A stretch of DNA of 64,000 nt from Octopus vulgaris (taxonomy: Eukaryota): NCBI GenBank assembly GCA_951406725.2, contig OX597814.1, forward strand, positions 114,080,001 to 114,144,000, given 5' to 3'. The notes under the pieces were generated by a model. That model was not told the DNA's origin. It did no database searches and saw only the letters and a program-made list of their open reading frames with translations. A program made the position numbers and the translations under genes. Shown piece after piece: positions 1-64,000 of the stretch (position 1 is its first letter; each line of letters opens with the position of its first letter).

Positions 1-811
1 AATAAACCGCCATTGCAATATATGAATTGATAAAACCAACAACATCAACGAACTTTAACGAACAGCAAATACATTTACAAGAGAAACAACAACAATAATA
101 GCAACAACAACAACAAGTAAAACAACAGCAGTGATCAAAACAGCTACAGTAACAAGATGAGTAAACAACAAGAGTAAAAACAGCAAATAGAGCAAATTTT
201 AGAGATGGTAGTTGAAAGGAAATCATTCTATTTAAGTGGGAAATAATTTGGTTTATGAACAAGGATTGTGTTTTAGTATTGTATTTTAGTGGTGAGATGT
301 ACACTTCGATAAGTATTGATTGGTTATTTCCCGAATTACATTATATTGTTTAAATAGCTTTTCAAATTTGTGCATATTTCTTGTGGTATTTTTGTTTATT
401 ATCCAGAGAGAAAAATCACATCAATTTCTCGACCATCCCCTTTTCTCTTATTTCGATTACTCATGCAGGCGCAGGCATGGTAAGAAGTTTGGTTCCCTAC
501 CGCGCAATTCTGGGTTCAGTCCTATTACATAACATTTTGAGCAAGTATCGTCTACTATAGCTCCGGGTCAGCGAAAGCCTTGTGAATGGATTTACTAAAC
601 AAAGACAAATGATAGCCGTCCCATTAACACACACACCACACCCCATCACAAAGCACAATCACTCCGTTGATGAGTCTTTAGTTGACCCTTAAGACCAGCT
701 GCTGACTGACAGGGTTTAAAGCACAAGTGACAGATATTATTCAAGTTTCTTCTATATCTTTGCCTTTCGGAATTTGATTCTGAAGGAATGATTTTTTGTG
801 AACTAACATAA

Positions 812-973
812 GCGTAGGAGTAGCTGTGTGGTAAATAGCTTGCTTACCTACCACATGGTTCCGGGTTCAGAACCACTGCGTGGCACCTTGAGCGTGAGTC
901 TTCTACTATAGCCTCAGGCCGACCAAAGCCTTGAGTGGATTTGATAGACGGAAACTGAAAGAAGCCCGTCGTA

Positions 974-1060
<87 letters not shown>

Positions 1061-1260
1061 ATGTGTTTGTGCCCCACATCGCTTGACAACCGATGCTGGT
1101 GTGTTTACGTCCCCGTAACTTAGCGGTTCGGCAAAAGAGACCGATAGAATAAGTACTAGGCTAACAAAAAATAAGTCCTGGGGTCGATTTGCTCGAACAA
1201 AGGCGGTGCTCCAGCATGGCTGCAGTCAAATGACTGAAACAAGTAAAAGAGTAAAAGAGT
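812..1260 (+). mobile_element. tRNA-derived SINE, family A (internal TA/TG microsatellite, tail GACTGAAACAAGTAAAAGA)
   Basis: A/B-box-like head (TAGCTGTGTGGTAA...GGGTTCAG), CORE-like ACCTTGxGCxAGT, central microsatellite and GTAAAAGA tail; many near-identical copies in the window. Confidence 0.9.
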
Positions 1261-1439
1261 AGCATATGTCTTTGAAGTCCAGATATTGTCTTTCAAGGTT
1301 TGTGACATATGACACAAGCCATAAGAGGGGGTTGATGGTCAAGATTATAACCTACCTGGGCATTTCGATCTTCATGTCACTTCATATGATTCCCGTATTC
1401 TGTTTTAGACAACAGAACACGATTAACCTTAATACATAT

Positions 1440-1660
1440 CCAATATTCACTGCTAATTTCAGTTCCAATTGTTTCTTTGCGACAGGCCCTTTTAAGCTCA
1501 GAATGCTGAATCATATTTTCCTTCCAGGCATTGCAACAAGGCTTAACAACACCTCTCCACTTGTTCCGCTCTAGAACATCAATTTCTCAACGAATTTTGT
1601 TCACATCTAGTTTCTTCAGGTTTTCCTTCACACAGGGCAGAAGAACTCATGTATATTCAA
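1440..1660 (-). mobile_element. Degraded RTE-like LINE ORF2 C-terminal fragment
   Basis: Minus-strand translation EIDVLERNKWRGVVKPCCNAWKENMIQHSELKRACRK resembles the RTE C-terminal DRxxWR region. Confidence 0.45.
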
Positions 1661-1674
1661 CGGCCAACCAACAT

Positions 1675-2156
<482 letters not shown>

Positions 2157-2162
2157 TATGTG

Positions 2163-2194
<32 letters not shown>

Positions 2195-2236
2195 TGTATG
2201 TATGTATGTATGCATGTATGCACCTCTCACTCTCTC

Positions 2237-2340
<104 letters not shown>

Positions 2341-2436
2341 TAATCCAAACAAGAAAACACAAAAGAACACAACAACGCGAGGACGTGGAACAAATATAGT
2401 ATTATTGAACGGTCAGGAAAGAAGGGAAGAAGGAGG

Positions 2437-2471
2437 GTTTAACGTTTCGAGCGGAGCTCTTCGTCGGAAAC
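2437..2471 (-). ncRNA. Minimal type-I hammerhead ribozyme motif (U4C variant) in a short Penelope-type element (~2336-2550)
   Basis: Minus strand GUUU-CCGACGA-A-GAGC ucc GCUC-GAAA CGU U-AAAC; stems I and II pair; stem III is the palindrome ACGU. Confidence 0.65.
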
Positions 2472-2654
2472 ATAGGAGATGGAAAGATCCAGAGAAGGGA
2501 AGACAGAGGAAAAAAATCGCCAACGGTACACACGAGGTCACATTTCAACTATATATATATATATAGTTGAAATTTATAGAAAAACAAAAGACGAAGACAG
2601 GTGTATCAACAAGAAAAAGTTGTATTAGTTTGACGCTCGGAAAAGTGAAGAAGT

Positions 2655-2690
2655 TTTTTACATTTCGAGCCCACGCTCTTCAACAGAAGA
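2655..2690 (-). ncRNA. Hammerhead-like motif (A6U variant) in a short element (~2565-2735)
   Basis: Minus strand CUGUUGA-A-GAGC gugg GCUC-GAAA ugu A; homologous to 38855-38890. Confidence 0.55.
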
Positions 2691-2941
2691 GAATAAGAGA
2701 AAATTGAGAGAGAATGAAAAAAAAGTTTGTGGATTTATATATGATTGTATGTATATATTTATAGATATTATATATGTGTGTGTATGCGTGTGTGTATATC
2801 TATATTGATATAGATATACAATCGGTTTTGCATCGCGAATAAAAACTCGAAATTTGCCATGTCATTTTGAATAAAGAATAATGTCAAATTGACCTACACC
2901 AGGTCAAATTTGTCATTCTGGTTTAAAGCAATTAGGAGATG

Positions 2942-2999
<58 letters not shown>

Positions 3000-4117
3000 C
3001 ATATACATATATATATATATATATATATATCGGACAAACATATATACATATATATACATATATATATATACATATCGGACAAACGTCAGTTCTCATCTAA
3101 GCACCAAGCCGTTAAATGTGATATATAATTGTAGCTTTGCGATGCGAAAGCTGACAATATCCACAAGCAAATGTTATATATAGTCATATATACATCACAT
3201 ATATTACATAGACACTCTGCCACACACACACCCTCATACACACACAAACGCACACGCGCTCACACACACACACATTTGTGGTTCCGTGCATGGAATACGT
3301 TAGTTTATAGACTAACAAATACAAGCTATTATATATGTGATTGCATGTTTGTGTGTATGTATGTAAGTATGTATGGATATATATATATTTAATCAGCCGA
3401 AATTACTACGATGATCCGGTTCTTGACTGAAGACTGAGGGTTTCGAATGTCCTGTCCGTGTTTATTGTATCGTCTTCTAAGAGTTATACGTTCTTGTCCA
3501 TGTTGTATTTTTCTACATACCTTAATATATATATATATATCTATATCTATTTAAATATGGAGCACACACATACAGATATACGTACATAGATACAGATATA
3601 GATACATATCTCACAGATACATAGATACCAATATACATGCGTACATACATACAATACATGCAAAAAGTATATACATATATATGCAATACATGCGTACGTG
3701 CATACATACATACATACATACATACATACATACATACATACATACATACATACATACATACATACATACATACATACATACATACATGCATACATGCATA
3801 CAGGTAGGCAGGCAGTTGAGAAGAAATAAGCGTAATTAATGCCAATGCACAAGAGACGGTTTGCAGATGTTCTAACGGAATCTATTTATTTCAAGGAATA
3901 CCATTTTGATATTTCGAAGAAAACTGCTCAAAAAAGATTGTTGCAATATTCTATATGATATAAGGCTACAACTAATCGATACAATTCATTAATGAGACAG
4001 TATATTCATCAATGTTGAGCATTAATACGCGATGTATCAAAGAGATATATGGAGAATTGATGACAAGATACTGGTGGTCTCAGCAGAAAAAAAAAAAACA
4101 GATGTTATGCGTGCTAT

Positions 4118-4553
4118 ATTCTTTATTCTTTTATTTTTTACTTGTTTCAGTCACTTGACTGCAGCCATGCTGGAGCACCGCCTTTAGTCGAGCAAATCGA
4201 CCCCAGGACTTATTCTTTGTAACCCTAGTACTTATTCTGTCGGTCTCTTTTGCCGAATCGCTAAGTTACTGGGAAGTAAACACACCAGCATCGGTTGTCA
4301 AGCGATGTTCGGGAGGTGGGGAACACAAACATACAAACATATACACGCACATCCATACATATATATATATATTTATATATACATATATTCGACGGGCTTC
4401 TTTCAGTTTCCGTCTACCAAATCCACTCACAAGGTTTTGGTTGACCCGAGGCTATAGTAGAAGACACTTGTCGAAGGTGCCAGCCAATGGGACTGAATCC
4501 GGAACCATGTGATTGGTAAGCAAGCTACTTACCACACAGCCACTCCTGCGCCT
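4118..4553 (-). mobile_element. SINE family A
   Basis: Reverse complement of 812-1260. Confidence 0.9.
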
Positions 4554-4654
4554 ATATGTGCTCGTATTGCGCGCACGCGTGTGTGTACATACATACATAC
4601 ATACATACATGCATGCATGCGCAGATACATACATGCACACATACATACACGCAT

Positions 4655-4693
<39 letters not shown>

Positions 4694-4741
4694 TATATAT
4701 ATATGTACATATATATATCTGTACATATATATATATATATG

Positions 4742-4792
<51 letters not shown>

Positions 4793-4976
4793 ATATATTT
4801 TTAGCACAAGGCATGAGGATACGAAACAAGCATCAACCTGTTTAGAAATAGGAGCTAAATTCCTAATTTAACCACCGGAAGGCACCAAATAACAGAAAAA
4901 GCAACAGTTGGCGTGGAAACGAATAAAGAATTAAGACATTAAAAAAGCATATCTTTAAAGAGTATGCCATTCATAT

Positions 4977-5035
4977 ACTCATATACCATGGTTTCGGATT
5001 CTGGTCCGAGGGCCTCAACCTTCTTCAACATGAGT
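4977..5035 (-). ncRNA. Minimal type-I hammerhead ribozyme motif in an element (~4800-5040) between (TA)n tracts
   Basis: Minus strand ACUCAUG-UUGAAGA-A-GG...CC-GAAA CCAUGG U A-UAUGAGU; 7-bp stem I, palindromic stem III ACCAUGGU. Confidence 0.7.
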
Positions 5036-5037
5036 CG

Positions 5038-5200
<163 letters not shown>

Positions 5201-5447
5201 GTGAGAAAGTTTGTATGTGAAAGCACGTGGTTGGATGTATAAAAGACAAACATGAGTGAAAAAACTACAGAAGACTTGTGTTATATGGTTAAAGTATATA
5301 TTTAAATCGTAATGTAAGAAAAATGTTATAAAATTTTGCGTGTAGTAAGATAGTTTTTGGAGAAATAATCGGTTTCCTATTTTCTTTTCAAATTTCTCAA
5401 ATGTAAACGAATCAACTCTGGTTGCCAAGCGGTGGTTAGGGACAAAC

Positions 5448-5513
<66 letters not shown>

Positions 5514-6374
5514 CGGGTTTCTTTAAGTTTCCGTCTACCAAATCCACTCACAAGTTATATTGATATATATTCACACATACGCACATAGATATGTACATAC
5601 ATTCACAAGGTTTAGCCCAAGGCCAAACTTCCTACACCTTGCACAGCCACGGCTGCGACAAATTCTTAAACTACAAGAAAAATATTTATTTATTGAAGAA
5701 TTTATAACACAACTAAAAGTTAAACAAGAATACGCAACATTCTGGCCTTCGGTAATCTTTAATTCATTGAAATGGTAAGAATAATTTAAATACATTTGAC
5801 TTGTTTGACATAAATTGTTTGTAAATACATCAGAACTGTCTACAAACCATTTTAACTAAAGAGAAAAGTAGAAACTTCTAGAACTAGAATCTTTTTATCC
5901 ATATCCAATCAAATAAACGTCCAATTTCATGCTACGTTTCACCAGAAAAAATTTGCAATTAACACAATTAGTCGAAAATGACGTCATATGCATAGGCAAT
6001 TAACAGATCAATTTTACGTAGATTTGATGGTTTGCCACTCGATGTTTTGAAAAGTTAAGTAATTAACCGAATTGCGCATTTATTGAGAATGCAATTAAGC
6101 GGAATTAACTGTAATATATTTTGCTGAAAAATAATTCGTTAGTTTAGATACAAGAACTTATTATTTCTGAATAAAAGTAAATGTTAAATAAATTTCCATA
6201 TGTTTATATTTAATTATTCAACCAACTTCGATGTCAGGTTGGTGATGTCATGGCTTCTGTAGTTTGATTAATTAAAAAATGAACTGGATTTTCTGTCATT
6301 AACTGAATTAGGTTTTTCTAATTAATTTGAAAATAAATCGGAAATTTTAAGGAAATATTTTCAACAAGGCAGCA

Positions 6375-6445
<71 letters not shown>

Positions 6446-6589
6446 AACTAATAATAATAATAATAATAATAATGATGATAATAAATTTATATATTGAAGA
6501 AAAATATGCTGTCAGTGCGAATTTCCTGACATTACTTCCGGTTCGTTCATTCATTCATGCACTGGGGATTTGATGTATTTTTACACGTG

Positions 6590-6630
<41 letters not shown>

Positions 6631-6750
6631 TGGGGGTGGGGTGAGGGGTAGGCGCATGAGTGTAGTAAATGCAACTATGGTAAAATATATCAAAAATATA
6701 TTTTTACGTAGAGAAAATATCTATCATTAAACTAGATATGCTTTGTAGAG

Positions 6751-6807
<57 letters not shown>

Positions 6808-6855
6808 AAACAAGTCAAGATAGAAAATGCTAAAATAATTTTATAAAGAACATTT

Positions 6856-6893
6856 CAGTACCGGTTTCGGTCATTTTGAGACCTTTTCAACTG
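6856..6893 (-). ncRNA. Hammerhead ribozyme motif with U3:A8 core pair, at the Penelope 3' end
   Basis: Minus strand CAG-UUGAAAA-GGUC ucaaaau GACC-GAAA CCGG U A-CUG. Confidence 0.75.
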
Positions 6894-7268
6894 TAACGAT
6901 TAAATAATTAAATTTAGAAAAATTAAAAGAAAAGTTTTTTTAAAGGAATATTTGTATAGTGTTCAAATATAAGTGGCATTCTGCCTTTCTCTGTCTCCCT
7001 TGTTTGCACTTGTGTGTTCGAGGTCGTTGTGAATTCTTGGTAGGGTAGAAGAAGAAGAAGAAGGTTGATGAGGAGAGGGGGTGGAAAAATTTGGGAGTGC
7101 CTTGATTGTCGTATTTTGAATGGTCAGTGACGGCTAGCAGTTGCAGTTCAATTCAGGAGAATATTTCTATTGAAAGGTTTGTTTATGGAATTTGCGTAGG
7201 TGTTATACTAAAAAGCATTAGAAGGTGGAGCAGAAGAAGAAGAAGAAGAAGAAGAAGAAGAAGAAGAA

Positions 7269-7313
<45 letters not shown>

Positions 7314-7543
7314 AATGACGACGACGACGACGACGATGATGATGATGATAATGATGATGAAGAAGAAGAGGAAGAAGAAGAAAAAAGAGAAGGGAGAATA
7401 TAAATGAGTGGAAGTAGTGAGGTGTTGTATGACTTGAAGTTGGCACGTTATGGATTATAGCTGTGATTGGGGCTGATTTGTAATGGATTCTTTGGAATGT
7501 AATATTTGCGTGTGTATTTCAGTTATTCTAAAGCTGAGGTGTA

Positions 7544-7990
7544 TTAATCGTTTGTCGTAGACCTGTTAAGAAGTGGCCTGTATTTTGTAATAAAGAGAGT
7601 TTCTTTACTTATTCGTTGTCTCGAGGTTGTATCGTCCCTAAATTGGTAGAGGGGGAAAATCCTGAAGCCTGGTGTTTTGTTGGCGCAAGTATCTATATGT
7701 TGGCTGAAAGCTATTTTTCTGTTTTGGGGAATTTTTATCTGGGATCTGTGCAGGGCCATTCTTTTACGCAAACTATTTTTTGTTTGGCCTATGTACTGCT
7801 CTTGACACCCAGAGCAGGTTAGTGTATATATCAGGTTCTCCGAAGCACATGTGAAGTTGCTTTTCACTGTAAACCGTTGTCCCTGTTTGAAGGAGAACTC
7901 TGATCCCTCAATTAGATAATCGCATATCCCGCAATTGGGTCTTCCACATTTTTTTACTGTCGGCTTCTGTGTTGAAGAGTGTATTCGGGC
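7544..7990 (-). pseudogene. Penelope-type GIY-YIG endonuclease, frameshifted from upstream linker ORF 7954-8250
   Basis: FTCASENLIYTLTCSGCQEQYIGQTKNSLRKRMALHRS...HIDTC...KETLFITKYRPLLN: LIY/YIG motifs with the conserved R, E and N. Confidence 0.9.
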
Positions 7991-8255
7991 TTAGGCTGTC
8001 TCTTGCTTTTTATGATCCTGTGTGTTTGGAGGATTGTGTTCATTCTGTGGTCTTTTTTTAGGAGGGGTATGTTGTGGAGGATGGTGCCGAAGGCTTCATT
8101 GTTGAGAGGGTTGTGTGTGGAGATGTATGGTAAGGCTTTTGGTCGTAAGTTTTTCTTTGATTTGGGAGGGAAAGTGAAGTCAACTGCAGTGTAATCTGAG
8201 CTCAGAGTGTAAATAGCCGGAAGAAATACTGCTATTTTTGTCCAAAACATTGATT

Positions 8256-8307
<52 letters not shown>

Positions 8308-9207
8308 CTGCTTTATGGAAATACACGTACTCCTGCCAAAATTCTATCTTTAAGATAGCGTGCTAGCGCTCTCTTATAGCACAATTAATTTGCAACAACG
8401 AACTAAAATGTTTGATTACTTCTATGTACTTTTAATGCGCTGTGTGACAAAATTGTAAGGAAGATTGGACTAAGATAAATTGCCAAACTATTTTATTCTC
8501 CATCATTTAAGTACAAAATTAACTTTCGTAAAAAAAAGAAAAAAAACCCAAAAGAATGCTAAATCAAGCTTTGAAAAGAACAAAAAATAAACGTTCACAG
8601 AAAATGAAATTTCGTATCAGGAAATTTCGTAAAAATGAGGACATCTAACGACGAGTCAAGAGTAAATTGCATCGTGTATTATGATGTTTTGCATATATCT
8701 TGATATTTTGTTTTTATAGAAGCTTTCTACTAAATTTAAATATAGATGCTGCAATGATGAACTAATGAGAACGATTCTACGTGGTCACTCGATCAGCTAC
8801 AAATCTCCGCTAGAACACTCCTTTATTCTCTTGTAAAATGAAAAGACATTTCGGATTATGCAGTTTTGCTTCGATAATTTGGTTTATTGATATTTCCACA
8901 TTAGATGTAAATATTATTGTAAATGCAGAGGAAAGAAAACTCCGAATGAACCGTACTTGTTTTCTTTGTATCGTCTATCTGGATGTTTTGTTATCCCTTT
9001 TTGTATCACCTAACTGTCTGGATGCTTTGCGTTCTTGTCCCATTTTGTAGTTTTATATATATATATATAGTGACGGGAGCTGTTAGGCGGGCAATTTAAG
9101 CTGGTCGTGTACATACGTGCATATATATGTATGTATAGGCATTCGTGTATATGAGTATATCGTGTGTTGTATATATATATATATGTATTTATGTGCTGTC
9201 TGAGTAT

Positions 9208-9266
9208 ATTCCACTGAAGAAGGCAGAGCATCTCTTATGCAAAGCCAGAAATCCAGGATCTGGAAT
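9208..9266 (+). ncRNA. Type-I hammerhead ribozyme motif with canonical core, in an element (~9070-9398) between (TA)n tracts
   Basis: AUUCCA-CUGAAGA-a-GGC aga GCAU cucuu AUGC aaa GCC-a-GAAA UCC a GGA U C-UGGAAU. Confidence 0.8.
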
Positions 9267-9395
9267 TGTTCAGTAAAATTTTTTTGCTAGTTTATTTTGT
9301 CTCTCTGTCTACTCTCCTAGTGCTATATGAACATTTAATGTGGCTTTAGGGTCAGGTTTTGACTGCTATTTCAGCATGGTAGTATCTCTCGGATA

Positions 9396-9443
<48 letters not shown>

Positions 9444-10566
9444 CGTACGTACACTTTGGTCTTTTATATGTAAGTATATATTTATCTAAATCTTGTACGA
9501 CTCTATTCTTTCATTCTATCCGCCCTTTCGCACTTATTTGTTCATTCCATTCTTCGTTCTTTCGTTCCGCCTCTCACATTTCCTTGCCTTCTCTTCTTGC
9601 TCATTTTCCTCCTCTTTCACATCACTGTGTCCCTGTCATTGTTTCTCGCCCCTCCTTAATTCTTCTGTCCCTCTGCCTCTACCTCTCTCTCTCTTCTCTC
9701 CCCACGTGACCAGTGTTTGGCCAAGCCTGATCTTTCTTTCTTGGTTCGGCTGTCGTCCGTGCAACATCTATATTCCTTCCTGTGCCTGTGAAATCTTGCA
9801 TCCCTGCCACACACGCCAGCTTAATTTGATTCGACTTTAGTCGAAAGACACCTGTTGTTATGTCCTGTTATTTGTATTTGTGTAACATTCTCTGTTTTCT
9901 TTTCGTCCTTGTTTTCGTATACATTCGCTGCTCTCTTCCAAGGAATCTAATGCTCTTAGCTTAGTTTTTCCTTGGGGTTGGCCACATTGGAGCAATCTCG
10001 AGTATAACCAGCCGAAATTGCAAATATTATTTCCGCTGCTTTAACGTTTCTGCCAGCTTGCTGCCCTTTAATGATGATGATGATGATGATGATGATGATG
10101 GTGATGAGGATGAGGAGGAGGAGGAGGAGGAGGAGGAGGAGGAGGAGTTGTTTAATATGAGCTAACCTGGGTTAAACAACAACTGCTATTATACCTTGAA
10201 AATTAAAATGGTGTCCGTTCTCAATTGCACAGCATTCATTCAACCAACCACATAATAAATGGCGGTCATAAATGTCTCAAGGAACCATAATTTTTACCTA
10301 TTTTATGTATAATATTGATTTCTATCTCACTAAGGCCATCTCTTTAAGGAGAAGTGTGTTCGGTTGAATCCCTCACTCAAATATGTCTTCGTTATTTATC
10401 TAACTCATTGCAGAATAAAAGTTAAACGGAAATTGCATGAGTTACAGTGGGTAAATTCTCGAGCAAGCAATGTGCAATAGTTAACCCATCATGTCTTTGC
10501 AAAGTCTACGTATCTTTTTCTGGTATTTTTTATATTTTTGTCGAAAATGATTCTTTATCTCAACAT

Positions 10567-10982
10567 AGGCGTAGTAGTGGCTGTGTGGTTAGTAGCTTGC
10601 TTACCAACCACATGGTTCTGGGTTCAGTCCCACAGCGTGGCAACTTGGGCAAGTGTCTTCTACTATAGCCTCGGGCCGACCAAAGCCTTGTGAGTGGATT
10701 TGGTAGACGGAAACTGAAAGAAGCCAGTCGTATATATGCATATATGTATGTGTGTATGTGTGTGTGTATGTGTGTGTGCCTGTGTTTGTCCCCCAACATC
10801 GCTTGACAACCAATGCTGGTGTGTTTACGTCCCCGTAACTTAGCGGTTCGGCAAAAGAGACCGATAGAATAAGTACTAGGCTTACAAAGAATAAGTCCTG
10901 AGGTCGAATTGCTCGACTAGAGGCGGTGCTCCAGCATGGCCGCAGTCATCTGACTGAAACAAGTAAAAGAGTAAAAGAGAGT
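10567..10982 (+). mobile_element. SINE family A
   Basis: Near-identical to 812-1260. Confidence 0.9.
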
Positions 10983-11127
10983 ATAGCTAATTCCGATACT
11001 CGCTAAAGACCAGAGTATCCATCTTGCAACACTAATTACAGTTTTGCCTCCGCAATTCAGGTAGTAATTACCCCAGAGTTTTAGATTAACTAGGTTAGAA
11101 TACCGTTGTGTTTAATATTATTATTAG

Positions 11128-11893
11128 TTCGTCCATCGCTGTCGGCGATGACCAAGGACATCACATGGGAGAAGAAGACGGGGTACGGTGTGTCCGGCTG
11201 TGGTCAATCAGTCCAATGTATGCTCGGAACGCTCTGCCGCAGGTCAAGCACAGGTGGTCAGTTGAGACTGAAAGCGAAGAGTCGCCTCTGGACTTGCCTT
11301 ACAGCCATTCTTTTTGTGCCCTTGCAATTCTTATTTCTTTATTGCCCACAAGGGGCTAAACATAATGAGACAAACAAGGACAGACAAACAGATTAAGTCG
11401 ATTACATCAACCCTAGTGCGTAACTGGTACTTATTTAATCGACCCTGAAAGGATGAAAGGCAAAGTCGACCTCGGCGGAATTTGAACTCAGAACGTAACG
11501 GCAGATGAAATACCGCTAAGTATTTCGCCCGGCGTGCTAACCTTTCTGGCAGCTCGCCGCCTTAAACTATCTAACTCATCGCAGAATAAAAGTTAAACCG
11601 AAACTGTATGAGCTACAGTGGGTAAATTCCCGAGCAAGTAGTGTGCAATATTTAACCCATCATGTCTTTTCAAAGTCTACGTATCTTTTTCTGTTTTTTT
11701 TTTCTTTTTTTTTGTCGAAACTGATTCTTTGTGCCCTTGCAATTCTGTTCTGTTCGTTGAAGGCGGTACCTCAGTTGGTGCAGCTTCGCCAGGTAAGGTG
11801 GACTTGTGCTTGTGTTTCACAGTTATCAGAGTTGATCTCAAAGCTCTTCAATAGCGTTTTGTGTCTTTGAAGCCCTTTTTCTGTACACCTTGC
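11128..11893 (-). mobile_element. RTE LINE 3' end (ORF2 C-terminus with C2H2 finger), interrupted by insertion 11332-11727
   Basis: Minus translation ...LKSFEINSDNCETQAQVHLTWRSC...NEQNRIARAQK...CLTCGRAFRAYIGLIDHSRTH. Confidence 0.8.
11332..11561 (-). mobile_element. tRNA-derived SINE, family B (tail TGTCCTTGTTTGTC...GCCCCTTGTGGGCAATAAAGAAATA)
   Basis: Head GGCGGCGAGCTG..., B box GAGTTCAAATTCC, central GTCGACTTTGCCTTTCATCCTTTC..GGTCGAT..AAGTACCAG domain. Confidence 0.9.
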
Positions 11894-13404
11894 ATTTAAC
11901 ATTTACAGTGTATAAACGACTCTAGGTGTAATATTTTGTAACAAACACACTTCTCAAAGAGACTCTATTGTGTTAAAAACACAGAACTTTGTTCAGAACG
12001 GTAGTGAGTCACTAGACACAAAGCTTCTATCTGATTTGGTCTCCACAGTAACGAATATCCAGAACGTTCTGAGCTAAACCCCAAAATGATTGTTCTGATA
12101 TAGAAATTGGCAAACAGAATATTTGTTGATACGTGTGAATGGAAGTCGGACTAAATGAGATTAATATATGCACTTGAAACAACCTTAGATTAAAATACCT
12201 GTGTGTATTCAAATTCATAATGTGTACACAAATATGGAACGGTAAAGGTGCAATATTTTATCTGAGAAACATTTCATAGAGGCTTTTATGCTCCACGTTT
12301 GTATACAGGTAATAAATTCACATAATAAATGTTTATACACATTGATAGTTCAATTTAAGGCTGTTTCAAGTGCGATTATTTCATTAAGTTGGGGGTTTTA
12401 TTATCAATTTAGGCAAACTGTATTTGCTTCTACAAACAACGCTTATACAAATCAGTTGTTATCTTCAGCCAATTCATATTTTGCGTATTCTTTAATCATG
12501 CATTGTATGTTGTGAGCGTGTGTGTTGTTGTTGTTGTTGCTGCTGCTGTTGTTGTTATTGTTGTTATGTTTTGAGTTGATTCTAAATGTTCAACTAATGT
12601 TTCTATTATTACTAACCACTTTAAAATATTCTGTTATTAATAACATCAAAAATGGCTAAGCAGATTCCATTTTTAAGTTCTGCTAACCCACCGGTAAAAA
12701 CTACCGAGCGACTCTGTACGTTCTGAATTCAAATCCTGTCGTCGTTGGCTTTGCTCTTCATTCTCACAGAATCGGTCACGCAAAGTACCAGTGAAGTACT
12801 GGAACCGATTTAACCAGCTAATCTTATCCGCCAAATCTGTAAGCCTTGTGTCTAGATTAAATGCAATAATACTCGAATTAAGTCTGTCATCACAAGTGTA
12901 GATCTAATTCCAGTTTTCTTCCCCCCTTTTTTTTATTCTATAGGAAAAAAAATGTAAGTATAAATATAAAAAAAACAGGGCATGGCAAAAGTTTTGTCAT
13001 ATTAATTACATGAAGATACCATTACCATCTTCCTGACCACACAAGTACCAAACTAATGTCTTTATAAAATATCTTTCATGTCTTATATGGCCATTCTTAT
13101 GGAACATACCTCCCTTATCTCCTCTGTGTCACATACTCCCTCCACTGCTACCCTAGGGTAGGTCTCGATACATCTCCAACACTATCTATTTCTCTCTCTC
13201 GCCTCTTCACTTTGTCTCTCAATCTTTCTCTTTAACTGTCTCTTTCTCCACCTTTCTTTTCCTACTGAGGTAGCCAAGTATCTCCTCTATAATAAGACAC
13301 CCATCTCTAGTCCTCTATTATACTTTAATCTCTCAACTGGCACAAAGCCATTTCCCTCAGTTTCACGCCCTTCTGCAGCTGAAAGGTCTTCGCCTCAAAA
13401 ATTA

Positions 13405-13624
13405 ATTGGTGACCCTGCTGGTGCCGGTTCCACGTAAAAAGACACCACTGTTGGTGCCACATTAAAAGCACTCAGTAGACCCTGTAAAGTGGTTAGCATT
13501 AGGAAGGGCATCTAGCCGTAAAAACAATGCTAAAGCTCTCCAGCTTGTCAGCTCCTGTCAAACTGTACAACCCATGCCACCTTAGAAGAAGGACGTTAAA
13601 TGATGATGATGAATATAATGATGA

Positions 13625-13640
<16 letters not shown>
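13405..13640 (+). mobile_element. RTE-derived 3' tail element ending GGACGTTAAA(TGA)n
   Basis: Matches the 3' UTR of the RTE at 37826-38466; related copies near 38995, 43060, 55060, 60240 and 63870. Confidence 0.75.
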
Positions 13641-13658
<18 letters not shown>

Positions 13659-15283
13659 GGTGGTGGTGGTGGTGGTGATTGGTGTGGCAGGTATCAATGG
13701 TGTTTTCATGTAGCTAATGTGGGAGGGTTCTTTACTTTTTACTGCACCTTGTATCTCGGGGGAAATGGTTTCCCTCGCTAATATTAAACGAAATCAACTT
13801 AGTAACTGAGTGCAATGGGTTCTTATTATAACATATTTCAAATTCCATTTTAAACATGACTAATCAGCGTATAAAGATATTAAATGCATCTCTGTTCTAG
13901 AATGATGGATTGATTTAACAGATGAATTGACAAATGGGCGCCGTACATTCTGTCGCTTCGCAGAATGGCAGAAAGACTTCGTACAAAGTGTACTGGTCAA
14001 CATAACTTGCAAAGCTGGACAAGATATTTACCTCGAAAAGTAGCAAAACACTCTACTAAAACGAAGTTACCAAGCGCCATAAAATGTTTTGCAATTGATA
14101 TACAAAGAACAAAATAGTTTAAGAGAAATATGTACTCCACTTACAAAGTCATCAAAAACCACGAAAAGACATGCAACGCTGTCGTAAAGCTGCTCCATCA
14201 ATTTGAAACATCTTGTTCAGATTCCCAATTTAAAACGGTGGTCTAATTATATTTCTATAAAAGGCATGATCAGCTCCGTGAATTTAAGTATATCGCCATA
14301 AAAGGCATTAACGACATAAAAGGCATAACGACTTAAAAGAAGTTGTATGAATTCCCGCCAGACTGTATTTTCGAAGGTTCTAGAAACTTTGCTGGACGTT
14401 ATAAAAAACAAGAACATTGAGCCCTAAAATAGGTTCACGTCAGGTGCAACATGGAACTCTGTCGTTAGTTCCATAAAATATACTCTTATTTTCTTCTGCC
14501 TGTTTTGCATAACATACTTTTATTTCATGTTCATTAAAAAATAGACAAATCTTGTGTGTAATACCGACGTACATACATACATACGTACAAATCTTGAGAA
14601 ATTAGGTTTCTCAAAACCAGAAAGGAGAAAGCTAATTCGAAAACTACAGATCTTTTCCATCACTGGAACTGTAAAGATCTGTAAAACTTTCCAGAAGTTT
14701 ATCATTGAAATATATATGAGCATATCTAGATATGCAACTATATGCATGAGAATACATAAAGCAAAACTTAAAAATCTGCACATACATACATACATACATA
14801 CATACATACATACATACATACATACATACATAACCTGTTGTTGATGTTGAAATTCCACTGAAGGAGCAATGTCTTTCTAGAAGACATCCCTGAAAGTATA
14901 TTGGTTTCCACATTTCAGCCCAATGCCAGTAATATCGGTGGTGGCGGGATGAGTTGATTACATCGAGCACAGTGATCAACTAGTACTTAGCTTATCAACC
15001 CTGAAAGTATGAAAGGCAAATTTGACCTTGGCAGAATTTGAACTCAGAGCGTAAAGACGGACAGAATGTCGCTAAGCATTTTGCCCGACGTGCTCTCGAT
15101 TCTATCAGGGCACACCCTCATTCTTGAACGTAATTTCTAAGCAAAATATCAAACTGGAATTGTACATGTGTGTAAGGTTTTATAAGACCTACACTGATAA
15201 CATCGGAGGACATTATGGACATAAAGTTACGCTGCTGCCAACCGTTATAAGAAAAATGCATGTAAGAAAGTTTTTTCTACTCA

Positions 15284-15665
15284 AGCACAAGGCCCGAAAT
15301 TTTGGGGGAAGGGACCAGTCGATAGATTGACCTCAGTGCGTAACTGGTACTTAGTTTATCGACCCCTAAAGGACGAAAGGTAAAGTCGACTACGGCAGGA
15401 TTTCAACTTAGAACGTAAAGACAGACGAAATACCTATTTCTTTACTACCCACAAGGGGCTAAACACAGAGAGGACAAACAAAGACAGACAAACGGATTAA
15501 GTCGATTATATCGACCCCAGTGCGTAACTGATACTTAATTTATTGACTCTGAAAGGATGAAAGGCAAAGTCGACATCGGCGAAATTTGAACTCAGAACGT
15601 AGCGGCAGACAAAATACGGCTAAGCATTCCGGCCGGTGTGCTAATGACTCTGCCAGCTCGTCACC
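15284..15665 (-). mobile_element. Composite family-B SINE (two units)
   Basis: Minus-strand junction AAAGAAATA|GGTATTTCG near 15434. Confidence 0.85.
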
Positions 15666-16289
15666 TTAACGTATATTAGAAATTGAAAATCTTAACAGCA
15701 GAAAAAAATATAATGTTGCACAGACTGTACTCATTAGAAAATGTCCTACGTATTGAAATATTGCTCATTTTAGTTAATAAAAAGAATGTTAGAAGATTCT
15801 TCTCTGTAAATGGGAAAGAAATAACGAAACAGAATACTTCCTAACTATTATTATAAGAAATAAATATATATTTCTCTCTCTCTCTATGTCTGTCTGGTTA
15901 GCAGGTACTTACGGCTATTTCCGCGAGCTAAATATTTCTTATCTTCTCCAATTTACGCAAACTAGGAAACCATATTCTACTGCATTGATGATTTGAAGAA
16001 GATTTTCGATAGATCTTGGAACTGATTTTTAAAAGCTGTTCCGTAGCGAACTTCAAAAATAATCAATATTCGAGATTGGATGTGGCAACAAAAGTACTTC
16101 CTCCAGAAGATAATTGTCCTGAAGCGGTGGCTTATTGAAGAGGTTGTAAGTTCTGAGTGGCTTGGGACTCACACAATCAAGATGTATGATATATATATGC
16201 CTGCGACTTCAGAATACTTCTCTCTGTGTGGAAGTAATTTCTTTGTAATATCACAGATATATTGGGAGCTTGAAAGGTTTCTGCTCATG

Positions 16290-16469
16290 TGCAAGTACAT
16301 ACGCACGCACACATACACACACACACACATACACATACAAACACACACACACATATATATTTACATTCACACATGTATGTGTATGTGTCTGTATATGTAT
16401 GTATATATATATATACACACATATATATACATGTATTTATATGCACACACATATATACACATGCATATA

Positions 16470-16537
<68 letters not shown>

Positions 16538-16689
16538 ATATACGTGTATATGTATGTATGTATGTATGTATGTATATTGATAGACAACATGCAAACGTAA
16601 TTTGCATAAACACACGCATTATTTTACATATATATGCACATATATGCATATACATGCAAATATATATGTGTGTATGTGTGAGTATATAT

Positions 16690-16727
<38 letters not shown>

Positions 16728-16765
16728 ACATACATATATATATGTATGCATATATATATATATAT

Positions 16766-16830
<65 letters not shown>

Positions 16831-16938
16831 CATATATGTATGCATATATATATACACATATGTATGCATAAATGTATATATACATACATATTTACGTCTG
16901 CATACAGACCCCTTCACACACACACACACATATACATG

Positions 16939-16990
<52 letters not shown>

Positions 16991-17060
16991 TACATACATA
17001 CATACATACATACATACATACATACATACATACATACATACATACATACATACATACAAC
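16290..17060. repeat. Degenerate (TA)n/(CA)n/(CATA)n microsatellite field
   Basis: Directly visible; source of many spurious YIYI/MYVC ORFs. Confidence 0.95.
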
Positions 17061-17597
17061 CGTCCGTACACGTACGTACAGCAGTACTCAGAATTCTCAG
17101 TAGATTCGAGGAGAAAGAAAAATATCTCCCTGATATCCCATCCTCCCCTTCCCACAAATTCTTACAGCATTGTCGTCACTTGATACAAGTTTTATTTCAT
17201 ATTTTGAAAGAGCTTTCAAGTTACGTAACTCAATGATGACTTTTTTCTTTAACTCAACAACGACCTCACCATGCACAATAAAATTCAAACTTCAATCGAC
17301 AACAAGAAAGGCTATTCTGTTATTTTGTCATATTTTATCATCTACACATCTACTTATTTATCTACGCATTCATCTCTGTCTTTCCTTTTTTCTTCGCTTC
17401 TATATAGTCGTTAGTTATTGTATTTTCCAGCGTTGAGGAAAGGCCGATTTTTTACCTTTTACCTTTCGTAAAATTAATTCAGAAAAATCTTTCTGCGCTT
17501 TCTGGTAGATGGCTGCTATATTTTTCGTATGACGATTTTAATCCCAGACAAAGATAGAAAGAATATCTTTATCAAACTTACTGTATCTTCTTATATG

Positions 17598-17688
17598 CAA
17601 TATTCCCTCGACTATCGCGGGTGTTACGTTCCAAACCCTGCCCCGTGATAGGTGAAAATCTGCGAAGTAGAAACAGTACCGTACTGTA

Positions 17689-17731
<43 letters not shown>

Positions 17732-17840
17732 TGTATATATTTATTTTATTAATAAATGCAAAACAACACCACGGAAGAATCGGGGTAAGCTTAAATAATA
17801 AACCGCGATAGGTGAACCGTGATATGGCGAGGTATTACTG
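17598..17840. mobile_element. pogo/Tigger-type MITE with internal (TAT)n
   Basis: TIRs CAATATTCCCTCGACTATCGCGG / CCGTGATATGGCGAGGTATTACTG followed by TA. Confidence 0.7.
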
Positions 17841-17863
17841 TACACACACAGACACACACACAG

Positions 17864-17898
<35 letters not shown>

Positions 17899-18901
17899 TA
17901 TATACATATATGTACAAATAACTTATAAACAAGAGCAAAAGAAAAAATTCAAATGCTAAATATGCCGAAAATAGACTTAATCGTCAATAAGCATATCATT
18001 TATCACTATAAGCATGCGTCTGGAAAGCAAGCCGATAGAAATTTCTAAAAACTTTCGTTATTATCGGATCGATCCCAATTTCTGAGTTAATTCATTTATA
18101 ATTTTCTCGTCATCAGCGATAAATACGATAAGAAAATAAATGAGATACTTACTTGTACCCATGGAAGAAGTAAATACTAAGTCATGAGCACACTTAAGTA
18201 CCCCAAATATATCCAAAATAGGAATTCCACAGCATACCTCGAGACACGTGTGTTCGGACTGAAAATTTCATAGAGTGAGAGAGTCCGGAAGTGAATAGTA
18301 TTAAATTTATATCTAATATAGGATAAAATTTTCGAAAAAATTTTATCTATGGCCAGCATATTAAAAATTACCTTTAAAGGTTAAATTTATAAACAACTTA
18401 TAAACAATGTTTTTGATATGTTTGGCATCTTAAGTCCTGTTCCAACCTGCTATTAAGTAATTTGCATCTCGATGTAAAGATTTGGTACATTTCTTCTATA
18501 CATAACTCACAGTTATTTCCTCCTGATCGATACGGCTTAGCCGTACTAATTATCTCGCATTTCGTGGTAAAGCTATGGTTCCCACCTTAAAGGGACCAGA
18601 TTAGTTAGCTTCGGGTCACGCTGTTCATTTTACTTTTATCTCTAAATGAATTTAAATGATTAGCAAGTCCTTTTTAAAGAAAATTAGCGGGCTAGTTCCT
18701 ATATAGAAGTATGTCCTTCCCTGCATCTATACACTATATTATTCCTCAAGTATTTAGAGTTTAAGGGGCATACTTTATTCCTAGCACAATTACAGAGCCC
18801 TAAATCCTTGTTTCTATTATCAGCAACTATTTTGTTTTACTGCTCGCCAGGTATTTGTTCTTATGTCGATATATATACCATTGGAATTTTCTAAATGGTT
18901 G

Positions 18902-18938
<37 letters not shown>

Positions 18939-19519
18939 TATTTTATTTATTTTAGTCACTGGACTGCGATCATGCTGGGATACTGATTTGAAGGGGTTAG
19001 TCGAACAAATCGACCCAGAACTTTTTCAAGCTTGTTACATATGATATCGTATTCTTATGACGTGTCGCTAGATTACGGGGATGTAAACAAAACAACACCG
19101 GTTACCAAATGGTGCTGGGGACAGAAGTAAACACAAACACAACGACACACACATAGACAGACACACACACATGTGTATGTGAGCATGCATATGTATTCTT
19201 TTATTATTATATTACTTGTTTCAGTCATTAGGATTGTAGCCATGCTGGAGCACCAATTTGAAGAATTTTAGTCGAAAGAATCATCTCCAGTGCTTATTTT
19301 TAAAGCCTAGTACTTATTCTGTTGGTCTGACGAGGTTCTTTTAGTTTCCGTCAACCAAATCCTACACAAGGAACTGGTCGGCCAGGGGCCATAGCAGTAG
19401 AAGACACTTGCCCAAGATGCCACACAGTGAGGCTGAATCTGAAACCCTGTCACTGGGAAGCAAATTTCTTCTCTATACACCCACACCTATGCGTGCGCAT
19501 GCACGTACACACATATAGG

Positions 19520-19915
19520 TTTCAAATTTTGGCACAAGGCTAGCAATTTTGGGGGAAGGAGCTAAGTCGATTAGATCGACCCCAGGGCTTGACTGGTCTT
19601 TATTTTATCGAACCACGAAAGGATGAGAGGCAAAGTCGACCTCGGTGAGGTTTGAACTTAGAACGTAAAGACGGACGAAATACCTATTTCTTTACTACCC
19701 ACAAGGGGCTAAACACAGAGAGGACGAACAAGGACAGACAAACGGATTAAGTCGACTATATCGACCCCAGTGCGTAACTGGTACTTATTTAATCGAGCCC
19801 GAAAAGATGAAAGACAAAGTCGACCTCGGCTGAATTTGAACTCAGAACGTAACGGCAGACGAAATACCGCAAAGCACTTCGTCCAGCGTGCTAACGTTCT
19901 TGCCAGCTCGCCGCC
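19520..19915 (-). mobile_element. Composite family-B SINE (two units)
   Basis: Same AAAGAAATA|GGTATTTCG junction near 19684. Confidence 0.85.
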
Positions 19916-19919
19916 TTAC

Positions 19920-20203
19920 ACGTACACACATATACACACACATAGAGGGAGAGTGAAAAAGAGAGAACGATACATATGCGCATACACACACACATATGTA
20001 TGCATGTATGTATGTATGTATGTATGTATATATGCGTGTGCATGTGTGTATCGTTCTCTCTTTCCCGCTCTCTCTTTCCCGCTCTCTTTCCCGCTCTCTC
20101 TCTCTCCCTCTGTGTATACATACATACATACATACATACATACATACACACACATAAATATATGTATGTGTGTATGTATACATACATACATACACACACA
20201 CAC

Positions 20204-20246
<43 letters not shown>

Positions 20247-20514
20247 CATATTTGTATGTATGTATGTATGTATGTATGTATGTATGTATATATACACATT
20301 TATAGGCATTGACACCAATTCAACTATAAATACCAGCATAATTTTATTTTTAAATGGTTTCATCTAAATTTTAAATATCCATGCGTAGACATGAATACAT
20401 TTTGTTTGTATTATTTCTTTTTTATCGAATTAACAAAGAAAAACGTGGATATTCATAAATACTCTGTTGTATACAATAAAATCTCTTCTCAGATAGAAAC
20501 GTCCATTGTGGAAC

Positions 20515-20545
<31 letters not shown>

Positions 20546-20601
20546 TAGCCTCTCTCTTTCTCTCTCGCTCTTTGTCTATATATATAGTGAGAGCTAGATA
20601 G

Positions 20602-20680
<79 letters not shown>

Positions 20681-20843
20681 CAGATAGATAGATAGTTAGA
20701 GAGAGAAAGAGAGAGGGGGAAGAGATAGAGAGATAGAGTGACAGACAGATAGAAAGATAGACAGATAGAAAGATAGATAGATAGACAGACAGACAGATAG
20801 ATAGATATATTTATCTAGATCTTTCTTACATATGTGTTTGTTC

Positions 20844-20874
<31 letters not shown>

Positions 20875-20910
20875 TGTGTGTGAGTGTGTGTGTGTGTGTG
20901 TGCGTGCGTG
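19920..20910. repeat. Microsatellite field (TATG)n, (GATA)n, (TG)n
   Basis: Directly visible. Confidence 0.9.
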
Positions 20911-21513
20911 TGCATCTATCTTTGTCCATCTACCTATCAATCTGTCTGGCTCTTTATTAATCTATCAACGCGTGCGTACACACACACACTCACACACCTT
21001 TCTACTATTCCACTAAATAAAAACGCAATATTGAAGCATTATGTATGACTTTTACATTTTGTTTAACGTGAAAATAAGACACACACACACATACACACAC
21101 TTGATGTTGGCTGTAAATTTTTCCGTGCAATACAACGCATTCCTGTTCACAACAGTTTCTTCAAAATCGATCCAAGCTTGAATCAGTGAATTTAAACACG
21201 AATGATACTTCGGGCAATTTGCTGTTTCGTGCTTCTCAGATGTTATCTGTATGTCCTATCGTTTATTAACTACCTTATCCAGTCTTGAAAATAATTATCG
21301 ATCCTTTACACGTTTCCTTCAGTTATTGGATGTCTTTCTCGATTACTTTGCAATGCCTGATCCGATGCAAATATTTGCCTTCCTTCTGTGAAAACGACCA
21401 ATTCTTACTGGTCTTCAGTAACAAGAAACAGCTTCTCAGAGGAAATAAAAACCCAGTAATTCTCAGTGTTATACAATTCCGTCTAAAGTGGACAATAATT
21501 GAAACTTGTTTTG

Positions 21514-21897
21514 ACGGCGAGCTGGCAGACACGTTAGCGCGCCGGGTGAAATGCTTAGCGGTATTTCGTCTGCCGTTACGTTGTGAGTTCAAATTCCGCC
21601 GAGGTCGACTTTGCCTTCCATCCTTTCGGGCTCGATAAATTAAGTACCAGTTACGCACTGGGGTCGATGTAATCGACTTAATACCTATGTCTGTCCTTGT
21701 TTGTCCCCTCAATGTTTAGCCCCTTGTGGGTAATAAAGAAATAGGTATTTCGCCTGCCGATACGTTCTGAATTCAAATTCCGCCGTGTTTGACTTTGCCT
21801 TTCATCCTTTCGGAGTCGATAAAATAAGTACCAGTTAGTATTGGGATCGATGTAATCGACTCGCATCCTCCCGCGAAATTTCAGGCCGTGTGCCTTT
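21514..21897 (+). mobile_element. Composite family-B SINE (two units)
   Basis: Junction AAAGAAATA|GGTATTTCG near 21744; second unit ends CGAAATTTCAGGCCGTGTGCC. Confidence 0.85.
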
Positions 21898-22159
21898 ATT
21901 AGAAGGGGGTTTATATTTTGCATAAATTAGTCCAGAAAGGGAGGTGCTTATGCGATTTGAAACTCCAACATCCCTAGAATAATGTGTCGGCTGATGCTCA
22001 ACTTGAACGCTTAAATCAATGTCTGATGAATAAATGTGCAGCAAGCAAAAAGCCAGAAATCTCTTCCCGAATTCTTGCAATAAAGGTGATTCCACAAAAG
22101 GCATTCAAAGACTAGATGTTGTTGTTGTTGTTATTTATAACTCGGTCAACCTTTAGCTG

Positions 22160-22482
22160 TGAAGGCGCGTGGCTTAGTCGTTATGGTATTCGGCTCACAA
22201 CCATAAGATCATGAGTTCGATTTTCGGCGGTGCGTTGTCCTTGAGAATGACACTTTATTTCACGTTGCTTCTATCCACTCAGCAGGCAAAAATGAGATGT
22301 ACTTGTAATTCTAAGGGGCCAGTCTTATCACACTATGTGTCACACTGAATCTCCCCGAGAACTACGTTAAGGGTACACATGTCTGTGGAGTGCTCAGCCA
22401 CTTGCACGCTAATTTCACGAGAAGGCAGTTCCGTTGATCGAGCCAACTGGAACACTCATCGTCGATAACCGACGGAGTACCA
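22160..22482 (+). mobile_element. tRNA-derived SINE, family C
   Basis: Head GGCGCGTGGCTTAGT...GAGTTCGATT; related copies near 32415, 39445, 51278, 54678 and 63222. Confidence 0.8.
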
Positions 22483-22789
22483 ATAACCCTTAGTAAAAAG
22501 ACCTGTTATTAAGACGTTCCAGCCGTAACTATCCTGGCCGTCATTTTTTCTTTTCAACTATCGTGTATTCTGGACTATATTAGCCAATGTATTCTTTCCA
22601 AGACTGTAGAGTTTGATTTCTATGAATTTAGCTGCTATTAGTAGCAAGTCGGGTGACCAAGTAAAGGCTCTCTTAGAACATGTCCTCGCACGTGGCTCGA
22701 ACCATATTTCTATTCTATTCTGTCGTGAAGGTTTTAAACTGGAAAGCGTGATACAGCTACCATTGTTATATAATTTTTTATATTTATGC

Positions 22790-23328
22790 GCCCTTTTCAA
22801 GCCTAGCCAGGCTCATGGGCCCGGTTTCCCGGTTTCTGTGGCGTATGTGTTCCCCACCAGCAGCTGGACGGGACGCCAGTCCATCGCAGCGTTACTCAAG
22901 AAACAGGAAGAAAGATTGAGAGAAAGTTGGGGCGAAAGAGTACAACAGGGGTCGCCACCATCCCCTGCCGGAGCCTCGTGGAGCTTTTAGGTGTTTTCGC
23001 TCAATAAACACATACAATGCTCGGTCTAGGAATCTCGTGAAATTACCTATTTCTTTATTACCCACAAGGGGCTAAACATAGAGGGGACAAACAAGGACAG
23101 ACATAGGTATTAAGTCGATTACATCGACCCCAGTGCATAACTGGTACTTAATTTATCGACCCCGAAAGGATGAAAGGCAAAGTCGACCTCGGCGGAATTT
23201 GAACTCACAACGTAACGCAGACGAAATACCGCTAAGCATTTCGCCCGGCGTGCTAACGTTTCTGCCAGCTCTACCGTGATCCTCTGGCCGTGAGTCTGCT
23301 GCCCTAACCACTGGGCCATTGCGCCTCT
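22790..23328 (-). mobile_element. Family-C-related SINE with a nested family-B SINE (23048-23270)
   Basis: Tail matches 51420-51510; the nested SINE B tail abuts GGTAATTTC on the minus strand. Confidence 0.75.
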
Positions 23329-24071
23329 TCATTGTTATATAAGAAATTTTAAAGGTTGTATTCGTAACTACAGCAACGAAAATTGCTTGTCTACAATTTT
23401 CTTATGTTTTTCCTACTCAGCTATAGAAAAAAAATGTAGTTCCACAGTACTTGGTTGGAGAATGCTGGTTAAATATAGAATTCAAACGTGGAATATTCTA
23501 GATATTAATTTGAAATAATCCACATAAATGTGTTTGGGAAAATGTATATCAATAACTCAATTAGATGGATAATTTTGTTGTAGAAATGTTAAGGAAAATG
23601 CAGGTGAATATTTTTGAGCTCGTGTCAAAGTAATTTGCTTTGAAAAGTGAAATGTGAGCAAGCAGATGAATGGACATAATTAAAGTTAGTTAAGCATGCG
23701 CAAATTTCCTACTGAGGCTATGCCAAGGTAAAAGTCAACTTCTTTGAAAAGAGAGCGAAATGCGACCAAAATAACTATTGACACACATTTGCTGCCAAGA
23801 GAAATAATCAGAGTTTCAGAGGGTCGGTGGGAGAGAGGGAGAGAGAGTTGCCTGCGCCGATTGAATGCTGTCAAGTGAGAAAATAAAAGAGATTAGATTT
23901 ATTGTAGTTGTATAGAGAAATTAGCTCCTCATACTATTAGTCAAAGGTGCTAATTTCCATTTGTTTCCAAAATAATACACATGACAGAGGTAAACTAAAA
24001 TGTCGACATTTGATATAGGATCAGTGTAGAGACATTAACCCTTAATGTCTATCGCAAATTTGATATTTAAT

Positions 24072-24715
24072 CTTTTATTCTTTTACTTGTTTCAGTCATT
24101 TGACTACGGCCATGCTGGAGCACTGCCTTTTTTAGTTGAGCAAATCGACCCCAGGACTTATTCTTTGTAAGCCTAGTACTTATTCTATCTGTCTATTTTG
24201 CTGAACCGCTAAGTTACGGGGACATAAACACACCAGCATCGGTTGTCAAGCGATGTTAGGGGAGAAACACAGACACACAGACACACACACATATATATAT
24301 TTCTTTATTGCCCACAAGGGGCTAAACATAGAGGGGACAAACAAAGACAGACAAACGGATTAAGTCGATTACATCAACTCCAGTGCGTAACTGGTACTTT
24401 ATTTATCGACCCCGAAAGGATGAAAGGCAAAGTCGACCTCGGTGGAATTTGAACTCAGAACGTAACGGCAGACAAAATACGGCTGCGCATTTCGCTCGGC
24501 GTGCTAACGTTTCTGCCAGCTCGCCGCCTTAACACACACACACACACACACACACATATGTATATATATATATACATATATACGACGGGTTTCTTTCAGT
24601 TTCCGTCTACCAAATCTACTCACAACGCTTTGGTCGGCCCGTGACATGCAGTGGGACTGAAACCGGAACCATGTGGTTGGTAAGCAAGCTATTTACCACA
24701 CAGCCACTCCTGCGC
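24072..24715 (-). mobile_element. SINE family A with a family-B SINE nested in its microsatellite (24300-24529)
   Basis: Homology to both families. Confidence 0.85.
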
Positions 24716-24914
24716 TTCCTGTAGATGCTTCTTTAGAGTTGAACAGAATTTCCGATATTATTTGCTAAATACGTGCACACACATACACACACATGTATGT
24801 ATGTATGTATGTATGTATGTATGTATGTATGTATGTATGTATGTATGTATGTATGTATGTATGTATGTATGTATGTGGTTCGTATGTATGCATGCTTGTT
24901 TGTATGTATTCTGC

Positions 24915-25745
24915 CGATGTAACTGCTCTCTCAGTGTCTCGGCTTGCTGATGATGGCCAAATCCAAGACCCTACTGGAGTTTATAAGCTTGAAGATTATA
25001 AGGAAGCAGATGCTGGATTCGCAATCTGTAGTACCTTAGTCTAAGCTGTGTGAGTTGCCCCACGGTATCACCGACAGAATCATGGCACTTCGTTTCTATC
25101 TATGTGGTGGTAGATACGCTACCCTGATTGGCATCTATGCACCTACACTCGCGAGTACTGAGGACGACAAGAGCCTGTTCTACGAAGATCTCCGAAATTT
25201 ACTGCAATCTTCCCCCAGTTCGGACAAGGTTATCTTCTTTTGTGACTGCAGTTTCAGAATCAACAAGGACTGGCAAATGTGGAGTTTGCTTTGGACTATA
25301 TGGAATGGCTAATGTAAATAACAATGGCTTACTCCTGCTCGGAATGTGCACCGAGTTTAAGCTGTTTACATGCAGCACACAAATCCCAGCCCAAAAGCGA
25401 TCGTGTAGCAACATGGGTTCATCCAAAATCAAAGCTATGGCATTTGCTGGCCTACGTGATTGTCTTTAAGCGTGACATACGAGATGCATTTGTAATGTCC
25501 GTTCCTTACGTGATGCAGAGTGCTGGACAGATCATGCTTTGGTTGATGGAAGATGCGCTTGGCCATTAAGTCTCCTGCTCGGTCACGTAAGTCAAACTTA
25601 CCGAACATTTTGATGATGCTCAACTCCATTCTCCAGTTACACAAGCCATTCTGCAGGACAAACTCGTCATAGTAACATATTCCAAATCATGGAAGAAAAC
25701 CCATGATCAAATCTACAATGCCACTAGGGACGTAATTGTTACATT
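24915..25745 (+). pseudogene. RTE LINE apurinic-type endonuclease fragment (frameshifted)
   Basis: GFAI...ITDRIMALR...TLIGIYAPT...FYEDL...NNNGLLLLGMC...ATWVHPKSKLWHLLAYVIV...CWTDH motifs. Confidence 0.85.
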
Positions 25746-25819
25746 GCAATGATATCATTATTCCGAATATGCCTGATGCACGTTCGAAATGGGAAACAAG
25801 CTACTCATCACTGCTCTAC

Positions 25820-27074
25820 GCAATGCATTTAATGTTTAGACAAAGGTTTCCGATTTTCATTTAATATCGGATCGCTTCACTTTCACAATTTACATAAAAA
25901 CACAAACGCTACGATCTACCCACTTATCCACATCACCTTTCCTATCTAAAGAACAGTAAATTGTTGTTTCAAAATTGATTCGTCTCGAATTATATTTCTG
26001 TGAAGTGGTCAGCGTTAGGAAGGGCATTCGACCGCAAAAACCATGCCAAAGCTAACACTTGAGTTCATCGCAGTTCTGCGGCTCGTCGAGTCCTGTCAAA
26101 CCGTCCAGCCCATGCCAGCATGGAAAAGGGACGTCAAATGATGCGTTTGAATAACACCTTTGTTTTATTGGAATCCTGCTCCAACGCTGAGGGATGATTG
26201 GCAAAATTCACCTCAGCAGGATTCGAACTCGGAACATAAAGTGGCTGAACAAATCTTGTCTGTACTGCAATATAATTCATACACACCTTGGTTACATTTC
26301 TTGAAGGCTTCAGTAAGAACAATAGAAAAGAGTTAACTACCAGGTGTTACAGCTTTCTCCAAATCACTGGATTAATTTAATGAAAATGACCAAGCAATAA
26401 GTGCGATTCTTACCACCAAGAGCAATGCACAAAACCGCCCTTTGCAGAAAAATCTAAAAGAGGCACAGAAGAGACAAGTAAACAATGAGTTTAAGCAAGC
26501 CAAGGCTAATGCAGAACGCACTCTGCAGAAAATGCCTGGTAGTTAACCCTTTTCTTTTGTTCTTACTGAAGCCTTCAAGAACTGTAACCAAGGTATGTAT
26601 GTGTTATATCGCAGTACAGGCAAGATTTTTTCAGGCACTTGATGTTTTGAGTTCGAATCCTGCTGAGGTCAGTTTTGCCAGTCATCCCTCAGAGTTGGAG
26701 CGGTGTTCCAATAAAACAAAGGTGTCAGTCAAACGCGAGAAACAAATCTGTTTCACCATCATCATTTAACGTCCATTTTCCATGCTGGACGGTTTGACAG
26801 AATCCGACGAGCCACAGAACTACGATGAACTCAAGCGTTAGCTTTGTCATGGTTTTTCCGTTCGAATGCCCTTCCTAACGCTGATCACTTCACAGAAATA
26901 TAATTCGAGACGAATCAATTTTGCAACAACAATTTACTGTTCTTTACATACGAAAGGTGATGTGGATAAGTGGATAGATTGTAGCGTTTGAGTTTTCTAT
27001 ATAAATCGTGTAAGTGAATTGATCCGACATTAAATGAAAATCGGAAACCTTTGTCTAAACATTAAATACATCGC
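25820..27074. repeat. Long inverted duplication (arms 25820-26344 and 26535-27074, ~190 bp spacer)
   Basis: Arms are colinear reverse complements; ORF-track peptides 26134-26322(-) and 26485-26769(+) are homologous. Confidence 0.95.
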
Positions 27075-27891
27075 ACTATTTTGTCGATTTAATTTAATGA
27101 CCCCTACCCACAAATATTTTTGATCTTGTTCCTTTGTTAGAAGCAAGTATTTTGCTTTCTGGAGACCCGACTTAGAACTGCAGGATTACCTGCGGGAGGT
27201 ATATTGCCTGGTCGGGGAGGAAAGGTAAGAGGCATTAGTGCCTCGATTTGAAATTTGAATTAGTTATTTTTTGGTAAGAGGCTCAGCGCCTCAACTTGTA
27301 AGGACAATTGCGTCCATTCTTTGAACTTTGGTAAGAGGTTCAATACCTCATTTTGTGTTGTTGAGAAAAAGAGAACAATGTTTTCAGGAAGCAGCAATCG
27401 GCGGGCATTGTCTGCTTCCCTCACCAACCATCTTTTCATTTTTTTCATTTCATTATCATTTGTGTCTTTGTCCAGCCCGCAGCTGCATCTTTGTAAGGTT
27501 GTATGGCCAATTTATGAAATAAAGTATTGTTACGTAATAGCTGTAAGTAAAGACCATTTTCAGAAGAAAAGGTTTGACAACGAACACAGGAACTTTTTAA
27601 AATCCTTCTTACAGTCAGAGATTTTTCAAATGTTAAACACTGATGCAATTTTGCATGTTGATAGTGAAAACCACATTAATTTTCTCCGGAAATCAATCAT
27701 AAAACTGTTTCATGCCCTTCCGATTAGCTAAAATTTGAAATTATAGTTAATCGGAAGTTTCCTTCTTTACCAACATGCATAGACCCCCAAACTCATAATT
27801 TATTCTAATTTATTAAAACGTGTTATATTCATTAATATCGGTAAAACACATTTTGTAAATCTATTTTATTTGCTTTTCTTTTTCTTCGCAG

Positions 27892-28397
27892 GTATTACCT
27901 TCGGCAATGAACATATCGTCTTCCTTATTATCGGTTGTATGGTGCTCTTTTTCATGGTGTGTCTTCCAATTGACTTCTACAACTACCACAAAAAGCGAAA
28001 AGATAAAAAGGATCGACAAGGGTCCAGTATGGTTTACTCTCGAACAGGTCCCAGGCCATTTCATGTAATTGTCAACCAAGAATCAAACACGGAAGAGGCG
28101 CACCAAACGCGACACACGAAAACACGACGTCCCTTTTTCAAGTTTATGGGTCTCGTGGCGCTGCTTAAAAAGAAGCCGACTTCAGGCGACGATCAAGTCG
28201 ACAGTATTGTGGACGACGGAGTAACACCATCAACATCAACGAAGTCGATGAGTGTGTCGACGATGTATTGTAACAGTGTAGGACTATCTGCTGATTCGAT
28301 GAGTCCAGCGGAACATATCGAACTGCCAGAGTTACCGTACGACAACGCAAGGAAACCGAAAGAACTTTATAATTTTGTGGACGAAGAAAATTCTTGA
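27892..28397 (+). CDS. Terminal coding exon of a probable single-pass membrane protein (TM helix plus ~135 aa cytoplasmic tail)
   Basis: Strong acceptor TTGCTTTTCTTTTTCTTCGCAG (phase 1); hydrophobic IVFLIIGCMVLFFMVCLPI followed by KKRKDKK; non-repetitive open frame to TGA; AT-rich downstream region with several AATAAA. Confidence 0.8.
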
Positions 28398-28605
28398 TTA
28401 CTTTTGCTAAAATCGAATATCTAAGTGATAAAAATCCGGAATCCGAGATTTTGTCGGCAAAAATTAATCCATAGAAGAATTAATAGAAGATTTCTGGAAG
28501 TTGATTTGCCGGGAAACAAAAAAAAAAATAATAAATAAATAATCGAACTTGTTGTGTTCTCCTCCGAATATCTAAATGCTTTCTTGTTGCAAATGCTGCA
28601 TGAGA

Positions 28606-30170
28606 CGGAAGTGACGTATAATGAGGCTTTAACAGTTTGCATAGTTCTAATATATTAAAATAATTGGATTTATATGTTTTATAAAAGAAAAAAAAGAACA
28701 CTTCCGGTTTTATGCTAACACTTTATGCCAAGTTGCCCCCAAATGGGAAAATATAGGATTGGTTTAATTGACAATTTCCGACCGAAATTATTTTAAATTT
28801 TGAACTATTTTATAAAATATATGATTCTTCATTTTTACTCTCGGAAAAAAAAAAATAACAATAATAATCGATGAATAAAAATAAGCATAATTACAAAAAA
28901 GAAAAAATGAGAGTAAAAATAAACATCTGCATATAACTATTTTCGAGTGGAATATCCGGAAAATAGAAATAATCGATGCATGTCAATAACGGTAATAATA
29001 AAAACGTAATCTTCAAGCTGGGTTTAAAAGCTATGACGAGGGTTAAAGTTAAGAAGAGGTGGTGAGATTTTTATCAACTTGAAATCATTTCTATTTTAAT
29101 TACTGAAACATCCGTAGAGAAGTTTTGTATAGAAAAGTGTTTTGTACGACTGAAATTATTTTAATTGAGTTAAAATGAACAGTAACCTAATTTGTTTGAA
29201 TTCTGCTTGGTATATTAACGCTTAAATAATTTAAATATTTCTTAAGAAAACATGTGCCGGAAGTATTGTTAATGTCGGTAAACCAATTGCGTAAAATGAC
29301 GGGAAATTAAATGAAAAAAAAACATGAATATTTATTAAATTATTGATTTTTAAGAAGAAAAAAAATTAAAATACATGTAAGAGAAATGTGTTGTAAGATT
29401 TTAAATGTTAAAATAAATTATTGTTTGTTACAAAAGAACACGAAATGGCTGTTTTATTAAAATAAGAAATACGTAAAAACATTGAATCTCGACGAATCGA
29501 TTTTGCAAAAACAACTTTTTTCCTTTACATACGAAATGTGAAATTAAAAATAGTGGCGGATGATAAAATATAGGGACTACATCTTATCTCCCACCATCAC
29601 ATTTGCGTAAGTGAAAAGATTTTGTTTTAACTGAAAATCGAAAACTGGATTTGTGTAAGAAATACTTTGCAACTCTTTTTGTTGTCTAACGATTCCGGGT
29701 TCCAATCCTCTAAATGTAGAAATCTTCGTTGACAAGTTGACAAAAGGAAATAGAGTTTTAGTCTTAGAATCTGGTTTGCATCTTCGATGCTTTTATAGGA
29801 ATATTAAATTCCGCAGTTTGGCGGCGAACTAACCGAATCGTTACTGCGCCGTGCATAAAATGCTCAACGGCATTTCATCCGTCTTTATTTTCTAAGTTCA
29901 AATGCCGCCGAGGTCAACTTTGCTTTTTATCCGTTTGGGATCGATAAAATAAGTAAGTTAAGCATTGGTGCTGATGTAATCGATCCAGCCCCTCCCTCGA
30001 AATTGCTGGCCTTGTGTAAAATATGGTTGCGGTGGAGGATAAAAGATCATTAGAGGTGTAATATTATGCATTTATAAAGGTTGTGGTAGTTGCAGTTGTG
30101 TGAATTTACTGAGAAAGAAGGGTGGAACGAAGCTAAATTGCTTCATTCTTATTGAAAGATGCACTTCCGG
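28606..30170. promoter_or_regulatory. Cluster of ETS-type sites (CGGAAGTGACG at 28606; ACTTCCGG at 28700 and 30163; CCGGAAGT at 29257)
   Basis: Four ETS cores, one as an ETS-CRE composite, in CpG-retaining AT-rich DNA. Confidence 0.3.
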
Positions 30171-30974
30171 TTCTAGTTTTGTTCATAGAATTACAAAATA
30201 TCTGCTGTGTTGGATATCGTCTTTGATTCCGTTACATATGAGAAACAGAATGTTACTGACGGAAGAAGAGTTGTATGAACTGTGAAGATGTGTTTTAATT
30301 AAAAGTAAATTTAAGGTTATTGGTTTAAGAATAATAATTGAACATTTATTGATGGAAGATCCATTACTGAAAGTAAATTCAAAACTATTAAATTAAATTC
30401 AGTTATAAAATTGGGATTTTCATGTCCACCAGGAGGTATATTTAATGATTTCGAATTTTGACACAAGGCCAGCAATTTTAGGGGTGGGGCAAGTCGGTTA
30501 CATCAACCCCAGTGCTCCACTGATACTTATGTCAGCGACCCCCGAGAAGATGAAAAGTAAAATCGGCCTCGACGGAATTTGAACTCAGATCGTAAAGACG
30601 GACGAAATGCTCCTAAACGTTTTGTCCGGTACATTAACGATTCTACCCGCTCGCTGACTTGGCCGTATATTTAATAACAAGCCGTCATAAGAAACTGATT
30701 TTAATAAATGTAATTTAATTAAAAGCAATAATGATAATCAGAACATTAATGTACAGAAGTGGGTTGAGGCAACTTAATCCTGAAGTGCAATGGTGTTGAT
30801 GGAACCTGGGACCAAGAGATTTTAATAATGGAAGGCAAGGTTTACGATATTGGAAGAATATCATCTCCTTCCATCATCTTGTTCTTTATGTAGTTGAGGC
30901 TTCCGGCAGGCGAAGAAAAAAGTCTTCAAGTACAACTGCTATTTACAACTGGTTTATTTACAGGAAAATGTGAA

Positions 30975-31550
30975 GTGTGCTGCTCTCAGCTACCATCTTA
31001 AGCACCGATAGTGTGGGCGCATTGCCTCTGGAGATAGACAGGCAGAAAAGCTCTGCCAGTGGTGGTGATCAGCCATTGCTGCTGTGTAGTGGCGCCGAAG
31101 AAGAGAGGTCTGAATCGGTTTACCCTTTATATAGTTTTTTTTTTCCATCGCGAGCCTCGTTGTGATCTCATGCATGGCAAATGGATGCAGGTGAGGTCTC
31201 GCTCCTGTCGCGGTCAATTCAACTCCGGACGTGGGCTGGTGAATTACTTCGCTGCCCATTTGTCCAGCAAGATCCGTCTGGAGAAGAGGAGCCTGCAGCA
31301 AAGAGGCTTTTCGAAAAAGATGGACGACAGTGGTAAGAAAGATGAGAATGCACGAGGCTGTGCTTGCACGGTCGTTCGGAACATAAAAGAAAGGAAAAGG
31401 ATTACCAAAAAGGGATAACCAACCGGCGGGTTAACTCACTAACCCGGACCCAAAACTCATCCGATCATCATCTACATTTATATTTTTAACCCTCATTCAC
31501 AATATATGTAAACCCATCCGGTTTTTCACACTGTATGTAAGAAGCGAGAT
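30975..31550 (+). mobile_element. Tx1/L1-like LINE 3' fragment
   Basis: SGRGLVNYFAAHLSSKIRLEKRSL...FRKRWTTV resembles Tx1-clade ORF2 C-termini; inverted homolog at 32665-33085. Confidence 0.55.
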
Positions 31551-31946
31551 CTCATCCAATATGGCGCTGGCTGCTTGTGCCGCTACAAGATCATGTCGAC
31601 ATATTCTGAAACAGCGATGCCTGATAAGTAAAGGGTGACGGAGTCCATTGATGTACATCTCTGCTTGGAAATCCTTGAACTAGACATGGCTGAAAGTTTC
31701 ACTGATGTTAGATACATAAAAATATTACCATTTTTTAAAGCAATTTCCAGGATTAGCAACTATTGGTTAAAATTTGATAAATGCCGCGAAACGGTGGTAA
31801 AAGTGTTCAGTTGTAAAAGCGATACCAGGAATATTGTGAGATGTTGTTGTTGCAGTTGTTGTTATCTTCACCCACTTCAGCTCCTCATCGAGAAGACACG
31901 ATTTATGATTAAAAGTATTCAAATTGTAACCAACCCGACTTTTATT

Positions 31947-32268
31947 GGTACTACTAGCGAACAGTGGTCCCGGTGCGCGCACTCGCACATCCGCGCTAGC
32001 TAGTCGTAAGCAGTCGATCCTACAACGACTTTTTAATCCTAACCCTAAACCTAATTTTTAAACCCTAAACCTAACCCCAACCTTAGTTTGTTTTAAAAAA
32101 TAATTTACTTTGCGTTTTATTTACTTTGTTCGAAAAATATTATTTAATTTTCTTTAATATGTATTCAGCCTTGAAATACAAACATACGCGCAAGTCGATG
32201 TAGGATAGACTACTTACTACTAGCTAGCGCGAGTGCGCGCACCAGGACCACTGTTCGCTAGTAGTACC
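31947..32268. mobile_element. Mutator-like MITE
   Basis: ~80 bp TIRs GGTACTACTAGCGAACAGTGGTCC... / ...GGACCACTGTTCGCTAGTAGTACC; 9-bp TSD ACTTTTATT/ACTTTTCTT; internal CCTAACCCTAAACCTAA motifs. Confidence 0.85.
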
Positions 32269-32664
32269 ACTTTTCTTCAGGCAATTATCCTCATTTAAAG
32301 ACGATAGGACGGGTGCTGTTTTAGAGAGAACAAAAGGCTATTTCTAGCAGGTCGAGAAACAACGCAACGGCTTTCTTGTTGGTTCGTTTTTAAAGTTGCC
32401 TACAACATCTAGGTGAAGGCGCGTGACCAGGTGGTTAGGGTGATACTCACGATCGTAAGATCACAGTTTCGATTTCCAGACCGAGCAATGCGTTATGTTC
32501 TTGAGCAAAACACTTCACTTCACGTTCCTCCAGTCCACTCAGATGTAAATGAGTGACCCTACAATGGACCGATGTCCTATTTAGGAGGCGTGATGTGATC
32601 TCGGTTACTTATACGTCATGGGAACCAGATAACCAACCTGGTGAGTCCTAGGGATCAACAGAGA

Positions 32665-33085
32665 TATTTCTTTATTTGCCTATAAAAAGGTTTACATAGA
32701 GGGGACATTACAAGGACGGACAAGGGACATTTAGGGTACAAACACGCTTGTTATATACACTATAAAAAAAAACGAATGGATTTACATATATTTTGCGGAT
32801 GGGAGTTAAAAATATAAATGATGGTTAGATGAAATTTGGGTCCGGGTTAGTGAATTAACCCGCCGGTTGGTTATCCCCATTGGTAATCTTTTTCCTTTCT
32901 TTTATGCTCTGACCGACCGTGCAAGCACAGCCTCGTGCATTCTCATCTTTCTTACCACTGTCGTCCATCTTTTTCGAAAAGCCTCTTTGCGGCAGGCTCC
33001 TCTTTTCCAGACGGATCTTGCTGGATAGATGGGCAGCGAAGTAATTCACCAGCCCACGTCCGGAGATGAATTGACTTGTCGCAAT
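32665..33085 (-). mobile_element. 5'-truncated Tx1/L1-like LINE with intact 3' tail and 17-bp TSD
   Basis: TSD CTAGGGATCAACAGAGA at 32648-32664 and 33086-33102; tail ...TGTCCGTCCTTGTAATGTCCCCTCTATGTAAACC...GCAAATAAAGAAATA. Confidence 0.8.
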
Positions 33086-33483
33086 CTAGGGATCAACAGA
33101 GAGCACACACACACACACAGCATCCTTGTTGCTCAAGCATCACCTTTTTTAAATACTTTCTAGGATCTTCTAATCCTTTACTCAGAAGTGACTTACTGAC
33201 CTTGCTTGGATTGACTTCGTGTAAGAAAAAATGTTTCCACGTTGTTTAACGTCGATAATTGGGTGACAACCAGCGTTTTCATTGTGATATAAAAATATTT
33301 CTATTCAAGTAAACTGAATATAGATGTTTCCGAGAGACAGATGGAATTTAATAAAAAAAATTACAAAAGCTGCAAAGTAATTCTATGAATACAATGTATT
33401 AACGTACAACGTTAGCTTACATGAAATGTTGAACATAACGAGGTTAAAGAGCGGCTGATTATTAAAGGAATAAAACGATATAT

Positions 33484-33919
33484 ATTTCTTTATTGCTCAC
33501 AAGGGGGTAAACATACAGGGGACAAACAAGGACAGACAAACGGACCAAGCCGATTACATCGACTCCAGTGCGTAACTGGTACTTAATTTATCGACCCCGA
33601 AAGGATGAATGGCAAAGTCAACCTCGGCGGAATTTGAACTCAGAACGTAACGGCAGACAAAATACTTATTTCTTTACTACCCACAAGGGGCTAAACACAG
33701 AAAAGACAAACAAGGACAGACATAGGTATTAAGTCGATTACATCGACTCCAGTGCGTAACTGGTACTTAATTTATCGACCCCGAAAGGATGAAAGCAAAG
33801 CAAAGTCGACCTCGGCGGGAATTTGAACTCAGAACGAAGCAAGAAAAAGTCTAAGCAGACGAAATACTTTGATTTAAGAATTTCGCCCGGCGTGCTAACG
33901 CTTCTGCCAGCTCGCCGCC
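33484..33919 (-). mobile_element. Dimeric family-B SINE with TSD AATAAAACGATATA
   Basis: Two units; flanking direct repeat near 33469 and 33922. Confidence 0.85.
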
Positions 33920-34910
33920 TAAATAAAACGATATACGGAAGGAAAGTGGTTTACTTTGGTAGAAGTGTGAGAAGTTGACAAGGGAAAGCACTCAAGAAGA
34001 GAAAAAGTCTAAGACCAATGAAGACATACGAAGTGTGTTGTTTGGCTTTTCTTTGATTTAACTTTGCAGCTGACACCTAATACATCTTCACCAATAAAAG
34101 CCCAATGCCCAATGTCATAATTCAAAACTAACGCAGCGAAAATTTTGAAAAGTTCCCCCAGTTCTGAAAAAAAATCGATAAATTCGACATGGGGTCGAGA
34201 ATCAGAAACACAAACAACAGACTGTCTAGGGGACGCAACTCGACCTTTTTAACTAAAAAAAATTTACCATAATTTTTTTTCCATTTTTTGGCTATAACTC
34301 TCTAAAAATGCTTTATAGTTATTTCCTTACATAAACCGAAACAGATTCATATAATTATTAGTATTGCATAAAACAATTAGACATAGCGCCTGAATGTCTG
34401 TTTGCCTTCACCAACAAACCTATTCACTATCTAGTTCACTATTCTACTGTTTATTTAAGAGAACTTTGACTTTCTTCATAACTTGAATATATTCGTTAAG
34501 GTCTCTCTATCGCCATTAGATAATTAAGGTCTCTTAAAGTGACTTTATTATAAGTAAAAGCATTCTTTAAAAAATGTATTGTGACAATTTTGAAATTCAT
34601 CTTTGTTATTATTTTTTACAATATTGTGTGAGGCACTCGTCTGAATAATTCCATGAGATGAAAAGTGTTAACAACGATATAGAAAATGAATGAGTTATTT
34701 GATGGGCTATTGTAGAGGGTGGTCTAAAAGTTTTGTTACTCACTACTAGAAAGTAATGAGAGCAATAGAAAAACAAGTAATGCAGTATCCCAAAGCACGA
34801 ACTGGGTTTAGTTTATTCACTTTCATTGACGCTGTCATATTTGTATGAACACCGTCATTTTCGTGGCACATAATAATGCAGCACCATGTTCTGTGTGATA
34901 TTTTTCGAAG

Positions 34911-35812
34911 ACGGAGAGCTGACAGAAACGTTAGAACGCCGGGCGAAATGCTAATACGGTATTTCGCCTGTTTTTGCGTTCTGAGTTCAAATTCCGCCGA
35001 GGTCGACTTTGCTTTTCATCCTTTCGGGGTCGATAAATTAAGCACCAGTTACGCACTGGGGTCGATATAATCGACTTAATCCATTTGTCTGTCCTCTCTT
35101 GTCCTTCTGTGTTTAGCCCCTTGACTTTGCCTTTCATCCTTTCGGGATCGATTAAATAAATACCTGTTTCACACTGGGTATCCTTTTCTGTCCTTGTTGT
35201 TCTCCTTGTTAGCCCCTATAGGTAGCAAAGAAATAGGTATTTCGTCTGTCTTTACGTAGTGAGTTCAAATTCCTCTGAGGTCGACTTTGCCTTTCATCTT
35301 TTTCGGGTCGATTAAATAAGTACCAGTTACATACTGGAGTCGATATAATCGACTTAATCCGTTTGTCTGTCCTTGTTTGTCCTCTCTGTGTGTAGCAGTA
35401 AAGAAATAAGAAACGTTAGCACGCCGGGCGAAATGCTTAGCGATATTTCGTCTGTCTTTACATTCTGAGTTCAAATTCCGCCGAGGTCGACTTTGCCCTT
35501 CATCCTTTCGGGGTTGATTTAATAAGTACTAGTTACACACTGGGATCGATATAATCAACTTAATCCGTTTGTCTGTCCTTGTTTGTCCCCTCTGTGTGCA
35601 GTAAAGAAATAAGAAACGTTTGTATGCCGGGCGAAATTCTTAGCGATATTTCGTCTGTCTTTACGTTCTGAGTTCAAATTCCTCTGAGGTTTACTTTGCC
35701 TTTCATCCTTTGGTTCAGGGTCAATAAATTAAGCACCAGTTGCGTACTGGAATCGATCTAATCGACTGACTCCCACCCTGCAAAATTTTTGGCCTTGTAT
35801 CTAGAGTAAAAA
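34911..35812 (+). mobile_element. Tandem array of about five family-B SINE units
   Basis: Repeated units joined at AAAGAAATA|GGTATTTCG and AAAGAAATA|AGAAACGTT. Confidence 0.85.
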
Positions 35813-36142
35813 AGATTTTTCGATGCTATGCTTTGGTGATTTTTGCAAAGGCTCTCCGAATACCGTCCTTCAACTGATGGGTATTCTGGTATCGTTAATG
35901 CGAAATACTCCTTGGTAATATCCCTCAGAACGTTATCGTAAGACGTGAGGTCTGGACTTCTGGGAGGCCAGTCGATAGGTGCTTGAAACTGTTGCGATCC
36001 TCGCCCTGTCCATCTGTTCCGAAAATTTTCATTTAGGTATTCCCAGTTTGATTAGCATTGTGGGGTGAGACACCATCTTGTTGAAACCACTAATCAGTCA
36101 GCTCAACATTCAACCTCTGGAGCTGTGGAACAAACCACTCCC

Positions 36143-36379
36143 AGTTCTATATTTAAGAGATGAGGAATCATGTACATTGTTTACATTATTTATATTTGAC
36201 AGGTATATGACAGTGGTTAAGAGCGCGGGCTACTAACCCCAAAATTCCGAGTTCGATTCCAAGCAGTGACCTGAATAATAATACTACTACCACTAATAAT
36301 AATAATATTGAAAAATACGTTAGGAATGTGAACCCAGGTTCGAAATTTCCTCAAGACAAATGTAAATAATGTAAATAAT
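36143..36379 (+). mobile_element. tRNA-headed SINE with Penelope-type tail, preceded by an inverted tail copy; 11-bp TSD
   Basis: TSD AAACCACTCCC at 36132 and 36380; head GTGGTTAAGAGCGCGGGCTACTAACCCC...GAGTTCGATTCC; homologous to 47020-47234. Confidence 0.75.
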
Positions 36380-37389
36380 AAACCACTCCCTTAACATGGC
36401 CAAGTAAGATTGCTGATTAACAATGCCCTCAAAGAAATAGGGACCTACCAGGTGCTTACTTGATAGGCGGCCCAAATCATTACAAAAAATAATTATAATA
36501 ATGACAATAATAAACAATACGTAGGGGGTACCAAGACTTTTAGACCACCCTGTATACCTTCTATTATTGTTGAGTTGATACTCTTGTGATGCTCCTTGCC
36601 AATCCAAGACTTTCTCTAGCGACTAGAACAATCTCATCTCACAAAGCCAGTTCCTTGACACACTTCATGTAATCTTGTACTTTAATTGGTAGTTTAGTCT
36701 CTGTGGACACTGTACGTCACACAGAACAGCTGAGTTTGACATATGGCTGATGGCATCCATATAATAATAATGACATTGTTATCTGTGAATCAATCTTGCC
36801 ATAACTACAAAAGTGTGTCATCTCCCATTCGAATTTATTTTTTCATAACTTTCTGAATAATTGATATTTCCCTCTGAAATTTTAGACAAATTTGTGTCAG
36901 ATGCTATAGATTACAATTATGCCAGTTTAATGTGAAAAACAAATGGTGGAAGGGAGAGTTCACACATCTCGACTTTGTTTCTTTGTACATTTTGATGAAG
37001 TAGATCAGAATTATGTTGAACAAAAATTACTTTTATGAGTATTGCACCCTTTCCCAGATGGAATTTGTTACAACAATATTTTTTGATGAAATGAACTTTT
37101 CCAGAGATACTGTCACAAGTTAAAATTATCAGAGATGAATTTGTGAGTTTAGTGGTATGGCAGTTTGCTATGCTACAGACCTTAGAATATACCCACGTGG
37201 TCCCACAAGTCAAATCGATCTAGTTCTAGATATCTTTAACTAGTTAACTATGCTGGAGCACCACTGTTTACAATCCTGTAAATAATAATAATGGTATTTT
37301 TATATAAGCTTAACGCTTATAGTGATCACCGTGCAATGACTAATGAAAATAGTCTAAGAATGAGGCATATAAGCCCTCGACAGACAAAA

Positions 37390-37470
37390 AAAGGCTTTCC
37401 TGTCTGCATGGGAGTCGAACCCACATCCCTTTAATAATGCGACTAATTGTGTTACCTTTACACCAGTGAA
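37390..37470 (-). other. tRNA-like Pol III cassette (A box, B box GGGTTCGACTCCC, T7 run)
   Basis: Minus strand TGGTGTAAAGGTAACA...GTGGGTTCGACTCCCAT...TTTTTTT; cloverleaf imperfect. Confidence 0.4.
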
Positions 37471-37534
37471 TCAGCCTCTTGATTTCTGTCAAATTTAAGC
37501 ACTATAATAGTTTGTGTTTGCTTTTATGTAAACA

Positions 37535-37569
<35 letters not shown>

Positions 37570-37825
37570 TAATCCGCCCCCCACCAGAAAAAAACCCCAG
37601 AAAAAGGACAAGAAAAAAACAATAACGCAAGGATGTGGTATATGCAAAGTATTAAGAGACACTCGGGGAAGGAAAGAAACGGCATTTTATGTTTCGAGCA
37701 AAGCTCTTCTTCAGAAACAGGAGTCAGAGAAAAGTCCAAAAGAAAAGGAAGATGGAGGAAAATTCACCAGAAATCCACATGTAGTTACATTTTGGAATTT
37801 TGTACACACACATACACACACACAT

Positions 37826-38466
37826 GATAGACCCATGAAAACATGGGATGAGTTGGTCAAGCATGACCTTCAAACGTTGGGCCTCACAGAGGCAATGATG
37901 AAAGACCGAGACCTCTGGAGATATGCTGTGACTGCGAAGACCCGACAAATAAAGTGAGTTCATTGCTGTATCCTACACCAGCTTCACACAACCAGCCCCA
38001 GCCCATTCAAAGTACCTTGGATCGTAGGATGGCCTGCGGTGCTTACCTTGGATTGTGGGGTGACCTGCTGTGCTTGAGGAGACCTATTGAGTCAAGTACA
38101 TCAACATCAAAATAAAAACAAATGGAAATTGTAGTTGTGATATGTGTGCCAGAGGCACGTAAAAAGCACCATCCGAATGTGGCCGATACCAGCGCCACCT
38201 TGGCTGGTTTCCATGCCAGTGGCACATAAAAAGCACCAACTGATCGTAGATGTTGCCAGCCTCCTCTGGCCCCTGTGCCTGTGGAACATAAAAAGCACCC
38301 ACTACACTCATGGAGTGGTTGGCATTAGGAAGGGCATCCAGCTGTAGAAACACTGCCAGATTAGCCAGGAGCCTGGTGCAGCCTTCTGGCTTCCCAGACC
38401 CAGATGAACCATCCAACCCATACTAGCATGGAAAACAGACGTTAAGCAATGCTGCTGCAGATGATG
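37826..38466 (+). mobile_element. RTE LINE 3' end (ORF2 C-terminus plus 3' UTR)
   Basis: RPMKTWDELVKHDLQTLGLTEAMMKDRDLWRYAV matches the RTE GRPxxTW...DRxxWR motif. Confidence 0.85.
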
Positions 38467-38854
38467 ATATGTGATTTTCCCAGTGAAGACACATTGTAAC
38501 ATCCCCTGGTTGTTGAACCCAACAGAGCGGTAATCAATATCATATAAAATATATGATGTTAAGTTTGTGAACTGACAGAATCGTCAGTATGCCAGGCTAA
38601 ATGCCTTGTCCCTCTTTACATTCTGGATTCAAATGCCACTGTGGTCAACTTGGATTTTCATCGTTTCAGAGTTGATGAAATAAGTACCAGCTGATCAGTT
38701 GGGTCAATATAATTGACTTAACCTCTCTCCCAAAACTGCTGGCATTCTGCTAAAATTTGAAACCAATAATATATGATAGATCGCCATGATAGATCGTTAG
38801 CCACTACACACATTTTTTTCTCTCCTTGTTTCTGTCCTTGTTTTTTCTGTGTCC

Positions 38855-38890
38855 CTTTCTGTAGAAGAGCGTAGGCTCGAAACATAAAAG
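38855..38890 (+). ncRNA. Hammerhead-like motif (A6U variant) in a short element (~38780-38980)
   Basis: CUUU-CUGUAGA-A-GAGC guag GCUC-GAAA cau A-AAAG. Confidence 0.6.
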
Positions 38891-39976
38891 ACTTTTTCTA
38901 TTCCTGAGCGTTATACTAATACATCTGTTTGATTTGTACACCACCTGTCTTTGTCTTTTGTTTTTTTCGTAAACTCACTCATTATATATGATATCATCAT
39001 CGTTTAACGTCCGCTTTCCATGCTAGCATGGGTTGGACAATGTTACTGAAGACTTATGAACCAGATGGCTGCACCAGGCTCCAATCTGACCTGGCAGAGT
39101 TTCTACAGCTGGATACTCTTTCTAACGCTAACCACTCTGAGAGTGTAGTGAGTGCTTTTACGTGCCACTGGCATGAGGGCAAGTCAGGCGGTACTGGCAA
39201 CGGCCACACCATATATCTCTCTATGCCTGGGCCAGGCCGAGTTTGCAACCGCTAAGGAGTTGATCAAGCTATTCTATATGATGTTGTCATCTGTGATAAA
39301 GCTAGTACAGAAGGTGTAATCCTTCAGATAATCAACACTAATCAACAGATGGTGTAATCTGTTTGAAAACAAAAAAAAAGGAGTCTTATTCATATCTAAC
39401 CCTTTAGCACTCAGATTACACTGTATAATGTAACTAACTGACACTCCATTGGTTATGACAAACAGGGTCCCAGTTGATCCATTCAATGGAACATCTTGCT
39501 TGTGAAATAAACATGCAAGTGGCTGAGTATTCCACAGACACGTGTACTCTTAACGTAGTTCTCAGGGAGATTTAATGTGACACAGAATGTGACAAGGCTG
39601 GCCCTTTCAAATACAGGTACAACTCATTTTTGCCAGCTGAGTGGACTAAAGCAATGTGAAATAGAGTATCTTGCTCAAGATCGCAATGCATTGCCAGGAA
39701 TCAATCTCACAACCTTACAATCTTGTAGCTTAGAGATTTTGATGATGTCTCTTTTACTTTCTTTTACTCATTTCAGTCATTTGGCTGTGGCCATGCTGGA
39801 GCACCGCCCTTTAGTCGAGCAAATCGACTCCAGGACTTATATTCTTTGTAAGCGTAGTACTTATTCTATCAGTCTCTTTTGCTGAACCGCTAAGTTACGG
39901 GGATGTAAACACACCAGCATCGGTTGTCAAGCGATGTTGGGGGAACAAACTGACACACAAACATATACACACACAT

Positions 39977-40020
<44 letters not shown>

Positions 40021-40121
40021 TAGTAAGCACATAAATGTGAAACAAGGTGGAAAAAAGAGTACTCAAATACCGGAGGTAGAGTAATATGCTTTATTTAAAA
40101 GCAGCAGAAATATAACAAAAG

Positions 40122-40159
40122 CTGTTACTCAGAGTTTCCCGTTCCCGTTTGTCAGACAG
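40122..40159 (-). ncRNA. Hammerhead motif, mutated (G8A by probable CpG decay)
   Basis: Minus strand CUGU-CUGACaA-ACG ggaa CGg-GAAA CUC u GAG U A-ACAG. Confidence 0.6.
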
Positions 40160-40484
40160 TTTTGTTCATCAGACTTTTAAATAAAGTATATAAAGTATAT
40201 ATTGTTAAAAATTTGTTTACCTTTGTAAGGTATTTCTTTCATGCTGGCCACTTGATAATTTCGACACTTAAATATCGATATTATCCTCATATATAAATTT
40301 ATATAATTCGTTATTATATTCACTGCGGTGCTTATTTTAACCATATCGTACTTATGCGGTGATTTGGCGGGCGATTCAAACTGGCTGTGTCCATACGTGC
40401 ATATGTATGTATGTACGGCGCTCGTGTATGTAAGTATATCGTTTGCTGTGCATATATATATCTGTATTTATGTACCCTTGATAT

Positions 40485-40544
40485 ATTCAATTGATGACGG
40501 TAAAGCTTATCTAAAGCAGAACCAGAAATCCTTGGATCTTGAAT
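40485..40544 (+). ncRNA. Hammerhead motif homologous to 9208-9266
   Basis: AUUCAA-uUGAUGA-c-GGU aaa GCUU aucua AAGC aga ACC-a-GAAA UCC uu GGA U C-UUGAAU. Confidence 0.75.
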
Positions 40545-40687
40545 TATTCAATAATTTTTGCTTGTATGTTTTGTCCCTCCGCTTTGCCTCATGGTGCGAT
40601 ATGAACATTTAACGTGGTACTATAGTCAGTGTTTCGACTGCTATTTCGGCATGTTGGTGTCTTTTAGACACCCTCATTTTTAATTGT

Positions 40688-40719
<32 letters not shown>

Positions 40720-41797
40720 TACGACTGGCTTCTTTCAGTTTCCGTCTACCAAATCCACTCGCAAGGCTTTGGTCGGCCCGAGGCTAAAGTAGAAGACACT
40801 TGCCCAAGGTGCCATGCAGTGGGAATGAACCTGGAACCATGTGGCTGGTAAGCAAGCTACTTACCACACAGCCACTCCTGATTGCTTATTTTTAGAACGA
40901 CATTGTAGGGTAGGTGTGAGAGGCCGAATCCAACCAATTTGAACATAAAATATATAGGATATTTAGGCCAGCTTTAGCCAGTTTCAACGCCAAAGAGTTA
41001 AAGAACTGCATCTCACTAATAAAAGCTGTCTTGATAGTGAGAATGCCAAAGTTTCAGGCCACTGTGAATATCTAATGTTGGAGACTGTCACATTTATTAT
41101 CAAAGGATTCGTGCAAAATTACACTCCTGTCAGTTTAAGTGTACAATTTCAGTTATTTTGTGTGTTAAATGTCTAGTGTACTTTTTTTCTATTCTCTGCT
41201 GAGTAAGAGAAATGGTGTTGCACAGAACAAACAACTTTGTTTGTTTTCACAGAAGACATAAAACAGACCAGAAGTTTTATTGGATGCTTTTTATTTATTT
41301 ATATGGTTAATTTCCTGTTTAAATAGATGTATATCAATAGTTGTGGACAAAACAGAGCCTAAAAGAGGTGAGAGAGAGAGAAAGAGAGGTAGAGGGAGAG
41401 TTTGAAGTAACGGATGAGAAAAGTGTGTTGTGGAAGATCTAGAGAGTGAGACACAAAATGGGTAGATTTTAATGGTTTTGCCAGAAAAGGAAGGGTAAAA
41501 CCTATGACCTTATAAAAGACCTCTGACATTGATGGGTGGAAGGTTTTATTCAAACCAGACACCTTACCTGAATAACCTTCACTGAAGGCACTAAAAGATA
41601 CCGATGGCTTACGTAGTGGTGTTAAACTGGTTAAGCGTGGCTGTGTGGTTAAGAAGTTTGTTTCCCAACCACATGGTTTTGGGTTCACACCCACTGCATG
41701 GCACTTTGAGCAAATGTCTTCATCTACAGACCCAGCCTAACCATAATGTTGTGAGAGTGGATTTGGTAGACAGAAAGTGACAGACACCTGTCATATA

Positions 41798-43039
41798 TAG
41801 GGTGCGTAAGATATTTGAGGACAGATTTATGTTTATAAAAAAATATATATAATACCAGATAATAACTTTATTTATCAAAAATGCTATAAAGGATAAAAAT
41901 AAACCTTTTTTTCTATAATGTTATTCAATAAAGCCACCTTCAGCTTCAACAATTGCTTCTGTATGAGATCTAAATCATCCACATGCTCGAATCAAGTGGT
42001 CCTGGTTCATTTTGGACATTACTCTGACTATGGTAGCTTTCAAAGAATCTTTGGTGTTATGGGGATGTTCATTGGCCTCTCTTTCAACAACACTCCATAT
42101 GTAATAGTCCAATGGATTGAGATATGGGGAATTAGGAGGCCAAATGTTAGGGGTTATGTGATCATGAGAATTTTCAGTCATCCATTCCTGTGCTACTAGA
42201 GCCATGTGTAATAGTGCAGAATCTTACTGAAACACATCTGGTCTTCCATTGCATACACTGTCTATCCAGGGCTTAACAATTATTTCCAGGACCTCAATGT
42301 AGCAATGTAGGCAGCAGAGTTAACTCTAAGGCCTTGTGGAAAGAAGTAAGGAGACATCACATGTCCATTGCTGACACCCCTAAAACCATGACAGATGCAG
42401 GAAATTTTGTATGCATAACACTTGGAACTTCAGAAGGGTCTGCACATAACCATCTATCATTTCTTCTGTTAACTTTTTGATCTTGGTCAAAGTTTTTCTC
42501 GTTTGAGAAAACCCAAATCAAATCTTCTGCTGGATTTTTCAATTAGTTTAAGAGCCTTTTAGATCTGATGTAGTGATTTTCTTTTTCTGACAAATTGACC
42601 TTCCCCTCATCATATAAGACTTATATCTGATGTCTTCGTAGACAACATTTCTGACTGTTCTTTCTGACACATGGAGATCTTTTGCAATTGACCTCATGGA
42701 CTTTCTGGGATTGTAATCAATGGTCTGTTGAACTTTATGGATAAATTCAGATATTCTGATGATTTCAGAGTGTTTAGAATGCTTTGATACTGGTGATATG
42801 TTTCCATCTTCAGTCTCTAGTTCCTTACAAACTTTGTAGACAGAAGATTTGGCAAATTGAGATATTTCTAAATCTCTTTGCTGAGCCTTTATAACCACAT
42901 TAACAGCATGTCTCTTCATTTCTTGAGTAAGTTGAGCGTCTGCCATTATTACTTTCTGAAACAAAGATTATACAGAGTTGGCAAAAAGTGCAGCAATGAC
43001 CCCAAAAAAGGTATGTCCTCAAATACCTTATGCACCCTG
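41798..43039 (-). mobile_element. Near full-length decayed Tc1/mariner (maT-like) transposon
   Basis: TIRs (C)AGGGTGC.TAAG.TATTTGAGGACA with TA flanks; frameshifted transposase with WVFSNEKNF, VFQ*DSA and WPPNSPYLNPLDYYIW. Confidence 0.9.
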
Positions 43040-43163
43040 TATATACCATCCTCGTTGTCATCATCATCATTTAACGTCTGCCTTCCATGCTGGCATGGGT
43101 GGGATGGTTTGACAGGAGCTGGCCAGGCCGAAGCCTGCATTAGACTTCTGTCTGTTTTATATA

Positions 43164-43542
43164 CAGTAGAACCTCACAGTATGAGTGCACCATTGCATGA
43201 GTAATGTGCTGTATGAGCCAAGACATGCAACTTTTTGTCTTGCAGTACGAGTGGAAATCCACAGGATGAGCACACACATTGTCCCATCTTTAAGGTAATT
43301 CATTTAATAAAACCAGCTTACATTCTTTTGCATTCTCTGTTTTATAATTGTCATTTTACTTGTAACTACACCTTTTCTGTTTTAAAACCCATAAAAAATT
43401 ATTTTTGAGTGGTTTTGTGGGGCTGGAACAGATTAATTATATTCTAGTTAATTTCAATGGGGAAAATTTTTTGTAAAATGAGTAAATCATAAGACAAGCT
43501 TGGTCATGGAACGAAATAAACTTGAAGAGCGAAGTATCACTG
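43164..43542. mobile_element. pogo/Tigger-type MITE (decayed)
   Basis: TA-CAGTAGAACCTC... / ...CGAAGTATCACTG termini. Confidence 0.5.
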
Positions 43543-46500
43543 TGTGTGTGTGTATGTGTGCGTGTGCGTATATATATATATATGTCCTTTTATTCTTTTA
43601 TTTGTTTCAGTCATTCTGTTTTGAACCAGTAGACGATGGATCAAATATCGCTGTTTTTTTTACCTTTTATGTCTTGCAGGTACTTGGTGACCCTGTCAGT
43701 GCAGGTACCACCTAAAAGCAACCAGTCCACACTGTAAAGTGGTTGGTATTCAGAAGGACATCCAACTGTAAAAACCTTGCCTAAACTTGTTCAACATAAA
43801 AAGCACTACTCACCTTGCCTGTGCTTGTTATCATCACCATCCAGTGTTTTAAATCTGGGTTTTGTCCCTAGTAACGGGAGTGGCTACCTCAATGCCATAG
43901 CAACTGAGATAGGCAGGTGCAGCCCACCCCGACCTTTGGGCTGGCTGGTGCCCATTCTCCTTTGTTATCATGAGGCCTTTTTGGAGCTGCATTTTCTACA
44001 GGGTGCATGTCCCTGCTTACCCCCGACCTCAGTTTCTAGACATGAGTGGTCCCGAGACCAAGGCCTCTACCATGACTTTTAAAAAATGTTGTGGAAAACT
44101 TGCTCAGGAAGGCAGGGACGCTACTCACTGAGATCTCTTACAGTCCTATTTGCTGAACTGCAAAGTTATATGGATGTAAAGAAACCAGTACCAGTTATCA
44201 AGTGGTGGGAAGGGACAAATAATACACAAAGACACACACACACACGCTGTATTTATATGTATGATGGGCTTCCACACAGTTTCAGCCTATCAAATTCCCT
44301 CATGAGACATTGGTATGCATCTATAATTTGCATTTACACATATATATTTTTGCATTTGTAAATGCAAAATATCCTTCCTCCTACTATGTATGATAGCTTG
44401 AAATTATAACATTATCACTAACTATTTACATCATTAGCATAAGTGAAACCGGTTGACCATGTAAATATTTTATTTCGTGAAAATATACATATTTTTACCA
44501 ACATAAAATTTCGTATATATATATATATTTATACACATACACAATTCATTGATGTAAAACTGTTGAAGACAAAAGCAAGGGTTACTTCAGATCACTCCTC
44601 ACATTTCAGAGTATAGAGAAGAAAGTGATGTGAAGTGACAGCCCTTCCTTAGCTGAATGATTCCATATTGTAGGAATCTCTTACTATAAATATCAGAGCT
44701 TTGAATCCAACCGAGGCACATATTTCACCTTGGAATAGAAAAATATTTCAGCTAATAAAGTGAATTATCGAAGACTGCTATTTCTGTAATTTGATGAATA
44801 TAATTAATTAATTAACCAACTAATTAACTAGATTAATAATTGAAGAAAGAAAATCTCATGCACACACACACACACATATGTGTGTATGTATGTCTGTATG
44901 TGTGTGTGTATATATATATATATATATACATACACACACTCACACATATATACCTGTATACATACATATGTATTGATGCATATGTGTAAATATATGCATA
45001 TGCATTATGCATGTGTGTATATGTATTTTATGTGTGTATTTATATATTCTATATACATGCATGTGTGTGTATATATGTATGTGTATACACACACACACAC
45101 ACACATACAGAGAGAGAGAGAGAGAGAGAAAGGGGGTGCACAGTGGGAATGGTTAGAGGCAGATGGAAGCAAATAGCTCAACTGACAGAAAACTAAATAA
45201 ATAAATAAATAAATAAATAAACAAATAAATAAATAAAACAAACAAACAAACAAAGCCAAAAATATTGACAAAGCATTGGAAGAAAACATGAAAGAGTTTT
45301 ATTGATTGCTGCCGGCAGAAGGTCATTTCAAACTCAAACAATCAACACATCATTCACACATATTATCCAACATCGAAATATCACTGACTGACCTTTATTC
45401 TGTACAACAAAACAATCAAACTCGAAGATCATTGTGTTTCTGATAGTAATTATTCAATATGGCTGCTCCGATCTCTTGATCTCACCTCCCCCCTTCCACC
45501 CCCCTGCTCCGCCTGCCCCCTCTCTCTCTGTAGACTTTTGCTTTTGCCCCTTTTGTTTGCAGTTACGTAGATGCATCTAGGCACTTGCTTATTTCAAATG
45601 AAAATTTGCTTGAATGAGAAAACTCCTATAAAGAACTTGTAAATCATTTAACAAGATTTTAATTCCATTTCAAGTGTGGCTATGTTGTTAAGAAGCTTAC
45701 TTCTTGGCCAAGCGGTTTCAGGTTCAAATCTCCTGTATCGTAGCTTCAGCTTAGCGTCTTCTTTTGCTCTGAACTGACCAAAGTATTGTGGGTGGAATTG
45801 GTTGGTAGAAACTGAAATAAATCCTCATATACATGCATACCTACATACGGTGTGTGCGTATATCTTTTTCTTGTTTCAGTCATCAGACTGTGGCCATACT
45901 GAGGCACCACCTTGAAGAAGTCTAGTTGAATGAATCAACCTCAGTATTATTTTTTAAGCCTGGTACTTATCCTATCGGTCTCTTTTTCCAAACTAAGTTA
46001 TACACATACACACAATGTACTGTTCTGTGATGATAAAATCAAGAAAAATGTAATTCATCTGGTGGATGATGATGATGATGATGAATACATATTTTTATGT
46101 GTTATTAGTTTCATGTGCTAAGAACATGACAAACATGGTTTTATAACATGTCTGACATCTTGGCACAGTCATCAGGCACTGTCCACATGATTATGCTGAG
46201 ATGTCAGATAATAAAAAAATGTTTGGCATTTTCTCAGTACACAAAACTAATAGTAGCTCACAAAAACATGTATTGTGTTTATTAAATATATTGTGTGTTA
46301 ATATCATGTGAGCTGGCAGAATTGTTAGCACACCGGGTGAAATGTTTAGCGGTATTTTGTCTGCCATTATGTTCTGAGTTCAAATTCCGCCGAGGTTGGC
46401 TTTGCCTTTCATCCTTTCAGGATCAATTAAATAAGTACCGGTTACGCACTGGGGTCGATGTAATCAACTTAATCCCTTTGTCTGTCCTTGTTTGTCCCCT

Positions 46501-47019
46501 CTATGTTTAGCCCTCTTTGGGCAATGAAGAAATAAATATCATGTGATGGTTGTAAATGACCATCACCACCATACAGACAACATTGCTACTTTCCTGTCTT
46601 TCATGAAGAACATTTCTGGCTTTAGGGAAATATCATCTTGCTCAAAAACAGGTGAAGTTTAGTGACAGGAAGGGCATCCAACTGTGGAAAATCTGCCTCA
46701 ACTAATTCCGTATGACCTTTGCAGGCATGGAACAGTGGATGTTAAATGATAACTACCAAGAGAAAATCTTTCAATCATTAGTCCTGTTATCTCGGTCAAA
46801 TCTATCAATATATAAAATGTATCAGACTCTGAGTAAAATTGACAAACAAGGACTTGTTGGTGTCAAACTTACCTTATTGCTTTACAAATTTTTACAGTTC
46901 CAGTGATGGATTGGATCTGTAGTCTTAAAATTAGTTTTTACCTTTCTGGTTTTGAGAAGCCTAATTTCTCAAGATTAATATTTAGGGTGTGTCTGTTTGC
47001 TGTCAATCAACCAGTCACC

Positions 47020-47234
47020 ATTTACATTCTTTACATTTGACAGATATTTGTCCTCATCTTGTTTGTTGTTAACACTTTTCAGCTGATATACCCTCCAGCC
47101 TTCATCAGGTGTCTTGGGGAAATTTCGAATCTGGGTTCTCATTCATAAGACATTTTACAATGTTATTATTATTATCATTATTATTCAGGTCGGAATCTTG
47201 GGGTTAGTAGCCTGCGCTCTTAACCACAACGCCA
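47020..47234 (-). mobile_element. tRNA-headed SINE carrying a hammerhead core (47072-47112)
   Basis: Minus strand GGCGTTGTGGTTAAGAGCGCAGGCTACTAACCCC...ACAC-CUGAUGA-A-GGCUG gaggguauau CAGCU-GAAA a-GUGU. Confidence 0.7.
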
Positions 47235-48806
47235 TCTAATCTCCATTTTCCATGCTTGCTTGGGTTGGATGGTTTGACAAGGTCTGGTGTGCTGCAGAGC
47301 TGAATCAGGCCTCAATGTCAGTTTTGCGCATTTGTTTTCTGCAGCTGTATGTCTTTGCTAACACCAACCACTTTACAGTCTTTGCTGGGAGCATTTTTGT
47401 GACACAGGCACTAATGACGCTACAAAGACAAAGAAAAAGCCTCCTTGACTGAGGTGGGGGTGTGCATGAGAGATGGGAAGGTGGCTTTATGTCAGGTGGT
47501 CAAGACCAAAGAATAACAGGGATGAACCACAGGTGTCTTATGATAGAGGAGATACAATGCTACCCTGAATTATGTGAGGGTGTGTGAGATTAACTGGAAG
47601 GGAGATAAAAAATGGTGGAGGTAGGGTGCCAGATCATACTCTCATGATACAAGAAAGCGAGAATAAGGGAGACCATGGACAAGCAGAAGATCAGGAGGGA
47701 ATGAAAGGATGGGTAATTTCATAAGAGTCTGAATGGAAGGCATCAAATAGTCAGAGATGAATGTAGTGAGTTATGAAAAAAATGGGTGGTGTAGTTGATG
47801 GTAAATAGCAGTATGGGAGGAGAAGTGAGAGAAAAATGGAAGTGGTTCAAGAAGGAGATGACAAGTAGCAACTCAAGTGGAATGGAGATCAGCTGTGTCA
47901 TAAATTTATAAACAGATCAGAAAGTATGGAGATAATGTTCTGAGTGTGAGAGTGGAAGGGGGAGGTGATGAGGATGAACAGTGGAAAAGATGGAGGTTAG
48001 AGGCACATGAGGGTGGTTATAGTGATTGGAGCAACAAAGTGGAGGCATTGATGGTAGGTATGAGAGGGTGTTTAGAATGATAGCTGTTAGCAGAGGTTTT
48101 CAGATGAGATCTGACAGACCTAGGATGTAGCTCAGAGGGAAAGGAAAGACAACTGAAGGCACAGAAAAGGGGCACTGTTGGAAAGCAGCATAGACAGAGA
48201 TGGGAATGAAGGATAGGGTTTAAAAAGGGAGTGGTTCCAGTTGGAGGAAGGAGTAACAGGTTGTACAAAAGGGGGAGAGAATATGTGTTGATTCTGCTCT
48301 CAAATGGTTACAGCAGTTGAGTAGAGCTATAGTTTGAGGGCTGACTAGACTCTTCAACTGAGTAGGGTGTAGTATTGAGTATGTACTACAGTGGGACAAG
48401 AACAAATGTCGTGTTGAAGGTAAACACATGGCCAGGCAGGCACAAGGTGAATATGAAAGAGAGAATGAGAAAGAGGAGCAGAAACTGTGGCCAGATGGGT
48501 AAGTGCATTAAAGTGGAAAATGTGGCTGATGATTTGGGATTGAGTTGGACACAGTAGATATAAGTTTGGGGGAGGGTGAAGGAAATGAAACAGAGATGAC
48601 AGGAGACAGTAGTAGGGATACAGTATGTGGGGAAGGTTAGATAGGAAAATGAACATTAAATGATTATTTACAAATCTCAATGAAAATAAATTTTGTTAGA
48701 CTAATTAAACCAAATGTTTAGAATAAGTTGATTCCACGATGAGAAAGAACTACACAGAATGAGACATGTGAGAGGGAGAGTCACTGAAGAAGTCACAAGA
48801 TGTGTG

Positions 48807-48974
48807 ATGAAAGATTTCCAGATGAAGGACATGAAAGGTTTCTGGATGAAGGGCATGAAAGATTTCCAGATGAAGGCCATGAAAGATTTCCAGATGAAGG
48901 ACATGAAAGGTTTCTGGATGAAGAGCATGAAAGATTTCCAGGTGAAGGATATGAAAGATTTCCAGGTGAAGGAC
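48807..48974. repeat. 24-bp minisatellite x7 (ATGAAAGATTTCCAGATGAAGGAC)
   Basis: Seven units; units 2 and 5 share the GGTTTCTGG variant. Confidence 0.95.
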
Positions 48975-49669
48975 ATAAAATAAGAACAATAATAAATCTG
49001 GAAAAATGAATATATAATGCCTGTGTTTATTTACCCCCCTCCCCAAATGACCCTCCCAAAATATAATTATTCTACAATGATTGTTCATCAGTTTTCTTAA
49101 AGCTTAATTAATGTAATTATTATGGTGTTAATTACTTTGTATATGAATAAGAAATCATTACTGGTAATTTGTTCCTATTGCCATTATTAATTATTACCTA
49201 ATGATATATTTATAAACTTATAAAACACGGATATAATGTCTAACATCAGTCAATAACCTTATGGATTCTGCCTGCCATTCGTTTATAGAATGTTCCAGAG
49301 TAATTGACAAGAACAAGTTTCTCGTGTTGGTTCAGTATTGTAATTATGGTACTTGTCCTGTAATTTATCAGAAAGCTAAAACTTTATAAGAAGTGTTGTC
49401 TAGAAAACTGTTGTCTTTAAGACATATTGTTGTTATTTTGTAGATTGGTGTAGGATGGCTGGGTGGTTAAAAAGTGCTTCCCATCCTTGGTGTTCTGGGT
49501 TCAGTCCCACTGTGTGGCATCTTGAGTAAAGTATCTTCTAATATAGCCCTGGACTGTCCGAAGCCTTGTGAGGTAGATTTGGGAGATGAAAGCTGAAAGC
49601 AGTCCATCATATGTACGTGCGTTCATGCATGCATACATGCATGTATACATACTTACATACAGCTTGAAG

Positions 49670-50165
49670 AAGACAGTAGAATTGACATGAAGCACAGCCA
49701 CTCTTGGACACAAGACCTCTACATCACATCACACTTTGAAGGCTATGTGTTTGTAATCCAAGAACGGGGAGATTGCCACAAAGTACCTGGTGAACAAGAG
49801 AGACCGTGGTGCTCCTGTAATCCCAATGTGCAACTACGTGTAGGCTATGTCATGTTTCTGTGGAAGACATTATGCATGTGATTAGCAGCTGGCCTACAAT
49901 GTCATCACCTCCCTGTGCAGCACGATGTTGTTGCTAAAATAATTTACAATGCCATCTACAATAAAGACTGTCCTGAAATAAACTTAGAAAACCCCTCTGT
50001 TATGGAATGCATTCATAACACCAACTCAAGGAATACTGGTGGAATATTCCCATCAAAACGTCTGTCAAATGTAAGCATAACAGGCCGGATATTGTTGTTT
50101 GGGACAGAAGGGCAAAGGTATGTACCATCATAGAGGTCAGCTGCCCTGCAGATATAAAGCATCAC
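49670..50165 (+). pseudogene. RLE-type non-LTR retrotransposon fragment (R4/Dong/NeSL-like)
   Basis: CRLCHVSVEDIMHVISS (CCHC-like), QHDVVAKIIY, YWWNIPIKTSVKCKHNRPDIVVWD...CTIIEVSCP (PD..D..E endonuclease). Confidence 0.85.
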
Positions 50166-52542
50166 CCTAACCACTAAGCCTTGTGCCTCCACACTCTGTA
50201 ATTGTGGATTGGTAAAGTTGTTCAAATATCAGAGAGGAAGTCTTTCAGTATCTGTTCCAGTACTGTCTAAAGTTGAGACAGTGTCATGTGACAACTTGCT
50301 GGGGCTGCCTGCTGGAGCCTAGCAGCAGGTATTTAAAGGGAAATTTAACAAGACAGTCAGTCGCCCACTGACACTCGTTGACGCTACATCGAGGAGGCCA
50401 GGGAACAGAAGAAAGAAGACATGCACCCAACACCAGAGCTGAAGATACCTCCAAAAGGGGGGGGGGGTCACGTCAAAACGGTAGAGGAGTAGGGGCTGAA
50501 ACCGGACGTGGTTCCTCCTAATGATGTCTTGAGCTAACTGGATCCTATAAAGGAGCTGTTGTGGTAGTAGACCACGAAACACGGTTGAAATTCCTCATTG
50601 AAAATAGAAATCAGTGAGACTTCTATTAGGAGTTGCAACCAACAGACAGTCTCAACAAGTGAAAAACTAACAGAAGCATAGCTTCCTTGCTTTGATTGGA
50701 AGATCGTGTGTGAAAAAACATGATTTTGATATTTCCTATAATCAGTGGATTTTAATGTAAAATATTCTCTCTGTCTCCTGCAGTTTCATTATGTCATCAG
50801 CATTTATTGATGATCAGAGGACAACGGATTTAGCAATAGAGTTGTTATGCATTCTAAATCATATTTGAGTCCTAGCTTTATTTTTTTTTTTTTGCGTAAT
50901 TTCATAGAAGCACAAAATGTGATTTTAAAAATGTACAAGTTCTCCTGCATATTCGCTGCATTATATAAATATGTCACATTGGTACAAGTGTTAAGCAGGA
51001 TCAATAGGCTTTACTCTCCATTAACACATTACATAAATCTCTTGACTGAATGGAATTATTTTCAGTGATATCCTTTCAACTTTGAACATTGCAATAAGCT
51101 TGTTTCTATGAACAACCAACCGTTTTAAATGATATCTACAAATGTTCTAAATTCTGAAAATGTAGCATTAGTTCAGCATAATCACAAGCATTAGCTTTTA
51201 GGTGCAGGCATGCTTGTGTGGGAAGCACATGGTTCTGGGTTCAGTGCGACTGCATGGCACCTTTGGGCAAATGTGGAGGTGCGTGGCTTAGTGGTTAGGG
51301 GTGTCAGCATCATGATCTTAAGATTGTGGTTTCGATTCCTGGACCAGGCGACGCGTTGTATTCTTGAGCAAAATACTTCATTTCATGTTGCTCCAGTCCA
51401 CTCAGCTGTCAAAAATGAGTAACGCTGCGATGAACTGGTGTCCGTCCAGCTGGGGCACACATATGCCACTGAAACCGGGCCCATGAGCCTGGCTAGGCTT
51501 TAAAAGGGCACATTTACTTTTTTTTTTTTTTTTACCTTTGGGCAAGTACTTCTACTGTAGCCACAAGGTGACCAAAACCTTGTGAGTTGATCAGGTAAAT
51601 GGAAAGTGAGAGAAGCCTGTTGTAAAAACATATATATCCATCCCTTCAACTTCTCCACCCACTATTCCTAGGATAAAGGCTGCGAGCTGGCAGAAACATT
51701 AGCACGCCGGGTGAAATGCTTAGCGGTATTTCATCTGCCATTACGTTCTGAGTTCAAATTCCACCGAGGTCGACTTTGCCTTTCATCTTTTCGGGGTCGA
51801 TAAATTATGTACCAGTTACGCACTGGGGTTGATATAATTGACTTAATCCGTTTGTCTGTCCTTGTTTGTCCCCTCTATGTTTAGCCCCTTGTGGGCAATA
51901 AAGAAATAAGAAACATTAGCACATTAGCACATCTGTCTTTATGTTCTGAGTTCAAACTCTGCCAAAGTCAACTTTACCTTTCATCCCTTTGGGGGTCAAT
52001 AAATTAAGTACCAGTTGCATACTGAGGTTGATCTATTGTGGCCCTCTCCCACAAAATTTTGTGCCTTGTGCCTAGGGTAGAAAAAAAGAATGTCCTCAGT
52101 TACTGCCTCCATTGGGTCCTATCAGAAGCAACCATCATGAAATTTTGGGGCTGGGTTCCCAAACACAATCAGATGAGACTATGCATATCATCCAACAATC
52201 TTGTTCTACCCCTAGGGATCCTGGTTGACTTGGATTGAAGAAGCCATCTTATGATCCTTTGCTGTGATGTTCTAATTAAATATATATTTTAATATGTGTG
52301 TATCTGTGTCCATGACTTGACAGCTTCTATTGGTTTGTTTGCATCCCAGTAACTTAGTAGTTTGGATAAAAGAGACTGATAGAATAAGTACCGGGCTGAA
52401 ACAAGAACCAGTGTTGATGTATTCAACTTAACCCTTCAAGGCAGTGCCCCAACATAGCCGCAGTCCAATGACTGAAGCAAGTAATAAATAAAATATGTCT
52501 GGTTGTTATGTGTGTCAGCAGGATCAATAGATTCCCTATTAA

Positions 52543-53014
52543 CCCTTTTGTTACCAACCCGGCTGAAACCAGCTCTGGCTCTGAGTACAAATGTCTTGTT
52601 TTCATAAGTTTTGAATTAAAATCTTCCACCAAACCTTAGTCACAATTTATGTTCCTAACACTAACTGAATGATAACCAAGTTATTTTACGAAATTCTTTG
52701 TTATATTTAAAGTAATTGAAAGAGATACAGAGCATCTCAACAGAAATATGGTAACAAAAGGGTTAAAATATATAATAGAGAAACAATTCTTAACCCTTTT
52801 GTTACCAAACCTGGCTGAAACCAGCTCTGGTTCTGAGAACAAATGTCTTGTTTTCATAAGTTTTGAATTAAAATCTTCCACCAAACCTTAGTCACAATTT
52901 ATGTTCCTAACACTAGCTGAATGATAACTAAGTTATTTTACTAAATTCTTTGTTATATTTAAAGTAATTGAAAGAAATACAGAGCATCTCAAAATAAATA
53001 CAGTAACAAAAGGG
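52543..53014. mobile_element. Two tandem piggyBac-type MITEs (52543-52762 and 52794-53014)
   Basis: TTAA-CCCTTTTGTTAC ... GTAACAAAAGGG-TTAA, twice. Confidence 0.9.
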
Positions 53015-54118
53015 TTAAAATATATAATAGAGAAACAATTTTTAAACCATCACAGAAATCTCCTGACTGAATGGAATCATTTTCAATGATACCATTCCTT
53101 ATAATTCTTCATCTTTCAGCATTATGATCAGCTCATTTTTGTGAACAACCAGTATTTTTAAATGATGCCTACACATGTTCTACATTAAAAAATATAACAT
53201 CAGTTCAGCATACATGATGTTTCGAAAACAGTCTCTTTATTTCATACACGCCAGATATCATCTAAATATTTCGACAACCACAAACTATTTATTTACACTA
53301 ATCTTTTAACCCGAAAACACATGCATTGCTGTTTTTCTAGTTTTTAAAGAATTTTCTTCATTCTTTATAAATTTCCTTTTCTGTTTGTAAAGCCAGCTTC
53401 TCTAAAAGGAGGGGAAATTTTCACAGTACATCCAGCTGATCTCAATAAGAAGTACCAAGTTTGAGAAAACCGAAATCTAAATTATAAGCCGGCATTGAAT
53501 AAGCCTTTTATTCTTCTAAGTCAGGTAATTTTTCAATGAAGCAACGCTGCTATTACTATGCAAAAAGTGCTATTAAATTGCTCCTCCTGGAAACAAAATT
53601 ATAGCAGTTATCCTTCACATGGGAAAAAAGAAAAACTATTGTTACTAAAAGCTACAATGTTGTTTAGATCCAAACCTACACATTGTTATTATTATTATTA
53701 TTATCATTACTATTTTTTTCAACTATTCCTATCACTTTCGATGATAGAATATCAATAATGGCTTTCTAAAAATAGCAAAAGTTTGTCTGAATACAACTGG
53801 GTGAGATAAAAAAAAAAATGCGTTTCAAACAATGAAGATTATTATTATTATTATTGGTGAAAATGCTTGTTTACCAACGGAGAATTGAAAAGGAAAATAT
53901 TGGCTTAGTTTTTCAGCAAGCTGATTATTATCGTGAAACGAAACAATAATACGTTTTGAGAAAAGAAACTACTTGTTAATTCACACTTCTTAAATGTGGG
54001 CACAAAATAAAGAGCTTTAAATATCTAGGGTATATTATTAGTAGAAGATGAAGCTTTGTCAGTGGTAACTTACTTTCGTGTTTCTGTTCAAGCAACTATA
54101 TATATAGATGTGTGTTTG

Positions 54119-54172
<54 letters not shown>

Positions 54173-54307
54173 GGAGATGTACTTGCATAGCAAGTGACCT
54201 GATCTGAGATCGTGTGCTGGAATGAAAACAATTGCACCATGGAAGGTGTTTATAAGCCATTTAAGAAACACAAAAACTGTTAGATTCACTTCAACATTTA
54301 AATTTAA

Positions 54308-54358
54308 TTTGCCAAAATATTTTCGTCGCTTTGAGACCACGACATGTTCACCAACAAA
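54308..54358 (-). ncRNA. Hammerhead motif with G3:C8 core pair in an element (~54172-54365)
   Basis: Minus strand UUUGUUG-GUGAACA-u-GUCGU ggucucaaa GCGAC-GAAA AUAU U U-UGGCAAA. Confidence 0.65.
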
Positions 54359-56644
54359 ATTCCATGCTATATATACACTATGGAATTTATTTATATGATA
54401 TGGTCGTATATTGGGTAAATGTGTTTGAAAGTTGTGGTTTCTTTGGTTTGTTTGTTCCCAAACAACACTTATTTTAGTGCTGGTGACACCACCGGATTGA
54501 ATGGTACTGTCCAGGTGTCGAAACCATAATGATATCTGTGGGGCAGCTGATGATGGAGGTATCTTGGATTGTTGATACGACTGTTTTTGTATATACGGAT
54601 TAGTATTATTGGATTGTTGGTATGACTGTGGAATAGTTTTATAACACATCCTTTTAATATATATATATGTATATGTAAAGGTGCGTGGCTTAGTGGTTAG
54701 GTCATTTGACTCACAATCATAAGTTCATGAGTTCAATTCTTGGCGATGCATTGTGTCCTTGAGCATTACACTTTATTTCCAATTGCTCCAGTCCACTCAG
54801 CTGGCAAAAATGAGTAGTAACTGTATTTCAAAGGCCAGCCTTGTCACATTCTGTGTCATGCTGAATCTCCCTTTTTTTTATATCTTCTAACACAGAGGTT
54901 CTCAAACTTTTTGGACCACTGTCCTCCTCATGGCCACATAATACCTTCAGTGCCCCCACCCCTATTTTTATGTATAAATATATATTTTATATTTTACTAA
55001 TTTATATACACTATGAATCATTTGATATTTGATATATTATATAATATGTCAGCATCGCCTTACTGGCACTTATGCCGGTGGCACATGAAAAACATTTGAG
55101 CGAGGTCGTTGCCAGTACCGCCTGACTGGCCCTCATGCCGTTGGCACGTAAAAGTGGTTGGTATTAGGAAGGGCATCCAGCTGTAGAAACTCTGCCAGAT
55201 CAGATTGGAACCTGGTGCAGCCATCTGGTTCGCCAGTCCTCAGTCAAATCGTCCAACCCATGCTAGCATGGAAAGTGGACATTAAACAATGGTGATGATG
55301 ATGATTGTATATAATTCTATAATAATACTATAAATTCATAGTGCTCTCCAATCCACTGCCTTTCTCCCAATGTCCTTTAGTCGAACAAATCGACCCCCAG
55401 GACTTATTCTTTGTAAGCCTAGTAGTACTTATTCTATTAGTCTCCCTTACTGAACCGCTAAGTTACGGGGGCGTAAACACACCAGCATTGGTTGTCAAGT
55501 GATCGTGGCAGGGACAAACACACATGTATATATATGACGGACTTCTTTCAGTTTTCGTCTACCAAATCCACTCACAAGGCTTTGGTCAGCCAGAGGCTAT
55601 AGTAAAAGACACTTACCCTAGGTGCCATGCAGTGGGACTGAACCCAGAACAATGTGGTTGGTAAGCAAACTACTTACCACACAGTCACTCCTGCACCTAC
55701 TTAAGAATTCATACTTTCGAAAGAATGTAAAATGATGTATTTTTTGTTAATGGTGAATATTTCAAGCAAATGCTGAAGCCATAAACAAGAGCATATAAAC
55801 ATAAGGTTGAAAAACTCTTCTGGAAAGAAAAATCCATAGGACTTAAACCTACATTTCTTGTAGATGTGACGGGTGTTTTATTTATAGCTTTATCATTTAC
55901 CACACAGGAAGGAATTATTTAATGTTTTCTTGAAGTCTATAAGTTCTTAGTAATTCAAAAGCATACAATGTCTCCAAAATGGATTTCTTTGTTTTTATGG
56001 TAGAACACCTGTTTACCTAAACCAAGAAAAAAGTAACACAAGGTCTGTACATGTGCTTTAGCTCTTTAATTTATTTTAGCCATCATGTCTAAGGTCATAC
56101 TGGAGCACCACCTTCATAAAATAGTAGTAGTAGTAGTAGTATAGGAGCAGGCACTAACAGTGCATCCACTGTTTGTTGAGGATTCCTCACTAATCCTGGC
56201 AGGTGATGCCTTTGCACTACTCAGGTGACAATCCTCCAACCCATGGGTCTGTTTGGGTCATCGTGGCCAGTGAGGGTTTTACGGGGCTGGAATGCAAATC
56301 CTACCTCAACCACTTTTGGTCACATTTTTATGACACGCAGCAGCAGAAGCATTGGGTTTATTCTTTTACATGCCAGTCCCCATCCCCCACACAACACACA
56401 AAGAATAATGGTCACTCCATATTTACATTTGGTTTTTGGTTCACCAAGGATTTCAGTAATTTTAACAATGGACTGGCAGTATCCTTAAAATGTTGGACAA
56501 AATGCTCTACAGTAATTAGCCATGGCACTTTTCATTCTGAGCTTAAATCCACCCAAGCTTAATTTTATCTTCCATCTTTCTGGGATCTGTACAATAAAAT
56601 ACCACAGGCAACCTTTAGCCATTTCTATCCAAAAGGGTCTTTAA

Positions 56645-56866
56645 CCCTTTAGTGTTTAAACCGGCCATATCCGGCCAAAAGTATTCTGCCTGTTTTATGT
56701 TCAAACTGGCCAGATCTGGTCTCTCACACCAACCCTACAATATCTTTTAAAAAATTAACAGCTACCTCATCAGAATCTCATAGCTACAAGATTAATGAAT
56801 AATTAGTTCAAAACAAAGTGGATAAAAAAGGATTAATTTTGGCAGAATAATGTGAACACTAAAGGG
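56645..56866. mobile_element. piggyBac-type MITE
   Basis: TTAA-CCCTTTAGTGTT ... AACACTAAAGGG-TTAA. Confidence 0.85.
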
Positions 56867-57513
56867 TTAAACCCAATTTCGACATGCTTTGAGATCCACT
56901 ATTCCAAAAAAGACATTCATATACATGACAGGCTACCAAATTCACTCACAAAGCATTGGTCAGCTACAATAGAAGACATTTGTTGAAGATGCCACACAGT
57001 AGGACTGAACTTGAAAACACATGGTTGCAAAGTAAGCTTCTTAACCACACAGCCAAGCTTATTGGATTGCTTTGACTTTTTCCTCTATTTCTTTTTGGTG
57101 TTGTTTTATCCAATTTGACTCAGCAGCATTTGCTCTATTCTCTGTAACCTTCCACCATTGTTTGCAATTAGTCACTCTTTTCTCCCACACACTTGCTCTC
57201 AGATCACCTGTTCCATCTGAAATGTCATCTCACTACAGAGAACAGCCTTGGGTATCCTAGAGTTCTCTATATTGAGAACACACACACACACACACATATA
57301 TATTTGCAGAAAGATAAATTTTATTCGATGTGTAGATACTAAACAGTATATGTATATATGACAATTATTCGGTAGTACATTTACAAATAAATACCTCTAT
57401 TTACATAATATCGAGGTCTTTTTTCATTTTGTTGTTTTACCATTTTTATCAACATTTATATATATATATATATAAAATACCTGTACATCATCTCCAAACC
57501 TTCTAATATATAT

Positions 57514-57880
57514 GACTTGTTTCAGTCATTTGACTGTGGCCATGCTGGAGCACCGCCTTTAGTCAAGCAAATTGACCCCAGGACTTATTCTTTGCAAGCC
57601 TAGTACTTATTCTATCAGTCTTTTGCCGAACCGCTAAATTACGGGGACGTAAACACACTAGCATCAGTTGTCAAGTGATGTTGGGGGTACAAACACACAC
57701 ATACATACATATATACGACGGGCTTTTTTCAGTGTCCGTCTACCAAATTCACTCACAAAGCTTTGGTCAGCCTAAGACTAGAGTAGAAGACACTTGCCCA
57801 AGGTGCCACGCAGTGGGACTGAACCTGGAACCATGTGGTTGGTAAGCAAGTTACTTACCACACAGCCACTCCTGCGCCTA
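57514..57880 (-). mobile_element. SINE family A
   Basis: Homology to 812-1260; another copy at ~55375-55697. Confidence 0.85.
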
Positions 57881-57889
57881 TATATATAT

Positions 57890-58339
57890 AAGGATAAAAT
57901 CCTTATTTTATTAAAAGCAGAAAAATTTTCCAGCAGCCAGCCATGAAGATCAAACTCACACCCCTCCTATATCTGGTTGGAATGCTGTACCATTTAAGCT
58001 AAATCGCCTGACCGCCAAACTCTTCTGCAATTTTAGAAGTTGTAGAATTATCCAGAAATGGTAGATGTCCTATGTAAACAAACAAGTTTGTTTTCTAAGC
58101 ATTGAAATGTATTGCAGAACAAGCAGAAAAATAAATTTTATTCAAAGCGTATATATACTGAACAGTATATATACAAAAGATAAAAATGATTCTAAAACTT
58201 TTAAAATTGCATAAGAGTTTGGCAGTTTAGCTTAAATGGTAGAGCATTCCAACTGGATATTGGAGGGTTGTGAGTTCATTCCTCATGGCTGGCTGCCAGC
58301 AAATTTTTCTGCTTTAAAAAAAAAAAAGGATTTTATCCT
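57890..58339. repeat. Inverted repeat (arms ~57890-58052 and ~58187-58339), each arm containing a tRNA-like cloverleaf
   Basis: Arms are reverse complements; right arm 58221-58297 folds with D, anticodon and T arms. Confidence 0.8.
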
Positions 58340-58353
58340 TTACATACATAGAC

Positions 58354-58727
58354 ACAGGAGTGGCTGTGTGGTAAGTAGCTTACTTACCAACCACATGGTT
58401 CCGTGTTCATTCCCACTGTGTGGCACCTTGGGCAAGAGTTTTCTACTATGGCCTTGGGCTGAGCAAAGCCTTGTGAGTGGATTTGGTAGATGGAAACTGA
58501 AAGAAGCCCGTCATATACAGGTGTGTGTTTATGTGTGTCTGTCTGTGTTAGTCCCCCTACCATCGCTTGACAACCGATGTTGGTGTGTTTACATCCCAGT
58601 ACCCTAGGGGTTCAGCAAAAAAGATCGATAGAATGAGCACTGGGATTACAAAGAATAAGTTTGACTAAAGGTGGTGCTCCAGGATGGCTGCAGTCAAATG
58701 ACTGAAACAAATAAATGAATAAAAGAG
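58354..58727 (+). mobile_element. SINE family A
   Basis: Homology to 812-1260. Confidence 0.85.
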
Positions 58728-58733
58728 TATATA

Positions 58734-60612
58734 TCTCTATATATAAAACTGAAATGCGTTTTTACCGCTTGGATCGCTTTCAAGGCCACTACATCCCGTC
58801 GGATTGACTCCAAAATTTACAGGGACATGTAAAATGAGGTGACGATGCCCGTCATAAAAAGTGTCATTGCTAGGGACAAAAACCCACTTTGACAAGTCCA
58901 CTCTGGTTCTTTAATGTATCTGTCTTCCTCAACTCACTATCGCTATTTCCTCTCTTCCCAGCACTTTTTCACTCACTCTATTTCATACATTCCCATTACT
59001 TTCACTTCCTCAAACGGCCTTCTTTTATGTATCTGTCTACATTCATAGAGAGAATTATCATCGCCACCGCCATCGCATTCTATTGTCTGCCCGTCAACGC
59101 GCCGACGGAGCAAATACAAACAGAACACACCAACCAGCGTTCGTGTTCTGGTGATAACGTAGGTTTTTCGTATCTATTACATTTTAACATTTATTTAGAA
59201 CCCCGCAAATTTTTCGTGATAAATTTTCATTTTTTACTACTTTATTATTTTTTCTTAAATTGATGCTTTTATTAAAATTAATTCTAATTGTCTGGGTCAA
59301 CAGTTAATTTCCTCGGAGGATATGGAAATTCCTATTACCCGCCAGAGAAATAACTCCAGCAGCTCACAACTATTTCAACAAAGACAAGGTTACCTGCTTA
59401 CCAGTCAAATTCAGCGTCAACGCTCACGTATGAGAGAGACTCCAACACACACACATATATACATATATATATATATATAATGTGTGCATTATGTGGTCGG
59501 TTGAGCTGAAAATATGCAGACCTATGTTAAAAGTGCTCGCAAGTTTGCATGACAACTATTTTTTCCCTCAAATGAAAGGCGTGACCTCTAGGACTAAATT
59601 CCTTATCTTATAAAATGTGGCCCCAGTAGACCCATGTGAAAAGGGTCTAAAATGGGGTTGGAAGGGGATTAAAATTTAAAGGAGCGGGTGTTTAGGAATT
59701 CTCTGTTACATCAAGCTAAAAAATTTGCGCCAGCCTTTTAATCATCAATGTGTTGCCGTCCATGATGAAGTTTTGAATGCTTGCCATGGTGAGTCTACTG
59801 TGAGAAAGAATCACTTCAAAACTTGGTGTTTAGGGATTTTCTTTTACATCAAGTTCAAAATTTTACGCCAGCCGTTAAACTGTCAAAACGTTGCTGTCCG
59901 TCATTAAGAAATGCCAGCCATGGTGACTCTACTATCCTCAGATTCTATCCCTTCAAACTTTGGTTTCCAATATTTTATTATTTTTATTCAGCTCACAAGT
60001 TCATCTGTCCCTTTTAAATGTTAGTGTTTTGCTGTCTGCCTTGAAGCAGACCTTTCCATTGTTACTGCCTGATATTTATGATTGATCTTTTTAAATATTT
60101 TATTTCTCAACTTACTCAAGTGTTGTTTATAAATGGGAGAGAGATAGATAAAGATAGAGAGTAAGAGAAAGCAAGGGAGAGTCCGAGAGAAAGGAAGAGT
60201 AAGAGAGTGGGGAAAGTGAGAGAGAAACAAAGAGGGAGAATCATCATCATCGTTTAACGTCCGTTTTCCGTGCTAGCACGGGTTGGACAGTTTGACCGGG
60301 GTCTGGGAGGCCAGGAGGCTGCACCAGGCTCCAGTCTGATCTGGCAGTGTTTCTACAGGTGGATGCCCTTCCTAACGTCAACCACTCTGTGAGCGTAGTG
60401 GGTGCTTTTTTCGTGCCGCCGGCACAGGTGCCAGTGGGGCTGGCAGCGGCCACGATCAGTTGATGCTTTTTACGTGCCACCAGCACAAAAGCCAGTCAAG
60501 GCGGCGCTGCAATCGGCCACGTTCGGATGGTGCTTTTTACGTGCTGAAAGGAAGCAACAGAAAGTAACAACCACACTCTTATCCGCACGTAGAGCGGGTC
60601 ACCTTCAGCTAG
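58734..60612 (+). mobile_element. Probable non-autonomous Helitron
   Basis: A|TCTCTATATATAAAAC 5' end; 3' hairpin CCGC acgtaga GCGG then CTAG|T; internal ~140 bp tandem repeat (59685-59950); nested RTE tail at 60241-60545. Confidence 0.6.
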
Positions 60613-61149
60613 TATATATATATATATTTATATTGTCAGCGCACCATATACTCAGCAACAGATAAGAGTACTCTCTCCCCTGTATATATTTCATTATTGC
60701 TCACAGGGGGCTAAACTTTAGAGGGGACAAACAAGAACAAAGGGATTAAGTCGATTACATCAACCCAAGTGCATAACTGGTACTTATTTAATCGACCCTG
60801 AAAGGATGAAAGGCAAAGTCGACCTTGGCAGAATTTGAACTCAGAACATAATCGCAAATGAAATACTGTTAAGCCTTTCTCCCAGCATGCTAACAGTTCT
60901 GCCTGCTCGCTGCCCTTCTCTCCCCTGTATTGTTTCTATTTATTTGCCAACCTTTTTACAACGTACACTGTGTTTTGTCATTGCACCAACACTATAATGC
61001 AGCCTTGTATCTAGCAAGACCAAAGAGTCCTCTTTAGGGTCTCTATTTGCTCAGCAATCATTTTACAGAGTGTACTAGATGCATTGCACACTAGATGCAT
61101 CAGCACTAAAGAGGTTGTTTTGCTCCCAGCATCACTATTTAATCTGTAG

Positions 61150-61699
61150 CAAGGGTTCTCGGCCATTTTTAACCTGTGGACCCCTTTGATTATTATTTTA
61201 TTCTGGTGGACCCCCAAAGCCATTCGATGTTTAAAATCTAGTTTTGTAGAAATTTCTTTCAAAATCCCTATTTTGTTTTTCACATTAATTTGTGTAGGTC
61301 GAACTATATGAAATGTTAGAGAAAGAAACCTAGCTGTTTCTTGCAATATATACCAATACATACATCTAAAGCAGGGGTTCTCAACCATTCTACAGGTCCC
61401 TTTCATTATCATTTTATTCTGGTGGATCCCCATAGCCATTCAATGTTTAAAATCTAGTTTTATAGAAACTTCTTTCAAAATTCCTATTTTGTTTTTTTAC
61501 ACATTAACTTGTGTAGGTTGAACTATGTAAAATGTTAGAGAAAAAAAAAACCCCAGCTGTTTCTTGTAATACATACCAATACAAACATCTAAAGTAAAAA
61601 TTTTTCAGGGGTTTCTTAAAATAATATTGTAGGCCCCTAATTTACTATCTCATTACTTGGACCCCAAAATGTTATATGGACCCCAGTTGAGAACCACTG
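61150..61699. mobile_element. hAT (Charlie-like) MITE with duplicated 5' ~220 bp
   Basis: CAGGGGTTCTCAAC at 61372 (variant at 61150) and GTTGAGAACCACTG ending at 61699. Confidence 0.8.
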
Positions 61700-62770
61700 T
61701 TATATAGTATTGCTATTTGTTTACCAGTACCTGATGTTTTAACCATGTAATCAGAAATCCAGAATAAATCTCTCAGCCATTTTTATCTTTGAGAAGTCAT
61801 CTGATATACTCTCGTAAAAAATGCAGCATGAAATTTTTCAATTTACAATTATAAATAATTAATATAAACTCTGCTATGTACGTTGAGCACTTCGCTTTCA
61901 TTTAAAGTTTCTACATCATATCATTTATTATAATATAATTTATGCAGATATAATACAACATAGTCAAAAATACTCATAACGTAAATAAAATGAAGTACAT
62001 ATGAAATAGATTTGAAAATGTTCCGTCAAATAATATTAATAAAAATATAGACAGAACAGCTACAAGATGTGAGCTAAGAAAATTTATGCTCTGTTCAAAA
62101 GAAAATAGGTTATAAGTATATAAATGGACACATATATATACAAATGCTAAAATGAATATATATATATACACAAATGAGTTATAAATAAATGTATTTCATA
62201 TTTTTAGCTTACATACATTTCAAGAACTTTGATCTTTGCCAAAAGGCTATTTTGTGTTTAAATATGTACATAAATATACACAGTAGTTTGCTGTATGACT
62301 TTGCTGCAAATTATTTCCATATCTTTTGAGAAATACTAGCATCTACTGGCATTAAATAATTCAAATATTTCAGAAAATGTACCATTAATAATCATATTTT
62401 AGCAACAGAATGGTTCAGACCTCTAATATGATTATTTTTGGTTTATCAACTTTCAACTTATTTCTCTGGCAATATGTGTCAATGCTATCAATCGGAATTT
62501 AACACTTTTGATACTATATTTCTCTTGAAACATTGTATTTCAATTAAATTTTTGAAAATATTGAAGAATTTAGTAAATAACTTTATTGTTGTTAAGCTAG
62601 AGTTTGGAGCATAAATTAACACGAAATTTTCGGTGGAAAAGTTTCAATGTGGATCACTTTAAAACAAGAGACATTTATCACAGGTCTGAGAGAGGTTGGT
62701 ATCAAAAGAGGTTAAGCTCAATAAAATAAACAACATGTAAAACAATTTGCCGCATTGTTAGATGTCAATG

Positions 62771-62956
62771 CTAAGTTTTTAGAACTTCTAATAACTTGTT
62801 GCAGTGATTAACCATTCCGTTTACTGTTCTGTCTCGAGGTGAAGGTTCCAAAGATATCTCTATCTTCTCGATATCCACAGGGTGAGATGCTGGCAAAGGT
62901 GACATAGTCTCCATCAATCTTGACAATAAGCTGGAGCCATTGTATAACACCACAGC
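62771..62956 (-). CDS. Terminal coding exon of an unidentified gene that extends beyond the right edge
   Basis: Acceptor CTGTTGTTTTTAG (phase 0); AVVLYNGSSLLSRLMETMSPLPASHPVDIEKIEISLEPSPRDRTVNGMVNHCNKLLEVLKT*; AT-rich downstream region with minus-strand AATAAA. Confidence 0.65.
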   Translation of the reverse strand, partial: AVVLYNGSSLLSRLMETMSPLPASHPVDIEKIEISLEPSPRDRTVNGMVNHCNKLLEVLKT

Positions 62957-63221
62957 CTAAAAACAACAGATGGGAACTGAATTTATTTCACATTAGCAAA
63001 CAACAAATTCATTTATAACAATAGTAAATTGGATTATTATTGATCATAGAAGTTGTAATTGATAACAACAGATATATGAAAAAAAACAAAAACTATCATA
63101 CGATGGATAATATAGAACAAAGGTATTAACAACAGTTGTCAATGTGAAAGCTATTAAGTAAAAGACAACAATGTTATAGTAACACAGAAATATATTTTTA
63201 GCACAGAATTTTGTCAGTGAA

Positions 63222-63557
63222 GGCACATGGCTCAGTGGTTAGAGCGTTGAGCTTACGATCGTGAGGTTGTGAGCTCGAATCCTGGACCGGGCTGCGTGTT
63301 GTGTTCTTGAGCAAGGCACTTTATTTCACGGTGCTCCAGTTCACTCAGCTGTAGAAATGAGTTGCGACGTCACTGGTGCCAAGCTGTATCGACCTTTGTC
63401 TTTCCCTTGGATAACACTGGTGGCGTGGAGAGGGGAGGCCAGTATGCATGGGCGACTGCTGGTCTTCCATAAACAACCTTGCCTGGACTTGTGTCTAGGA
63501 GGGTAACTTTCTAGGTGCAATCCCATGGTCATTCATGACCGAAGGGGGTCTTTACCC
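63222..63557 (+). mobile_element. Family-C-related SINE with 11-bp TSD TTGTCAGTGAA
   Basis: TSD at 63211-63221 and 63558-63568; tRNA-like head with B box GAGCTCGAATCC. Confidence 0.85.
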
Positions 63558-63606
63558 TTGTCAGTGAACAGGTTGTGGTCTCAAAGCGATGAAAATATTT
63601 TGACAA
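63558..63606 (+). ncRNA. Hammerhead motif with G3:C8 core pair (same family as 54308-54358)
   Basis: UUGUCA-GUGAACA-g-GUUGU ggucucaaa GCGAU-GAAA AUAU U U-UGACAA. Confidence 0.65.
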
Positions 63607-64000
63607 ATTAAATTTAAATGTTGAAGTGAATCTAACGGTTTTTGTGTGTTTCTTAAATGGCTTATAAACACCTTCCACACTGCAATTGTTTTCGTTCCAG
63701 CACACGATCTCAGATCAGGTCACTTGCTATGCAAGTACATCTCCCTATATTTTTATGCTTCTTTTTAAAGTCCATTTTACAATATTTCTATCAATGCATG
63801 TAATTTCTTTGTGCCAACCACTTTACAGTGTTCTGGATGCTTTTTATGTGGTATCAGTGCTTTTTATATGATGGTGCCATGTAAAAAAAAAACATCCAGT
63901 ACACTCTGTAAAGTGGTTGGTGATAGGAAGAGCATCCAGCCATAGAAACCGTGCCAAAACAAACCATGGAACCTGGTGTGACTCCTAGCCTTGTCAACTC

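What the first reader, a model, noticed from the sequence alone, without database searches (positions are those of the whole stretch)
6856..63606. Natural swaps of the hammerhead 3:8 tertiary pair: C:G, U:A and G:C all present
Seen: core CUGAAGA/CUGAUGA (C3:G8) at 9208 and 47072; UUGAAAA (U3:A8) at 6856; GUGAACA (G3:C8) in two independent copies at 54308 and 63558. Known: positions 3 and 8 form a tertiary Watson-Crick pair in the active fold, and compensatory double changes rescue activity. Inference: these are selected functional variants rather than decay, and standard CUGANGA searches would miss them.
Basis: partly seen in the sequence, partly recalled or inferred. Interest (0 to 1): 0.8.

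Follow-up and report, generated by a model that had tools for sequence, protein, structure and literature searches.

The report
Octopus retrotransposon hammerheads with swapped core
Several families of Penelope-type jumping genes in this octopus-like genome carry small hammerhead RNA motifs, predicted to be self-cutting, in which one paired core position differs by family (C:G, U:A or G:C); the G:C form is the norm in over 8,000 copies and is likely a weak but working variant, though cutting is untested.

Summary
All five cores are at the stated places. They are minimal type I hammerhead motifs in the terminal repeats (pLTRs) of Penelope-like retroelements (PLEs) or PLE-type repeats. The swaps are family consensus, not lone mutants. 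U3:A8: 99 of the first 100 of 1,830 matches. G3:C8: 1,901 of 2,138 in one subfamily and 97-98 of 100 in two younger ones (71, 80); 8,239 exact cores in the genome (93); no C3:G8 among 95 non-G3 copies. Related PLE lineages show C:G, U:A or G:C, always Watson-Crick (5 of 5). Corrections: the two G3:C8 copies are one family (94% identical), so one origin; the 47072 copy has lost its cleavage site; single copies decay neutrally. Against strict selection: a mispaired G3:G8 sub-lineage still made about 33 copies, and most copies keep the uncut motif. U3:A8 is published for Schistosoma PLEs and C3G/G8C rescue is published. I found no paper with G3:C8 as a natural family consensus, but a key paper was unavailable, and this scan had already noted natural G3:C8 in phages and in PLE-type elements of other genomes. 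Cleavage is untested.

The parts
6856..6896 (-). Minimal type I hammerhead motif, U3:A8 core (UUGAAAA), 4-bp stem II, palindromic stem III (ACCGGU), A17; predicted cut between 6859 and 6858
   Evidence: family of 1,830 matches, 99 of 100 listed identical core
6754..8167 (-). 5'-truncated Penelope-like element of the U3:A8 family: GIY-YIG piece (7547-7990), 3' UTR and pLTR holding the hammerhead
   Evidence: blastn to full-length relatives L132/L123; Pfam GIY-YIG 25.9 bits in the window piece, RVT_1 plus GIY-YIG in L132
9208..9266 (+). Hammerhead motif, C3:G8 core (CUGAAGA), 6-bp stem I, C17; an extra A on both sides of stem II is the family norm; link to a PLE not tested
   Evidence: 34 of 37 family matches C3:G8; extra A before GAAA in 21 of 21
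47072..47114 (-). Decayed C3:G8 hammerhead motif (CUGAUGA): stem III and cleavage site deleted relative to its family; link to a PLE not tested
   Evidence: 20 other copies held; commonest form has CGUU after GAAA
54168..54358 (-). Solo pLTR copy of the G3:C8 family; hammerhead 54308-54358, core GUGAACA at 54351-54345, U17; stem I weakened to wobble pairs
63558..63743 (+). Solo pLTR copy of the G3:C8 family; hammerhead 63558-63606, core GUGAACA at 63564-63570, extra G, 5-bp stem II, AAUAUU palindrome, U17; predicted cut between 63600 and 63601
   Evidence: linked to RT plus GIY-YIG ORF pieces about 1 kb upstream in other copies

Best explanation
These are hammerhead motifs in the terminal repeats of different Penelope-like retroelement families, and the family-wide G3:C8 and U3:A8 cores are likely compensated variants that would still cut, weakly and only as dimers. 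Shown: identity of the motifs, family consensus, link to RT plus GIY-YIG for the two variant families, Watson-Crick 3:8 in every recurrent family seen. Inferred: two motifs (the two pLTRs of one transcript, or two transcripts) would pair through the palindromic stem III (AAUAUU; ACCGGU) and cut after position 17, probably helped by the element's protein as reported for the anole PLE. The G3:C8 form is likely slow (G3:C8 gives only partial rescue in vitro; all A-U stem III; U17). Selection likely acts on long-lived source elements only and is loose enough for a mispaired side lineage to spread for a while. The window's copies are dead fragments.
For: Consensus counts. G3:C8 kept across three successive subfamilies while 5 columns of loop II changed; the only stem change is a U-A to U-G wobble (partly circular, since the patterns fix core and stems). 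Structure scan open to all 16 combinations at 3:8 over 1.55 Mb: 4 of 4 recurrent clusters have a Watson-Crick majority, and 15 of 20 singletons are Watson-Crick against 2.0 of 6.3 in shuffles. RT relatives at 47-58% identity: C:G (sister family, L295), U:A (L294, L299), G:C (this family), 5 of 5 Watson-Crick, permutation p 0.033. No other letter at 2% or more at positions 3 or 8 in 4 of 4 runs with four organism labels. C3G/G8C partly restores cleavage in a PLE hammerhead (PMC11167929).
Against: G3:G8 is over-represented: 53 of 2,138 and 33 of 315, against a background C-G transversion rate of 9 of 1,233. These copies have different flanks, include three ORF-bearing insertions with G3:G8 in both repeats and are derived. 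The core 20-mer upstream of the cut site (8,239) is nearly as common as a downstream 19-mer (10,178), and 1 of 203 held copies starts at the cut site (held set biased to core-bearing copies), so inserted copies mostly come from uncut RNA. PLE minimal hammerheads cut poorly in vitro (PMC4209133), and core mutants do not block insertion in vitro (PMC11167929). The five-lineage tree is poorly resolved, and no motif was seen in 11 of 14 metagenome loci.
Confidence: 0.62

Rival explanations
1. The G3:C8 motif is a catalytically dead or nearly dead relic. The swap was fixed long ago, perhaps when it still cut, and has since ridden along with source elements that do not need cleavage.
For: A G3:G8 lineage transposed dozens of times. 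Most copies keep the uncut motif. The young, intact sister family carries C at the normally invariant A9 in 48 of 49 held motifs. Cleavage is dispensable for insertion in vitro (PMC11167929), and Naiad PLEs lack hammerheads altogether (10.1101/2021.04.23.441226).
Against: The youngest large subfamily is again G3:C8 (98 of 100). All other core positions and both stems are intact in the commonest form while loop II drifts. Relatives show only Watson-Crick pairs.
Confidence: 0.27
2. The fold or sequence is kept for a non-catalytic job, such as an RNA handle or dimerisation site for the RT-endonuclease, or an internal promoter or splice element, and the 3:8 pair is kept for folding only.
For: The motif begins about 23 nt after the common 5' boundary of short copies, which looks like an initiator or 3' splice site. 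The anole PLE hammerhead needs the protein (PMC11167929).
Against: Purely catalytic core positions (U4, G5, A6, G12-A14, H17) are kept in all recurrent families. A DNA promoter would not predict Watson-Crick covariation between 3 and 8.
Confidence: 0.11

Closest known systems
Minimal dimeric type I hammerheads in pLTRs of metazoan Penelope-like elements (Cervera and de la Pena 2014, PMC4209133)
   Same: Location in pLTRs of RT plus GIY-YIG elements; short palindromic stem III; extra nucleotide after A9; G10.1-C11.1; frequent U17; mostly solo dispersed copies and inverted pairs; U3-A8 variant already reported (about 1,300 hits in S. mansoni).
   Different: G3:C8 as a family consensus is absent from the rows of their Fig. 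S3 alignment that I saw (consensus CUGANGAH); no cephalopod there.
Natural hammerhead core variants (Perreault et al. 2011, PMC3088659)
   Same: Natural C3-G8 to U3-A8 covariation.
   Different: The passages I saw report U3-A8 only; here the purine-pyrimidine swap G3:C8 is fixed in a family of more than 8,000 copies.
Engineered C3G/G8C double mutant, including the anole PLE PAc hammerhead (Frangieh et al. 2024, PMC11167929)
   Same: Same pair; singles dead, double partly active; protein-assisted cleavage.
   Different: Here the swap is natural, and the equivalent of the C3G single mutant (G3:G8) exists as a transposed sub-lineage.

Membership tests
Hammerhead ribozyme, type I | Core N3-UGA-N7-N8-A9 ... 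GAAA ... U16.1-H17 at a three-stem junction | tested here: met
   Met at 6856, 9208, 54308, 63558; not met at 47072, where stem III and UH are lost
Hammerhead ribozyme, type I | Watson-Crick pair between positions 3 and 8 | tested here: met
   All five copies; family majorities
Hammerhead ribozyme, type I | Score above an Rfam hammerhead gathering threshold | tested here: not met
   HH9 20.9 against 52 bits for 6856; no hammerhead listed for 63564 or 9214. A low score is expected for minimal PLE motifs (inference).
Hammerhead ribozyme, type I | Self-cleavage 3' of position 17 | not testable with these tools
   Only contigs, no raw RNA reads, were offered
PLE minimal (dimeric) hammerhead | Palindromic, very short stem III | tested here: met
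   AAUAUU (G3:C8 family), ACCGGU (U3:A8 family), near-palindrome at 9208
PLE minimal (dimeric) hammerhead | Lies in the pLTR of an element with RT and C-terminal GIY-YIG | tested here: met
   U3:A8 family. G3:C8 family: same-strand motif downstream of the ORF piece in 11 of 30 ORF-picked loci, RT pieces. Not tested for the 9208 and 47072 families.
PLE clade Neptune or Nematis | CX2-5CxxC linker between RT and EN plus phylogenetic placement | tested here: inconclusive
   Linker seen in both variant families (motif described); no tree with named references was built

The most novel reading that the evidence does not exclude
A marine-invertebrate PLE clade has repeatedly rewired the hammerhead core (C3:G8, U3:A8, G3:C8, and even C at position 9). 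The octopus G3:C8 family is an active, deliberately slow ribozyme fixed in more than 8,000 copies, with a naturally transposed G3:G8 mutant lineage that lets one test in genomes whether PLE transposition needs cleavage at all.
Probability: 0.4. Interest if true: 0.58.

Novelty: new variant of a known kind. Interest (0 to 1): 0.4.

Why it matters
It supplies natural, family-level support for the 3:8 tertiary pair in its least common orientation, in an animal genome and at high copy number. It shows that CUGANGA descriptors and Rfam miss thousands of motifs here. The role of PLE hammerheads is open, and this family offers matched natural alleles (G3:C8 against G3:G8; a C9 sister family with intact ORFs) for testing whether cleavage matters. 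It is not a new mechanism: the pair, its rescue and the U3:A8 variant are published.

Tried and rejected
Whole-window Rfam scan: no hammerhead among the 150 of 182 rows shown, mostly microsatellite noise. Monomer folding: stems I and II form in most copies, but z-scores are not significant; the self-duplex energies are not informative. A generic search for a second G3:C8 family with a CGCG stem III gave 3 matches against 1 control, so none was found; other stem III types were not searched. Compensatory subfamilies inside the G3:C8 family: only 4 Watson-Crick double changes among 95 non-G3 copies (3 A:U, 1 U:A), as expected from transitions. G3:G8 as an ancestral intermediate: rejected, it nests among younger copies. 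Expression: no RNA holder listed, contigs only, so cut ends could not be seen. 11 of 14 metagenome relatives showed no motif; several end before the 3' repeat. The RT tree of relatives is mostly unresolved. Literature searches for natural G3:C8 and for hammerhead plus octopus found no report. Lunse et al. 2017 (PMC5785218) and Przybilski and Hammann 2007 (PMC1986816) were not held, and either may bear on novelty. Supplementary file 1 of PMC4209133 could not be searched.

Full report
Observation. The five cores lie where stated. A structure scan that left positions 3, 7 and 8 free recovers 6856, 54308 and 63558 and 9208 as type I hammerhead layouts. The 47072 copy has the C3:G8 core and stem II but is 3 nt short after GAAA compared with its family, so stem III and the cleavage site are gone. 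The two G3:C8 copies are 94% identical solo repeats of one family. The genome is 2.8 Gb in 227 contigs. The best RT relative is named Octopus vulgaris in the database and its contig length equals C18, so the host is most likely that octopus (inference).

What they belong to. The U3:A8 motif ends a 1.4-kb 5'-truncated element (6754-8167, minus) with a GIY-YIG piece. Relatives such as L132 carry RVT_1 plus GIY-YIG and motifs in direct or inverted terminal repeats. For the G3:C8 motif, 11 of 30 loci picked by an ORF fragment carry it downstream on the same strand, mostly about 1 kb away. Longer copies show an RT with the YVDD motif, a Cys linker and GIY-YIG, 46-66% identical in pieces to an intact 1,311-aa sister ORF. 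Both are therefore Penelope-like elements, in unrelated families. The 9208 and 47072 repeats were not linked to an ORF here.

Are the swaps consensus? Patterns left 3, 7 and 8 free. U3:A8 family: 1,830 matches, control 0, 99 of the first 100 listed UUGAAAA. G3:C8 subfamily 1: 2,138 matches, 95 not G3 (none C3:G8) and 142 G3 with another base at 8, leaving 1,901 (89%). Subfamily 2: 315 matches, 97 of the first 100 G3:C8. Subfamily 3: 2,209 matches, 98 of the first 100. An exact 20-mer over the G3:C8 core occurs 8,239 times. In four public runs with four organism labels no other letter reached 2% at either position. The 9208 family is C3:G8 in 34 of 37.

Is it selection? Variation among copies of one family is neutral decay after insertion (CpG and transition bias), so only comparisons between lineages count. 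For selection: (a) across the three subfamilies five loop II columns differ, while the only stem change keeps pairing as a wobble (partly circular, as the patterns fix most of these positions). (b) In 1.55 Mb of held DNA, enriched by my own sampling for the two variant families, 4 of 4 recurrent clusters have Watson-Crick majorities (G:C 83 of 103, U:A 27 of 27, U:A 6 of 6, C:G 2 of 2); 15 of 20 singletons are Watson-Crick, against 2.0 of 6.3 hits in shuffles. (c) Among RT relatives at 47-58% identity the states are C:G (sister family; L295), U:A (L294; L299) and G:C, 5 of 5 paired. Two of these were read by eye, 11 of 14 metagenome loci showed no motif, and the tree is poorly resolved.

Against strict selection: G3:G8, the natural equivalent of the dead C3G single mutant, is too common for decay. 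It makes up 53 of 2,138 and 33 of 315 matches against a background of 9 of 1,233 (Fisher p 1.5e-4 and 3e-16). The subfamily-2 copies have different flanks, 27 of 33 lie on C16, three ORF-bearing insertions have G3:G8 in both repeats, and they nest among younger copies. A mispaired source was thus mobilised repeatedly; gene conversion is not excluded. Copies also do not start at the cut site: upstream and downstream words occur 8,239 and 10,178 times, and among 203 held copies 77 start 20-24 nt before the core and 1 at the cut site (biased set).

Mechanism. From established work: PLE minimal hammerheads have a stem III too short to fold alone, work as dimers and cut poorly in vitro (PMC4209133; main text parts 1-2 of 4 and part of supplement 2 read; review PMC6765202, passages). 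In the anole PLE, C3G and G8C each abolish cleavage, the double partly restores it, cleavage needs the protein, and mutants still insert in vitro (PMC11167929, passages; also PMC8495972, one passage). I infer that the G3:C8 motif pairs through AAUAUU with a second copy and cuts slowly after U17, trimming tandem or read-through transcripts, while most RNA that is copied into the genome escapes cleavage. Probability about 0.6; a dead relic about 0.27; a non-catalytic role about 0.1.

Comparison and novelty. It works like, and meets the testable features of, the known PLE minimal hammerheads. Natural U3:A8 is published (PMC3088659, passages; about 1,300 hits in S. mansoni PLEs, PMC4209133). G3:C8 appears in the papers found only as an engineered variant; searches found no natural report. 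Lunse et al. 2017, recalled as a survey of about 150,000 PLE-linked variants, and Przybilski and Hammann 2007, recalled as showing any Watson-Crick 3:8 pair can cut, were not held. Earlier notes of this scan describe natural G3:C8 in phages and single G3:C8-like motifs behind PLE-type RT genes in other genomes (unchecked by me); none exist for this genome or sequence. Other papers seen: 10.1101/2021.04.23.441226 (passages), 10.64898/2026.07.22.740005 (part 1 of 5), 10.1101/2024.12.09.627507 (passages).

Verdict. This is a new variant of a known kind: one high-copy G3:C8 PLE family, with an informative mispaired side lineage. Interest 0.4.

Noticed in passing
L272, L274, L292, L388 (G000:C19:14371000-14380900): A young sister PLE family with intact ORFs of about 1,311 aa in 4.6-kb tandems has a hammerhead-like motif with C3:G8 but C at the normally invariant A9, followed by an extra G (48 of 49 held motifs). 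The metagenome relative L294 shows the same C9-G with U3:A8.
   Followed up: partly
L368-L386, L394, L397 (G000:C16, mainly 1.7-10.6 Mb): The mispaired G3:G8 sub-lineage is concentrated on C16 (27 of 33), as are many ORF-bearing copies. Chromosome 16 of O. vulgaris is reported as the Z chromosome (10.1101/2024.12.09.627507); that C16 is this chromosome is assumed.
   Followed up: partly
L055:1469-1481 and relatives: Short G3:C8 copies start 20-24 nt before the core, at a site that looks like both a 3' splice acceptor (branch-like CTAAC, pyrimidines, AG) and an initiator. The roughly 200-bp solo repeats may be copied from short transcripts of an internal promoter.
   Followed up: partly
L387 (G000:C2:206156000-206165900), L389-L392: Tandem units of about 2.0-2.2 kb, 13 or more on C2, each with a head-to-head pair of one whole G3:C8 motif and one truncated motif; a young derivative with no RT match.
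   Followed up: no
window 9221-9251: The 9208 family has an unpaired A on both sides of stem II (extra A before GAAA in 21 of 21), so no pair closes the core next to G12.
   Followed up: partly
L155, L195, L206, L208: A second U3:A8 hammerhead family (CGCG stem III, C17), 6 of 6 held copies, and several more C3:G8 families.
   Followed up: no
window 58221-58294: Weak tRNA-like match (30.6 bits, cut-off 29), probably a tRNA-derived repeat.
   Followed up: no
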